DNA of 64,000 nucleotides from the NCBI GenBank assembly GCA_020184695.1, contig JAANOX010000063.1:105041-169040 (forward strand), written 5' to 3'. The notes below the pieces were generated by a model. The model saw only the letters and a list, made by a program, of their open reading frames with translations, had not been told where the DNA came from and made no database searches. Positions within the stretch are counted from its first letter, which is position 1. The number at the start of each line of letters is the position of its first letter. Positions 1 to 64,000 of this stretch are shown here, piece after piece. Both the position numbers and the translations under genes were made by a program. The DNA comes from Histomonas meleagridis 2922-C6/04-290x (Eukaryota > Protista > Parabasalia).

Positions 1-709
1 AAGCATACAGAAAAAGTAATATGGAAATATTTAAATTACTTCTCGAGCATGGAATAGATATTAATGCAAAAACTATTTATTTACCTAATTTAATTTTTAT
101 TTTTATCATTTGTTGTTTCAAAATAACATTTGGAAATTATTCAAATTATTTATGACAGCACTTATTTATGCATCTGAAAGAGGTGACACTGAAATAGTTA
201 AATTACTTCTTGAACAAGAAAAAATTGATGTTAATGCTAAAGATATTTGTTAATTTTTTTTAATGTTTGTTATAAAAAACTAACATTTGTAAATAACACA
301 TGGAAATTATTTAAATCATTTTCAACAGCATTTATTGAAGCATCTAGAAATGGTCATATTGAAATTGTTAAATTACTTCTTAATCAAGGAATTGATATTA
401 ATGCTAAAGATATTTGTAGGTTTTAATTGAAATTTATTTTAACAATTTTATATTTCAAGACAACATTTGGAAATTATTTTACATATTTTGGACAGCTCTT
501 ATGAAAGCGTCTTATGGGTTTCATGATGAAGTAATTAAATTTCTTCAAGAACAAGAAGAAATTGATATTAATGCTAAAAATATTCAAATTTTTTAATCAA
601 TATATATCATAATATTTTGATGGTTCAAAATAACATTTGGAAATTATTCTTATTATTTATGACAGCATCTATGATTGCAGAAAACATTATAAATCGTTTT
701 TGTTCTTGA
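1..709 (+). CDS. 3' part of an ankyrin-repeat gene whose repeats are interrupted by 80-nt spacers (runs off the window's left edge)
   Basis: Open ankyrin blocks 1-74 (partial), 155-244 (TALIYASERGDTEIVKLLLEQEKIDVNAKD), 325-411, 492-581, and a tail 662-709 ending in TGA. Spacers 75-154, 245-324, 412-491 and 582-661 are each 80 nt. Confidence 0.85.
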
Positions 710-1430
710 ATTTCTATTAATAATTTATTAAACAAAAATAAAACATTTTTTTTTTTTTTTACTGATTACTATACATATAATTTTTTTTTCTTTAAAATGT
801 TGTTTGTTAAATAGTGTTAAGAATTTGAAATAATAGAAGTGATGGCTCAAGGAGATTTTGTTGAAGATGAAAAAGATTTTTGTTGGTGAGATTGAGATAA
901 TATTAGAGAATATTAGATATGGATGTAATAAAATGATTGATGTCAAATTCGGGTATTTGAACATTAGCAATGTCAAGAAAAAGAAGGATTTGAACAAGCA
1001 TATGTTGGAGTGTGCCAAATTTGGATGATTCATATTCATAATTTGAAAAATGCCAAAAATTACTCTAACCAAGAGGAGCAAGATCTCATTTGTAGTATGG
1101 ATAATTAATGTTGCTAATTGAGTTTCTATCGAATTATCATCAAAAATTAGATTTTGATTTTTGGAAGGAATAGCTTGAGGAATTGTTTAGCTGAAGATTT
1201 AAATAATTACCTTAATTGAAATGATTGTGTACCTACATCTTCTTTAACATACTGAATAAAAATCAGAAAGCTTTTACACACAAACTTTTATTCCTACATG
1301 TAAACTTCGTGAGGCTCACATGTGCGTATAATGTCTTCAAATCTGACCAAAAAATTCATGAGAAATTAAGTGACACGTCCACTTCTTATAAATGATTTTG
1401 TTAAAATATTTGCGCGTTTATTTATTCAAA

Positions 1431-3203
1431 TTAATTTAAGCATTTCGCTTTACAGCCATTTTTTACCCAGAAACAGTAGAAAATTGTTGTTGCCAGTATC
1501 CCAGCGCCAACAGCTATGCTATAAACGAGAACCACATTAAGTCCCGTTTGTAGAGCAGAGAGACGTGGAGTAAACACAGAGCTTAACACATTTATACATT
1601 TAGTGTCCATGCTTCTCGATGTTGTATAATTCCCATAACTCAAGACGAAGTTATTTTGTCGTACAAAAATTTCATGATTTCCAAATGCGTTTTCCCCAAT
1701 TTCACCAATACTATCCCCACAAAAAATAACATAATTAACATTGGGAGCATAAAAAGCATAATCGCCAATGTATTCAGCATCATCATTAAGGAAAACAATG
1801 GATAATTGTTCATACCTATAAAATGCAAATGGCATAACTTTCTTAACTGATAAACCAAAGCTTGCAGCATCACACACTGGACAACCAAAGTATACAGTCG
1901 TATTGCTTTTGTCTAAAACATATCCAAAATCAGAATTATAATTAAAACTTGTGCTGTTTTCATCAACATCAATATCGGTTAAATTGGTGCACCCTATAAC
2001 GGGGTTACCCAAAATGTCGGTTATGTTGTAGTGAATTCGGAGATACGTTAAGGAGGTGCAATTCATAAAAGAACAATTACGAAGCGTATTGACAGAAAAA
2101 GGAATATCGAAATCTCTAAGGGAATAACAGAAGGCAAAACAATAACCAGGGATTTCTGTGATGATGCTATTTTCAAATTCAATGGTTCGAATATTTATAC
2201 ACGCTCCAAACGCATATTGCGCAATCGATGAAATACTAGCTGGAACTAAAAATTTGTTATCTCTGTAACCAGGAGGGCAACGGACGAGATGGGTTTTGTT
2301 CTTACTGTAAATTGTACCATTTATTTCCGAATAATGAATACTTTGTTCATCAACAACAAATCTATACAATTCATTGCCTTGAACTAAGAAACCATCCATG
2401 AGTGTAATTATCCTTCTAGGAATATGAAATTCTGTGAGTCTAGATCTAGTAAAAGCATATGGATTTATTGTCAAATCAGATCCTTCAGAAAAGGCAATAT
2501 TTGAAAGAGTGGTAAGCGCGAACGCGTAGGTGTCAATAATTCTAACTTTCGACGGAATGTGTATTGTTGTAATATTAGATGACGAAAATGAGTACTGAGC
2601 TATGACTTCAGTATCTTCATCAATTTCAATTGGTTCGCTTATCACTTTAGGCGAAATCCAGAGGGAATTATTTTGATATAAAATTGATTTGATTAATTTA
2701 AAGTTTGGACTTTTGTTTCCAATACGTTTAATGCCTGTACATCCAGAAAAAGCGTTTGCATAAATATTATGCACTTTTTCTGGTATATCAATCTCGGTTA
2801 GTGATATGCAATTTCTGAATGCAAAAGAATTGATAATTTCAAGACTATCAGGCAATGTAATTGAGCTCAGGGCGTAACAGTTTTCAAAGGCGGAAATAGG
2901 TATTTCTTTGATTTGTGAAGAAATTTTAATTGATTGAAGGGCATTTAAGTCGAAAAAGCATTTATTTCCAATACTTTCAATAGAATCTGTCATTTCAATC
3001 GATTGTAGGCTAGTGCATGATTGAAAAGCATCTTCTGCTATTGATTTAAAATTATCTGATATAATAATTTTTGTTATTTCGGATCTTTTTATTCCTTTAT
3101 ATAACACATCTTTGAAACTAACAGTATTGGTCCCGTCATATTCAATTGTCAATTCAGTATCATTTAGTTTGGATATAACAAGGAAACAGAAGCACACAAA
3201 CAT
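1431..3203 (-). CDS. BspA-like leucine-rich repeat (LRR_5) surface protein, type I membrane
   Basis: Repeated IxxxAFxxCxxLxxIxLP units, hydrophobic N-terminus from ATG at 3203, C-terminal TM helix (VVLVYSIAVGAGILATTIFYCFWV). Confidence 0.9.
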   Translation of the reverse strand: MFVCFCFLVISKLNDTELTIEYDGTNTVSFKDVLYKGIKRSEITKIIISDNFKSIAEDAFQSCTSLQSIEMTDSIESIGNKCFFDLNALQSIKISSQIKEIPISAFENCYALSSITLPDSLEIINSFAFRNCISLTEIDIPEKVHNIYANAFSGCTGIKRIGNKSPNFKLIKSILYQNNSLWISPKVISEPIEIDEDTEVIAQYSFSSSNITTIHIPSKVRIIDTYAFALTTLSNIAFSEGSDLTINPYAFTRSRLTEFHIPRRIITLMDGFLVQGNELYRFVVDEQSIHYSEINGTIYSKNKTHLVRCPPGYRDNKFLVPASISSIAQYAFGACINIRTIEFENSIITEIPGYCFAFCYSLRDFDIPFSVNTLRNCSFMNCTSLTYLRIHYNITDILGNPVIGCTNLTDIDVDENSTSFNYNSDFGYVLDKSNTTVYFGCPVCDAASFGLSVKKVMPFAFYRYEQLSIVFLNDDAEYIGDYAFYAPNVNYVIFCGDSIGEIGENAFGNHEIFVRQNNFVLSYGNYTTSRSMDTKCINVLSSVFTPRLSALQTGLNVVLVYSIAVGAGILATTIFYCFWVKNGCKAKCLN

Positions 3204-3697
3204 GCTGGTCACAAAGCACTTTTTGAGTTTATTAAAAAATATTTTTTCAAACGTTTTTGTGGTTAATAAATTCAATTGATTTCATATTAAAATACGTTAT
3301 CACTGATGAATTCAATAACGGGAACTGTCTTCATCAGAAAAACATAACGTCATTACAAAAATTTTTCGGAACATCAACCTTCCAGTTTTTATGGTTATAA
3401 AATAACGATGATTTTTTATTCATTTAGCTTTATCGTTGGGAAACCGTTTAAAGCTTTAAATTGGCCAATTCATGAATATAAATTGTATACAAATATTTCA
3501 TTTATAAAAAATGAGATAATGTGTTCAAAATATTTTCTATATTTGATATTTTTCTAATTAGAAGGAAAGAAATGTTCTTACCATTCATGTTTGAGTTAAT
3601 GAGTTGCGCACATTTATAAATGATATATTTCATTCCGAAAACAAAAGGTATCTTATTAGTTACTTTTATTAAAAATCATATTTGTATTTACCGCATT

Positions 3698-4594
3698 TCA
3701 ATCACTCTGTCTTGTATAGTATGGATTTTCATTGAACATGATATCATGTTTTTTAAACAAGTACACAGATATCTGTCCGAGTAATGAAGGGACAAAATCA
3801 AACAAGAAATAATAGAAAAATGATATAATCCTTGCATTTGCATTTGGCATTTCGCCACTTTTTTCAAGCTGACTCGAGACATAATTTTGCAGGGGATTGA
3901 TGCTAAAGTATTGCGTGCCATTGTAGAGCATTCTAAGCAGAAATATGACAACAAATGCGATGATTCCAACTTTACAGAAATTAACACAACAGACGTCCTC
4001 AGGCTGAACCATCGGATAAGTTACGGCTTCAAGAAGTGAAAAAGCAGGTAGAGTAAAGAAAATTGCAATGATTAAATCTGTGCATGCACCCCAAAGAGAA
4101 AGTGAGATATCAGGGTCAACAGAGTCATGGAGATCATAAAAGCTAAGGAAAATGCCAAGGGCTACAAATGTAACAAGAAAAAGTATGAAAAGATATCTGA
4201 AGAATTTTGTTGAACGAGTTCCTGGGCTACGATATGTAAATAATAAATCAAAAAGAATAAGAATTACAAGGCACATAGAAGTGAATAATAATATGCGGTC
4301 TAAAGCAACAAAAAATATTTTGAAAGTTCTTGGTTCCCAATGGAAAGGAACAAGTGCTATAGTTCCTCTGTATAACTGAAAAATAGCTAAAAATACCCAG
4401 AATACTGAAGTTTGGTCAATTATAGATTTTTTAGATTTGGAATTTTTGATATTCATTATTAAAAAGATAATGCTGACTAAAGATCCACCATAAAAAAGGA
4501 TACCTAAAAAAATGCTTTCCGGAATATTACATCCAAACCCAGGTAATACATTTTTGCATACAAATTCTTTGTCCCAATTATCTGTCGAATTCAT
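3698..4594 (-). CDS. Multi-pass (about 7 TM) membrane protein, GPCR-like/THH1-TOM1-like
   Basis: 298-aa ORF with about 7 hydrophobic segments; family assignment is tentative. Confidence 0.7.
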   Translation of the reverse strand: MNSTDNWDKEFVCKNVLPGFGCNIPESIFLGILFYGGSLVSIIFLIMNIKNSKSKKSIIDQTSVFWVFLAIFQLYRGTIALVPFHWEPRTFKIFFVALDRILLFTSMCLVILILFDLLFTYRSPGTRSTKFFRYLFILFLVTFVALGIFLSFYDLHDSVDPDISLSLWGACTDLIIAIFFTLPAFSLLEAVTYPMVQPEDVCCVNFCKVGIIAFVVIFLLRMLYNGTQYFSINPLQNYVSSQLEKSGEMPNANARIISFFYYFLFDFVPSLLGQISVYLFKKHDIMFNENPYYTRQSD

Positions 4595-4653
4595 TTTTAA
4601 TGTCGGTTAACTCTCTTACAAAAAGTGGAATGGCTCAAAAGTGCCAAACGAGC

Positions 4654-4661
4654 GGCCGTTA
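4654..4661 (+). promoter_or_regulatory. M3-like core promoter element (GGCCGTTA) in an 88-bp divergent intergenic region
   Basis: Matches the trichomonad M3 consensus RRCSGYTD, about 22 nt upstream of ATG 4683. Similar motifs precede other genes (6376, 28097-28104 minus, 34251, 41493). Confidence 0.6.
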
Positions 4662-4682
4662 ATTATCTGCAATAAATTTTAA

Positions 4683-6221
4683 ATGTCTTCATCAAAACCA
4701 GAGAAAAGCAAACAACAAAAAGCCTATTTATTTGATGTTTCAGTTGTTTCATTACCATTAAATTTTGCTGTTCTTCTTAATCCTATAATGATAAAAAAAT
4801 TAAAAATATCAGAATCAAACACTGCCTTAATTAAAAGCACTTCTGGCAACATAGCATTTGTCCATGTGTTTGAAGATTCTGGATGTCCTCAATCTGAAGT
4901 GAAAATTCCACGAACTGTTCAAATGTCATTAAATGCAAATATAGGAGAATCGGTTCCAATCTTATCATATGAAAGTGAAAGTCAATGTAGTGCATTAAAT
5001 ATTGCGCCTTTATTTAATGATAAAGATGTAAATTATTCTTCTCGAGTTTCACAATATTTCACATCTACTGCACGAACAGTTTCAAGGTGTTCTATTTTCA
5101 TGCTTCTAATTGATGAAATTCCTCGATTTTTTCAAATCACGCAATGTTTACCAAAAGAAAGATGTATTACAACAGGGGACACAAAAGTATTTTTTGACAA
5201 AACAAAGTATGTGGTAACTGATTATCCAATTATTCCATATAGTTTTTCAGATATTGCATTTGAAAAAACTATTATTGAGCTTGTTCGAAATGCTGTTTGG
5301 CTTCCAATGAATAGACCTCAGTTATATGATATCCTTGATATTGATACATCTAGTGGCTTAATAGTTTATAGTAAGAAAGGAAATGGAAAAACCGCTTTTT
5401 TATCGGCGGTTGCTAAAATTTTAAACGTTCCCACGAGATACGTTTATTGTAAAAATTTGGGGCACTCCAAAAATGCGATAGCACAAATTAGAAAAGTTTT
5501 TGAATTTGCTTATTCTCAAAATAAATGTCTTCTAGTTTTCGATGATATTGACTATATTGCAAATGATATTAGTAAATGTAAGTACTCTGAAGAAAGAGAA
5601 AGAACTGCACAATTTATCTCATTGTTAGATAAAGCAATGAAGAATCCAAAATTCTCAATCATAGCTTCTTCATCTTCGAAAGGTAGCATTGATAATTCAT
5701 TAATTCGTATTGGTCGATTTGGTTATGAAATTGATCTTGACGATGTAACAATCACAGAGAAAGAAGAAATAATACGTCTCAACACTCGAGGTTTAAGTAA
5801 TCCTTCTCTTGATATTAGTTCTTTGGCTGCAAATTATACTGAAGGTTTTACAAGATCTGATGTTGAAAAATTTTGTATGAATGCAATTGCAAAAATGATC
5901 AATCCGATGAATCCTTTAGTTGTTAGTGATGTTCCAAACAACTTAATTGCGTTTTCTACTACAACAAAACTTAATCTAAATCACTTCATTGAGCGTAACA
6001 TTCCAAGACGTGAATCATTTAATGATCAAGTAGACACAATCAATGCCTTTATTGAAGGAAATCAATCACCACAAAAGATTAAGAACCCATTTGCAAGAAA
6101 TACATATGGAGAAGAACCTGAAGAACAGAGAAAACCTAATCCTTTTGCTAATAGTGGAAGGCAAGAAACAGGCGAACATAGTCAATTTATGCAACGTGGA
6201 TGGAAAAATCCATTTGCATAA
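4683..6221 (+). CDS. Divergent CDC48/p97-like AAA+ ATPase (N-domain plus one AAA module) with a C-terminal NPF-motif tail
   Basis: N-domain-like VKIPRTVQMSLNANIGESV, Walker A-like SKKGNGKT, Walker B LVFDDID, SRH-like IDNSLIRIGRF, three NPFA motifs at the C-terminus. Confidence 0.8.
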   Translation: MSSSKPEKSKQQKAYLFDVSVVSLPLNFAVLLNPIMIKKLKISESNTALIKSTSGNIAFVHVFEDSGCPQSEVKIPRTVQMSLNANIGESVPILSYESESQCSALNIAPLFNDKDVNYSSRVSQYFTSTARTVSRCSIFMLLIDEIPRFFQITQCLPKERCITTGDTKVFFDKTKYVVTDYPIIPYSFSDIAFEKTIIELVRNAVWLPMNRPQLYDILDIDTSSGLIVYSKKGNGKTAFLSAVAKILNVPTRYVYCKNLGHSKNAIAQIRKVFEFAYSQNKCLLVFDDIDYIANDISKCKYSEERERTAQFISLLDKAMKNPKFSIIASSSSKGSIDNSLIRIGRFGYEIDLDDVTITEKEEIIRLNTRGLSNPSLDISSLAANYTEGFTRSDVEKFCMNAIAKMINPMNPLVVSDVPNNLIAFSTTTKLNLNHFIERNIPRRESFNDQVDTINAFIEGNQSPQKIKNPFARNTYGEEPEEQRKPNPFANSGRQETGEHSQFMQRGWKNPFA

Positions 6222-6375
6222 TTCCAAAAATTATAATTTGTTTATAAATGCTGTTTGATTTATTTTTTCTTATTACACCGTTATTGTTTAGCTTCTAATA
6301 ATTTTTTTTATTCCCGATTAAAAACATATTTTTTTAGGATATATTGTCACTTTTCAATTATAAACAACTCAATAT

Positions 6376-6393
6376 AACCGTTTTCAAGTCACT
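6376..6393 (+). promoter_or_regulatory. M3-like element (AACCGTTT) plus initiator (TCACT)
   Basis: AACCGTTT at 6376-6383 and TCACT at 6389-6393, 15 nt before ATG 6409; typical trichomonad core promoter layout. Confidence 0.7.
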
Positions 6394-6408
6394 TTTTAAA
6401 ATATTAAA

Positions 6409-8535
6409 ATGTCACAGCACTCTTTCGTTGAAGCAAATGTTCATGCAATGGTAGAAATTTGTTTAAACTCAGATCTTGATCATCTTGAACAGTATGTTAA
6501 CAACAATTTTGGACAAGGCTTTGGTCTTGATTTTTGTCTTGATGATCAAAAGCAAACACTTCTTCATATTCTAGCGGGAAATCTACAATTTGAATATTGG
6601 GACACAATACTTAGATGCTTTGTTTATGTAAATTCACCAGATGCAAACCAACATACACCACTTCATATTGCAGTTTCCAAACGAAATATCAAAGCCATTC
6701 GAGCGCTTGTAGCTGCTGGTGCTTCTATGACCAATGAAGATGAGCATGGTGTTAATCCTTTTCAACTTGCTTGTAAAAGTGATTTTAAAGATGGTCTTGA
6801 AGTCTTTCTTAGCACACCCACTGGTATGCGTTATCTTAAGTCCAATTTTACCAGCAATGCTTGTTTATGTATCGATAATAATTCCATAGAATGTTTCAAA
6901 ACAATCATTCGAAGTGTTCCTGAAGCCAAACTCAACGAACTCAATGAAGATGGCAATGCTCTTATACATTATGCTGCCCAAAGTAAATCCAAAAAGTTTC
7001 TTCGGGCATTATTAGATCTTAAAGTTGACATAAATCTTCCCAACAAATCCGGCTCTACACCAATCGAATGTGCCACCAAAGAAAAGTCCGCAGTTCTATT
7101 GTATATTAAAGGCGCCAACATTCCAAAAGTCCAAAACAACAAAAAACTTCCTCCGATCATCGAAAGCATTACGAAAGAAAGTAATTGGCAGTCCACAGGC
7201 GAATGTTTTACTCCATGTGAGTTACATAAGTTTGCCATGGAAGGTAATGCGCAAGGTATTTTATCACTTAATTCCAAGAAAGTCGATATCATTGATTGTT
7301 TTTCATATTCTCCATTAATGTATGCAGTTGAATACTTTAAAGATCCGACTGCAATTTCTGCATTACTTAAACAAGGCGCAGATCCCAATTTTCCATCGAC
7401 AAAGTCTAAATCCAATTTAACAAATGCATATCATTTAGCAGCGTTAAAAGGTAATGCAGTAGCAATTCTTGAATTTAAGAAGAAGTTTGCACCGAATTTC
7501 TCATACTTAGATAAGAAAGGACGAAATTTAATATTATGTTCAATATTATCCAAAGATATCACAACTATTAATGAGATCGTTTTAGCAGCGCCAAATATTG
7601 ATGGACCTTTTGATCAAATAATTAAAGCATTATTATCGATAGAAAATGATTCAACATTAGCAGAAGTAACAAAAATATTAATATCGAAAGGTTTACCAGC
7701 TAAATCTGTTGATGAACATGAAAAGTCATTAATAATGTATGGAATTGAAACCGGGAAATCGAAATTTGTTGAAGTTTTATTAAATAATGGCGCGTTAACA
7801 GAACTTGAAGCAGATGATGCAATCATCACAGCTGTTAAGAATGATCAACCAGATATAGTTATATCATTATTAAGTTCTACAAATCCATTACAATTAAATG
7901 TAAATCCATTAATAATGCATCAAGGATTACCATTAATATTTTATACAATTAATAAGTCGATGGACATATTAAAAGTATTATTTACATCAAATCAAACAAT
8001 TAAAACTCAAATAGATACTAAAGGTAATACATTTTTACATCGAGCTGCTTATTTAGGTAATTTAGAATGTATTAAATATGCAATTGAAGTGATGAAAATT
8101 GATGTTAACATTATTAATAATCAAGGAGAAACACCATTACATAAGTTAATGCATGATTTATCAAACAACTTTGAGAACAATTATAAATATTTAGTTGAAA
8201 AAGGTGCAAATATTAAACAACTTGATAATTCAGGTAATAATATATTACATTTCGCTGCCGAAAATAATAACAAAGATGCGTTAAGTATATTATTAGGATT
8301 AGAAAATGTTAATGAACCAATTCTAAGTGAAAATGATATCAATGAAATGATACAACAACAAAATAATGATGAAAGAATACCATTAGAAGTTGCATCGAAA
8401 CATTTATCTGATTTAAAGAGTGCTTTTGCAATGAACAAGAAATGGCAACTTAAAATATTCGATGGTCCTATTACTGATGAAACATTTCAAGAGTTTGCAC
8501 AAAAGAACTTATCGCCGAATGTTAAAAAAACATGA
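6409..8535 (+). CDS. Ankyrin-repeat protein (probably the N-terminal part of an Ank-RhoGEF gene split by a frameshift)
   Basis: Many uninterrupted ankyrin repeats (QHTPLHIAV, GNTFLHRAA, GETPLHKL, GNNILHFAA); stop overlaps the next ATG (ATGA). Confidence 0.85.
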   Translation: MSQHSFVEANVHAMVEICLNSDLDHLEQYVNNNFGQGFGLDFCLDDQKQTLLHILAGNLQFEYWDTILRCFVYVNSPDANQHTPLHIAVSKRNIKAIRALVAAGASMTNEDEHGVNPFQLACKSDFKDGLEVFLSTPTGMRYLKSNFTSNACLCIDNNSIECFKTIIRSVPEAKLNELNEDGNALIHYAAQSKSKKFLRALLDLKVDINLPNKSGSTPIECATKEKSAVLLYIKGANIPKVQNNKKLPPIIESITKESNWQSTGECFTPCELHKFAMEGNAQGILSLNSKKVDIIDCFSYSPLMYAVEYFKDPTAISALLKQGADPNFPSTKSKSNLTNAYHLAALKGNAVAILEFKKKFAPNFSYLDKKGRNLILCSILSKDITTINEIVLAAPNIDGPFDQIIKALLSIENDSTLAEVTKILISKGLPAKSVDEHEKSLIMYGIETGKSKFVEVLLNNGALTELEADDAIITAVKNDQPDIVISLLSSTNPLQLNVNPLIMHQGLPLIFYTINKSMDILKVLFTSNQTIKTQIDTKGNTFLHRAAYLGNLECIKYAIEVMKIDVNIINNQGETPLHKLMHDLSNNFENNYKYLVEKGANIKQLDNSGNNILHFAAENNNKDALSILLGLENVNEPILSENDINEMIQQQNNDERIPLEVASKHLSDLKSAFAMNKKWQLKIFDGPITDETFQEFAQKNLSPNVKKT

Positions 8536-10136
8536 AAGGAACACCATTAATTACATATGTAATGGACAATTGTGAAAATAAGGATTCTATTGTAGGCTAT
8601 GTCCAAAACTTATTATTATTCGGCGCTGATCCTTCTAGTCAAGACACAGAAGAATTAACACCATTACATCATGCTATAGCATTAAAGAACAATGAGTTAG
8701 CGAAGATATTAATCGATGAAGGCTCATCATTCATCATAGGACCTATCATACGTGTATATGCTGAAGAGAATGGAACGCCTGAAATGCTCGACTTGATAAA
8801 GCAACCAGAAAAAAGAGCATCAGCAGTCGACGAATTTTTACAGACGCAAATTAATGCCGTGGATACAATGGCTGCGATATTGAAGTTTAAGAATCGATTT
8901 AATCGGCCGAACGAAGATTTAACAATTCGCTTTTATATGGATGAAGTCTCGAAAATGCATCGATTGTTATCATTGTTTGTAGATCGCCTTCGAAAGATAT
9001 CACATAATATGAAACCATCTGCAGAGTTTGGTAACTTCTTTATGTATTTTGTCGATGCATTTATCCCATTATTAAATATACCAACTGTATATCATACGGC
9101 GTTAAGCGAAATACAACAAATTCCAGAGCTAGCGCAAATATTAACTGAAAGCGTTGGATTTAATAACTATAACTTGGCCGACACTTTGATTGTACCTGTA
9201 CAACAATTCACGAGATATCATGAATTAATTAGAGCGATAATTAAGGCTACACCTCCCGACCATCCGGATATAGCACAATTACAACGAGCGCATCTAAAAT
9301 ATAATAACTTAGGAAGAGCTTCAAACGAAAGAATGTTAATTGCGGAAAGTAGAGAAAAACTGAAAACAATAACATTGAAATCAACGGTTAACGATAAGAT
9401 GAGTCAATATAATCCAAATGATGTGTTGCTTTATCATGGATTATTCGAAAAGAAATCACCACAATTACCTCCGGAAGGTACAAAAGTCTCCGAATCTTAT
9501 GAATGGGGTCTGAAAACAAACCAAATTCAATCAGGAAAAATTAACGTGCAATATTATACAACGTTCGGAAAAAGTTTGAAGTCGTTTATGAAGTCACAGA
9601 AAATTGGAATTTTTCTGTTCAGTAAGATAGCTTTGTTTGGTTTACAGAAAAACGAAGAACTATTCAAAATCAAGTTTTCATGTCACTCCTCTGAAATTTT
9701 GTGGGACTTCTCAAAAAGTTTGGGGCCTGATACGTTCCAAATATGGACGCCAATAGGTCAATTCGTATTAAAAATTGAACCTCCTAAGAACTCAACTGCA
9801 GACTTCGAAAAAACTCAGTGGAAAAATAACGTGGCAAAACTTTCAAAAATCGATGAATCAGAAATGTCAACTGTAAATGGTAAGGAAATTTGTTACGTTT
9901 CTTGGGCTGGTAAAGAAACTCATTGCGTGCACTCAAAATTGTTCATGGTTCATTGCGCAGATAAAGAAGAAGCAAAGAAGAAAATATTGGAAAAATTGGA
10001 ACAATTAGGAACACCAATAGAAACAATACCAAACCCAATGGGCGGTACAGAGCCATTAGTAAGCTTTTGGTTCCAAACACATTGTCCACCACAAGGTCAA
10101 GACACCGACATTTTGTCTGATGTGAACCTTCTTTGA
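8532..10136 (+). CDS. Ankyrin + DH (RhoGEF) + PH-like domain protein (C-terminal part)
   Basis: Ankyrin ELTPLHHAIA; DH signature LIVPVQQFTRYHELIRAIIKATPPDHPDIAQL; PH-like IFLFSKIALF...FQIWTP. Confidence 0.85.
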   Translation: MKGTPLITYVMDNCENKDSIVGYVQNLLLFGADPSSQDTEELTPLHHAIALKNNELAKILIDEGSSFIIGPIIRVYAEENGTPEMLDLIKQPEKRASAVDEFLQTQINAVDTMAAILKFKNRFNRPNEDLTIRFYMDEVSKMHRLLSLFVDRLRKISHNMKPSAEFGNFFMYFVDAFIPLLNIPTVYHTALSEIQQIPELAQILTESVGFNNYNLADTLIVPVQQFTRYHELIRAIIKATPPDHPDIAQLQRAHLKYNNLGRASNERMLIAESREKLKTITLKSTVNDKMSQYNPNDVLLYHGLFEKKSPQLPPEGTKVSESYEWGLKTNQIQSGKINVQYYTTFGKSLKSFMKSQKIGIFLFSKIALFGLQKNEELFKIKFSCHSSEILWDFSKSLGPDTFQIWTPIGQFVLKIEPPKNSTADFEKTQWKNNVAKLSKIDESEMSTVNGKEICYVSWAGKETHCVHSKLFMVHCADKEEAKKKILEKLEQLGTPIETIPNPMGGTEPLVSFWFQTHCPPQGQDTDILSDVNLL

Positions 10137-10305
10137 TTAAATAATAAATTGAGCCGATAAATATCTTTTAGATTAAGGAAAACTATTTGTAATTTTATGC
10201 ATTTATTAAAGATGAAGCAAAAAATCTTTTTAATCGTTTTATATAGAAAAAGTTGCTTACAACAGTTGTCATTTTATTTGTTCACAAATAAAAAATGACA
10301 TTCTA

Positions 10306-11577
10306 ATGCAAAGAAGAGAACATGAAATAATAAATAAAAAATTTATTTTACCTCAAAAGCCAAATTCTTCTTCTTCTATAAACCCAATGTACTTAACAAA
10401 AATTAAAGCTCAAAAAGCATATCTTAAGCAATGCAAATCGACTCTTCAAGATTTAAATTCAGATCCATCAAAAAAAGCAATAAAGTTACGTCTAATATGT
10501 GAACGAACAAAATCAATTAAATCTAATTCAAAATTATTTAATGAATTTTGTCAAATTTATCCATATCCATATTTTTTCCAACAAATTTCAGAAGGTGAAA
10601 CACCTGAAATTCGAATTTATTCTTTAAAATCCTTTTCTATTTGCTCAAGTTCCAAATTTTTTCCAGTTCATAGATTTTCAAATATAGAAGTAATCAATTT
10701 TTTTCTCAATCTATTAGTTGCAAATGGGCCTAAATATTCCCCACATATCATTAATATCTTTAGTTCAATTATCTCCAAACGTGTTGATGTTCGACAATAT
10801 ATATTACAAAACAATATTTTTAATTTTCTTAATATATCATTATCAACAGCACGATTTATCGCAGCGTGTTTAATTTCACCACCCAATCTCCCCGAAGAAC
10901 ATACGATTATATGTTCGAATATAATTCTTCAATTATTGCAAACAAATAATTTCGAAATTGTCAATGAAATTCTTCCGATTTTCAGCAAAATTCCAGTCCA
11001 AAACTACAAAGGAATAAGTCCATTTATCATTGAATACATATTTACTGAAACGGTCACATTAAATGATCCAAAAATTGCAAACAAAATATTAAACATTGCG
11101 AAACACGTTAATTTAGATGAGAAGATATATATATTAACAGTTTTAAAACTTATGTTAAAGTTTAATGATATTAAATTACAAAGAAAATGTTTAAAGATAT
11201 TTAACGAAAATTTCGAAAAATTCCAAAAATTTTCTTCGCAAATTTTCGATTTCATTTTTACTTCAATTAATATTCAAAACGTTTCATATCTGATTGGGAA
11301 ACAATGCGCGCAAATTGTTATTAATTACTTTAGGAATATAAATGAATTTAAAATCGATTTCTTGTTTTTGTTGTTACATTACATCGAAGATACACAAATT
11401 GGTCAAAAGTGTTTACGTTGCGTTTGCGAATTACTGTTTTTGCCGTTTCAGGAAAATGTTTTAAACCAAATAAAAAATGTGATTGCGGATTATCAAGACG
11501 AAATTGTAAGGTACCAACTGTCTGACAACAACGAAATATCGGAAATAGCTTCGTTGGTGATGGATAAAATCCAATAA
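10306..11577 (+). CDS. Helical ARM/HEAT-like hypothetical protein
   Basis: 423-aa ORF with ATG; amphipathic helical repeats loosely resembling importin-alpha-like ARM proteins. Confidence 0.65.
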   Translation: MQRREHEIINKKFILPQKPNSSSSINPMYLTKIKAQKAYLKQCKSTLQDLNSDPSKKAIKLRLICERTKSIKSNSKLFNEFCQIYPYPYFFQQISEGETPEIRIYSLKSFSICSSSKFFPVHRFSNIEVINFFLNLLVANGPKYSPHIINIFSSIISKRVDVRQYILQNNIFNFLNISLSTARFIAACLISPPNLPEEHTIICSNIILQLLQTNNFEIVNEILPIFSKIPVQNYKGISPFIIEYIFTETVTLNDPKIANKILNIAKHVNLDEKIYILTVLKLMLKFNDIKLQRKCLKIFNENFEKFQKFSSQIFDFIFTSINIQNVSYLIGKQCAQIVINYFRNINEFKIDFLFLLLHYIEDTQIGQKCLRCVCELLFLPFQENVLNQIKNVIADYQDEIVRYQLSDNNEISEIASLVMDKIQ

Positions 11578-11917
11578 TTTTTGTATAATAAAATAGAAAT
11601 TTGTTATTTTTTGAGAAATTATAACATTTGTTTCTTCATAATAAAATTTAATATTTGCCATAATAAAATGAATTTTAATTACATTAGTTTCAAATATCTA
11701 TTTGCAAAACCAGAGCGAGCCTTTTAGAGTCAAAATATTTGTTCTTCCTCAATTATAACATTATTGAAGCTATACACCCATTGAATCGACTCAGAATAAT
11801 TCAATCAAAATCATTTCGCTAGTTCAAACTAAGGATTTCTGCCCACTTCGAGCTTAAGTTTATCACAAAATATTAAAACAATTTTCACACAAAAAAATTC
11901 TGTGAACAAAAAATCAA

Positions 11918-12334
11918 ATGCTGCTTGTCGTTCTGTTTTTATGTATCAAGAAAATGGTTCCAAAAAGAGCCAAATGCGCCAGTTTCTGCTCACATAAGTT
12001 CAAAACATCCAATGAAACAAAAGCATGCTTTGCTGGATGCCTTCAAGTTGCACCTAAAGTTATAAATAAGAAAATAATATCACCTCCTCTTTTGGATAAT
12101 GACGACAAACTAACTAGGCTTGATGTAGAATATAAATGCTATAATAATTGTTATCAGAATTATGGTTTTTGGTCATATTACTTTACGTGCGCTTATACTT
12201 GTCTGCGTTATGATCAAAAAAAGGGAATTAAAAGCTGCATATGCGGTGATTCTGATAGTTTGAGTAATGTATCATGTCGTGTAGGGTGTCAATTCATGGA
12301 TGACTATTGGAAATTGGAAGGAGGTTGGAAGTAA
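11918..12334 (+). CDS. Small cysteine-rich secreted protein
   Basis: Signal peptide MLLVVLFLCI and repeated CxxxC motifs in 138 aa. Confidence 0.7.
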   Translation: MLLVVLFLCIKKMVPKRAKCASFCSHKFKTSNETKACFAGCLQVAPKVINKKIISPPLLDNDDKLTRLDVEYKCYNNCYQNYGFWSYYFTCAYTCLRYDQKKGIKSCICGDSDSLSNVSCRVGCQFMDDYWKLEGGWK

Positions 12335-12557
12335 AATTCCAAAATTTTCGAAAACATATGTTTTTAAAACAAAATTATTTTGAATAATAATGTTTTGATA
12401 TAGGAGGAATTTTGATTAACGAGTGTATCTCTATAGATATAATCCTTTTTGCATTTCAAAGGCATAAAGATATTTGATTCACATGTGTTTTTTTATTACT
12501 TTTCTCATTTTATTCCTTGCCAACGTAAAAGTGCACTTTTTTATAGGCGGCAAAATT

Positions 12558-15548
12558 ATGATTGATGAAAACCAACTAATGCAAATTGATATCATAATAC
12601 AGAAATACTATAAAGAAGGACAATCTCAAGATATACAACCTATTATTGAAGCTTGGCAAAAAGATGTAAACTATTTCCCAATTGCTCAAAAAGTCATTGA
12701 AAGTACTCAATTCAGTCCATATTTTATACACTTTGCAATAGTTTCATTAGAAAAACTCATAGGAATCCTTTATCCGACATGGAATGTTGAGCATTTTTTA
12801 AATCTATCAAATTGGTGTCTTGAAATGATATATAATCAGATAGACAAATTTTTTTCCAGCGACATAATTCCCACAGCATTTTGTTCCATGTATGCTACTA
12901 TTATAAAATATGGGTGGCATGTATCATCAGATTTTCATCAATTTTTTGAAAATTTAAAGAAGCTTTTCCAGGGCAACATAAAACATTGTACAGCTGCGTT
13001 CATATTATGTGGGTATTTTGTCGAAAAAATGACAGTTATCCATAATCTTGAAACATATCAATTAGATAATTTCAAAGAAACAACAATGTTAGAAAGTTTC
13101 CAATATGCCATTCAAGCCATGAGTCGCATTTACAACACTCCATCTCCTGATTTTTTTTATCTCATGAAAAATACATTAATATTTACCACCTCATGTCTTT
13201 CATTTGAAATATTTTCAACACAACATAAAATGTCCACTGACATCGAAAAACTCTCAATTTCTTTACCTGAAGCATGGCATTGTATTAATTTCATTGATGT
13301 GATCCGACTATGTTTTGAAATCTATAAAATTTGGACCAACGAAGAAATCCAACGTCAAACACTTGAGTTAATATTTCGTATCATATCGATTACCACCAAA
13401 TCTCGGACTACTATGCCCGAAGATCAACTTGTATATTTCGACACTATTATTTGTTGTGTATGTGAAGTTATTGAGTCTCAAATACATTTAAATGAAAATG
13501 ACAAATATACAAATGTACATTTTTTATTAAATATTCTTGTTCGCTTTAATGTTTCCTTAGATTTTGATACCATAAAACAACTTAATTCATTTCCACTTTA
13601 TATTAAATGTCTTCATCAATTATCAACGCAAGTATTAAATGTCGATTTCATAGTACATTCGACAGAATCAATTGTGAACATATTAAAGATTTGGGGGAAA
13701 ATTGTTGATTTTATAATATGTATTGATGAGAATAATGCGTTTCTTAATGATTTCTTGCAATTCATAAGTGAAACATGTCAACAATATTTAAATTTATTAT
13801 TACAACTCATCAATAATGAAAATAATGAATTTGCTTATGAATTATTATTCTCCGATTTTTCACATTTTAATCCATTAATACAAGAGTTTACTCATGTTGG
13901 AAGAATACTTAAGAACAAATTTTATGATTATATCTTTGAACTATTTAATCAATTTTTATCGAATTTCGTAACAACACCGACAATTAAAATATATGAAATG
14001 AATTTAAGTTTATTATCATTAATAGTTGCATCACCGATTTGTATTAAGTTACAAATCGAAGAAGTTCAATCTTTTTGTTGTATGTTATTATTTAATTTGT
14101 TTAAGTCCACGAAAGATATAAACATATCTGGCGTTAATTGTGAGTTAATAGAACGAGTTGTAATATATTTAATTGATCAATTACAAAAGTCTTCATTAAT
14201 TCACATATCGATAGTTAACTCGACAATTCCTAAAGAAATCGAACTAAACACAGAGTTCAAAACTATTGATGATGTTCTTATAATGTTATACGAACGACTT
14301 TTAGTCACAATCAAAATCTTTCCGAATAATAGTCAATTAATATCATCTGCGATATCAACAATATATTATTCAATTAATAACCAACAAAAGAATTCCTTTT
14401 ATTCCAATCTAACACGGCAATTTTTAACACAAGAGTTATTGGATATAAATAATATTCAACAATTAACATTTTTGGCAAACCCTTCAAATAAATATAGTCG
14501 CTTAATGTTCTTTAAAATCATTTTCCAATTAATAATTCAAGATGAAACGCCATTACGTTTTAAGTATGTCTTCGATGAAATCGATCAACGAATCGTTAAA
14601 TTTATGAACATGCCTGATCAAGTCCAAGGATATTTGATATTACTTGATATTCGAGGCTTGTTTATGGGCGCAACGACTTCTTTTCATTATCAGTTTCTAA
14701 TGGAATGGATTTTCCCTAAATTAAATGTTCTTGAAGGGATTGTCTTAAATTTTAACAACTTAATTCATTCATATTTAAAACTTTTGATCGAAATCTCTTC
14801 GAATACTGAATCGAGAATTAGATATGAACCACATTCTGCAAAAGGATTAAAATTGTTTAAAACAATTGCTGAATCTTTATTAAAATTAATACCAACTTTA
14901 CCTGAAACTATTCATAGCTCTTTTAAAGATATTACTTATGTCATGCAATTAATGGAATTAATGTTAATGAATAACGATTCTTATATAGGCGCATTGGAAG
15001 TTTACGACGACCCAATTTTGAAAAATTTATTTGCGGTTTTTTTACAGTACACAAACAAAGTGAACTTCCTCGAGCTGTCACATTATCAAAAAGCAACTTC
15101 GGTTTTATTGAATTTTTTGAATTGTTTATACGAAAGGTTCATTGAATACGTTGTACAAATTGATATAAATTTCATAAATACTTCTTTGATAATATGCTCT
15201 CTAGCTGACCCTGAAGCTAGAACTGTTGACGTGGATAAGGCTTTTAATGTTATTTTTTATATAACTGAGTTTTATATAAGAAATGAAAATAATGATTTAG
15301 GGAAAGCTTTGTTGAGTTGTACGCATGAAACTTATGATAAGGTATTAATAATGTTGGAGAAAATGATTTATAAGTTTGTGGGCTTAAACCCATCAAGCAT
15401 TAGAGTAGCAAGTCTGATGAAAAGTATTCTAAGAATGAGACCGAATTCTTGGAATGAAGTAAAACTCAGATTGGCTCTGTTCTTACAAAATTGTAAAAAT
15501 CCAGAATTAGAAAAAAAAATCAAACAATTACTTTCAATTCAATATTAA
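12558..15548 (+). CDS. Exportin-7 (RanBP16/17)-like karyopherin
   Basis: RIRYEPHSAKGLKLFKTIAESL and SYIGALEVYDDPILKNLF resemble conserved XPO7 segments; ATG taken at 12558. Confidence 0.7.
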   Translation: MIDENQLMQIDIIIQKYYKEGQSQDIQPIIEAWQKDVNYFPIAQKVIESTQFSPYFIHFAIVSLEKLIGILYPTWNVEHFLNLSNWCLEMIYNQIDKFFSSDIIPTAFCSMYATIIKYGWHVSSDFHQFFENLKKLFQGNIKHCTAAFILCGYFVEKMTVIHNLETYQLDNFKETTMLESFQYAIQAMSRIYNTPSPDFFYLMKNTLIFTTSCLSFEIFSTQHKMSTDIEKLSISLPEAWHCINFIDVIRLCFEIYKIWTNEEIQRQTLELIFRIISITTKSRTTMPEDQLVYFDTIICCVCEVIESQIHLNENDKYTNVHFLLNILVRFNVSLDFDTIKQLNSFPLYIKCLHQLSTQVLNVDFIVHSTESIVNILKIWGKIVDFIICIDENNAFLNDFLQFISETCQQYLNLLLQLINNENNEFAYELLFSDFSHFNPLIQEFTHVGRILKNKFYDYIFELFNQFLSNFVTTPTIKIYEMNLSLLSLIVASPICIKLQIEEVQSFCCMLLFNLFKSTKDINISGVNCELIERVVIYLIDQLQKSSLIHISIVNSTIPKEIELNTEFKTIDDVLIMLYERLLVTIKIFPNNSQLISSAISTIYYSINNQQKNSFYSNLTRQFLTQELLDINNIQQLTFLANPSNKYSRLMFFKIIFQLIIQDETPLRFKYVFDEIDQRIVKFMNMPDQVQGYLILLDIRGLFMGATTSFHYQFLMEWIFPKLNVLEGIVLNFNNLIHSYLKLLIEISSNTESRIRYEPHSAKGLKLFKTIAESLLKLIPTLPETIHSSFKDITYVMQLMELMLMNNDSYIGALEVYDDPILKNLFAVFLQYTNKVNFLELSHYQKATSVLLNFLNCLYERFIEYVVQIDINFINTSLIICSLADPEARTVDVDKAFNVIFYITEFYIRNENNDLGKALLSCTHETYDKVLIMLEKMIYKFVGLNPSSIRVASLMKSILRMRPNSWNEVKLRLALFLQNCKNPELEKKIKQLLSIQY

Positions 15549-15789
15549 TAAACTGTTTATTTATTCATTTTTCATTAAGTTTGTATAAGATGCAAGTATG
15601 ATTTAAGTAAATACTGATGTTCCAACATCAGAAAGCTATCAGTACTGTTAATGATACAGACAAACCAAATGATCACAAATTAAATCGTAAATATAACATG
15701 TACGATTTTATTATTAGCATTTTTTTAAGCTTTGATATTTTTTTTTACAAAGCAATAAAAATCGCTTTGGCCATTCTGCCTAATTTTAG

Positions 15790-16015
15790 ATAAAACACAG
15801 AAATTCTAAGCATTGATATCAAATTACCCCATTCTTGTTCAAGAAACAATGCAACTATTTTTGTTACTTTTGGAAAATAAACATTAAACAAAATAAACAA
15901 AAATCTTTAGCATTAATATCAATTCCTTTTTGTTCAAGAAGTATTTTAAATATTTCAATAAGACCATTATAGAAAGAACGAATGTGCTGTATCATATTAT
16001 TTTCATAATAATTTC
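15790..16015 (-). pseudogene. Degenerate relic of the spacer-interrupted ankyrin repeat family
   Basis: Minus strand reads GGAAATTATT...GAT ACA GCA...(frameshift) NGLIEIFKILLEQKGIDINAKDF, then a truncated spacer and a second broken unit. Confidence 0.7.
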
Positions 16016-16064
16016 CTAACCGTAAAAGTGACATCTTCTTTCATTACTTTAACTTTTGCTCAAA

Positions 16065-17990
16065 ATGATTTCTTCAGCAAGCAATGCTGATAATCTCCAT
16101 ACAAACAAAGAATATCTCATAACGTTAATGCGTTTAGAGCAAATTATCTTAAATTTAGACAATAATAATGTTCAAGAAACGGTTCAATCAGTAATTAATT
16201 TGTTTGATAATAAGTATTCATATTCATATAAATATATTGTTTGTAGACTTGTTTATTCATCTTTTGTTTCAAGACGAAAAGATTCTAACATTTGTTTTGA
16301 TTTTCTTAAGTTAATTAATCAAAAATATGAAAACTCAAACAAAAATGAAATATTTAATTTATTTAGTAAATCTATTTTTAGTAAAAATACTCAAGAATCA
16401 TATTATCTTTTAGCACAAATGGCTGAAAACAATTTGATTGATCCCGAAATCATTAAATATAAATTATTACATTTTGCACATTACATGGAAGAAGACCGGA
16501 ATCGATATCAATATTATAATTTTCATAATGAATTTATTCAAAATTATGACGAACTTTCGAAAGACGATTGGAAACTTCATAAAAAATTATTAAAAGAAGG
16601 AGTTAATCCAAATACACTTTTAAAAATAATTCGAAATGATGAAATTGAAAAACTTCAAGAAATATCATCACAACCAAATTTTGATTTTAATCAAAGAATT
16701 GAACCATCGCTCTATGAAAGATGTTCACTTATTAACAACAATTATGTTACATTAATTGATTATGCAGCATTTTTTTCTGCGATTAAATGTTTTAAATTTT
16801 TACTTATGAATGGTTCTGTTTTAGTTACCAAAACAAGTTTATATGCAATTGCAGGTGGAAACATTGAAATTATTCATTTATGTGAACAAAATCATTTACC
16901 ATTTAGAAACGCATATAAAATAGCAATTGAATATCATCAAAATGATATCTTTAAATATCTATATGAAAATTCATATATTGAATCAAAAGAATTAAATGAT
17001 TCAGTAGAAAAATGTGTTTTATATGATTCATATGAAATTTTATCATATTTAGAAGAAAAAGAAGTGAAAATATTTGACTCTATTATATATACAACAGCTG
17101 AAAATGGTAATTTATTACTTATAAAACATTTTCTTAAAACAAATCAATATCCGAAAAATATTTTAATTGCAACAACATATTCAGGAAATATTGAACTTGT
17201 TAAATATTTTATAAGTAAAAAAGGATTTGATGTTAATGCATGTAATAATTTATATTTTGATATTTTTATGTTTTATAATAATATATGGAATTTTTTCAAA
17301 GTATTTCAAACAGCACTTATGATTGCATCTTTAAATGGAAAGGTTCAGGCTGTTAAATTACTTCTTGAACAAGAAGGAATCGATGTAAATATAAAGGCTA
17401 TTTATTTATATTAGTTAAAGATTAATCTTTGTATTCTTTATTTCAAAATAATATTTGGATTTCTTTTTTGTTATTTGAAACTGCTTTAATTTATGCATCT
17501 GAAAACGGACATACAGATATTGTGAAATTACTTCTTCAACAAAAAGATATTGATGTAAATTCTAAAGGAATTTCATTGGTTTAATTAGAGTTTATTTTTT
17601 AAATTTGCTGTTTATAAATAATTTTTGGAATTTATTTATATGACATTGGACTGCTCTTATTATTGCAGCAGAAAATAATCATATCGATATCGTTAAATTA
17701 CTTCTCGAAAAAAAAGGTATAGATATTAATGCTAAAAATGTTTATATGTTCAACTTTGGATTTGTTATATTAATTTTATATCCGAAAATAATATTTGGAA
17801 ATTATAAAAATTATTTCAAACAGCACTTTATTATGCAACAAAAGAAGGTCACACAGAAATAGTTAATTTACTTCTTGAACAAAAAGGAATCGAAATTAAT
17901 GATAAAAATATCAATTTGTTTTATTTGAAATTTATATAAATAATTTAAAGTTTAAAAATAACATTTAAAAATTATTTCTAATATTTTAGT
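16065..17990 (+). CDS. DUF3447/ankyrin-repeat gene with spacer-interrupted C-terminal repeats
   Basis: DUF3447-type TLIDYAAFFSAIKCFKFLLMNG...AIAGGNIEIIHLCE. Open 90-nt ankyrin blocks at 17310-17399, 17480-17569, 17650-17739 and 17820-17909. Spacers are 63, 80, 80 and 80 nt, plus a terminal one. The ORF track stops at 17414 only because of a spacer. Confidence 0.85.
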
Positions 17991-18225
17991 ATCCAAGAAA
18001 TGTTTATAACAAAATCCATATTTTAATTCAAGAAATAATAATTACAAACAAATTTATTTCAAGTAAAATACAATCAATAGATTTGACTTTTTTAAACAAC
18101 ATTCAATTAAGTTCTTTATTTTGTATTCAAATTCAAGAAAATATTGTATAATTTAACATTTCTTTTATAATCAAAAACAACAAATTTAGAATATTTTATT
18201 TATACAAACACAAACAAAAACAATA

Positions 18226-20010
18226 TCAAAATCGCTTTCCATTAACTTCAACTTCGAGCTTTTCTGTAAACCTTGCAAAAGTCGGATTTTGTTCTTCAAT
18301 AAAAAAATTTGTTAATATTTCTCCATTCGAACATTTCGTTATTGGAACTTCATACTTATCTGAGATCTCTTGAATTTCCTCATCATGATTTAGGTCATCA
18401 AGTATAACTGCAATTCCATCAAAATCACGAATAAAAACTATAAACTTAAAAGCTCCGATTGATGAACGTTGCAACCTATGAGGAAATGAAAGAGGTGGTA
18501 ACAATAAAATTGGGTATAAAATTCTTCTCATTATATCAACTGTTGAATTCATCAAATTGAGTACAGTAGCCACTTTTTCAATAGCCGTGGCAGAACTTTT
18601 GTACATGTCTGAAATTTGAATGGAATACATAAAAAGTGGAACATCTCGGAAAAGTGGTAAAATCGACCGTTTGTAATAACCGTCGGATGACCACGCTGAA
18701 ACGAGTTGAATGCATCTTTCTCGATGCTCTCTATAAGATTCTTCATAACTAATATAATACGAATCAACAGCACACTGTCTAGCCAAATAACAACCATATA
18801 AAACACCATCAAAGCTCTCAACATTAGATGTTGATCTTGCTTCAAATCCTAAAACTCGAAGTATTTTCTTGCCGTCAGACCTTATTCCAGTTACAACGAT
18901 CTGAAACACGAGTGATTGTGAATTACTTGGTCTAGTCATTTTTGCATCAACAAATATCGAAGATTGACCATCAAGCATAGTCAACAATGTCTCAGGGCCC
19001 GTTATATTTCTTCTAGAGCTCAACTGCAGAACCTCAAAGCAGTTAGGAGTCAAAACTTTTACTCTTGCTCCAAACAGTGAATCAGATTTAAGGAATTGAT
19101 ACAACTCTGGCGCAACAAGATCATTTGATCCAAGCTCAAAAAGATGAACCCTATCACAGTACTTTGCAAAGCTACTACAGTCTGCGTTTTTCGAAGTAAA
19201 CAAATGTATGGAAACTCTTTTTGATGCAAGAACTTCTTTTAAAGACGCGTCGAGCTCGAACGGGCTCTGTAAATCCATCGAGAATGCGCAGAGACATATG
19301 TGCGCGTGCTTGAGATTCTTTAGAAGTGCAGAAAGATGGTTGAAAAAGTCCGAACCGGTTATTGTAGATTTATCTGATGAATTCATTGATGCAAAGGAAG
19401 GTAAAAAATGCGCTTCTTTTGAGTTGCATATGATTAGAGGTGGGTAGTTGATGTCAAAATATGTGAAAGAGCGAGGTTTTTGTAAATCATAGTATGTGAT
19501 TTTTGGTCCAATTTTAATAAGTGATACATCAGCGTCAACAGAATGTGACCAATCATCAAGTAAGCTCCCAAGTATAGTTTTACTGGTTTCATTGATGAAA
19601 AAAAATTGATTATGAAAAATAAATAAATATAAAGGCTTTTCATTTTGACTGAGAATTATGTCATATATTTCGCTTTGTGGTAAAAACGTTTGTGGTTTGA
19701 TTGCATTTTTAGTTTTACAAACACCACATTCCCAATGATTTGCTGAAAAGTCACAAAAATGAGAAGGAAATGCATGACATTTAATACACCTTGGAACTTT
19801 GGAATTTTTGTTAGGACTTTCTAATGGTGGCTTTGCTTTTATTGGTGAAACTTCAAAAACATATGTAATTTTATTTTTGTTCAAAAAGCTTGGTGTAGAT
19901 GGAAACAATTTAAAGCAATTTCGTATCCAATGTTTGTTACATTTTGCTTGAGAAAATAAATCTGAAGACATGGTTGGCTGCATTGATTGTGCCAGTCCAG
20001 TCTCATTCAT
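18226..20010 (-). CDS. Sec23/Sec24-family COPII coat protein (Sec24-like)
   Basis: Zinc finger PRCIKCHAFPSHFCDF...WECGVCKTKN, followed by trunk, beta-sandwich and helical segments ending RRILYP. Confidence 0.85.
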   Translation of the reverse strand: MNETGLAQSMQPTMSSDLFSQAKCNKHWIRNCFKLFPSTPSFLNKNKITYVFEVSPIKAKPPLESPNKNSKVPRCIKCHAFPSHFCDFSANHWECGVCKTKNAIKPQTFLPQSEIYDIILSQNEKPLYLFIFHNQFFFINETSKTILGSLLDDWSHSVDADVSLIKIGPKITYYDLQKPRSFTYFDINYPPLIICNSKEAHFLPSFASMNSSDKSTITGSDFFNHLSALLKNLKHAHICLCAFSMDLQSPFELDASLKEVLASKRVSIHLFTSKNADCSSFAKYCDRVHLFELGSNDLVAPELYQFLKSDSLFGARVKVLTPNCFEVLQLSSRRNITGPETLLTMLDGQSSIFVDAKMTRPSNSQSLVFQIVVTGIRSDGKKILRVLGFEARSTSNVESFDGVLYGCYLARQCAVDSYYISYEESYREHRERCIQLVSAWSSDGYYKRSILPLFRDVPLFMYSIQISDMYKSSATAIEKVATVLNLMNSTVDIMRRILYPILLLPPLSFPHRLQRSSIGAFKFIVFIRDFDGIAVILDDLNHDEEIQEISDKYEVPITKCSNGEILTNFFIEEQNPTFARFTEKLEVEVNGKRF

Positions 20011-21077
20011 ACGAAATGTGATATGAAAAAATATGGATTGGATGATGAAAAACAAATATTAAACATTATGATATTTTATTATACCACACAGGGTTTGACT
20101 TACATCTCTGACACCTATTAAAATATAAAAAAAATTGAGATTTTAAAATATCACATGGGAATTATCAAATATATTTTAGAACAATTATAAAATACTCTAT
20201 GATAATTAGTTAAATCAGTTCTTAAAAAGTCCTATTAAAAAAAATATAATTAAAAAATCAATACACTGATTAATACTTCAAAATTTCTTTATTGTTCCGA
20301 AGTCAGATAACCTTGTTTCCAAAGCACATGCATTATTACATACTTGAATAAGATCTACTATTTAGAAATTAAATTTTAATTTCATAAAACAAAAATATAT
20401 TTTTTTATATACACTAATTAAAAATAAAACATAAAATACATGTGTTATGTATTGTTGCTACGGGAAGCAAGCAATAAAAACATTTGAATAAATGACTTTT
20501 CATTTTTTTTTTTTTTGTTTTTTGTTTTTAAAAACCAATTCAATTCAATGAATCATTCGAAATAAAAGTAATTTTATTCCTTATTTTCAAGATTTCTTGA
20601 TGATTATCACCAGTTTAATATTATTGGGAAAATGATTTTTATAACAAATTTTTATTCAAAAGGGGTTAGGAAATCATGATATTAATATCGTTCTTTTTCT
20701 TGAGGTTCTTGTTTCTAAAGAAATTCATGTGATTGGAAATACGATTGTTAAAATTTTTACCAAATTAGTGGGGGAAAGGTTAAAGAAGTAGAATTGCTCA
20801 GGTATAAACTTGCTTCATGAATTGGATACATTTCTGGAGTGATTTTCGATTTCTATAATTGTTTACTACAAAATCGGTAGATTTATCGAAAATTTTTATG
20901 CATAATATGAGTAGCGTAATCAACGTCTCAACAAGAATTACATTAGAAATTCTTCACAGTGGAAAGTTGAGGGTACCAAACATCATTATTTACACCCAAT
21001 TTGAAAAGTGACACGAATTCAATACATATCGTTCAGTACAAATCCTGAGCAAATCCCTGTTAAAAGCACCAAAAAAA

Positions 21078-23105
21078 ATGAAAAATCAAATTCAAAGTGA
21101 ATGGGAAACACTCACATTAATCGAGAAGATGTTTTTTGATTTGAATGGAAAAAATCTTATGAAATCAACAAATTCAATAATTAACAATTTTGATAATATT
21201 CATCCAATATCTTGCAACATAATTATTTCTCAAATTTTATATACTTTGTGTGCTACAAATATTTATGATTTTGATATGTGTTTAAATTTTTTAAAGGAAA
21301 TTGAAGCACTTGAAGCGAGTAAAAAAGTCAACCCAAGCTTTTTTCGAAATATTCTGAGATATTCTTATTAAAAAGAATACACAAGAATCATTTTATCTTC
21401 TTGAAAATTTGGTTGAACATAATTTTATTCAACCAAACTTCATTCAAACCGTAAAGAATCCATATTTTGCACATTATATGTCAAAAAGAGAAATAAAAAA
21501 ACTTGAATATTTCGATTTTAAGGATCAAATCCTAGATAATTATGAAGAACTATCAAAGAATGATTGGGAACTTCATAAACAATTAATTAAAGAAGGACAT
21601 AATCCAAATGAAATATCAAAAATAATTCGAAATGATGAAATAGAAAAACTCCAAGAAATATCATCACAAAATGATTTTAATTTTAATCAAATAATTCCAA
21701 AATCACTTTATGAAAGATGTTCAATTATAAATGAAAATTATAAAATTGTTAGATTAATTGATTATGCAGCATTTTTCGGATCAATTAAATGTTTTAAATA
21801 TTTACTTGTAAATGGCGCAGATTTAAAAGACACAGGCAAATTTTCTGTAGCAGGAGGAAATGAAGAAATTATTCATTTATGTAAGCAAAATCATATATCA
21901 TTTCAAGGATCAATTAAAATAGCAATTAAATTCCATAAAAATGATATATTTAAATATTTATATGAAAATAATAATAAAAGGTTTAAAAACTTAACTGATT
22001 TAGGAAAAGAATGTATTTTATATCATAATTATGAGATTTTTACATTTTTACTGGAAAATGGAATGAAAATCAACGATGATATTATTAATGAAGCAACACG
22101 AAATGGAAATTTATATCTTGTCAAATACTTTCATAAAGAATATCCACGCCTTCCAAATAATATATTACTTATTTCATCAGAAACAAGAAACATTGAACTT
22201 GTTAAATATATTTTGGAACAAAATGAAATCGATGTCAGCACGAAGAATGTTTTAATTGTTTCATTTAAAGTTTATTTTTGCAAATTGATATTTCATATTA
22301 ACAATTGGAATTTGCTCATGTTATATTGTACATCATTTTTGCTTGCATGTAAATATGGTTTCAATGAAATGGTTGAAATACTTATTAAAATAAATGGAAT
22401 TGATATTCATGTTAAAGATATTTATATATTTTGTTTAATACTTGTCTAAATAATTTTCTGTTTCAAAATAATATTTGGAAATTTTTCATGTTATTTGATA
22501 CAGCACTTATTTTAGCATCTAAATATGGCAATACAGAAATAGTTAAATTACTTCTTGAACAAGAAGGAATTGATATCAGTGAGAAGAATATTTTTTTTGG
22601 TGCGTTTAAAAATTGTTTTAGTAATTTTTTGTTTAAAAATAATTTTTAATATTTTTTTAAATATTATTGGTCAGCATTAATGAATGCATCTAAAAATGAT
22701 CACACTGAAATAGTTAAATTACTTCTTAAACAAGAAAAAATTGATGTTAATGAAAAAAACTTTATTTTATTTTGTTTAATATTTATTTCAATGATTTTCT
22801 ATTTCAAAATAATTTTCGGAAATTATTTTAAATATTTGATACAGTCCTTATCATAGCATCTTCAAATGGTCATACAGAAATAGTTAAATTACTTCTTGAA
22901 CAAGAAGGAATTGATATTAATGCTAAAAATATTTATTTGTTTTATTTGAAATTTATTTTAATAATTTTATATTTCAAAGTATTTTTTGGAAATTATTTAA
23001 ATTATTTGATACAGCACTTATGAAAGCATCTTCAAAAGGTTATACAGAAATAGTTAAATTACTTCTTGAACAAGAAGGAATTGATATTAATGCTAAAGAG
23101 ATTTA
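21078..23105 (+). CDS. DUF3447/ankyrin-repeat gene with spacer-interrupted repeats; frameshift near 21355; 3' end cut by the transposon
   Basis: ORFs 21078-21371 and 21409-22449 join by a 1-frame shift and align with the 16065 paralog (KNTQES.YLL). Ankyrin blocks at 22330-22419, 22500-22589, 22671-22760, 22841-22930 and 23011-23100; spacers 81, 80, 81, 80 and 80 nt. May be a pseudogene. Confidence 0.8.
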
Positions 23106-23396
23106 GGATCAATTACACAACCGCAGACCAAACCTCCAAATCCTCTCAATCGATTTTTAAAGGGTAAATTTAGAACGATAGGAAACGATCCCGCTTTTTC
23201 AAAGAAATTATCATTCTTTCAATTTGATTTTCAATAAAAATATAATTGACACGTGTTTTAAATGAAAATAGAAAATGGAAAACGGTTTGACAAAATATAA
23301 TCCGATTAAAAAACATTTAAAAAGTGATATATGTCATAATAATTTATTGAATACTTTATGAGAATGTGTATATTTTTGGATAAAACTTAAAAAACA

Positions 23397-24323
23397 ATGG
23401 AAGGACGGCATGATTATACACAAGAACAACCACAACAACATCAATCAAGGCAAAAATCCATTCCCTTTTATGATGAAATTTGTAAAATTTTTGAAAATGA
23501 AGAAATTGCAATCATGATGAAGATATCTTCAATTTTACAATGTTTTACCTGTTACATATACATGCGATTTTTGCAAAGGCACTTGCACCAGGCATTTCAA
23601 AATTTTTAGATGTACAAATCCTAGATGTCGAAAAACATATTTTATTACAAATAATACTTTTCTTTACAATTGTCATTTGCCAATTAACGAAATAATGCGT
23701 CTTTTATATAATTGGATAAATAAAATCAATGTAACTTCTGTACAGAATCAAATAGGACATTATTTTACAACAATTTGTAATTATTATCATGAGTTTGATC
23801 GATTAATTTCATTTCAAATAAAGGATAATTCACAGAAAATTGGTGGTGAAAACATTATCGTCGAAATAGATGAAAGCACCATAGAGGACATCCAGTAGAA
23901 GGATCATGGGTAGTGGGAGGAGTTGAGAGAACTCCAGATAAGAAACTTTTCGCACAAAAGGTAAACAGTAGAAACATTGAAACCTTATCTAATATAATTT
24001 TTTTTAATGTAGAAAAAGGATCAATAATATATACAGATTGTTGGAGTGCATACATGCCAGCAATCGAATATTCAAACAAAAATCTAAATTGTAATTACAC
24101 ACTCAAACAAGTGAACCATTCCGAAGGATTTAAATTAGATGAAGGAATACATACCAATACCATTGAGGCAACATGGAATGGTATCAAGTGTAGACTGTGT
24201 TCAGTTCATAAAAATCAAAAATATATTAAAGGGCATTTATTTAGATTTATTTGGAGAAGACAAAACAAAGAAAATTTGTGGAATGCTTTTGTAATAGCAC
24301 TTAAAGATATTCAATATGAATAA
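23397..24323 (+). pseudogene. Frameshifted ISXO2-like (DDE_Tnp_IS1595) transposase
   Basis: Zn-ribbon C..C and FRCTNPRCRK, then KIGGENIIVEIDES / HRGHPVEGSWVVGGVERT / IIYTDCWSAY / VNHSEGF / HTNTIEATWNGIK. Two frameshifts, near 23590 and 23875. Confidence 0.9.
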
Positions 24324-24454
24324 AAAATCAATTTTTATTTAGATTTTTTTTTATAATTTTTATTGTTATTATGAGTTTTATTTTTTGATGAAGCATGCTT
24401 TACTTTTATTTATATTTCGTTTTAATTGTGCTTTATTGTTTATTTATTCTTTGT

Positions 24455-24705
24455 TTTTATTCATATTTCATTTTTTATTCATATTTTAATTTTTTTAATG
24501 ATTTGTTTTAATTCATATTCCAATTATTATTCATATTACATTTTTTATTCATATTTCATTTTTTATTCATATTTCATTTTTTTTCATGATTTGTTTTAAT
24601 TCATATTCCAATTTTTTTTCATGATTTGTTTTAATTCATATTCCAATTTTTTTTCATGATTTGTTTATTCATGTTCCAATTTTTATTCATGATTTGTTTT
24701 TCATT
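24455..24705. repeat. Subterminal tandem repeats inside the transposon
   Basis: CATGATTTGTTTTAATTCATATTCCAAT(n) units starting at 24585, 24620 and 24655 (35-bp period), plus shorter TTCATATTTCATTTTTTA units. Confidence 0.8.
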
Positions 24706-25120
24706 ATTGTCAACCATATTTTTCTTGATCTTTTAAGTATTCAAAATATAGCTTGATTTATGCATATGTATCTTAAAAGTTAGAATGGTAGCCATACATC
24801 ACAAACAAGCACACTTGTGTAAAACAACTTATTCAAAAAGTTGATATCATAAAGTATTCAATAAATTATTATGACATATATCACTTTTTAAATGTTTTTT
24901 AATCGGATTATATTTTGTCAAACCGTTTTCCATTTTCTATTTTCATTTAAAACACGTGTCAATTATATTTTTATTGAAAATCAAATTGAAAGAATGATAA
25001 TTTCTTTGAAAAAGCGGGATCGTTTCCTATCGTTCTAAATTTACCCTTTAAAAATCGATTGAGAGGATTTGGAGGTTTGGTCTGCGGTTGTGTAATTGAT
25101 CCAAATACATTTACTAATTA

Positions 25121-28078
25121 TTAATTTAGGTTTAAACTACCGATTTTGATTTTTTCTTGTTGGGTCAATTGATTTTGTATTTCCGGGAAACTTTTTAAAA
25201 GTGCCTTCACAAATTCAATCAAAACGATATTATCGTCATTCGATACGAACTTTGTATTGATGTGGAACAATAGAATTTTTAAGAGCTTTACATTCCCGAT
25301 ACATGCGGTTAATTCCTTGTATTTATTTTTAATTAATTCAACAATAAAATTCATCACTAATAAACATTCATTTGAAGCTGACGAAAAAGGTAAAGAGTCG
25401 AATAATAATTTTATATTATTTTCTGATAACAAAGCGTATTTTTTGATTATTCTCACGAAAGCATATAAAGATAAATCGAAAAATATCAAAGAATCATTTT
25501 CGAAGTCATTTTTATGTAACAAAACGTTAACAATTTTATCCAAAATCACATTTAAAACGTTTTGATTTATATTAATTTTTTCACATATGAAACAAATTGC
25601 TTTTATAGCATAGACGGCATTAATTTGCTCGAAATTATTCGTAATCGAATCCAAAAGAGAATTTAATAATATTTCAAATGTCGAAAAATCATTTGAATAT
25701 ATGTAATAATAAGGCAAAATTGTAAAAGGAAAAATTTGCAAATATTTTTGATCAATCATTATAACGACTAAAGATAGAATATTATTTTGAAAAATCGGAA
25801 TCGAAAAATTATTAAAATTCTTAAAACAATATATAAAAAACAATTTTTCGAATATAAATTCATGAATTTTATTCTTTAAATCACATTTTTGTTTAATAAA
25901 TTCAACAAATAATTCCATTAATTTCACCAAAACATTTTCTTCAATAAAATCTTTTCCTAATATTAAAGCATGTAATAAAACGCTACAAATTTTATCGGAG
26001 TTATTTATATCCAAAAAACAAAATGAATTAATAAAGCAAAATATTATTTCATTAGTTAAAAATTTCATTAAATTCGGATCGTTTATACTTTTGATTATTA
26101 TATCCAAAAAATCCCAACAATTCAAAGCAATCCCATCGAAATAATAAATCGAAGTTATCCAATAATGACATAATTTAATAGTATCCTCAATGAACACGAA
26201 ATAATTTTCTTGAATTGACTCAAATATTATTTTAAGTAAAATTATATTATATTTAATTTCATTTATACTTAAAACATTACCGAAATATACAAAATTGTTA
26301 TCCTTTGAAGGAATTTGTTCAAAACTTGGAATTGTTATAATTCCATCGTTTTGATTAAATTTTGTGATTTCGATATCATTAAAAGAAGTTTTTATTAAAT
26401 GTGTTATAAAAGGTGTTAATAAATTGGAAATTAATTTTCCAAAATATTTTATAAATGTAATAATACATTTATTACAAATGATTAAATCATTTTCATTTGA
26501 GAAATTTCGTTTCGAAATCGAAACTTCTAAAAATGGTAAAAACATTTCTTTATTATTAACTAAAATTTCCTTAAATTCTTTACAACAAATTTCAGCAATT
26601 TGTATCATCGATAAATAAATATTTGTGTTTAAGAACTGTGAAATTGTTGACATTAAAGAAGGAACGAATTTTATAAATAATAATTTCATTGATTTAATGA
26701 ATTTCTTTAATAATTTTAATGATAACAAACGAATAATTTCCGAATTTGTATTTAATAAAATATGAATTATTACATTATATAATTGTTGAAATATTTCGTT
26801 TTCTTCTTTTATATTATATTTATTAAACAAATGAATTAAACATTTTAATAATTCGATTTGTATTTGTTCATTAGTTTCATGAATAATATTATTAAATATA
26901 ATTGGAAATATTACATAAAAACATTCGTCTTGTATAAATGGTGATAACACATTACATAAATGTGAAATCGCTTTAATTGCACTATAACGAACTTGAGCAT
27001 TATCATTATTTATATAAACGATAATGTTTTCGGTGATTTCTTTAATATGATTTATTAAAACAAATGTAATTTCGCCATTAAATACAGAAGTCATTAGTAA
27101 AAACGTCGAAATGTTTGTTTGATCAATTGAATAAATTCTTTTTATTGTGTTAATGATTATATCTGATGACGTTTTATTACATATTACTGAAAAACATTGT
27201 AATGCGAATTCACTGAATTTGTTTTGTTGTGAAATTAGACGGAAAAATATTAATACGATCGAATATATTAATTCTTCATCATCTTTAAAGTTTTTACCTA
27301 AAACTGTTAGTAATATTAATGACAAATATATAAATTCTTCATTTCCAATAATTAATGTAATGAATTCAAAGAGTTCATTAATATGTAATGCTATAAATCG
27401 AATTATTTTATTAAAGTTTTCGATTAATTCTTTTAAAACAAACGAAATGGATTCAGTGGGTATCGAATGAAGTAAATTTGTAAATATGTTGTGTAATATT
27501 TCGATGTTTTGTTGATATGGTATTATCGAAATTAATAAATGGAATTTCGTGTTGTAGAATATGTTTTCCATTTGAAGAAGTATTAAAATTTCATGAATGG
27601 GATAAATGCTTTGATCTGAACTCATTATGATGTTTGATATTGTGTCAACTATAAAACTTATGTTAGTTTGCGGAAATTGTTGCAATTGTTGAAGTAAAAA
27701 ATCAATTGGATGTACTTCTGGATGAATTGTTGAAATAACAACAAATATTTGCTGGAAAATGTTGAGCAATATTTCATCATTTATATTCAACAAGAGAATT
27801 TGTTGAAATAAATTGGTGAAATTGGTCCAGAAAATTGTAAATAACTCTTGATCTTCGATTAATAAATTACTTGCTTGGGTCTCTCGATAAAGAAGGATTA
27901 CCGCAATACGTAATGTAATTGGATTTTGATTATTTAAACAAAAAGTAAAAAGAGTTGAGATGAATAAATTATAGTTTTGCAATTTCATTTGGATTATAAT
28001 AGATTCTGCTGCATTCCGGTCTTCATTTGACTCACTTATGGTCCCTTGTAAAAGAGCTTCAAATTGCTGAAGCTCCAT
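25121..28078 (-). CDS. Importin-beta-family karyopherin (importin-5/Kap121-like HEAT repeats)
   Basis: N-terminal FEALLQGTISESNEDRNAAESII; HEAT motif DNAQVRYSAIKAISHLCNVLSPFIQ; about 985 aa from ATG 28078. Confidence 0.8.
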   Translation of the reverse strand: MELQQFEALLQGTISESNEDRNAAESIIIQMKLQNYNLFISTLFTFCLNNQNPITLRIAVILLYRETQASNLLIEDQELFTIFWTNFTNLFQQILLLNINDEILLNIFQQIFVVISTIHPEVHPIDFLLQQLQQFPQTNISFIVDTISNIIMSSDQSIYPIHEILILLQMENIFYNTKFHLLISIIPYQQNIEILHNIFTNLLHSIPTESISFVLKELIENFNKIIRFIALHINELFEFITLIIGNEEFIYLSLILLTVLGKNFKDDEELIYSIVLIFFRLISQQNKFSEFALQCFSVICNKTSSDIIINTIKRIYSIDQTNISTFLLMTSVFNGEITFVLINHIKEITENIIVYINNDNAQVRYSAIKAISHLCNVLSPFIQDECFYVIFPIIFNNIIHETNEQIQIELLKCLIHLFNKYNIKEENEIFQQLYNVIIHILLNTNSEIIRLLSLKLLKKFIKSMKLLFIKFVPSLMSTISQFLNTNIYLSMIQIAEICCKEFKEILVNNKEMFLPFLEVSISKRNFSNENDLIICNKCIITFIKYFGKLISNLLTPFITHLIKTSFNDIEITKFNQNDGIITIPSFEQIPSKDNNFVYFGNVLSINEIKYNIILLKIIFESIQENYFVFIEDTIKLCHYWITSIYYFDGIALNCWDFLDIIIKSINDPNLMKFLTNEIIFCFINSFCFLDINNSDKICSVLLHALILGKDFIEENVLVKLMELFVEFIKQKCDLKNKIHEFIFEKLFFIYCFKNFNNFSIPIFQNNILSLVVIMIDQKYLQIFPFTILPYYYIYSNDFSTFEILLNSLLDSITNNFEQINAVYAIKAICFICEKININQNVLNVILDKIVNVLLHKNDFENDSLIFFDLSLYAFVRIIKKYALLSENNIKLLFDSLPFSSASNECLLVMNFIVELIKNKYKELTACIGNVKLLKILLFHINTKFVSNDDNIVLIEFVKALLKSFPEIQNQLTQQEKIKIGSLNLN

Positions 28079-28445
28079 GTTCACTAACCATTTCTTCAAC
28101 GGTTATAAACCGCCAATGTATCAACTTTTTGTGATTGGTCGGGCCTAAGTAAATTATTCAAACAATAACGATAGATAATCCTCCTCACACCAACAGGAGC
28201 ACACAGCAAACACAGAAACCAGACTGAGGTTCAATCTTATATTAGGCTTAACTGAACACTCAATGCTTTGAGCTTATTATTATTCATTGTTAATATCGTT
28301 TTGGACACATTTTTTCTATATTTCCGAATTTGATATGTCTATGAAAGTGTTTAGAAAAAAGCCCATACTAATATAGTTATGATATTTTTATTGACAATTT
28401 TTTGGTTTCAACAAAGAGATGAGATCATGAAGGTCTTCTTTACTT

Positions 28446-31400
28446 TTATTTCAAGTATCCCTTAAAATTACCATACACAAATCTATTTGTTTGTTGGGAT
28501 TTTGTCTGATTTCCTGTTCTTTGTGTTCGTGATGATGATGGTGGTGATTGTTTTGGTTGGAATGTCTTTTGTCGCTGATGTGGCGATGATGGTGGTATTG
28601 ATGACTGCTCTGATAATGATTTTGATAGTGGTGTTATTGATGAATTCGTCCGTTTCATTGGTGTTTGCTCGGTTGATGAAGGTTTCGCAAGTGGTGTTGA
28701 TGATGATTTTGTTAGTGGTGTTGTTACAATTTTATCAAAGTTTTGCATTAAGCTTGATAATATTGAATGCATCATTTCCTTTAGTTTCTCATTTAATTTA
28801 TTTGTTAATATTTCATCCATCATATTCGTTAATCGTTCATCTATTATAGTTGCCAATCTTTCATCTATTATATTTGCTAATCGTTCATCTATTATAGTTA
28901 TTAATTGTTCATCTGATATATCTGAGGATTTTTTTTGCGCTTCTACAAGATCATGATCAAAATATATTTTTAATTGCTTTAAATTTGATTCAGTATATTC
29001 CTTTAAATCATCTTTTGCTTTGTTAATTTCATATTGTATTAGCTTCGATAAGTTATCTTTTAGTTGAGCTATTTCTTTAATTTTGCTTTTTACATTTTCC
29101 TTTAATGTATTAAGTTCATTTATTTCTTCACTTAAATTATTTTGCATTTGTTCTGATACATTCTTAATTATGCTCTGCTTTAATTCATTTAATTCATTTT
29201 CATCTAATTTATTTGATTTTGTAATTTGATATTGGAAAGATGTTTGATATTGTTTTGTTACTTCGTCAATTATTTTTTGTTTTATTTTTGATATTTCTTG
29301 CTTTTCATTTTTTATATTTTCATATAATTCATTTAATTTCTGGGTTTCTTTAATGAAACTATTTTGATTTCTTGTTATTTCTTCGTTTATGTATTGTTTT
29401 AATTCTGTTTTTTCTTTCTTCATATATTCATTCACTAAATTACCAATAAACGTTTTTAATTTTTTTTGAGGTAATTTTTCTGTACTTTGATTTTCTTTCT
29501 TAATATTTTCTGTTTTTTCATTTAATTCATTTTTAGCTGTTTGAATTACATTATCTATTTCATTTAGTAAGTTTCCAGCACATTTTACAATATTATTGTT
29601 TTCCCATTCTTGAATTTGTGGATCTTCATAATGTTTCTCTTGTTCGAACCATTTAGATAACACTTCATATTTATTTATGAAACTTTGGTATAAAAAATTT
29701 GATTCGTTTGTATTTGATTGTTTCACTAATTTTAAAGCTTCATTATTTTTTGTTTTAAATTGATTCATATAACCATAAACTTTTTTTCTAGAATTTGCAT
29801 GTTCTATTAAATTTTTAATATTTGTTATTTGTTCTGAAATATCAATATTTTTTGAATTATTTTCATTTACAATATTTTCTAATTCCTGTGGATCTAAAAA
29901 ATCTTTAAGTCTACGTGCTGTATAAATATTTGCTTGTAATGTATTTTGTAGCTCTTCAAGGTATTGATAATCATCATCTCTTTTTTGCATTTCTTTTTCT
30001 TTTTCTTTAAATTTTTGAATTTCTTTTATCCCAATATTTGGCGTATAAGTTATACCATTTTGTTGCATGACTTCAATTAATTGTGAAAGATTCATTCCAA
30101 TACGAATATTATTTGATCCATTTGTTTTAATTTCTCCAATTTTCATTTGTTTTGTTTTAATATCTAAGTTTTTTGTTTTTGGTGGAACATTAATTGTTTT
30201 TTCATTTGGAATTTTGGAATTTCTTGTAAACAAAACCTTTGTAAAGTTTCCATATTCTGCATATATGTCTATCTTATTATTATCGCCATATTGATTTTGT
30301 TGATATATGTCATCAATTTGTACTCGTTTGTTTAAATAAGAGTTTGGTTCTAATACACCTGCTACATAAGCTGTTCCTTGTGCAATATATTCGTCTTGAA
30401 TAGGATTTGGCTTAACTTCTTGTGATTGAAATAAGCGAGAAATATTGCGTAAAAATGGGTTAACGCGAGATCCGCCGCCGATAATCACCAAATCATTATA
30501 TCTCTTTATATGAGCATCTTGATATGCTTCGAGAATAGGATCCTTGATTTGTTTGGCAAGTTCCTCAATACTTTTTTCGAATTCGGAACTTTCAAAGTCA
30601 AATTCGAATCCATTGGGCAATTCTTTACATCCAACGTTTATGTTCATTTTGATTTTTTTGTTAATATATAACTTTTCTTTAGCTGTGTTTGCAGCATAAT
30701 AAATATTTAATAAATGTATTTTGGATAGTTGGATTCTTGGATATTTCTCTTTAATTTTATTTACGAAAAGTTGTTGAACTATTTTTGTTACATTCGAGCC
30801 TCCAAAACGTCTATCGCTTATTGAACTCAAAACTTGAACATTAATTGGCTTTTTCCCTTTTAGTTTAGTATAACAAATAGATACAACTGCAACATTCATA
30901 GATGTGTCACCAATGTCAATAAAAATGACATATATATTATTATCTTTAAATTTAGAATAATTATCAACTGCATACTTAACTGCAGCTGCTGTTGTGGAGT
31001 TAATTGTACATATGCAGTCAACGCCAGCAATTGAGGCAGCATCAAAAATTGCTTGTCTTTGTTGAATATTAAACCAAGGTGGAACAGTGATTACACAACG
31101 TGTAAAGTTCGTTGTTGAAAATGAATCTTCTTGGTATTGGACATAAGAAAAAATTGTTTTGAGTAAGTAAGCAATGCATTGTTCAGGTTTGATTTGGAAT
31201 TCTTTTTTCCCATTATTAATAACAATACCTGTAAATTTATCATCTAGCTCGCAAAGATCAAATACAAACTGCTTTTGCAATTCAATACGTTCATTACTAT
31301 TGAACTTTAACCCAACTAATTTATTTAAATCATAAATAGTTATTACATTAGGTACCAAATTGTTAGAAGCAGCTGTGTCGCCAGAGTATCGAACCGTTGG

Positions 31401-31556
31401 TGTAAAAGAAACAAATGAAGGAGTAAATCGGCACGACATTGAATCTGTCATAATTGCGGCTCTAACTCCTATATTTGTATTTATTTCTGAAAGTATGCTA
31501 CCTACAATTCTTTTGTTTCCAAGATCAATCCCTAAAGTTGGTATTACCCTCGTCAT
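28446..31556 (-). CDS. Atypical Hsp70/Hsp110-like protein with a long coiled-coil and Ser/Pro-rich tail
   Basis: GIDLGNKR, TPSFVSF, CVITVPPWF...RQAIFDAASIAG, INSTTAAA, IDIGDTS, IIGGGSRV; C-terminal DERLxxII repeats. Confidence 0.85.
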   Translation of the reverse strand: MTRVIPTLGIDLGNKRIVGSILSEINTNIGVRAAIMTDSMSCRFTPSFVSFTPTVRYSGDTAASNNLVPNVITIYDLNKLVGLKFNSNERIELQKQFVFDLCELDDKFTGIVINNGKKEFQIKPEQCIAYLLKTIFSYVQYQEDSFSTTNFTRCVITVPPWFNIQQRQAIFDAASIAGVDCICTINSTTAAAVKYAVDNYSKFKDNNIYVIFIDIGDTSMNVAVVSICYTKLKGKKPINVQVLSSISDRRFGGSNVTKIVQQLFVNKIKEKYPRIQLSKIHLLNIYYAANTAKEKLYINKKIKMNINVGCKELPNGFEFDFESSEFEKSIEELAKQIKDPILEAYQDAHIKRYNDLVIIGGGSRVNPFLRNISRLFQSQEVKPNPIQDEYIAQGTAYVAGVLEPNSYLNKRVQIDDIYQQNQYGDNNKIDIYAEYGNFTKVLFTRNSKIPNEKTINVPPKTKNLDIKTKQMKIGEIKTNGSNNIRIGMNLSQLIEVMQQNGITYTPNIGIKEIQKFKEKEKEMQKRDDDYQYLEELQNTLQANIYTARRLKDFLDPQELENIVNENNSKNIDISEQITNIKNLIEHANSRKKVYGYMNQFKTKNNEALKLVKQSNTNESNFLYQSFINKYEVLSKWFEQEKHYEDPQIQEWENNNIVKCAGNLLNEIDNVIQTAKNELNEKTENIKKENQSTEKLPQKKLKTFIGNLVNEYMKKEKTELKQYINEEITRNQNSFIKETQKLNELYENIKNEKQEISKIKQKIIDEVTKQYQTSFQYQITKSNKLDENELNELKQSIIKNVSEQMQNNLSEEINELNTLKENVKSKIKEIAQLKDNLSKLIQYEINKAKDDLKEYTESNLKQLKIYFDHDLVEAQKKSSDISDEQLITIIDERLANIIDERLATIIDERLTNMMDEILTNKLNEKLKEMMHSILSSLMQNFDKIVTTPLTKSSSTPLAKPSSTEQTPMKRTNSSITPLSKSLSEQSSIPPSSPHQRQKTFQPKQSPPSSSRTQRTGNQTKSQQTNRFVYGNFKGYLK

Positions 31557-31884
31557 GAGGAAAATTGGTTTCAAAAAATGCCATTGTACATAACTTTTTG
31601 TTGATTTAAAACCCTCCAAAAAACGAATTAATTTCCGTAGAAAATCTTATCGTTTTCTATGACACTTTTGCAATGGAGCTAAATTTGCAAGCTTACAACA
31701 TAGATACAAAGTCTTTACTGCAACTTTTATACTTAAAGTAAAGATGTTTAAAAAAATATCATTATGGTCACATAAATAGTTCTCAAAAAATTTACTTAAA
31801 ATTTTAAATGATTAATAATATGTCAAACAACTAAAAACAAATTATTTAACAAATTCATATATGAAATTATTTGAAGTTTAGAGG

Positions 31885-32783
31885 CTATTTTATTACTATT
31901 TCTTCATCATCTTTATCTTTGTTATATTCGTCGATTAAAATATCGAAATATTCCAAATTATTTTTTTAACATTGGTAACATATCAATGAATGTATTAATA
32001 ATGGAAACCTTTCTATTTAAGAATTCATATCTATAAATAAAAGAGATCGAAGATATCAATGAAGTAAAAAGGCAATCAAAATGTTTTGGAATATCAAAAT
32101 TATCAGTTGAAATATAATTTTGTAATTTAAGAAGAAATCCTTCAGTAATTCCATTGGACCATTTAAACAAATTTTCACGCATATTTCACATTGACCGACA
32201 AATATATCCTTTTCTTCTTGTATTGTTAATTTATCATTGATCGAATTGGATGAACAGAAAATGTGTTATAATTCGAAATTATTTTCATGGCAATTTGTTT
32301 ATATGTCGAATCATTAGTTTCTTTTAATATATATTCAATATGTTGTTCATTTTTTTGAATATCTTTAGCAAAAAATAATTCGATGAATCAATAATAAAAT
32401 ATTTTATATCGAGATAAGTAAATTTACTTGGTCAAAGTTGGAAATGAATTGGATTTTGGATATGATATAATGGTCTGCTAGATTTCTCGTATTTGTTGTT
32501 GCATTAAAGGTTGTGAATCATATGCTTTTATAAGAAGTTTTTCATGATTTATATCTTTTGAAAAAGAAATTCAATTTTAGTTATATGCATGTTTAATTGA
32601 CATATTATGTTTTTTTATTTCCAATGTTGAAATGTTTAAATAATTTTCAAGAAATGAAAGCCAAGAAATTAACAAATGACAAATATTCACTATTGAAAAA
32701 TCAAAATTTTCTTCAGTTAAATCAAACACGATATGTTCAAGTGGAGTTAGTAATTTGTTGTAAATATTTGTAATGTCATTCAA
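31885..32783 (-). pseudogene. Decayed hypothetical protein gene (several frameshifts and stops)
   Basis: TCACT initiator and ATG at 32783; coding-like fragments 32577-32783, 31958-32182 and 31885-31960 lie in different frames. Confidence 0.45.
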
Positions 32784-33018
32784 CATTAATAAAAAACCAA
32801 AAATTTGCACTTTTTCCTATCAAAAGTGACAACTTAAATGAAAACAATAACTTCTCAGAAAGAATACAACTCATTTTCCCAATAATCTTTTATAATCTAT
32901 GTAAACCCATTACTAGTTGTCACCCAAATACCACCCACACCTAAACAAATTAAGCATTTCCTCATTAAACATTAATAATTATCTTATTCAAACACGTTAT
33001 CACATATAAATTTTATTT

Positions 33019-33067
33019 ACTTTAATCTGCTTAGAAGCAGTGTTGGTGCTAACTAAGCAGATAAAGT
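33019..33067. other. Long hairpin (inverted repeat)
   Basis: ACTTT-A-ATCTGCTTAG pairs with CTAAGCAGAT-AAAGT; inner AGCA/TGCT stem with a GTGTTGG loop. Confidence 0.8.
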
Positions 33068-33101
33068 GCTTTTGGAGGCGATGGATCTCTAAACAGTACA
33101 T

Positions 33102-33296
33102 TCACTGGTTCACTAGCCTTTGACAAACCCCCCTGAACTCATTACCCAATTCCCCATTTAGTATCCCTTCTTTTTTGAATTTCGTAAATATTTCTGCATC
33201 AAGTACATCTACCCATTTATATGAGTAATAGCCAGCGGCGTATTCAACAAGCTTTGCAAATAAATGGTGGAAGTTTCTTGTCATGCTTAGTTCTTT
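33102..33296 (-). pseudogene. Isolated fragment of an M3 oligopeptidase A/Dcp-type metallopeptidase C-terminus
   Basis: FHHLFA..EYAAGYYSYKWVDVLDAEIFTKFKKEGILNGELGNEFR matches the M3A C-terminal motif; no HEXXH region upstream and no GGS end. Confidence 0.8.
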
Positions 33297-33464
33297 TCAT
33301 CATCACCAACGTGATCATATTCATTCAGAAGTCTATCGTCCAAAATAGGGCACCCTATTCAATGTTCCACTTTTTCTATTGATACCGGCCTTTAAATTAA
33401 CGGTAATTCGGTGAAGTTTTCAAACAGCGAAAAAATCGGTGAGATAACTTCATATTTTGTTTTG

Positions 33465-33890
33465 ATGTCATTACAAGAAACAGATTATTCTAACCCATAT
33501 GGGTTCATTAATTATGATGACATGAATCCTTTTCAAGCAAGCGAAAATCAACAAGACGAAACAAATTTAATTTCGTTTGATGATTCACAGAATCAAAGTG
33601 ATCAAAGTACAGACTCAATAAATACAAGTGAAGCAAGTGATACGGAAAATATATCACAAAATAAAAATGATAAAAACATGAAAAAATCAATCAAAAAAGG
33701 TTTCACAAAAGCATTTAAGTTTGCAGACAATGTTTCTTCCAAATGCACTGATAAAGTAAGTCACTTGCATTCAACTCATGCAATTTCCAAAGCATTTGGG
33801 AAAATGTGTCATGCTGTCGATAGTTCCACAGTTAATGTTGTGCATTTTATAAAAGATAAATCGAAAAAGCTTCATATAAAAAATAAATAA
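33465..33890 (+). CDS. Hypothetical low-complexity protein (acidic/Ser-rich N-terminus, basic C-terminus)
   Basis: ORF with ATG at 33465; contains an NPF motif. Confidence 0.6.
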   Translation: MSLQETDYSNPYGFINYDDMNPFQASENQQDETNLISFDDSQNQSDQSTDSINTSEASDTENISQNKNDKNMKKSIKKGFTKAFKFADNVSSKCTDKVSHLHSTHAISKAFGKMCHAVDSSTVNVVHFIKDKSKKLHIKNK

Positions 33891-34289
33891 AAAATACAAA
33901 TTAAATTTTTTAAATTTTAAAAAACCTTTAAGCCAAATCACATGCATTGGTGCATAAAGATTTATTTATTCAATTTCGATTAATATAATTGATTTGAGAG
34001 TTTGATATTTCGTATATCACAAAAATGTAATATGTAATTTTTTAAGCAAATGATTCCAATTACATTTAATAAAATATTGAGTAATTGTTAAACATATTAC
34101 TTATACATTAAAAAATCTGTTATGTTGAACCAATTTCTTGATTTTAAACGTGAAAGATATATATCTTCTATTTTTTATAAAAACTAAATAAAAAAATTTT
34201 CTGACTCAACTTGACAGATAACGTATTCAAATTTGCATGGAAACCATAAAAACCGTTTTCGATTGTTTTCACATAGATTTTACAAATTC

Positions 34290-34787
34290 ATGTTTTCATT
34301 CATTTGCAATGTGCCCCAACCAATTAACCCACAAATTTTAGTCAATGAAACGCAAAAACAGCAAATTGCACAACAAACACATGACGCCAATGAGTCACTT
34401 GGAAAAAACGTAAAATGCAAGTTTACTCCAGAAGAAGATCAAAAACTCAGAGAATTGGTTCAAGCTCATGGAACATCCTCATGGAAATTAATTTCAAATT
34501 TGATGGGAACTCGTAATCTTCGCCAATGTAGAGAAAGATGGAAAAATTATCTTGATCCTGTTCTTCGAAATGATCCTTGGACTCTCGAAGAAGACAAGTT
34601 GCTTGTGCAAAAGTATTCAGAGTTTGGTCCAAGGTGGAATAAAATATCAAAATTTTTTGTAAATAGATCGGACAACAATATCAGAAACAGGTGGCAACTT
34701 ATGTTAAGGCAGTGGGAACGAAGAAACTCTGATAAAAATCAGAGAAATGAAACATCCCAAAACGAAGATCTCCAAAAAACAAATTGA
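34290..34787 (+). CDS. R2R3 Myb-like DNA-binding protein
   Basis: KFTPEEDQKL...W...RNLRQCRERWKNYLDP...WTLEEDKLL...GPRWNKI...RSDNNIRNRW; M3 element at 34251. Confidence 0.95.
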   Translation: MFSFICNVPQPINPQILVNETQKQQIAQQTHDANESLGKNVKCKFTPEEDQKLRELVQAHGTSSWKLISNLMGTRNLRQCRERWKNYLDPVLRNDPWTLEEDKLLVQKYSEFGPRWNKISKFFVNRSDNNIRNRWQLMLRQWERRNSDKNQRNETSQNEDLQKTN

Positions 34788-35527
34788 CTGATAATTAACG
34801 GCCATCTCGAACTTTTTCTACGAATAAAACTGTTTTTATTGAAATTTCAATAAACTGTTTCCCAATTTGCGGAATTAATTCCACAATGTTTCTTCATCAA
34901 AATGAAAGGAAAGTATCTTTTAAACCAACAGCAAATGATTATGCATAAATATTTATTTGTAGGGGTAGTTACTTAAATTTTTAATTTGAAATAGTATTTG
35001 ACAATGATTGAAAAATATTTAAATTTAATTTGCCTATTCTTTAAAGTGCAAATAAGACACTGCAAATTTCAAATTTGGGATTAGCAAATAATAAGTTGAG
35101 AAAATGTATTAACATTTATACGTTTGAAAGGTATACCTCTCAAGACATATGAGAAGGCATATCGTCCATTACTTATTGTATGAATTTGGCGATATTTATA
35201 ATGTTGTATTTTTTCATGATTTACTTCTTAACAAAAAATTTTATATTAAACTTTATATGTAAAAAGCACAAAGCGTACTTTCATTTTTAATGAGTATAGC
35301 AATTCCTTTGATCAGAATGTGAAAGAATCGCTTTAAATGCCTCAAGGACTTACGGTTATTCTTAGGTTTTTTTAATTCAAAAAGTATGATAAAATTTTCC
35401 CTAACGTCTCCCTCAAATTTTTTTATAAAACTGTTTTTTTTCAGGTCAAAACGATTAAATTTTATTGAGAACGTCATTTAGATGGAAACCGTTAATTTAA
35501 GTGAATAAACCAAATAAAACCAAACCG

Positions 35528-36037
35528 ATGCTCACAAAAAAGAAAAATTGTCGAGAATTGAGAGGACCACTCCAGCACAAGATGGACAGCCTCGTCAAAC
35601 CACGAAGTCAGTCCTTTCAGAAGAATAGATTCGTTGTCTCACGTCACTCCATAGACCCAGCAGGTGTTCAAGCTCAGCCTCCAAAGCTTCCATCGTCTGA
35701 AATCAGAAATCCTATACCTTCAAGAACTAGAAAGGTCTTCACAATTTCCGTTCAACCAAAAGGATGTGAAAGTGTAAACCCAACAGAGTCATATCTTTAT
35801 GGAAACAGCAGCTCCGGTGAAGACCCGAGCATTCTTTCATTAAAAAACCCAATGCCTCGTGCTAAAAAGCAATTCAAGATAACAAGAACAAACAGAGAGT
35901 CAACTGATCTTTGGGAATTGGTTGATTTCCCACAAAGAAATTCAACAGGAAATTCTTCAAGCAATGGTAATATTAACAAACCTCCAACTATTCCACAGAG
36001 CAGATCAGACTACGATCCATTGATTGACATATTTTAA
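35528..36037 (+). CDS. Hypothetical disordered protein
   Basis: ORF with relatively GC-rich, coding-like composition; start uncertain (35528 or 35582). Confidence 0.6.
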   Translation: MLTKKKNCRELRGPLQHKMDSLVKPRSQSFQKNRFVVSRHSIDPAGVQAQPPKLPSSEIRNPIPSRTRKVFTISVQPKGCESVNPTESYLYGNSSSGEDPSILSLKNPMPRAKKQFKITRTNRESTDLWELVDFPQRNSTGNSSSNGNINKPPTIPQSRSDYDPLIDIF

Positions 36038-36422
36038 CAACAATTTTAATTATTGCTATTTTTTAATTTCAAATATGCAGCACATGCAAAAGCCATCTCT
36101 TGTTACTTTTTTCATACCATGTAACCATTTTGTTAAATTTCGAATTACATTTCGGATCACCAAATAAAAATTATTTCACCTCCAACCTGATTTTTTTTTT
36201 TTTTTTTTTTTTTTGAATTTAACATAATGTTTTAGTAAGATATTTCCGTGATTTAATTTTTTGTTTATTATAATCAATTTCAAGATAGAAACATTGCAAA
36301 CATGCTAACTTAAATTGAATCATTATTTGGTCAAAACATTGTTCATATAAATTCAGTAGTAGTAAAATGGCAAGTATAAAATATGACCAATTAAGCTGAA
36401 TCCGTTAAAAAATTGATGGGAA

Positions 36423-37034
36423 ATGAACAAAGAAACACAAAAAAAGGCAATTAAATTTATAAAAGCTGTATCTTCTCACCCAATTTCATCTTCGTTCAAT
36501 GAAAATCCGGATGATCCTAGCGATTATTATACTTTTAATGCTATTCGTACAAGAATTGAAAATAATCATTATATAAAAATAAGTGATATACTTAATGAAA
36601 TGGAGCAAAAAATTTCTATTATGGAACAGTATCAAGGTTTTTATGAAATAGCTTCAAATGAAATTCGAAAAATTATCGAAAAACAGAAAAAAAAATATTT
36701 TTTATCAAATGTAGAATGGGGTAGAATGATGGGAGAACTTAGAAACAAGTTATGTGGTGCTTTTTCAAAACAAACTGATAAAATCAAGAAATTTTCACAC
36801 ATAAAACCAATTGAACAAAAGCCTCAAATTTATTTCCTAGATTCTAATGATTATATTAACCTAGAAAAAGAGTTGGCCGATTGCACAGAGAATGAAGTTC
36901 ATGATTTAACAAAAATTATTTTAGATAATCAGCCAGATATCAAGATTGAAAATGGCCTACTCAATGTTGCCTATTTGAGTCCACCTACAGTAATTCAAGT
37001 GAAAGAATATTTAATCAGAAAAAGACAATATTAA
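36423..37034 (+). CDS. Degenerate bromodomain + ET-like domain protein
   Basis: AIKFIKAVSSHPISSSF...FNAIRTRIENNHY (truncated bromodomain) and a C-terminal LEKELADC...LTKIILDNQP...LNVAYLSPPTV segment. Confidence 0.7.
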   Translation: MNKETQKKAIKFIKAVSSHPISSSFNENPDDPSDYYTFNAIRTRIENNHYIKISDILNEMEQKISIMEQYQGFYEIASNEIRKIIEKQKKKYFLSNVEWGRMMGELRNKLCGAFSKQTDKIKKFSHIKPIEQKPQIYFLDSNDYINLEKELADCTENEVHDLTKIILDNQPDIKIENGLLNVAYLSPPTVIQVKEYLIRKRQY

Positions 37035-37341
37035 ATAAATATTTTATTTCAATCACACTATATACTTAGGACTTTATGATTTTCCCTAAAGTTTATGCGC
37101 AATGCTAAATTACATTCATTTTTTACAACCTACCATCAGCTAAGTAAACTTTTCAATAATTTTTTCAACCGTCAAACATGTCAGTTTTATATCAACTTAT
37201 GAAATCTATTTGACAATTATAATTAAAATTGCCGAATGACTTCAAGAATGAATAAACTTTCACAATTGATTTTTTGTTTTTATTATGAAATAATTTTTGT
37301 AATTTAAAACATCAAATTTATTCAATCAAAAACATATTTAT

Positions 37342-38517
37342 TCAGAAAAATTCTTCGTTTTTCTGCATTGAAAATGATGGAGGTGTTGAAATAACAACTT
37401 TCTTTTTTTGCGATTTCGGAATTTCGAATCCGCCTGGAGGTCTTGGTACTACAACGACAGAGTTTGCCCTTTTTGTTATATCCTTCTTAACCACAGTAGC
37501 GTCATCTTTAATTTTCGGGCTTAACTGATCGTCTTGCTTAATCGCATTTGCAATTGCAATATAATCTATTCCAGGCGCAGATGAAGTGCTTAAGTTCGGA
37601 TGCCTAAAGAAGTTCGGCTTTTGGCCTTCTTTGAACGCGGGATGTGAAAGAGATGCTTTTGCAGTGATACGATCTTTTGGCCGATATGCAAGAAGTTTGG
37701 AAAGGAGGTCAATTATGGATGGGCTGACTTTCGGTAAAAGCCGTGAAAGCTTTTGTGGTGGATATTGGACAAATTCAAATGTATGAAGTTTATCAGGTGG
37801 GCACATTTCGGCAAGTACAGTATGCGATGGTGTCCCGAGGATTCGGTGAATTCGATTTATTTGGTCAATTGTAGTTTTTCCTGCAAATAATGGAAAGCCC
37901 GTTAAGAATTCATAAAGAATACAGCCAACTGCCCATATGTCGATGCCAGGACCATAGGTGCCACAGGAAAGAAGAAGCTCGGGTGGACGATACCAACGTG
38001 TACATATATATTCAGTTAATGGAGTATTGGAAGAAAGATCTTTAGAAGACCCAAAATCACCAAGCTTAAGCTCCATTTTACGTGGGTTAATAAAACAATT
38101 TTCTGGTTTGACATCTCGGTGTATTATGTTTTTGGAATGAATATCATCTAAAGCAGTCAAGAGTTGATATACAAGTAAAAGAGCATGATTAACTGGAAAC
38201 GGTCCACGAATTTCCCTCATATAAGCAAAGGCATCTTTATCCATTAAATCGATTACCAATGACAGCCGAAACTTTTTTGGTTCAAATATTACTTCGTGTA
38301 GCTTTATAACATTTTTAGAATCTTTGATCCTACGCATGATATTTATCTCTTCGATTTGTTCAATTTCTTCAATTTTTTGGAATTTTCTTTTAAATACTTT
38401 TAGAGCATAAGGTGTTTGAGTAACTTTGTGTTGTACATGGTATACAGAACTGAAGTTTCCTTCACCTATCTTGGAAATAATGGTGTATTCTTTGAGTGCG
38501 TCTATCCTTGTGCTCAT
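37342..38517 (-). CDS. CMGC protein kinase, RCK family (MOK-like)
   Basis: IGEGNFSSV, ALK, HRDVKPEN, LGDFGS, TEYICTRWYRPPE. Confidence 0.92.
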   Translation of the reverse strand: MSTRIDALKEYTIISKIGEGNFSSVYHVQHKVTQTPYALKVFKRKFQKIEEIEQIEEINIMRRIKDSKNVIKLHEVIFEPKKFRLSLVIDLMDKDAFAYMREIRGPFPVNHALLLVYQLLTALDDIHSKNIIHRDVKPENCFINPRKMELKLGDFGSSKDLSSNTPLTEYICTRWYRPPELLLSCGTYGPGIDIWAVGCILYEFLTGFPLFAGKTTIDQINRIHRILGTPSHTVLAEMCPPDKLHTFEFVQYPPQKLSRLLPKVSPSIIDLLSKLLAYRPKDRITAKASLSHPAFKEGQKPNFFRHPNLSTSSAPGIDYIAIANAIKQDDQLSPKIKDDATVVKKDITKRANSVVVVPRPPGGFEIPKSQKKKVVISTPPSFSMQKNEEFF

Positions 38518-39072
38518 TTTGGTTAACTCTTTCGTTCCTTAGCTGATTATTTTCGCCTCAATATTCCAATTTGACAATGAAAAAGTCCTTTGAAAAATTC
38601 AGAGGGTGGATAAAATTCCTCTCTAAAACACTGTTGATAAAATTTCTTCAACGGTTGTTATGTTGCGAATTCGTGTTTTTGATGAAAAATTAGAGTTACT
38701 TGTTTTACCCTTACTATGAAAAACAAGCCAAACCTATTTAACACAAAATATTAGAAGATTAATAATGTTTTTGCTTCGGTTGAGAAAGAAAAAATGTTTA
38801 AGAATTGCTTTATATTGGATAATTAATTATGACATTTATGATTTCATTCCACATAAGACTATAAAATGTTTTGATTATAAGAAATATAATATATCTTTTG
38901 GGTAAAATGAAAGAAACATTTTGATTTTGTCACTTTTGCTGTCATAATATTCATAAATGCTTGGACAAGTTCAGAAGTTTTTGATCAAAAAACCAAATTA
39001 TCAAACGAAACAACATAAAAACTCGCTGTCATTGCGTTGAGCAAAATAAAGATTTATTCAAAAAACTTTTCC

Positions 39073-40047
39073 TTATTCATTTTCGGCTTCTTCTTCATTA
39101 ATATCAGCGCTTTGATGCAACACGAAGATATTGAAGTTAAGCGCTTGGTCGAAGGACATATATGCTGCTTTATTTGTATTTTGTCCAGCATAACATGATG
39201 CAGTGAAAACGGTCGCGACGGTTTTTAACGGTGCGAATGGGAAATCAACTCCTTTTTGCGCCATTTGGTGGCCTCTGATGAGCATAATGAAGCCATTCTT
39301 CTCTAAGAACGACTGCACGACGCTAGGTCCAAATGTATATGTTGAGCCTCGTTCATTTGGACCCCATTCAGTAACATATCTTGATGGATCGGACCAGAGA
39401 AGATCTGCAAGGAGACCTTCTTCAGGTATTGGAGTTGGCCGTTTGATTGCTTGGATCTGGTCTATTGATTGAAGATCGGGTGATAACCCTCCATGAACGC
39501 AAAATATCTTACCACCAATGATGGCTGATATTGGAAGACAACAAAAGGCTCCGTAAAAATATGATAAAGCTTCGTTGCTTAATTTGGTGCAACATTCATT
39601 AGCAAATCCAAAGTATTCTGTCATCTCAGGGCTTTCATGATTACCCCTCAATAAAAATATGTTGGATGGGAAACGCACTTTCATAGCAAAGAGTAAGCAT
39701 ATGACTTCAACACTGTTAGGTCCTCTATCAACATAATCACCTAAGAATAAGTATTTGACAGATGGATCAAAACCACCTGATTGGAAAACTGCTATTAGGT
39801 CATAGAGCTGACCATGAATATCACCGCAAATATTTATTGGTGGGCTTAAATCAAGTACTGTTGGTTCATTCAATAAGATTGTACTAACAGTTTTACATAG
39901 TAAGATGGCTTCCTCTGCATCCATTTTGATAACTCCTGTTGATATAATATTCCGCATGATTACGTCTAGCTTTGAATCGTCCATCTTGCTCGAGCACGTG
40001 TTAGCCGTTATATTTGTTGTTTTACTCACTTTTGGGAAAAGTGTCAT
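39073..40047 (-). CDS. PPP-family Ser/Thr phosphatase (PP1-like)
   Basis: GDIHGQ, LGDYVDRG, LRGNHE, HGGLSP, DLLWSDP, RGHQ; start at ATG 40047 or 39984. Confidence 0.93.
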   Translation of the reverse strand: MTLFPKVSKTTNITANTCSSKMDDSKLDVIMRNIISTGVIKMDAEEAILLCKTVSTILLNEPTVLDLSPPINICGDIHGQLYDLIAVFQSGGFDPSVKYLFLGDYVDRGPNSVEVICLLFAMKVRFPSNIFLLRGNHESPEMTEYFGFANECCTKLSNEALSYFYGAFCCLPISAIIGGKIFCVHGGLSPDLQSIDQIQAIKRPTPIPEEGLLADLLWSDPSRYVTEWGPNERGSTYTFGPSVVQSFLEKNGFIMLIRGHQMAQKGVDFPFAPLKTVATVFTASCYAGQNTNKAAYMSFDQALNFNIFVLHQSADINEEEAENE

Positions 40048-40293
40048 GTCATTCAAAATGCATTGAATTTGAATTCAGAACCGCACTGATTCGACAAAGA
40101 AAATTAAATAAATGTTACTATGTATGATATATTATTAGTTATAAAAACATGTCATTGGAAACTTAACAGCTTATTATATCTTTTACATTTCCTTGAAACA
40201 GTCTTTGTGATTTTAAAAGTTTGCACATTTAATAACATGACCAATTTTTATTTACAAATATATATATATCATAAATCAAGTAATAAATTCACA

Positions 40294-41472
40294 TTACTTT
40301 AATGACCAAAAAGGTCGTTCGCCCGCCATTCGAACTGTTTTTATGTTTCCATTTTTCTCAACTTTTCTTTTGATGAATCCCCATGTCCATGATACATTAT
40401 TTCCTTGTGATTCAACATTTCTTCTTACGTCATCAATGTAAGACATTTGACCATCTTTACTTTTCAGAAGATTTACAATTATTGGATAAATTTTATTTGT
40501 TTGATAATTCGCAAATAAATAATAAATATAAAGGAAAAACACAATCAGCCAAACAATTGTTAAGCCACAAAGATCTGAATGCAAATCACAAAAATCGACT
40601 ACTTTACAAAAAAGTGTCCTGCTCGGTTGGGAAATGACAAAAGAAGAATTCGAAATCTGTACGTGATTAGAATCAAATGCAATATATTTAATGAAGTCAT
40701 CATTAAACTCAGATGTAATTGGGATGCTTTCTATTGGTGAAATGCAATCATTTAATTGGAAAATAAGTTGTGATTCAAGTTCTTCAAAATTATTCGTGTC
40801 AACAAATATTTCAGTGTTTTGTTTGAGTTTGGTAAAGGAAAAGATACCAATAAAAATAGCAATAATAAGAATAATGAAACCAGAACAAAACTGACGGTTA
40901 ACGGTTTTACCGGGAGGTTTGTGACGGTTTGTTGAGAAAGGTGTCATTTTTTCATCCGCCGATAGAGGCGATTTCTGTGTCGAGTGAGATGAGGGCAAAT
41001 TTGGTGGAACAAACCCTTTTGTAGGACATGATAAACTCCGAGGACTAAGATGATAGTTAGGTAATGGAGATTTCATTTGTGATGAATTTTGAGATGAATC
41101 TTGATCTAAAATATCGTTTTTTTCAAATAAATCCAATTCTTCTTGTGGCTGCTCTGTCTCCATATCAAAAGGAGTATCCTGTGTATTAAATTTTTGTAAA
41201 TCATTAGTAATTTCATCATCAGCAATAATATCAGGCGGGATTCCTTCAACAGGATTTTCAGTAATATTGCTTATCTCATTAACTTCTTCTTCCTCTTCTT
41301 CGGAGTAATCAGATGAACTTTGCTCTAAATCTACTGGTGGATCTTCAATTCTTCTTAAAAAAATTTCTTTTCCATCAGGGAGCTGAACTGGTTTAATGTT
41401 ATTTTCCTGTACACCAATTAACCGATCTGAGAGTTTTGTTTCAATTATGTCCTTTTTAGTTTCTTCATTCAT
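40294..41472 (-). CDS. Man1/Src1 (Heh)-like inner nuclear membrane protein
   Basis: Acidic disordered N-terminus, two TM helices flanking a Cys-containing luminal loop, C-terminal W..IKRKVEKNGNIKTVRMAGERPFW resembling the MSC winged helix. Confidence 0.65.
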   Translation of the reverse strand: MNEETKKDIIETKLSDRLIGVQENNIKPVQLPDGKEIFLRRIEDPPVDLEQSSSDYSEEEEEEVNEISNITENPVEGIPPDIIADDEITNDLQKFNTQDTPFDMETEQPQEELDLFEKNDILDQDSSQNSSQMKSPLPNYHLSPRSLSCPTKGFVPPNLPSSHSTQKSPLSADEKMTPFSTNRHKPPGKTVNRQFCSGFIILIIAIFIGIFSFTKLKQNTEIFVDTNNFEELESQLIFQLNDCISPIESIPITSEFNDDFIKYIAFDSNHVQISNSSFVISQPSRTLFCKVVDFCDLHSDLCGLTIVWLIVFFLYIYYLFANYQTNKIYPIIVNLLKSKDGQMSYIDDVRRNVESQGNNVSWTWGFIKRKVEKNGNIKTVRMAGERPFWSLK

Positions 41473-41588
41473 CCAGTTAAAAAAAGTTGCGAAACCGTTT
41501 AATATTCCGATAGGAATTTAATAAACGGCTTCTTTATTAACGGAAAATATAAACGACTTTCCAGCCATCAAAAATCATTTTATTCGCA

Positions 41589-42314
41589 ATGATAGATCAA
41601 CAGCAAGAAGATTTAATGTTCTTCTCTTCAATGTATCTTTCCCAAGGAAGAAACTCAAGTGCTATTGAATCTATTAAAGAACTTATTAATTTAAATCCTG
41701 TTTTAGATATTAAAACTAGAGGCTATTTCCAAGTTGTTTATAAACAAATTATCGATAATTTAAGAAGCTCTTTAGGTATTATTAATTCATATTATGAAAT
41801 TGAACAAGAGATGAATCACACAGAAATGGCTTCATTTCTTCTTAAGAAAAAAGAGGAAATGTGTGACAGGTTAATCCCTCTATGTAAAGAAGCTATTGGT
41901 CTTATCGACAATATTCTTTTACCAAATGCGCAAGATCCTCAAATGTCAGTATATTTCTTAAAGTTAAAAGGAGACTTTTACAGATATGTTGCAGAGTATT
42001 CTGATGAAACAGAATCTGTTTCTGCTGCTAATATGGGTGAAGAAGCATATAGTGAAGCATTCAATGTCAGCGATTCCAATTTACCATTCTTTGATCTTGT
42101 TCGTTTAACACTTGTTTTAAATGCTGCTGTTTTTAAATATGAGATCCGTAAAAATTATGAAGCAGCAACTGAAATGTTAGAGAATGAAGTTAATAACTCC
42201 GAACAAATTCTCCAAAATCTTAACGAAATAGAACAAAAAGAAGCAATGGCAACATTAGGGCTCATGAAGCAAAACCTTTCTATTTGGTCAGAATTAAATG
42301 AAGAAGATAAATGA
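41589..42314 (+). CDS. 14-3-3 protein (divergent)
   Basis: VVYKQIIDNLRSS, FLKLKGDFYRYVAEY, LVLNAAVFKYEI, MKQNLSIW; phospho-binding K, R, R and Y residues retained. Confidence 0.92.
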   Translation: MIDQQQEDLMFFSSMYLSQGRNSSAIESIKELINLNPVLDIKTRGYFQVVYKQIIDNLRSSLGIINSYYEIEQEMNHTEMASFLLKKKEEMCDRLIPLCKEAIGLIDNILLPNAQDPQMSVYFLKLKGDFYRYVAEYSDETESVSAANMGEEAYSEAFNVSDSNLPFFDLVRLTLVLNAAVFKYEIRKNYEAATEMLENEVNNSEQILQNLNEIEQKEAMATLGLMKQNLSIWSELNEEDK

Positions 42315-42992
42315 TTTTAAAAGAAAAGTGTTTTGAATGAAGAAAATAGTTTTAAAATAATATGTAAATATTTTTAATATATATTAGCTAAAATAAATAT
42401 CTTTTAGTAAAGAATTGTTTTTCTTAGTTTGATGGAAAAATATTTTTTTGACATTAATTGTCAAAGGTTAAAACTTTAATAAAAAAAAACTCAACATACT
42501 TTTGTGGGAGAATTTTAAGATATTCTCAGTGAATTCATCTCAAGTTAAAAGCTTATCAATTTGAAGATATTTTTTTGCGAACCTAACCAATTTAAATATA
42601 TATTATACATATATAGTCAATCTCAAAAACAGAGTTTCAGCAATCTTCTAGGCTTAAAATAAATGGTATTTATGTTTAATTTAGCATTATGATAAAAAAC
42701 GGTTACCACAACCGTCAAAAATGGCGCCATATTAATATTCTGGATAAAATTATAAAACTCATTAATGAACAATAAGACAAGTAACGCTAAAACAAAAACA
42801 TTGATTAAAAATTATTCTTTACCCAAGTTTATGCAAGATTTAGAATCTGTTGATGAAATTATTTTTGGTTTGAGCTAGTTAAATCATACTTTCTATGATT
42901 GGACAGCTTCGATTCGTAAGCGTAATTAATTTTGGGGCACCCCTGTTTTTGAGGCAAAAAAACATATTTTTGAAAGCTTTACAATTTTTAAG

Positions 42993-45900
42993 ATGGAAAA
43001 AGAAAATTTCGTGCAATTACTTAATGAAATTGCAAAATTTTCTCATCTAAATATTTCAGAAAAAGCAAAAAGTATTATCCAAGAAGTTTTATCTTCTAAA
43101 AAACAGGATGTATCAGATGATTCAAATTTGATCAAAGCAATATCAATGATTCTTGAAAATAAAAAATATTCAAAGCAAGCATCAAGCCTTGTGAATAAAG
43201 TTTGTGTTTTAATATTATCAAAATTTTTCCCTTCTTTATCAATCCAAAAATTATTACATGGAATTCAAATTTATTCAAATAATGCAGAAACAGAGCAAGT
43301 TTTAAAGTTACTGCAATTTTATGCTACTTTGCTGCCAGTTTATATTACAGATATTAAGATTCTTCAATTATTATTTTCAATGTCAATTTCTTTAATAATT
43401 AGACCAAGTCAAATTGTTTCTTCAACGTCATATGCATCCTCTTTACAAATGATCTCATTGTTTATTAATTTTATCCACACTGAAAATCCACAAATATCTG
43501 ATAATGAAATTGAAAATCTCATACAAATATGTAAGCATAAATTTAGCAAACCTCTTTTTGCTGTTGTTTATGCCATTTTTTATGATATTTCATCCATAAT
43601 ATTATCGAAACCATTAATTTGGCTTGATATTCCAAATATTCCAAAAGACACACTCTTTAAACTGTGGGAAAACCTAGCCATATCGCATCATTCCATTATT
43701 TTAAATGAGCCATCATTATTAGAAATCATTGAAAACTCAGTTGTTATTCCAATTATTGATATTTCCGAAGTTAACTTCCTTATTTCCTTTTTAGTTTATT
43801 ATTGTGACATATTTCCAGACACATCAATTTCCATTTTTTCATATTTTCTTTGTAATTTAAACGGAACCTCTTCACAACACCAATCATTGATGTTTTTTTA
43901 TGAATTGTTTTTTAAAAATAATTTTTTCTTAACTTCTTTTCTTGATTCATGTGATCGAAAAGGTATTTTAATTGATACTTTTATTGAAAGCTTAAGAGTA
44001 ATTACTATAAACAATCAAAAATTTCAATCAATAAAAATATCGACAAAAAACATCCAAACTATATATGAAAAAGAACGATTTTTCCAAACTGTTCCAATTG
44101 AAATCTGTTTCCAAATCATATTATCATTAGATAATGAAATGAAAAGCACCGAAAAATTATTAAACAAAACACAAACACCAAAAATCATCAAAACAAACAA
44201 TAAACAAAACAAGGAATTTTACATAAACCATTCAAATTCTCTATCGTCAGAAAATTTGTCACAAAAAGATAAACCTAACAAAAAGTCGAGACGATTTTCA
44301 TCAATAAATACAATTTCTATTTTACCACGCTCCAAATTTCTTCATCGTATCTGGAAGAAATTAGTATTTATCTTAATAAAAGCGATTAAATATTCGGATG
44401 ATGACTCTATTCAAACCACATTTAACATTTATGAACTTCTTTTATTATTATTTATTAAATATGAAACCAAAAGTGGTAAAGAATATTTAATTAAATATTT
44501 ATTTGAAATATGTACCAAAGAACTTGATTTATATAATTACAAACAAAAGAAAAATTATGCAATTAAACTTTTACAACATTTATTAAATATAACACCAAAA
44601 ATATTTAAAAGTTTTTATTTAGAACTTTTTTCAATATTTTCTACAATTGATTCCATACGAATTGATATTACATTTACACAAAGACTTAATGACAATGAAT
44701 TATATGAATTTTGTAATGAGTTAATAAAAGGAAATAATTTTTGTGTTTCATTTATATTACCAATTATAGAAAATAATAATCAACGAATTAATCAAATCAT
44801 TCCAATAATCAAAGAATTTATCATTACCAAAATCAATGAAAAAGAATTCCAACGAATAATCAACAAAATGATCATTGAAATATCAACGAATAAATATAAT
44901 TCCGAACAAACGTATAAAGAAATATTAGAAATCTTTTGTGAAATATTAAAACTAAATGATGTTAATGAAGAAATCATCAAAATTACAATTGGGCAAATCA
45001 AATATTTAATCCAAAGTAATACAAAATCATTAAAAGTAAATAATTGGAACTTAATATTAAATTCATTAAAAATCGAAAATTTCCAACATATTACACAATC
45101 AGTTTTATCTGAAGTTTTCATCATTATTACATCGATTTGTAATGATTATATACAAGTATTAAATGAAGAATGTACTGGTAATTTAATAAATTTAATATTC
45201 GAATACGCGTCACAATTAAACGATATAAATATTTCATTATCTTCTTTAGGATTATTATGGAATATACCATTTGAAATAATTAATAAGTTTAATAATTGGA
45301 AATTAATTTCGAATAAAATTATTATATTATTTAATGATTTAAGAAATGATGTTTCGACTTGTGCAATTCGAACATTTTTCACTTTAATTAATTCACATAT
45401 TTCTCAACTATCAAATGAAATCAAAAACGATTTAATTAATAATTGTTTCATCCAATATTTAACGACAATGAATGAAATTAATAATAAAACTTGGGACGTA
45501 CAAAACTTAGCAATATTAGAAATATGTCATTGTATTACATCGTTTTATAATTACTTCGAAAATATTTCGAATTTTAATTCGTCGTTTTGGTATTTGTTAA
45601 TTGATAAACAAGAATTGTTCTTAAAGAATTGTACGAATCAAGACATTAATATTAATTCATTTACTTTTTATGAAGAACTTTTCTCCAATATGAACTTATA
45701 TACAAAACAAATACATAAATATTTGTTGAATTCATTTTCAAGAATTATTATAAACTTCATAATCAATGAACCTCCTAAATCTTTAGTATTAACTTCTTTC
45801 GGTCGAATTTTGCCTCGAATTTTATTGACACAAAAAAATTATTTGGATGTCGACGATTTAAACGTTTGGATTTTGATCATTTCTAAGGTTTGTATATATC

Positions 45901-46688
45901 TTCCATGTAATATTTATATTAATTTTTCAACACAAAAAACTTTAAATGGTTTAATGGATTTGTTCCCTTTAAATATTGAGTTTACTGAGTTGATTTATAA
46001 GGGATTAATTGAGATAATAATTAATTGTGAGATAAAATGCGTGAAAGAATATGTTACAAAATGTTTAAATCAAATTTATAACTTCGATTATGTGGATAAA
46101 ATTCATTTTTTGGTGTTAACGAAACCAATTTTTAGTTGTGCTGAAACAACTTCGTTAATACAAAGTTTTATTAATTATGATTTTGTCGATAATTTCGATG
46201 TTATTTTCGATTGTTTTATGGATATTTATGTGAAAAATAAAAATTTGGATGATAATATCGCAATGAAAATAATTTCTTTTTTGCCAAATTTAAAAGTCGA
46301 AAATTTAAATGTTTTTATAAATAAATGTTTCCAAAATTCAAAAGTTTTAATGGAGATTTGGAACATTTATTGTGATCCTTTCTCTGAGAAATTTAATGAT
46401 TTCGTGTATAAGAATTGCTTCGAAATGGTTTTGGATAAAATTATGGAATTGTTGAATATTTATATTAAAGACGAAGAAAAACTTTTCGAAATTTTAAAGT
46501 TTTTGACTTCGGCTAAAGTACCAAAAAAAACTATTGGAAATCAAAAACAATGTAACTCATGGCATTTATATAATATCACACCAAAAATTATAAATTTAAT
46601 AAATGATGATAGAGATAAAATTAAAAATCAAGCAAAAATTATATTGGAAATGTTAATGAATGAAATATCAATAACAATTGGAAAGTGA
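42993..46688 (+). CDS. MON2: MON2-like Golgi/endosome trafficking HEAT protein
   Basis: N-terminal DCB-like QVLKLLQ; Mon2_C motifs DINISLSSLGLLWNI and DLRNDVSTCAIRTFF. Confidence 0.75.
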   Translation: MEKENFVQLLNEIAKFSHLNISEKAKSIIQEVLSSKKQDVSDDSNLIKAISMILENKKYSKQASSLVNKVCVLILSKFFPSLSIQKLLHGIQIYSNNAETEQVLKLLQFYATLLPVYITDIKILQLLFSMSISLIIRPSQIVSSTSYASSLQMISLFINFIHTENPQISDNEIENLIQICKHKFSKPLFAVVYAIFYDISSIILSKPLIWLDIPNIPKDTLFKLWENLAISHHSIILNEPSLLEIIENSVVIPIIDISEVNFLISFLVYYCDIFPDTSISIFSYFLCNLNGTSSQHQSLMFFYELFFKNNFFLTSFLDSCDRKGILIDTFIESLRVITINNQKFQSIKISTKNIQTIYEKERFFQTVPIEICFQIILSLDNEMKSTEKLLNKTQTPKIIKTNNKQNKEFYINHSNSLSSENLSQKDKPNKKSRRFSSINTISILPRSKFLHRIWKKLVFILIKAIKYSDDDSIQTTFNIYELLLLLFIKYETKSGKEYLIKYLFEICTKELDLYNYKQKKNYAIKLLQHLLNITPKIFKSFYLELFSIFSTIDSIRIDITFTQRLNDNELYEFCNELIKGNNFCVSFILPIIENNNQRINQIIPIIKEFIITKINEKEFQRIINKMIIEISTNKYNSEQTYKEILEIFCEILKLNDVNEEIIKITIGQIKYLIQSNTKSLKVNNWNLILNSLKIENFQHITQSVLSEVFIIITSICNDYIQVLNEECTGNLINLIFEYASQLNDINISLSSLGLLWNIPFEIINKFNNWKLISNKIIILFNDLRNDVSTCAIRTFFTLINSHISQLSNEIKNDLINNCFIQYLTTMNEINNKTWDVQNLAILEICHCITSFYNYFENISNFNSSFWYLLIDKQELFLKNCTNQDININSFTFYEELFSNMNLYTKQIHKYLLNSFSRIIINFIINEPPKSLVLTSFGRILPRILLTQKNYLDVDDLNVWILIISKVCIYLPCNIYINFSTQKTLNGLMDLFPLNIEFTELIYKGLIEIIINCEIKCVKEYVTKCLNQIYNFDYVDKIHFLVLTKPIFSCAETTSLIQSFINYDFVDNFDVIFDCFMDIYVKNKNLDDNIAMKIISFLPNLKVENLNVFINKCFQNSKVLMEIWNIYCDPFSEKFNDFVYKNCFEMVLDKIMELLNIYIKDEEKLFEILKFLTSAKVPKKTIGNQKQCNSWHLYNITPKIINLINDDRDKIKNQAKIILEMLMNEISITIGK

Positions 46689-47461
46689 CAAGCGTAAACT
46701 TATCAAAATGCACCGATAGAAAAAGCATGTTTCAACTTTTTTGTAATGTATTTAAATAACTGTTTTGTTTCAGGAAAAATGAATTCAATTTAGATACCTT
46801 TTAACATTGATATCAAGACAAACAAAAAAACATCTATTTAAATAATTCGAATAAATACAGTTTAATGGTTTCAGAATTTGATTTTGTGAATTTTTACTAA
46901 AAATAGATTTAGTAAATAAATTATTATAATGTAATAATTCATTTTTATTTGAACTTATATTTTTTATAGTGAAAAAACCTTATTGACACAGACTAAATGA
47001 GTGAATGTTTTTGAAGTTTGATCAAAAATGATCCTTTCAAAAAATTTAAAACATTGTTCTTTATGATGACTTCACTTTAACTTTATATCATTTGACAATT
47101 AGCAGAAAATTGTTTTGCAAATTATTAAAAATCGTGTGTAAATACACCAATTTCCACATTGTTTTTAGAACAAAACAAACATATTGGCACAATCTATCAA
47201 ATATATATGTTTTATGTCCAATAGTTATTTATATTTCTTCTTTATAAGAAAAAGATTACAGCAAATAAGTATTGTCAGCTTTAGCATTACCATCACAAAT
47301 TCTCATCGTTGAGATTTTATTTGAATTAATAACCGTAATTTTCATAGTTGAATTTTTCAAAAATTGAGAGTTTTATTTCGCAAATTAAGAATTTTATTGC
47401 AAAATTGTGATTTTTGAAATGTGTGGAAAATGATCGTTTTAAGTCTCCATAAAACTGAATC

Positions 47462-48625
47462 TTGAATATACTTTTTCTCGTTGCTGAATTTCACAAGTGG
47501 ACAAATACCAATATATTTGACCCCGCTGAGTGGTTGTTCTTTTGCGAATACAGACAAAAACATAATAATTACAATATTAAAATTCCTGCAAATTCATATA
47601 TAACTCATCTTCCATCATACGGGTTTGAAACAGGTGGAACTTACAGTGCTCAAATTATAGGGGAAAATATGGGGAATATTCTCTACTTAATTGAAAAATC
47701 TTCATTTAAAATATCGGCTCGGAAGATATGTAAGAACAAAATAATTCCGAGATACAAATGGAATGGTACAATTAAAGCTCATAATGTATATTCTACTTAT
47801 ATAATTGATTGTGATCGAAATCATCAAGAAATCACTGTTTCCCTTCAATATTCAAATCCAGATTCCAAAGGTGATTATCGTGAGTTTGGTGTATTTCCAC
47901 TTCTTATCTTTATAGCATTTTTGTATTTCATCATATTCATATTATGGCTAATTAATTCCCATTTTTATCCACAATTTCATGTCTGGATCCATCGCGTCAT
48001 GACATTTCTCCCGTTATTTAAATGTATTTCCCTATTACTCGAATCTCAAATATATATACAAAATTCATTTTTCGATGTCTCAATTCCATTAGTTTTCTCA
48101 GTAGTTTTCTATTCGTTACTATTTACTACCATAGGCCTTTCATTCTCCGGGCTTAGTACGTATTCTGAACATCTTCGAATAATTGACATATTAATATATT
48201 CAATTTGTCCATTTATATTTTTTGGGTCTAATGCTCTTTCTAATTACTATCCATCATTTTTAAACTTTTCATTTTTAGCTTTGCTCATCATTGTGCTCAA
48301 AGTCCGAAATACATATTTAAATATCAAAAAACTTTGGAAGAAATCGCACGAAAATTCGCAGCGGTATAGACTGTTTAAAATAACATCCTTTATGAATATG
48401 ACTCTTTTGGCTGTTTTCGTTTTGTTCATAATGAATGTGATTGCATTAGCATTTCGATTTTGGTGTTTTTGGAGAGTGTTAACTATGGAAACGGGAATAA
48501 TAATGCTCTTCATAACGCAGATGAGATACTTCTTCTATAAAACATCTAAGCAAACGCCAAAAAGAAAAAAAATTGTTTGGTTAATTGAACCATATAAGGA
48601 ACCAAAATTGACTTTGTTAGAATAA
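47462..48625 (+). CDS. GOST-family (GPR107/108, TMEM87-like) 7-TM protein; start uncertain
   Basis: YGFETGGTYS luminal motif, SNPDSKGDYRE, WLINSHFYP...IHRVMTFLPLFK, about 7 TM. First in-frame ATG is only at 47669. Confidence 0.7.
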   Translation: MNILFLVAEFHKWTNTNIFDPAEWLFFCEYRQKHNNYNIKIPANSYITHLPSYGFETGGTYSAQIIGENMGNILYLIEKSSFKISARKICKNKIIPRYKWNGTIKAHNVYSTYIIDCDRNHQEITVSLQYSNPDSKGDYREFGVFPLLIFIAFLYFIIFILWLINSHFYPQFHVWIHRVMTFLPLFKCISLLLESQIYIQNSFFDVSIPLVFSVVFYSLLFTTIGLSFSGLSTYSEHLRIIDILIYSICPFIFFGSNALSNYYPSFLNFSFLALLIIVLKVRNTYLNIKKLWKKSHENSQRYRLFKITSFMNMTLLAVFVLFIMNVIALAFRFWCFWRVLTMETGIIMLFITQMRYFFYKTSKQTPKRKKIVWLIEPYKEPKLTLLE

Positions 48626-48842
48626 ACATTTATAATTAGTTGGAAATATTTTTTATTCTAAATTTTGATTAATCAAAATTTAATTATCATCAATTTACAA
48701 AATATTTTAAAACAAAAAATTCAAATATATTTTTAGGTAGTTCTTTAATGTTGCTACATTAAAAGATATTATCTTCAAGGTGTAAAATGCTTGCGAAGTG
48801 AAATTGTTTTTACTTTTTTGATAAACTATTGAATAATATGCG

Positions 48843-50276
48843 ATGTCGACTTTGGAAATGAGGAGAGTAAGGCAGCAATCAAAAGATTCTGATGAAGCCG
48901 AAAAAAAAAGGAAAATTCGTGATTCAATTGTTCTTTGTATACAGCATATGATTTCTCTTGGATACATTGATTCAGCTGAAAAAATCTCTCAAGAATCAGG
49001 AATCACCACAGATAAATATGAACTATGTGATAACATAAATTTACTACAAATACTAACAGATTTTGAATCTTTCCAAGAATTAAAATATGGTCAAAAGCCT
49101 AAAATATCTAAACTTTCAAAAAAATCATCAACGCCTCCCAACATCAAAAAACCCAATCTTCCACCTCTTGGTGATAAATCCAAAGAGCGACCACAATATA
49201 TTCGACCGACTAAAGTCAAAACCAAATCTGATCAAAATCTTGAAGATCTTCAATCACCTACCAACAACCCAACTTCTTCCGATGTTACCAACACCAAACG
49301 AACGCCTGATATTTCTACCGAAGTTAAACTTCTTAAACCAATTCCAATCCAACTTCGATCTGAGTATGGTGACTTAACGAGTATTATCGCTCGAGATATT
49401 TTTCTTGATAGTACTGGTGTCAAATGGAATGACATCATTGGCTTACAAGACACCAAACGTGTACTTCGTGAGGCTGTTGTTCTTCCACTTAAATTTCCAC
49501 AACTTTTTTCATCTAATAAACTTTTAACGCCATGGCGTGGTGTGCTTCTCCATGGCCCTCCAGGGACCGGCAAGACCATGCTTGCTAAAGCTGTTGCTGG
49601 TGAAGGGACCACTTTTTTTAACATTTCCATTTCATCAATCATCTCTAAGTGGCGAGGTGACTCTGAGAAACTCATTCGAGTATTATTTGAACTTGCGCGT
49701 TATCATGCGCCATCCACTATCTTTATTGATGAGATTGATGCTGTGATGTCTAAGCGTTCATCAAGTGATGAGCACGAAGCATCACGTCGTATGAAAACTG
49801 AGTTTTTGATACAAATGGACGGACTATTTCAAAGCGATGCGTTAGTTTTTGTATTAGCTGCATCCAATTTCCCTTTTGATTTAGATCCTGCATTGTTGAG
49901 AAGACTTGAAAAAAGAGTTTTAGTTCCATTACCAAATGAATTTGAACGTGAGCAAATGTTCAAATCGTTTTTAAGTGGCGGAATTATTAAAGACGATATT
50001 GATTTTAATGAGCTCGCGAAGAAAACAAATGGTTATAGCGGCAGCGATATTCGATTAGTTTGTAAAGAAGCTGCTATGGAACCATTAAGAAGATTGATGG
50101 AAAAGTTACAAAGTGAATACGGTGATGATTACTTGGACGAAGTAAATATAAATGATATGAAACTCGGACTGATAGAGAAGAAGGATTTGGAAATAGCTTT
50201 GGAAAGAACTGGCGCAAGCGATATGTACGATGTCAAGAAGTATGAGGAATGGCAAAAAAGATTCGGTGTTGTATAA
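48843..50276 (+). CDS. KATNAL2: Katanin p60-like AAA ATPase (KATNAL2 type, LisH N-terminus)
   Basis: LisH-like IQHMISLGYIDSAEKISQES; PWRGVLLHGPPGTGKTMLAKAVA, SKWRGDSEKL, IFIDEID, LRRLEKRVLVPLP. Confidence 0.9.
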   Translation: MSTLEMRRVRQQSKDSDEAEKKRKIRDSIVLCIQHMISLGYIDSAEKISQESGITTDKYELCDNINLLQILTDFESFQELKYGQKPKISKLSKKSSTPPNIKKPNLPPLGDKSKERPQYIRPTKVKTKSDQNLEDLQSPTNNPTSSDVTNTKRTPDISTEVKLLKPIPIQLRSEYGDLTSIIARDIFLDSTGVKWNDIIGLQDTKRVLREAVVLPLKFPQLFSSNKLLTPWRGVLLHGPPGTGKTMLAKAVAGEGTTFFNISISSIISKWRGDSEKLIRVLFELARYHAPSTIFIDEIDAVMSKRSSSDEHEASRRMKTEFLIQMDGLFQSDALVFVLAASNFPFDLDPALLRRLEKRVLVPLPNEFEREQMFKSFLSGGIIKDDIDFNELAKKTNGYSGSDIRLVCKEAAMEPLRRLMEKLQSEYGDDYLDEVNINDMKLGLIEKKDLEIALERTGASDMYDVKKYEEWQKRFGVV

Positions 50277-50822
50277 AATATAAAATTGTTTGTTTATTTA
50301 AATTATATTCTATTGAGATTCCGTTTTTAGAAATGTAATAATAAAAACTATTACTCCAACATATTATGAAAATTGGAATAAAAGACTAATAAAAATATGG
50401 TTATGCGTTCTTTACTAAAAACATGGTTATGTATATACATTAAATTAAATCAATGTTTTTGTAATTTTAGATTTTAAATTATTTCTCATAACATTGATAG
50501 ATAAATGTTTAACGAACTATTAACATAAAAATATTTATAGGAAATAGCCCAATGTAAGATATCATAATAAAAAACATCTTTAGGAAATGGGCGCATCGAA
50601 TTTTATTCAAACTGTTTATTTTGAGAATACAATTTGTTATGAATCGCGCAGCGTTGTGAATCTGACGCTAAGAATGTGAATTGAAGTGATTTGTTGGCAT
50701 GTTTTTTCTATGGATTTAAATCGTAAACAACAGAAAAAAACACGGTTGACGCTGAAGAAAAAGTCTTGATTTCTGTTCTTTCGTTCTCTTCACCATTTCA
50801 TATTCTTTTTTTTAACTCCTTC

Positions 50823-51809
50823 ATGAAACACTTTGTATTATCTTATTCGATTTACTTTATTTGTACATTTCTTATTAAATCGAATGCAATAAGTTATGAT
50901 AATGGAACGCTTTTCATAAATGATACAAATGATTTTCAAAATATCAATGTGTATCAAAATAACACGACATCCTTAATTATTGGCGATGGCATTGAAATGG
51001 TTCAAGATGGAACATTCTCTTATTGGCCTTTACTTTCTCAAATTAATTTTAGTAATTCAGTTAAAATTATAGGTGACAATTGTTTTTATCTGTGCGGAAA
51101 CTTAGAAACCATTTTTCTTGGTGAAAACATAAAAACAATAGGCTCATCATTTGCATTATGTTCGGTTAGGAATTTAAGAATTCCGAATTCTGTTGAAACA
51201 ATTGGATTTTTTTCATTTTTTTCTTCTAAGTTAGAAACGTTAATTCTTGGTTCTGGAATAAAGAACATTGAACAACAAGCATTTGATCGATGCAGTAACC
51301 TTGTATGTATTTATTTCTATGGTGAAAATGAGCCAACATTTGGGGACTATGCATTTTTTAATGTTACTGCAATAGTTATGACATATTCATTTTATAAAGG
51401 TACAAAATTTGGTCATTTAAATGTATCAGTCGGAAGTGTTATAAATGAATGCATTTCAGTTGTAACATTTACGCAATCAAATACAAAACCAAGCACAATA
51501 GAATCAAACACATTAACACCTGATACATTTACTCCAAATACATTTTCTCATTCAACATATATCGAATCAAATATTTATACGCCAACAAATGTTATTACAA
51601 ATTCACTTAATTCTGTATCTAATGAGTTGATTAAAGATAATACAGAAAATGATAACACGTTAATAATTATTATATCTGTTTGCTGTGGTGTTGTAGTAAT
51701 TGTTATTGCGGTTGTAGTTGGAGTTGTCATATATAAAAGGAAGAAAAAACAAAATCCGACGCAAGAACACGCATCGGATGAATATAATGAAGATAAACCT
51801 TTGGTTTAA
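50823..51809 (+). CDS. BspA-like LRR_5 type I membrane protein
   Basis: Signal peptide, IPNSVETIG..F LRR_5 units, Thr-rich stalk, TM helix, KRKKK stop-transfer. Confidence 0.9.
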   Translation: MKHFVLSYSIYFICTFLIKSNAISYDNGTLFINDTNDFQNINVYQNNTTSLIIGDGIEMVQDGTFSYWPLLSQINFSNSVKIIGDNCFYLCGNLETIFLGENIKTIGSSFALCSVRNLRIPNSVETIGFFSFFSSKLETLILGSGIKNIEQQAFDRCSNLVCIYFYGENEPTFGDYAFFNVTAIVMTYSFYKGTKFGHLNVSVGSVINECISVVTFTQSNTKPSTIESNTLTPDTFTPNTFSHSTYIESNIYTPTNVITNSLNSVSNELIKDNTENDNTLIIIISVCCGVVVIVIAVVVGVVIYKRKKKQNPTQEHASDEYNEDKPLV

Positions 51810-52354
51810 AAATCTGTATAGTAATTTATATTACTTGTTACGTAATATGATTTTATTTAAGAAATATTCCTGAACATGAGTAATAAAAAATTTATTTAAA
51901 TATAATTTATTTCATTTTTGGATATCAAAAATATTCATTCTTCGTCAATTGTGATTTTATAAAGTCGTTTGATAGCATTTTGTTTTACTTATATTTTATT
52001 TCTGATTTTATGATAAGTTAACTCAAAATAAAATTCGTGTTACTACTAATTTATCTTACTATATAATTATTCATCGATTTTTATGATTTTTTCACAACGG
52101 GTTTAAACCTTTTTGTGTGTGAAATCTGGACAAAAAGCCGCTAATGGTTATTTTTTAAACAATGTGGTTAGATTATTTTTTCTATGAGTTATAACATGTT
52201 CTAAGCATTGATTCAATTTGTTGTATATCAAACTGTAAATAATTTGATTGACATTAAGGACATTCATATTAGGAAAATTCCCTTTGACGCTGAAGAAAAA
52301 ATTTATATATTTAATAAGAACTCTTCATTTTTTACATATCACATTCTTACGAAG

Positions 52355-53359
52355 ATGATGTTAAACTTGTTAATTTTAATTATATTTGTAAAAAATTCAT
52401 TTCAGTATGCAGCAAAAGATGAAACTCTAACTATAAATCAACTAGGTGATTTTACAAATCAAGAAATTCAAAAATATAAAGACACAACAAAAGTTTTAAT
52501 CATTGGACAAGGCATCCAAGAAATCCCAGATAAATCATTTCAAGAATGGCCTGCGCTTAATTATGTAAGAATTACAGGAACAGTTAAAACAATAGGAGCT
52601 TCGTTTATATCATGTATTCAACTAACTACAATTGTTCTTGATGAAGGGATAAAAACAATTGGAACTTCGTTTAGCTTTTGTTCAATTACTGAATTAACAA
52701 TACCAAATTCAGTAGAAACAATTGGAGTATATGCATTTATAAATTGTACAAAGTTGGAAAAACTTATTCTTGGAACAGGAATAAGAAACATTGGCCAAAA
52801 CTCATTTAATCATTGTCACAAACTTAAATGTATTTATTTTTATGGTGAATCAGAGCCAAACATTGATCAAAGTGCATTTTATGATATAGCTGCAAGACAT
52901 GTTATGACTGATTCAAGTTATAAAGGAACAAGTTTTGGTGCACTCACTGCTTCGACAGAAGGTGCTGACGGATGTATTCCAATCGTAAAAACACAAACGA
53001 TATCAAATACAAAAACAAATTCACCAATAAATACAAAAACTATTTCAAACACGATAAGTGAATCAAAATCCCAAATACAAACAAATACATTTTCGAATAC
53101 GATTACACATACTGAACAAAATACAAAAACACAAACAAATTCATATACACAAACAAATACATTTGATTTTACAAATGAATCTTCAAATGTATCAAACGAA
53201 TTAATTGAAAAAGAAAATAATAATTTCAATAAATGGATAATTGTAGGTGCAGTTTGTGGTGGCATTGCAGCTGTCGTCGCAATAACAGTAGCTACAATAT
53301 TAATCCGTAATAGAATTAAAAATAAAACGCAAGAAATTGCAGAACAAGATGATGCTTAA
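52355..53359 (+). CDS. BspA-like LRR_5 type I membrane protein (tandem paralog of 50823-51809)
   Basis: Shares IPNSVETIG, LILG.GI.NI, CIYFYGE.EP and SNELI with its neighbour; Thr/Asn-rich stalk and TM helix. Confidence 0.9.
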   Translation: MMLNLLILIIFVKNSFQYAAKDETLTINQLGDFTNQEIQKYKDTTKVLIIGQGIQEIPDKSFQEWPALNYVRITGTVKTIGASFISCIQLTTIVLDEGIKTIGTSFSFCSITELTIPNSVETIGVYAFINCTKLEKLILGTGIRNIGQNSFNHCHKLKCIYFYGESEPNIDQSAFYDIAARHVMTDSSYKGTSFGALTASTEGADGCIPIVKTQTISNTKTNSPINTKTISNTISESKSQIQTNTFSNTITHTEQNTKTQTNSYTQTNTFDFTNESSNVSNELIEKENNNFNKWIIVGAVCGGIAAVVAITVATILIRNRIKNKTQEIAEQDDA

Positions 53360-53812
53360 CAAAGAAAATGGTTTTCAATCAAAAAAATTTTTCATTTTGT
53401 AAAAATTACTTCCATAATTTTGTAATGCTCTATGCTAGATTATTTATAATAATGATTGAGGATCAAACAAAAAACAAAAATTTAAATTACAAGTATGAAA
53501 AAATAATAAACATATTTACCATGCAGTTTGTACTAATCTATTTTGTAATGCATTATTTAAGATATATATTCGTAAAATAATAAATTGTTAAAGATTCGAA
53601 AAAAATTACTTGTTGATTTTGAGATTACACCATCTCATAAAAAAAATAGTGAAATTTAAGTTATACCTGTATGATTTTTTACCATTTATGATTTTTTTAC
53701 TTGAAATTTAAATTTTTGCCTGAACAGAAGAGAGAACGTTAATAAGCCCAAAAACATAATAAATTCCAATTATAAAAAAGGAAACAAGCAAAAAAGTCAA
53801 TATAGACTTGAG

Positions 53813-55078
53813 ATGCTAAAACATTCCCAAGCAAGTGTTGAACTCGATGAAAATCAAGCAAAGGAATTACTCGAACATTTTAGCTCAATTCGACAATCTT
53901 TTCAAAATGAGGAGAACATTCCTAATGGAATTCATGAACTCATCCAGTTGCTTGATGTAGATTGTTTCAACTTTCAAACAATTAATTTTATTTTCAACGA
54001 GTCAATTTTATCTTTTTTAATGAAATATCAATTACAATTCTGTATCCCAATCCTTAAGATTGTGAGCTACACAGCAAATTCTAATTCTTTAATGCTCCAA
54101 AAAGTTTTTAACGATAATTTTTTTGATTATCTTACACATGCGATTCAATCAGCAGATTCTCCACAGCTTATATCCAAGCTCTATAAGACAGTCATCATCG
54201 CTTTTGAACATGGAATTCAAAACATTAATTTTATTGATTCCATATATTATTCAATAGTTGAACATTTTCAAACAACACAACAAAACATTCGAACATTTGA
54301 AACCGATGGCTTTTACACGCTTGATTCAATTCCCATTAATTCTTATCTTTATATTTATCATAAGTTAACAATTCGAATTTTAATTCTTATGAAATTTTGT
54401 TTTTCGTTAAATCTTTCGGATGTTCATAGTCTATTTATTGATCATATGTTTACTACATTAGAATCGCACTGTATCCAAGTAGTTAATGAATCACTTATTT
54501 CATTAATCGAGTCATTAGAAAAACGAAACATTATATTAACTAATTGTTTATTAACGAAACGTAAATATATTTCATATTTAATAGAGTTCCTTGTCTTTAA
54601 AAACACAAATTTTCATGAAACAAATTTATATATTTTTGATTTTTTGTTTTTATTAACTTTTTATACAAAACAAAAATTTGAGTTTTTTTATTCGTTTAAT
54701 ATAATTAAAATCGTTGAGCAAAAAATTCATGAAAATGCAGAAATTTATTGTGCGCCGATTTGTAATGTCTTAATGAATTTGGTAAAATCAAATGATATAC
54801 TTGCGTACTATATTGAAAATCATTTTTTCGCATTCGTTTTTAACTTGTATAACGAAAATTTGGAAATTAAAGAAAAATTTGCAATTTTAAATTTGTTTAT
54901 TACCGTGTTTAACCATGTGAAAAATAAGGAGTTCCAAATGGTTTTGATCGAATATGAATTACTTACTGAAGACGCGTTAGAATTAGCGGAATCAAATGAA
55001 AATGAAGAAAAATATTTTGACTTTTTAAATAAATGTACCGAATTAATAGATGAAAGAAAGAAAAATGGAACTTGCTGA
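53813..55078 (+). CDS. Helical (ARM-like) hypothetical protein
   Basis: 421-aa ORF with ATG; no recognisable catalytic motif. Confidence 0.65.
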   Translation: MLKHSQASVELDENQAKELLEHFSSIRQSFQNEENIPNGIHELIQLLDVDCFNFQTINFIFNESILSFLMKYQLQFCIPILKIVSYTANSNSLMLQKVFNDNFFDYLTHAIQSADSPQLISKLYKTVIIAFEHGIQNINFIDSIYYSIVEHFQTTQQNIRTFETDGFYTLDSIPINSYLYIYHKLTIRILILMKFCFSLNLSDVHSLFIDHMFTTLESHCIQVVNESLISLIESLEKRNIILTNCLLTKRKYISYLIEFLVFKNTNFHETNLYIFDFLFLLTFYTKQKFEFFYSFNIIKIVEQKIHENAEIYCAPICNVLMNLVKSNDILAYYIENHFFAFVFNLYNENLEIKEKFAILNLFITVFNHVKNKEFQMVLIEYELLTEDALELAESNENEEKYFDFLNKCTELIDERKKNGTC

Positions 55079-55650
55079 ATAAAAATTGTTATAAATATAT
55101 TTTAGTGTTTTTTAAGAAACAAAAAATCAAGTTGTTATTATCTTGAAAGTCGATTATTTGCTAGAAAATTTAAATTTCCACATGAAGTATTTTAGAATAT
55201 TATAATTTAAATTTCCGACAATCTGAAAATTTTTCATTCGAAAGATTACCAGAGAAAAACAAAGAAGTAAAGTCCCAATTGTTCTTTGTGGGAAAAAATG
55301 TGATCTTAAGGGCGCCCGTCAAGTCAGCCAGTTCGAAGGGAAACAGCTTGCATCGCATTTTTTGAAACATCTGGAAAAGTAATAGTTAACGTTAACATCA
55401 AAGAATCATTTTCATCTCTCATTAAAATAATGAGTGCATCTGGCACAAGTAGTGGTAAGAAGAATCATAAAATGAAAAACAAAAATATATCTCTTCTATA
55501 ATTTTTTCACAGGAGTGAGTCAACATTTGCACAACATCATTGATAGAAAAAAATGTTAATGTTTGATAAAATATGCACACTAATAGTAATCAAAAAAGAC
55601 TTTTTGCTTAAAAATGAATTCGTATAAAAAAACATAACTTGATGTGCTCT

Positions 55651-56586
55651 TTATTTTCTTGGCTTCTTTTGAGGTGCCTTTTGGGCTTCTCTTCGTTGCT
55701 CAAAGCGATATAGGGTCTTTCTTACCTCATCAACAAGCGTAAATTGAAGAGCAGCAAATGGAACAACCTTAACAAGGTTAAGACCAACTCCACGGTAGAG
55801 TCCAAGTGGACCTTCTTCTTTAAGAATCTTTGCGAATGCATCAATAGTTCCATTATAGATTGGCTTATTGTTAGCATCACGGAGCATTAAACGCTTGCGA
55901 ACAACATCGAATGGATATGAGAATGTTTGTGAGAACATTCCAGCTGTTGCACCGATGAGGCAATTTGTGAATGGGCTGATTGGCTTTCCTGGTGCTATTT
56001 TGGTGGAGTACAAGTTCTTGAGACCACCGTAGGCATAGAATTGTGCACCTTCGTATGGGATAACACCCATGATTGTTGGTAAGATACCTGAATAAAGTGA
56101 TGTGACTCCTTCTTCCTTTACAATTGTGGCAAGGGTACTGAAGATACCGTTGTACTTCTTAGGATCAACAGTAATACGGGTACGGGCAACATCAAGTGGA
56201 TATGTAAGAACTTGACTGATAGTTCCTGCTGCTGCTCCAGCAACTGTTCTTTGGATTCCTGTGAGTGGCTTTCCTTTGCCTAACCTCTTTTCGATTTCTT
56301 CAAAGGCATAGAATTTAATTGCAGATTGTGGTCCAAGGCGAATGCAAGCTGCAGTATTTCCTCTCCAGAACCCAGCAATTCCATCTTCTTGCCAAAGTTT
56401 AGCGAGGATGTCTTTTACATTTCCTCCCTTTGAAGAAACTTGCATAAGCATTTTCACAACATCAAGAGGAGATGTTATTGTTCTTGACAGTGTTCCAGCG
56501 ATGAATCCAACAGAAAGTTTTTCGATTTTTCCAAGTTCAACCTTTGGTGCTGGGGATGTAGCAACAAGAATTTGGTCTGCTTCCAT
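55651..56586 (-). CDS. HMP31: Hydrogenosomal mitochondrial-carrier-family protein (Hmp31-like ADP/ATP carrier)
   Basis: Three PxDxxK/R repeats (PLDVVK, PLDVAR, PFDVVR); QILVATSP...KLSVGFIAGTLSRTITSPLDVVKMLMQVSS closely resembles trichomonad Hmp31; TCACT just before ATG 56586. Confidence 0.9.
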   Translation of the reverse strand: MEADQILVATSPAPKVELGKIEKLSVGFIAGTLSRTITSPLDVVKMLMQVSSKGGNVKDILAKLWQEDGIAGFWRGNTAACIRLGPQSAIKFYAFEEIEKRLGKGKPLTGIQRTVAGAAAGTISQVLTYPLDVARTRITVDPKKYNGIFSTLATIVKEEGVTSLYSGILPTIMGVIPYEGAQFYAYGGLKNLYSTKIAPGKPISPFTNCLIGATAGMFSQTFSYPFDVVRKRLMLRDANNKPIYNGTIDAFAKILKEEGPLGLYRGVGLNLVKVVPFAALQFTLVDEVRKTLYRFEQRREAQKAPQKKPRK

Positions 56587-56862
56587 AGAGTGAATTATCT
56601 CATCGACTTTTAGCCGCCAAATTGTAAACCACTTAAAATACAATCAAAAAATAAAACGATGATTCACAACGTCAAAAATTAACCGTCATTACGAACTGAA
56701 AATTGTTAGAAAAGCCGTTGACAACCGAAAAATTTCTGAAGCGCTAGCAACAATAATTTGAGCGTAAAATTATGTTGGGATTTTATACACGTGAGAATCC
56801 GAATTAAACCACACTCAGTTTCACAAGTTGAATTCCAGTAGTAATCGGGTTTAACAAATTTA

Positions 56863-59322
56863 TTAATTTTTGAATTCCGTGAATCCGTTGTTTGTACTTA
56901 CATCATTTTCCTTCTTCTTTTTCAGTCTTACAAATAATACAGCCAATATGATTCCTGCTATTGCCAACAAAGCACTTCCGATAATTAATCCAATTGTGAT
57001 CCATTTGTTGTTCGAACTTTCTTCAACAGTTGCTACAATTTTAGCATTTGCTGTTGTTTGAGACAAGCATGTAAAGTTTACATAAACATATGAAGCACCA
57101 TCGAAAAATCTTGTTTGTTCATTTATTATCGCTATTGAATTATTTAAATATTTTGTAATTTCCGTTTGACCGCCTTCTAAACTGTATATCAGAGATGCGT
57201 TAATTTCTTTTGTTACAGCTCCAACTTGAGTCAGATTGAATGTGAATGATTTTTTATTGGCAATTGATATCCTAAAGAATTTGGTTTGGTATGGTGAAAA
57301 TGTGAAATTATACGCAATATTAGGTGTTAGTGTTATGATATTATGTTGGCAAAACAGACCAGCAAATTCTTCTTTGCAGATACAACCATTTTTAGTGTCT
57401 AAAGTGTTGTTAGCTGTGCAAAGTTTTGACCAATCAATTTGGTTGTTAACTTTAGTAAGGTTTGAAACTTGTCCGACAACAACTAATGATAGATATGATT
57501 CACATGTTACTGATATACATTTGGTACTTTTAAGATAAATAAAGTATTTGCCTTCAACTATGTTATTGTTACGAATATATATTCTTTCATTGGTTGAGAA
57601 ACAATCTTCACTATCGCCAAATAATGGATGATAAATTTTTGAATCTGGCCCAACAACAAATAGATCTATGTCATGAGATAATGATATTTCTGATTCAGGA
57701 GCTAATGGTATGTCATTATAAGAAATTACAATTCTTAAATCACTTCCTTTTTTAACTTCAACAGAATAAACGGATTCGTTATCTGAAAAAGTGGAAATTT
57801 CATCGTAAAGTACTGAATTTGAAATGCTTCCAACTCCTTCGACTATGTTAGCCATATTTAGAGATCCAAAACCCCAAGTTGGGTTAGGTGTCTCAGGGTC
57901 TTCTTTATCAGCAGATGCAATTGCTAATGCTCTCAATAAAGGACCGGAAGGTTTCTTGTTATTAAAATGTTGAATTAAATATTGCCTTAATAAGACCATT
58001 GTACCTGCTACAAGTGGGGTTGCCATAGATGTGCCAGACAATTGTCTTACAGAAGTATTATTTGTATGACTTGCACTTAATACATATTGTCCAGGTACAA
58101 CAACTTCTGGCTTGACTTGACCGAATGTTGTTGGCCCTCTTCCTGAGAATGTAGCTATAGAGCGATTCATGTTCTTAATGGCTTTCATCGCGCCGACCGT
58201 TAATACATTCTTTCCATTACCTGGCGGCCTTACGTCGTTCAAGAATGGGTGATTTCCTGCGGCAAACACAAACAAGAACCCATTGTTGTTATATAAATTT
58301 TCGTCGAAACGATTTCGAAAAACATTTGTGCTACTTGATATCGGGCTAATTGAATACGAATTTGAGCTCAAATAAGAGTTATTGTCAGTCATGTTCTTGA
58401 TTATATCCGTGTAAAGAGCAGATGGTATCTTGATCGACTTATTGATTCCAATATCGTAAAATGAGATTTTTGCATCAGGAGCAGCGCCATCATACGGATC
58501 GCCTCCTTCAACTCCAATGGCTTTGCCTGCGGCTGTTCCAGCGCAATGCGTTCCGTGACCACTTCCATCTTCTCGATCACCTGATACATAATAACTTTTG
58601 ATTTTACGGTGTAACTGTGAAATGTTATCAAAAGGAACTTCCACGTTTTCATCAACAAAATATTTTGAATGAACATTTAGGCCACTGTCAATAATTGTTA
58701 TTGTTTGGCCTTCACCAGTAATACCTTTGTCATGTAGTGGTCTGGGAATAAACTGAACAGAGCCTTTTGTTGTGGTTTCGAATGATCCTGTTTGGACAAA
58801 GCCAACGCCATAATTATTTTGTAATTCGATTTCTGGAACTATTCCGACTGAAAGAACAAGATTCGAATCAAGAAGTTCATCAATAGTTTGGCTGTTAGTA
58901 GTATCGACAATAAATGTATCCGGTCGAAGTGTTTGGAAGATTTTAAAATTAGTTCTTGAAAATGATGGATCTGCAATAACAAAGAGCTTACTGGAATATC
59001 TGAGAGTATAAATATCTGATTTAGCTTTGAGATCCTTTGGAATAGAATAAACGATGGCTTTTTTCGAAGATTGGATCGATGAAATTTGAGTTGATGACAA
59101 AAATGATATATAAGTATCTTTGGAAACTTGTTGGTTTGACTCAAACTTTATTATATTATCATTGAAAAAAGATTTATCAATGATGGTGAGATAACACCAT
59201 CGCGAGTCAACTTCATTTAAAACTTTGTTTGAAGGAACAAAAGGTATTTCTTCGCATAATTTCTTGATATTGAGATTATATTGATAAGTTACGAAAGAAA
59301 ACGCCAGAACGAAAAACACCAT
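56863..59322 (-). CDS. Membrane-anchored subtilisin-like (S8) serine protease
   Basis: Catalytic IIDSG, HGTHCAGT, AAGN and SGTSMATP; EGF-like C-C-C segment; C-terminal TM helix. Confidence 0.93.
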   Translation of the reverse strand: MVFFVLAFSFVTYQYNLNIKKLCEEIPFVPSNKVLNEVDSRWCYLTIIDKSFFNDNIIKFESNQQVSKDTYISFLSSTQISSIQSSKKAIVYSIPKDLKAKSDIYTLRYSSKLFVIADPSFSRTNFKIFQTLRPDTFIVDTTNSQTIDELLDSNLVLSVGIVPEIELQNNYGVGFVQTGSFETTTKGSVQFIPRPLHDKGITGEGQTITIIDSGLNVHSKYFVDENVEVPFDNISQLHRKIKSYYVSGDREDGSGHGTHCAGTAAGKAIGVEGGDPYDGAAPDAKISFYDIGINKSIKIPSALYTDIIKNMTDNNSYLSSNSYSISPISSSTNVFRNRFDENLYNNNGFLFVFAAGNHPFLNDVRPPGNGKNVLTVGAMKAIKNMNRSIATFSGRGPTTFGQVKPEVVVPGQYVLSASHTNNTSVRQLSGTSMATPLVAGTMVLLRQYLIQHFNNKKPSGPLLRALAIASADKEDPETPNPTWGFGSLNMANIVEGVGSISNSVLYDEISTFSDNESVYSVEVKKGSDLRIVISYNDIPLAPESEISLSHDIDLFVVGPDSKIYHPLFGDSEDCFSTNERIYIRNNNIVEGKYFIYLKSTKCISVTCESYLSLVVVGQVSNLTKVNNQIDWSKLCTANNTLDTKNGCICKEEFAGLFCQHNIITLTPNIAYNFTFSPYQTKFFRISIANKKSFTFNLTQVGAVTKEINASLIYSLEGGQTEITKYLNNSIAIINEQTRFFDGASYVYVNFTCLSQTTANAKIVATVEESSNNKWITIGLIIGSALLAIAGIILAVLFVRLKKKKENDVSTNNGFTEFKN

Positions 59323-59606
59323 TCGTTTAAGCAAACCGTTCAAAAATTGTAAAATTCTCAAAAAAATTATTTACTTTTTGAATATGGTGTTATAAACCTC
59401 CAAATAAAATCACACCTCACTTTTGTCAGCAGCTGATGGTTATCAAAAAGTGATAAAGTCAAAATATACGATCATAAGTAACTGAAAAAGTGAGCAAAAA
59501 TGGAACGATAACAATACATTCAAAAAGTTGTGTGCCGATACTTAGGAGCCGTTAAATTAATTAGCCTAGGTAACCAAAAACTCACTTCTATGAGTTGATA
59601 AGCTTT

Positions 59607-60179
59607 TTACTCAGAGAAATCATCACCCTTTCCTTGTTTCTTTGCGGCATCCTTAGCCCTCATTCTCCTCTTACGTCCGGCCTTTTCAGTTGTCATAACA
59701 GAGTTATCAGCATAACGAATGTTACGCTCAGATTCCTTCCAAACGAGGAATTGTGGTTGGTTGACAAGTTGATTTTCAACTGCGATATGACGGTGGTTGA
59801 TGAGTGTGCGAGCATGATGGATTGACTTAGCAAGAGCTGCTTTATGAACTTGAGTTTGGAGACGGCGATCAAGAAGATCATTTGGTGTAAGTGAAAGTAC
59901 ATAATCGAGTTTTTGCTTTGTTTCATCAAGAACACCGAGACGTGTAAGACGACGAAGGAGAGCAGCACCTTCGAAGATACGCTTTGTGTCATTTTCTGGA
60001 AGCATGAGAAGGTTACGAGCAGCCTTACGGATCTTGGCAAGAGTGTAATTTACCCTCCAAAGTTCACGTTTGTTCTTTAAACCATATTCACCGACAACCT
60101 TAAGTTCACGGTGGATGCGTTCCTTTTCGTAAGGACGCATAGGCTTCTTGAAAGTACGGCCAAAATTGTGGCTTGTCAT
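59607..60179 (-). CDS. RPS9: 40S ribosomal protein S9 (uS4)
   Basis: [29 protein letters not shown]...[21 protein letters not shown]. Confidence 0.98.
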
Positions 60180-60655
60180 TAGCTGGAAAGGCCGACCATA
60201 ACCGCTTAGATCATAACGTTCGTTATTTTCATGCGATGCTTTTCTAAATGTATACTTTAAGTTGTATGCTATTACTACGTGTAGTGATATAACTTTGTGT
60301 TGAGCTTAAAAATACTGTGTAAAATTGTTGATGAAACATTTTTTGATATTAAATATCTTTTGTAAATTGCTGATTTTACAATTTGGTTAAACTTTGATCA
60401 AAGTTTGCTTGTAATGATGTTTATTGAGGTTTTTCATCATTTTTATCTTATTGAAATATACAAAATTTCGATCATTTTGATAAAATTCTAAGATAACCAC
60501 ACGTACAAATGCATCTGAATTTATTAATGAAAATTTATAATGTTTAAATATTATAGATATGTTCTAATTATTGTTTTTTTTATATTTTCCCCATTGACCA
60601 GTTATATATTGAATTTCCCATAATGGCTTATTTCAATTTAAATTCGTACTTGTAA

Positions 60656-61918
60656 ATGAAAAAAGATAAAACAAAAACGCAAAGCTCGGGACATGACAAT
60701 AAGCTACAGACCCAAAAATCTAATGAACAGTTTATTTTTTCTTCTGCTGCTTATTATTCCAGAATTTTTGCTGATATGCAAGGCAACACATCTTTTGTAA
60801 ATTACAAGATACGTACTCAAGGTGAAAGACAAAATTTCAATTTTCCCTCTCCAGGCAGTGAAAAAGTCATGTTTAACAAAAGTAAAATACATCAATGGGG
60901 GATTTTCTCAGCAGCTCCCTTTAATAATGGTGAACCAATAATAGAATTTCATGGGAAAATCACCAACAGTCCAGGCACGAAAAGCTACAAGATTGATGAA
61001 AAAAACTATTTTGACCCAACAGGTTCGGGAAGTCTTGCTCGATATGTCAATCATAGTTGCAATCCCAATTGTATTTTAAAGATTGTCAATATTTCCGGGA
61101 GGCAAGCAGTATATCTTTATTCGAGACAATATATTCGTCCTTCCGAAGAACTTTGTATTGACTATAAACTTCCTCCCTGTAACAAATCTGATGCTATTCC
61201 TTGTAATTGCGGCTCTTCTAATTGTCGCAAATATATCAATAATTACGAATTCGTTAAAAAATCCGGTCGACAAAAGCAACGAAAGAAAGAGCCGCATGAC
61301 GTAATCCAACGGCCAAAAGAAGCACGACTTCTTTTTAGCTCCATCCACCAACTTTGTCCGAGCATTAAAATGGATCAAGACTTACTTCAAGATTACTTAA
61401 TGATCAGCGACATAGATGATCAAGAGGAAGAAGAACATTCCGAAAGAAATGAACAACAAACTCCGCAAACTAAAAAAACGGGGAAAAACGCGCATAACAG
61501 TAAAAAGAAGTCCGAATCCGTTGAACCGAATAACAAAGAAAAGGATAAAAAGAAAACGTCGGAAAAACAAAAGAAAGAAACAAAAGCACAAGAAACAGAA
61601 AAATCTAGAAAAAGGAAAACGGAAAATGAAGCAGAAACACGTGAAAAAGAAAAAGTGAAAAATCCAAATCAAACGAAAAAAGAAAAAGTGAAAAAGTCAA
61701 AAGAAAACGAAACTGAAAACAAAGCGCAAAAGCAAAGAGGACGGACTAAGAGAGTCGCTAACTCGCCCGAGCCTAAAGAAAACGAAGTTCCGAAAAAGAA
61801 CGCAAAAAATACGAAAAATGCAAATAATAAAAAGTTGAAAAAAGAAGAAGAAAAATCGAAAGAAATTCCAGTCGCAAAACTTTACGATAACTTCTTAAGG
61901 AATGTAATCAGTAAATAA
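60656..61918 (+). CDS. SET + post-SET histone lysine methyltransferase with a Lys/Glu-rich tail
   Basis: KSKIHQWGIF, ARYVNHSCNPNC, EELCIDY, IPCNCGSSNCRKYIN. Confidence 0.92.
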   Translation: MKKDKTKTQSSGHDNKLQTQKSNEQFIFSSAAYYSRIFADMQGNTSFVNYKIRTQGERQNFNFPSPGSEKVMFNKSKIHQWGIFSAAPFNNGEPIIEFHGKITNSPGTKSYKIDEKNYFDPTGSGSLARYVNHSCNPNCILKIVNISGRQAVYLYSRQYIRPSEELCIDYKLPPCNKSDAIPCNCGSSNCRKYINNYEFVKKSGRQKQRKKEPHDVIQRPKEARLLFSSIHQLCPSIKMDQDLLQDYLMISDIDDQEEEEHSERNEQQTPQTKKTGKNAHNSKKKSESVEPNNKEKDKKKTSEKQKKETKAQETEKSRKRKTENEAETREKEKVKNPNQTKKEKVKKSKENETENKAQKQRGRTKRVANSPEPKENEVPKKNAKNTKNANNKKLKKEEEKSKEIPVAKLYDNFLRNVISK

Positions 61919-62009
61919 GATAAATTTAAAAAATATAATATTTTATTTTTTATTTTTTAATATTTTCATTACATATATTTGATATGATCATGTATTAAAA
62001 CATAATGTT

Positions 62010-62145
62010 GGATTTCAAAATAATATTTAAAAATCAATCAATATATATCGTACAGCTCTTACGATTACATCTAAAAATGGTGAAACAGAAATAGTTTAAT
62101 TATTTCTTAAACAAAAAGGAATTGATATCAATGTTAAAGTATAAT
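62010..62145 (+). pseudogene. Solo degenerate unit of the spacer-plus-ankyrin repeat
   Basis: TTTCAAAATAATATTTAAAAAT spacer core followed by TALTITSKNGETEIV*LFLKQKGIDINVK. Confidence 0.75.
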
Positions 62146-62266
62146 ATTTGATGAAAATAGAATAAAGTTTTAATTCAACAATTGATGAATAGCTTTTATT
62201 AATGTCAAACATAATATACTAGAACGTGTTTACTGAAAACACGTTGTAGAATCTACTATTGAATTG

Positions 62267-63709
62267 TTATTGTCTTTGGTATGCCCAACAAGCCCCATAT
62301 TCTGATATGAATTTCTTTGCTCTTTCGACGAGCAAATAAAATATATTTGACACCTCATTTTTCTTTAATTCCAATTTATGTAAGATCGCCGCCAATATAT
62401 CCTTTGGCCTTAATTCCAAAGTTTCAGCAATTTTTTCGATAATATTTGAGATCAGCACGAAACTTAATAAGTATTGACCCAAGTACAAATTCTTTTCTTT
62501 TACCAATTGCATCTTATCGCATGCCCACATGATTAATCTTAATGGGATTATTAACGCTTCTTTAAATTCGTCCAAGTTTAGCTTTGGGTCATATTTAACC
62601 TCCGGAATTGACTGGTTTATTTTTGAATTGTATGGGATGACGGTTGCCGTATACAAAACGTAACCTTGCCCAAAGATTTGAATGCGTTCAAAAGTGACTT
62701 TTATGCTTTCAATTTCTTTTTTGTTTAATTTGACGTTAAACTTGTTAAGGAAATCGTTAACAATCGAAATGAACAAATCGATGACATTCTTTTTGCTGGC
62801 GGCCTCTAAGATTTGTTTTTTGAATTCTATTTCTGGGATTTTAATATCATTTGAATGCTTTTGATTGATGGGGAAAATCTTATTCTGTAAAATCGTTAGT
62901 CCAACTCGTGTAATGTAATCGACAATTAAATTGTTAAAATGAATCGCAAACGATTCCCAAACAGTTTTCTTCTTCCTCATCTCGAATTTAACGGGGAAAT
63001 GTAGCGCGACTTGTAAACAGTTCATTTCTTGAACACGTTTTATCTCGTTTATGTTTTCTTTAATTTTAGTAATGACGTTCATGTTGTCGCAAATGTAATT
63101 TTGGATTCGTTTCACAATGCGCAATTCTTCAATTTCATATTCATACGCATATTCGATCAACTTTTCGTCTTTCTCATTCTTTAATGTGGAAATTGGATCA
63201 ATTCCAATGCGAAGACTTTCAAATCGAATCTTTTCCCATTTTCGATTCAGCTCAACGTTTTCATATAAATTGTTTTGTTTCTTTACTTCAGGTAACAAAA
63301 ACGTTTGATTCGGCATATGAAAACAATACGCAACCATCGAATCATTGAACTCTCGAAGTTTTGGCTCTTGCATTAATAATGGTACATCTTTAAGTTTGTT
63401 ATGCGTTTTAGAAGGCTCATTTATGATAGAGATATCAGAATTTGTTAATAGCGTTTGCCTTTCGCCTAAATATAATTGCCGAGAAAATGTAACGTAACGT
63501 TTCGATTCAGTGAATTTCTGGCAATGGTTCAACAAATAAGTCGTTGAATTCTTCTTCGTCATTTTAATTAAGCCTTCAATTAATAATGATAAATAAGTGA
63601 TTTCATTATATTGATAAAAATTCGTTTTCTTTCTTGCTGGAACTTGCTTTTGGTGTTTAGGAAATGGATGTGATATAATGATGTTGGATGATAAATGTGG
63701 TGAAAACAT
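62267..63709 (-). CDS. Hypothetical helical protein
   Basis: About 480-aa ORF; start uncertain (63709 or 63562). Confidence 0.65.
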   Translation of the reverse strand: MFSPHLSSNIIISHPFPKHQKQVPARKKTNFYQYNEITYLSLLIEGLIKMTKKNSTTYLLNHCQKFTESKRYVTFSRQLYLGERQTLLTNSDISIINEPSKTHNKLKDVPLLMQEPKLREFNDSMVAYCFHMPNQTFLLPEVKKQNNLYENVELNRKWEKIRFESLRIGIDPISTLKNEKDEKLIEYAYEYEIEELRIVKRIQNYICDNMNVITKIKENINEIKRVQEMNCLQVALHFPVKFEMRKKKTVWESFAIHFNNLIVDYITRVGLTILQNKIFPINQKHSNDIKIPEIEFKKQILEAASKKNVIDLFISIVNDFLNKFNVKLNKKEIESIKVTFERIQIFGQGYVLYTATVIPYNSKINQSIPEVKYDPKLNLDEFKEALIIPLRLIMWACDKMQLVKEKNLYLGQYLLSFVLISNIIEKIAETLELRPKDILAAILHKLELKKNEVSNIFYLLVERAKKFISEYGACWAYQRQ

Positions 63710-64000
63710 CCACAATTGAATGAATGGAATAATTAAGCCTTCTAAAATTACTTTACGAAATTGTTGTTTGTTTTTGTCGAATAAAAATTGGAGAACGTTT
63801 ATGGTGCACTGAAAAAGTGGAAATTGAATGCTGAAATGATCCCTTTACAACTTTGATGAGTTCGCGTGCATCTGCATGATCACTACAAAATGTACGTTGT
63901 AATATACGCGACAGAAATGCGTCGTGGAAGCTTTGTTGGAATGGAATGCATTGATATAAAAATGATGAAAATAAACCTAAGGAATGTACATGATTCCTAT

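Follow-up and report, generated by a model that had tools for sequence, protein, structure and literature searches.

Candidate introns without GT-AG termini between the repeats of an ankyrin gene family in Histomonas meleagridis

Parabasalids are textbook intron-poor eukaryotes. The Histomonas genome paper describes at most one intron per gene (PMC8529796). The window analyzed here, a 64,000-nt stretch of contig JAANOX010000063.1 from Histomonas meleagridis, contains ankyrin genes whose repeats are separated by short spacers, most of which break the reading frame. The question raised by this arrangement is whether the spacers are removed from the message, as an initial annotation made from the sequence had proposed, or whether translation simply ends in them.

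Reading of the sequence places 14 spacers in three ankyrin genes, 11 of 80 nt, 2 of 81 nt, and 1 of 63 nt. In these genes, C-terminal ankyrin blocks of 90 nt alternate with spacers, and the family carries a DUF3447 domain at the N-terminus. The blocks are 87 to 90 nt long and stop-free, read T/S-A-L...I-D-I/V-N-x-K-D/N, and flank each spacer on both sides. Tandem Repeats Finder detected a 170-nt period at 1-648 and 22396-23105. The 13 spacers listed by the initial annotation were all borne out, namely, those of 80 nt starting at 75, 245, 412, 582, 17400, 17570, 17740, 22420, 22761, and 22931, those of 81 nt at 22249 and 22590, and that of 63 nt at 17247; a fourteenth (17910-17989, 80 nt) had been overlooked. 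The features are as follows, with excised pieces predicted by the cut/rejoin rule described below.

1-709, + strand: ankyrin gene 0, 3' end, with a partial block and three full blocks (155-244, 325-411, 492-581)
75-154, + strand: gene 0 spacer, 80 nt; predicted excised piece 72-151, by rule
245-324, + strand: gene 0 spacer, 80 nt; predicted excised piece 242-321
412-491, + strand: gene 0 spacer, 80 nt; predicted excised piece 409-488
582-661, + strand: gene 0 spacer, 80 nt; predicted excised piece 579-658
662-709, + strand: divergent last exon of gene 0, 15 codons, ending in TGA at 707-709
16066-17989, + strand: ankyrin gene 1, ATG at 16066, N-terminal DUF3447 and degenerate ankyrins
17247-17309, + strand: gene 1 spacer, 63 nt, the first of the gene; in frame, free of stops, and without the initial 17 nt of the 80-nt consensus
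17310-17399, 17480-17569, 17650-17739, and 17820-17909, + strand: gene 1 blocks, from sequence reading
17400-17479, + strand: gene 1 spacer, 80 nt, holding the stop that ends the uninterrupted ORF 16056-17414
17570-17649, + strand: gene 1 spacer, 80 nt, from sequence reading
17740-17819, + strand: gene 1 spacer, 80 nt, from sequence reading
17910-17989, + strand: gene 1 spacer, 80 nt, the final one, located behind block 17820-17909, with RNA contig boundaries inside
17987-17989, + strand: TAG stop of gene 1 under the predicted splicing; RNA joint at 17987
21079-23106, + strand: ankyrin gene 2, ATG at 21079, DUF3447 region, five blocks, TAG at 23104-23106
22249-22329, + strand: first spacer of gene 2, 81 nt, in frame and stop-free; predicted excised piece 22246-22326
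22330-22419, 22500-22589, 22671-22760, 22841-22930, and 23011-23100, + strand: gene 2 blocks, from sequence reading
22420-22499, + strand: gene 2 spacer, 80 nt; predicted excised piece 22417-22496
22590-22670, + strand: gene 2 spacer, 81 nt, in which TTTAA replaces TTTGG
22761-22840, + strand: gene 2 spacer, 80 nt, from sequence reading
22931-23010, + strand: gene 2 spacer, 80 nt, from sequence reading

The blocks are ankyrin repeats by the PF00023/PF12796 profiles: a Pfam search with the gene 1 ORF matched Ank at residues 418-447 (E = 3e-12) and Ank_2 (E = 1.6e-13), with DUF3447 upstream. The uninterrupted gene at 6409-8532, among those cited by the initial annotation for comparison, is likewise a genuine ankyrin protein (Pfam Ank_2, E = 5e-45). 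Near 21339-21356 in gene 2, RNA contigs are one base shorter than the genome and carry two substitutions, and with the RNA letters used there the frame is open from the ATG. Chance is excluded as the source of the spacer/block pattern.

The same architecture is found in two other H. meleagridis loci (L003 and L004) and in two metagenome contigs (L001 and L002), and arrays elsewhere in the H. meleagridis genome reach ∼19 units. The spacers are specific to one gene family and were amplified jointly with the repeat unit, both as initially suggested, and the described spacer start (read here as ATTT/GTTT), core TTTCAAAATAAYATTTGGAA, and end (ATTT-NNN) were all found. A consensus and information profile was built from 27 copies. 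The fixed modules of the spacers are R-T-T-T-R-T directly behind the last codon of the block, an internal TTTCAAAATAAY, and a 3' YTTGG. In 44 of 56 spacers, the GG stands at a distance of exactly 21 nt from the following block; these 56 range from 46 to 91 nt and include the divergent L003 family. The 5' part varies in length while the GG-to-block distance is fixed, and YTTGG together with the 21 nt behind it forms a constant 3' module of 26 nt. A length of 80 nt is not a general property, as the L003 gene, another Histomonas gene, has spacers of 46 to 67 nt. Spacer-less block junctions in relatives measure 12 nt (L001) and 9 nt (L004). In L004, the array is decaying in its first part. Among other trichomonad contigs (L005 to L007), an ankyrin junction of L005 is interrupted by ∼115 nt of AT-rich sequence that does not correspond to this module. 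No paper describing these spacers was found in the literature.

Selection on the two components was assessed against a neutral expectation obtained by placing an equal number of substitutions at random on the consensus. Forty-seven of 51 blocks are stop-free, whereas 17.6 to 19.3 were expected (standard deviation about 3.5, maximum 31), and the blocks contain 6 stops versus 48 to 53 expected. In the 80-nt spacers, stops numbered 27 in the downstream frame (34 to 36 expected) and 40 in the upstream frame (38 to 40 expected). Since stops are avoided in blocks but occur at the neutral rate in spacers, we conclude that blocks are translated and spacers are not, in agreement with the contrast drawn by the initial annotation. 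This difference in stop rate rejects a pseudogenic tandem repeat. The neutral rate of stops also rejects the spacer as a coding insertion, a candidate raised by NIYFNNFMFQNNIWNLFKLF, the downstream-frame consensus, and by the first spacers of 63 and 81 nt, which are open; synonymous changes in spacers show a marginal excess (z = 1.9). Orphan units in intergenic DNA, where no selection acts, contain stops and frameshifts, and orphan copies always comprise a block along with a spacer. Gene 2 terminates with AKEI-TAG immediately after its last block and gene 0 with its divergent 15-codon exon, gene ends that are consistent with translation of the arrays. Pairwise dN/dS between blocks is ∼0.6, a noisy value that is not decisive, and identity is 0.63 among spacers versus 0.65 among blocks.

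Contigs from four presumed RNA runs (X1 to X4) were compared with the window; these are assembled pieces, in which chimeras are possible for a multicopy family. The contigs cease to match the genome at spacer edges, at 22327, 22420, 17987, and 17967, and the spacers thus behave like pieces taken out of the message, as had been claimed. Contigs of X3 and X4 match only 22327-22420, preceded by 64 to 66 foreign letters and followed by a single unmatched one, at a depth similar to that of the remainder of gene 2. Contigs of X2, X3, and X4 (1.9 to 2.1 kb) match from 17987 onward, each preceded by 58 foreign letters, and an X1 contig matches from 17967 onward, preceded by 55. Cuts from −9 to +9 nt around the spacer start were paired with rejoin sites from 0 to 24 nt ahead of the next block. 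Of these pairs, only one yields 22327, 17987, and 22420, namely, cutting 3 nt ahead of the spacer start and rejoining 3 nt ahead of the block. An unchanged cut with rejoining 21 nt before the block, right behind the GG, yields 17967. We infer these junctions from boundary arithmetic rather than from the far-side letters of the joints, and the arithmetic presupposes that the aligner extends each piece to its matching limit. If the rule holds, the whole 80 nt would be removed, as a spacer-length piece displaced 3 nt to the left, and the repeats would be 30 amino acids long. The initial proposal of a 68-nt excision that keeps 12 nt and restores repeats of 33 to 34 amino acids is not supported: with 6 nt kept per side, the RNA match would run from 22324 to 22425.

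Not every spacer is absent from the RNA. One X1 contig matches the genome across 22561-22695 and retains spacer 22590, at a depth of 18 versus 27 to 35 for the other contigs of the gene. Among the longest pieces listed, no genome-matching contig crosses spacer 22249 or 22420, and retention is not the main form for these two. The RNA runs contain 0.22 to 0.44 of the words of 22249-23105, compared with 0.67 to 0.69 in the DNA runs. A protein-database query with the N-terminal part of the gene returned only paralogues of ≤58% identity, and a query with the read-through 22186-22419 returned no match.

Known intron and recoding classes were tested on the spacers. A canonical U2-type intron was rejected, since an in-frame, stop-free GT-AG option exists in just 10 of 40 spacers at scattered, inconsistent positions; the initial annotation had rightly reported no consistent GT..AG pair and no parabasalid 3' motif. 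Trichomonad-type signals (ACTAACACACAG at the 3' site, GTAYGT at the 5' site) are rare or missing, with ACTAAC in 1 of 56 spacers, CTAAC..AG in 0 of 56, and GTAYGT in 2 of 56. The same holds for the U12-type signals, 5' RTATCCTT and the branch TCCTTAAC at 10 to 16 nt from the 3' site (ATATCC in 1 of 56, CCTTAAY in 0 of 56). AT-AC termini recur only in combinations whose 3' end falls 2 or 7 nt into the next block; these would delete the conserved T or TAL codons and are at odds with the RNA boundary at 22327. The same test ruled out other termini up to 12 nt from the spacer edges. RNAalifold predicted 0 pairs for 26 spacers with 15-nt flanks, a lack of conserved secondary structure that rejects euglenid nonconventional, BHB (tRNA-type), and IRE1-type introns as well as a conserved hairpin in the spacer core. 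A programmed −1 frameshift at T-TTA-AAT has no path in 11 of 27 spacers and no common shift window, and for translational bypass of the T4 gene 60 or mitochondrial byps type, take-off and landing codons agree in 2 of 56. A GGA micro-exon between removable 17-nt modules fits lengths of 26, 46, 63, and 80 nt and would yield a canonical xxGx hairpin. It was rejected on its predicted match to 22425, its misfit with other L003 lengths, and its conflict with the L001 junction VMFE.

The explanation that we favor, with a probability of roughly 0.6, is that the spacers form a single large intron family and are removed from the pre-mRNA of DUF3447 ankyrin genes. These introns would have multiplied by tandem duplication along with the 90-nt repeat exon. 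The cut would fall after the Lys codon, so that the excised piece begins with the 3 nt of the D/N codon, and rejoining would occur behind ...ATTT, 3 nt ahead of the Thr codon. The excised piece would be of spacer length (80 nt) with termini RA...TT, leaving repeats of 30 residues that read x-TAL...NAK, and one run seems to use a second rejoin site, immediately after the GG. Because there are no conserved terminal dinucleotides while distances to internal motifs are fixed, we propose that the cut sites are measured, that is, located by distance from conserved internal motifs. The machinery could be a divergent spliceosome or something new. A more far-reaching version, which we offer tentatively and hold to be clearly the less probable, is that the spacers represent a new class of nuclear intron, ∼80 nt long, whose sites are fixed by their spacing from internal motifs instead of by GT/AG. 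The measuring motifs would then be the 5' RTTTRT and YTTGG plus 18 nt, the machinery a strongly remodelled spliceosome or a nonspliceosomal cut-and-ligate system, and the distribution hundreds to thousands of copies in H. meleagridis and perhaps its relatives.

Several observations count against the intron reading. The contig at 22420 ends one letter past the proposed joint instead of continuing into the next exon, which requires a branch in the assembly graph, e.g., through spliced and unspliced forms occurring together. Spacer 22590 is retained in X1 at near-exon depth. Termini of RA...TT are unprecedented among spliceosomal introns, ankyrin repeats of 30 residues are short, one L003 spacer ends in TAA, an in-frame stop under the cut/rejoin rule, and dN/dS between blocks is just ∼0.6.

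Some of these points also speak for the strongest competitor, which we nevertheless regard as unlikely: the gene stops at the first in-spacer stop, and the array past the first frame-breaking spacer is a tandem repeat within the 3' untranslated region, with blocks that gene conversion from functional ankyrin paralogues or recent amplification keeps open and RNA joints that are assembly chimeras among paralogues. Annotated Histomonas proteins and metagenome gene calls do all terminate a few codons into a spacer, and the first spacer is in frame and stop-free in genes 1 and 2 and in L002. Retention of spacer 22590, the dN/dS value, the near-equal likeness of spacers and blocks, and the decay at the start of the L004 array point the same way. 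Against it, stop avoidance in blocks lies ∼8 standard deviations above neutral, while spacers of the same ancestry sit at the neutral expectation, and proper stops in the block frame close the arrays. Furthermore, four RNA boundaries fall exactly on spacer edges with one common cut position, whereas chimeras would break at shared 31-mers within the block core and not at block edges.

Ordinary spliceosomal introns of ∼68 to 71 nt, with degenerate signals and A/G at +1, would keep 9 to 12 nt as hairpin codons. The 5' RTTTRT is similar to AT-rich 5' splice sites, e.g., GTTTGT, TAAY stands ∼28 nt ahead of the 3' edge, the spacer-less L001 junction GTCATG-TTTGAG resembles the first 6 plus last 6 nt of a spacer, and the last two codons are stop-free in 27 spacers. 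The boundaries that such introns predict (22324 and 22425) are nonetheless not those observed (22327 and 22420), the second codon is a stop in 2 of 27 spacers, and AG or AC is missing at the required place, which makes this version improbable. We give still less weight to joined RNA deriving from other DNA, be it spacer-less genomic copies, for which L001 and L004 junctions offer a precedent, or DNA excision in part of the cells: spacer-bearing sequence is present in the DNA runs, the exons flanking the joints match the window locus without mismatch, and depths equal those of the N-terminal contigs of the same gene. Finally, spacers kept in the mRNA and passed by a programmed −1 frameshift or by hopping would suit lengths that are mostly 2 mod 3 (the −1 frame), the T-TTA-AAT in the upstream-frame consensus, and a one-shift stop-free path in 16 of 27 spacers (10 to 12 expected). 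With 11 of 27 spacers offering no path, shift windows sharing no position, all three length classes among L003 spacers, a codon before the spacer equal to its last codon in just 2 of 56, and RNA contigs failing to match the genome across spacer edges, this last reading is close to refuted.

If the spacers are spliced, the introns of one gene family outnumber all others in the genome, and their termini lie outside what any known spliceosome is known to accept. Splice-site definition without GT and AG could then be studied directly, and the arrays would exemplify intron multiplication through repeat expansion. A large family of ankyrin proteins would also be truncated in the published proteome of Histomonas, a significant pathogen of poultry. 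A new intron class, if true, would be abundant in a lineage held to be nearly intron-free.

The nearest comparison is with Trichomonas vaginalis and T. stableri, which have type A/B spliceosomal introns, 63 to 81 per genome and one or two per gene (PMC12316389). These are 23 to 196 nt long, are bounded by GT/AG, and have a 5' motif of 7 nt as well as an ACTAA joined directly to the 3' site; the 63 validated introns of T. vaginalis are all GT-AG with rigid motifs (PMC12316389). Like them, the Histomonas spacers are short AT-rich inserts in parabasalid nuclear protein-coding genes with an internal motif at a fixed distance from the 3' cut; unlike them, the spacers lack GT-AG and ACTAAC..AG, number 4 to ∼19 per gene, and probably amount to many hundreds per genome. 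The termini of U12-type introns are not necessarily GT-AG, and the spacing from the branch site, under loose sequence requirements, determines which 3' site is used. The 3' site proposed for the spacers would be distance-based by analogy, while RTATCCTT and TCCTTAAC are missing from them. Euglenid nonconventional introns are nuclear, numerous, and precisely excised, lack GT-AG as the spacers do, and are defined by base pairing that draws their ends together, whereas RNAalifold found no conserved pair in 26 spacers. In vertebrate ankyrin genes and spider Flag silk, each repeat is one exon, with a constant intron place and phase, and exon and intron were duplicated jointly, but those introns are canonical GT-AG introns of variable length, unlike the spacers. 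Introner-like elements resemble the spacers in forming many near-identical short copies of one family; introners, however, enter unrelated sites and bring or create GT-AG, whereas the Histomonas spacers occupy one fixed position in the repeat.

The window is AT-rich (~28% GC) and dense with long uninterrupted ORFs. Three genes on the + strand carry at their 3' ends tandem 170-nt units, each made of a 90-nt ankyrin block and a T-rich spacer, as follows.

1-709, + strand: gene 0, 3' end only, tandem 170-nt units
16066-17989, + strand: gene 1, tandem 170-nt units at its end
21079-23106, + strand: gene 2, tandem 170-nt units at its end

The thirteen spacers of the initial annotation (ten of 80 nt, two of 81 nt, and one of 63 nt) all proved correctly placed when the sequence was read again, and a fourteenth, of 80 nt, was found at 17910-17989. 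Genes 1 and 2 are both complete, with ~390 uninterrupted codons upstream of the array that encode DUF3447 and degenerate ankyrins. The arrays terminate sensibly in genes 0 and 2: the former ends in a short divergent exon and the latter in ...INAKEI-TAG directly behind the last block. At 21339-21356 in gene 2, contigs from all four RNA runs deviate from the genome (a T missing from the RNA at 21339, T>A at 21355, G>C at 21356). Read with the RNA bases, the gene has an open frame from its ATG (21079); the genome bases lead into a TAA at about 21369. The mismatch is probably an error in the long-read genome assembly or a strain difference. Elsewhere in the window, two + strand ORFs at 6409-10136 share a 4-nt overlap. 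The first encodes an ankyrin protein of 708 aa and the second a 534-aa protein that has both ankyrin and RhoGEF domains; the two may belong to a single gene that a frameshift, genomic or due to the assembly, has divided. Downstream of gene 2, a T-rich tandem array (24396-24701; periods of 18, 35, and 88 nt) is unrelated to the ankyrin units.

Stop frequency in blocks and spacers, a comparison proposed in the initial annotation, was assessed by placing substitutions, in the number and of the kinds observed, randomly on the consensus and counting the resulting stops. The contrast is fair because blocks and spacers have a common duplication history.

Stop codons seen and expected in blocks and spacers
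Blocks (51 copies): 6 seen, 48-53 expected
80-nt spacers, downstream frame: 27 seen, 34-36 expected
80-nt spacers, upstream frame: 40 seen, 38-40 expected

Spacers are thus near neutral, while 47 of the 51 blocks are free of stops, against 17.6-19.3 expected (standard deviation ~3.5, maximum 31 in 200 trials). Selection keeps the blocks open, and the spacers are read in neither frame. The outcome without selection is shown by two decayed intergenic orphan units. One (61990-62145, +), behind the gene at 60656-61918, has a spacer-like core (GGATTTCAAAATAATATTTAAAAA) and then an ankyrin block interrupted by a TAA; in the other (15880-16000, -), directly upstream of gene 1 on the opposite strand, a frameshifted block is followed by a spacer start (TTTTGTTTATTTTGTTTAATGTTTATTTTCC).

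The 80-nt spacers have the consensus ATTTATTTATTTTATTTAATATTTATTTTAATnATTTnATGTTTCAAAATAATATTTGGAATTTATTTAAATTATTTnAn, with the strongest columns at a GG, the first four bases, and TTTAA near position 17. Among 56 spacers with lengths of 46-91 nt, 44 have the GG exactly 21 nt ahead of the spacer end, and these include 8 of 9 from L003, a second H. meleagridis locus. Eight of the 12 remaining spacers show a motif altered by one or two bases at that position (TTTGA/ATTGA in five, TTTAA in two, TTTGC in one). The length of the 5' part ranges between 20 and 65 nt; in most 63-nt spacers the first 17 nt are missing, and 83-nt spacers have their 3 additional nt upstream of the core. With the GG spacing fixed and the 5' part variable, the invariant is therefore a 26-nt 3' module and not total length.

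Expression was assessed with assembled contigs from four runs of one study (X1-X4). Their type is labelled "RNA?", and we argue that they are RNA because coverage is uneven, one run has an intergenic stretch of zero depth, and contigs total only ~30 Mb. Most listed joints come from paralogue contigs with normal 12-nt linkers, which are uninformative on this gene and were left aside. Contigs of 159 and 161 nt in X3 and X4 fit the genome only at 22327-22420, flanked by 64-66 nonmatching letters to the left and a single one to the right; their depths (51 and 383) are comparable to those of gene 2 N-terminal contigs. Contigs of 1.9-2.1 kb in X2, X3, and X4 match from 17987 onward, each preceded by 58 other letters, and the corresponding X1 contig matches from 17967, preceded by 55. 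No contig matching across spacer 22249 or 22420 was found among the longest pieces listed. A 135-nt X1 contig matches across 22561-22695, so that spacer 22590 is retained there. Sampled words of 22249-23105 were present at 0.22-0.44 in RNA runs versus 0.67-0.69 in DNA runs.

We scanned cuts within 9 nt of the spacer start on either side and rejoining points 0-24 nt before the next block, computing for each pair the start or end of the maximal matching piece. Only one pair yields 22327, 17987, and 22420 followed by mismatch: a cut 3 nt before the spacer, behind the Lys codon, and rejoining 3 nt before the block. If the rejoining point is moved to 21 nt ahead of the block, immediately after the GG position, and the cut is left unchanged, the result is 17967. 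For the gene 1 contigs, the left end calculated for the upstream exon is 17849 or 17850, consistent to within one base. The 68-nt excision suggested initially, which would retain 6 nt at either side, puts the boundaries at 22324 and 22425 and disagrees with the contigs. By the new rule, the excised piece would consist of the D/N codon and the spacer minus its last codon, equal in length to the spacer, with termini RA...TT, or ...GG at the alternative site. Exons of 30 codons (x-TAL...NAK) would remain, and gene 1 would end at the TAG at 17987-17989, right behind its last junction. Behind the last spacer of gene 1, 56 stop-free codons (17990-18160, +) lie in frame with this TAG; they are readable only with rejoining at the AG at 17988-17989, which the RNA contigs do not show.

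We put the probability that spacers are excised from RNA by this rule at about 0.58. The figure reflects junctions taken from contig match boundaries, a rule that presupposes simple joining to the neighboring exon and maximal aligner extension, a contig at 22420 that stops one letter past the joint and so requires that the assembly graph branch there, the one retained spacer, an L003 spacer ending in TAA that would read as a stop, and 30-residue ankyrin repeats, which are unusually short.

Other readings fare worse against the spacers themselves. As stated initially, there is no consistent GT..AG pair: removal of a canonical intron would leave the product in frame and free of stops for only 10 of 40 spacers, and the positions are scattered. 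The reported lack of a parabasalid 3' motif also holds, with CTAAC..AG in 0 of 56 spacers; the other Trichomonas-type signals (PMC12316389) are nearly as rare (ACTAAC in 1/56, GTAYGT in 2/56). U12 motifs are essentially absent from the 56, and the recurrent AT-AC options would remove conserved T or TAL codons. RNAalifold found 0 conserved base pairs in 26 spacers with flanks, which argues against definition by structure, whether of euglenid, BHB, or IRE1 type.

Translation through the spacers is similarly disfavored. With a single frameshift, ribosomes could get through no more than 16 of 27 spacers, and there is no position common to the permitted windows. As to ribosome hopping, the last codon of the spacer is identical to the codon preceding the spacer in 2 of 56. 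Read as a coding insertion, the downstream frame gives a peptide (...FQNNIWKLFKLF.) such as AT-rich DNA yields, with stops at the neutral rate and only a marginal excess of synonymous changes.

The closest named relatives are H. meleagridis proteins, and traces of the window's sequence are present in chicken gut metagenomes. The H. meleagridis genome is described as 43 Mb long, with a GC content of 28% and no more than one intron in any gene, ankyrin genes being unmentioned (PMC8529796). A profile of the blocks found the same architecture in two further loci of this species. L003 is a more divergent gene with spacers of 46-67 nt whose lengths represent every class modulo 3. L004 has two unannotated arrays of 18-19 units each behind DUF3447 genes, with spacers mostly of 80 nt but also of 83, 81, 63, 26, 23, and 9 nt; three 26-nt spacers consist of a 9-nt junction and 17 nt beginning ATTTATTT. 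These arrays (12686-20833 of contig WSYJ01000186, ~8 kb) contain no called gene, and blocks have stops in the first third and are intact in the remainder. Two metagenome contigs have one 80-nt and one 63-nt spacer, and one of them (L001) also has a 12-nt junction without a spacer. In a DUF3447-type gene of another trichomonad-like organism (Logan assembly, L005, 4200-4330), an ankyrin junction holds an AT-rich insert of ~115 nt that contains TATTTGG and lacks the 21-nt spacing; judging from it, interrupted ankyrin junctions may be more widespread. Annotated proteins and gene calls of spacer-bearing genes all end a few codons into a spacer, and current models therefore truncate the ankyrin family.

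A literature search found no paper describing these elements. If excised as proposed, the spacers would be nuclear introns of a variant form; that they constitute a new class of intron is a real possibility, though less likely than not. Genes in which each repeat forms an exon and was duplicated together with its intron are familiar from vertebrates (ankyrin genes) and spiders (silk genes), and the spacer genes resemble these in that architecture. The splice signals, unlike the architecture, are not familiar, failing the trichomonad U2-type, U12-type, AT-AC, euglenid, and structure-defined tests. The minor spliceosome selects a 3' site according to how far it lies from the branch site, and this is the nearest functional analogy to the spacers, although its defining motifs are absent from them.
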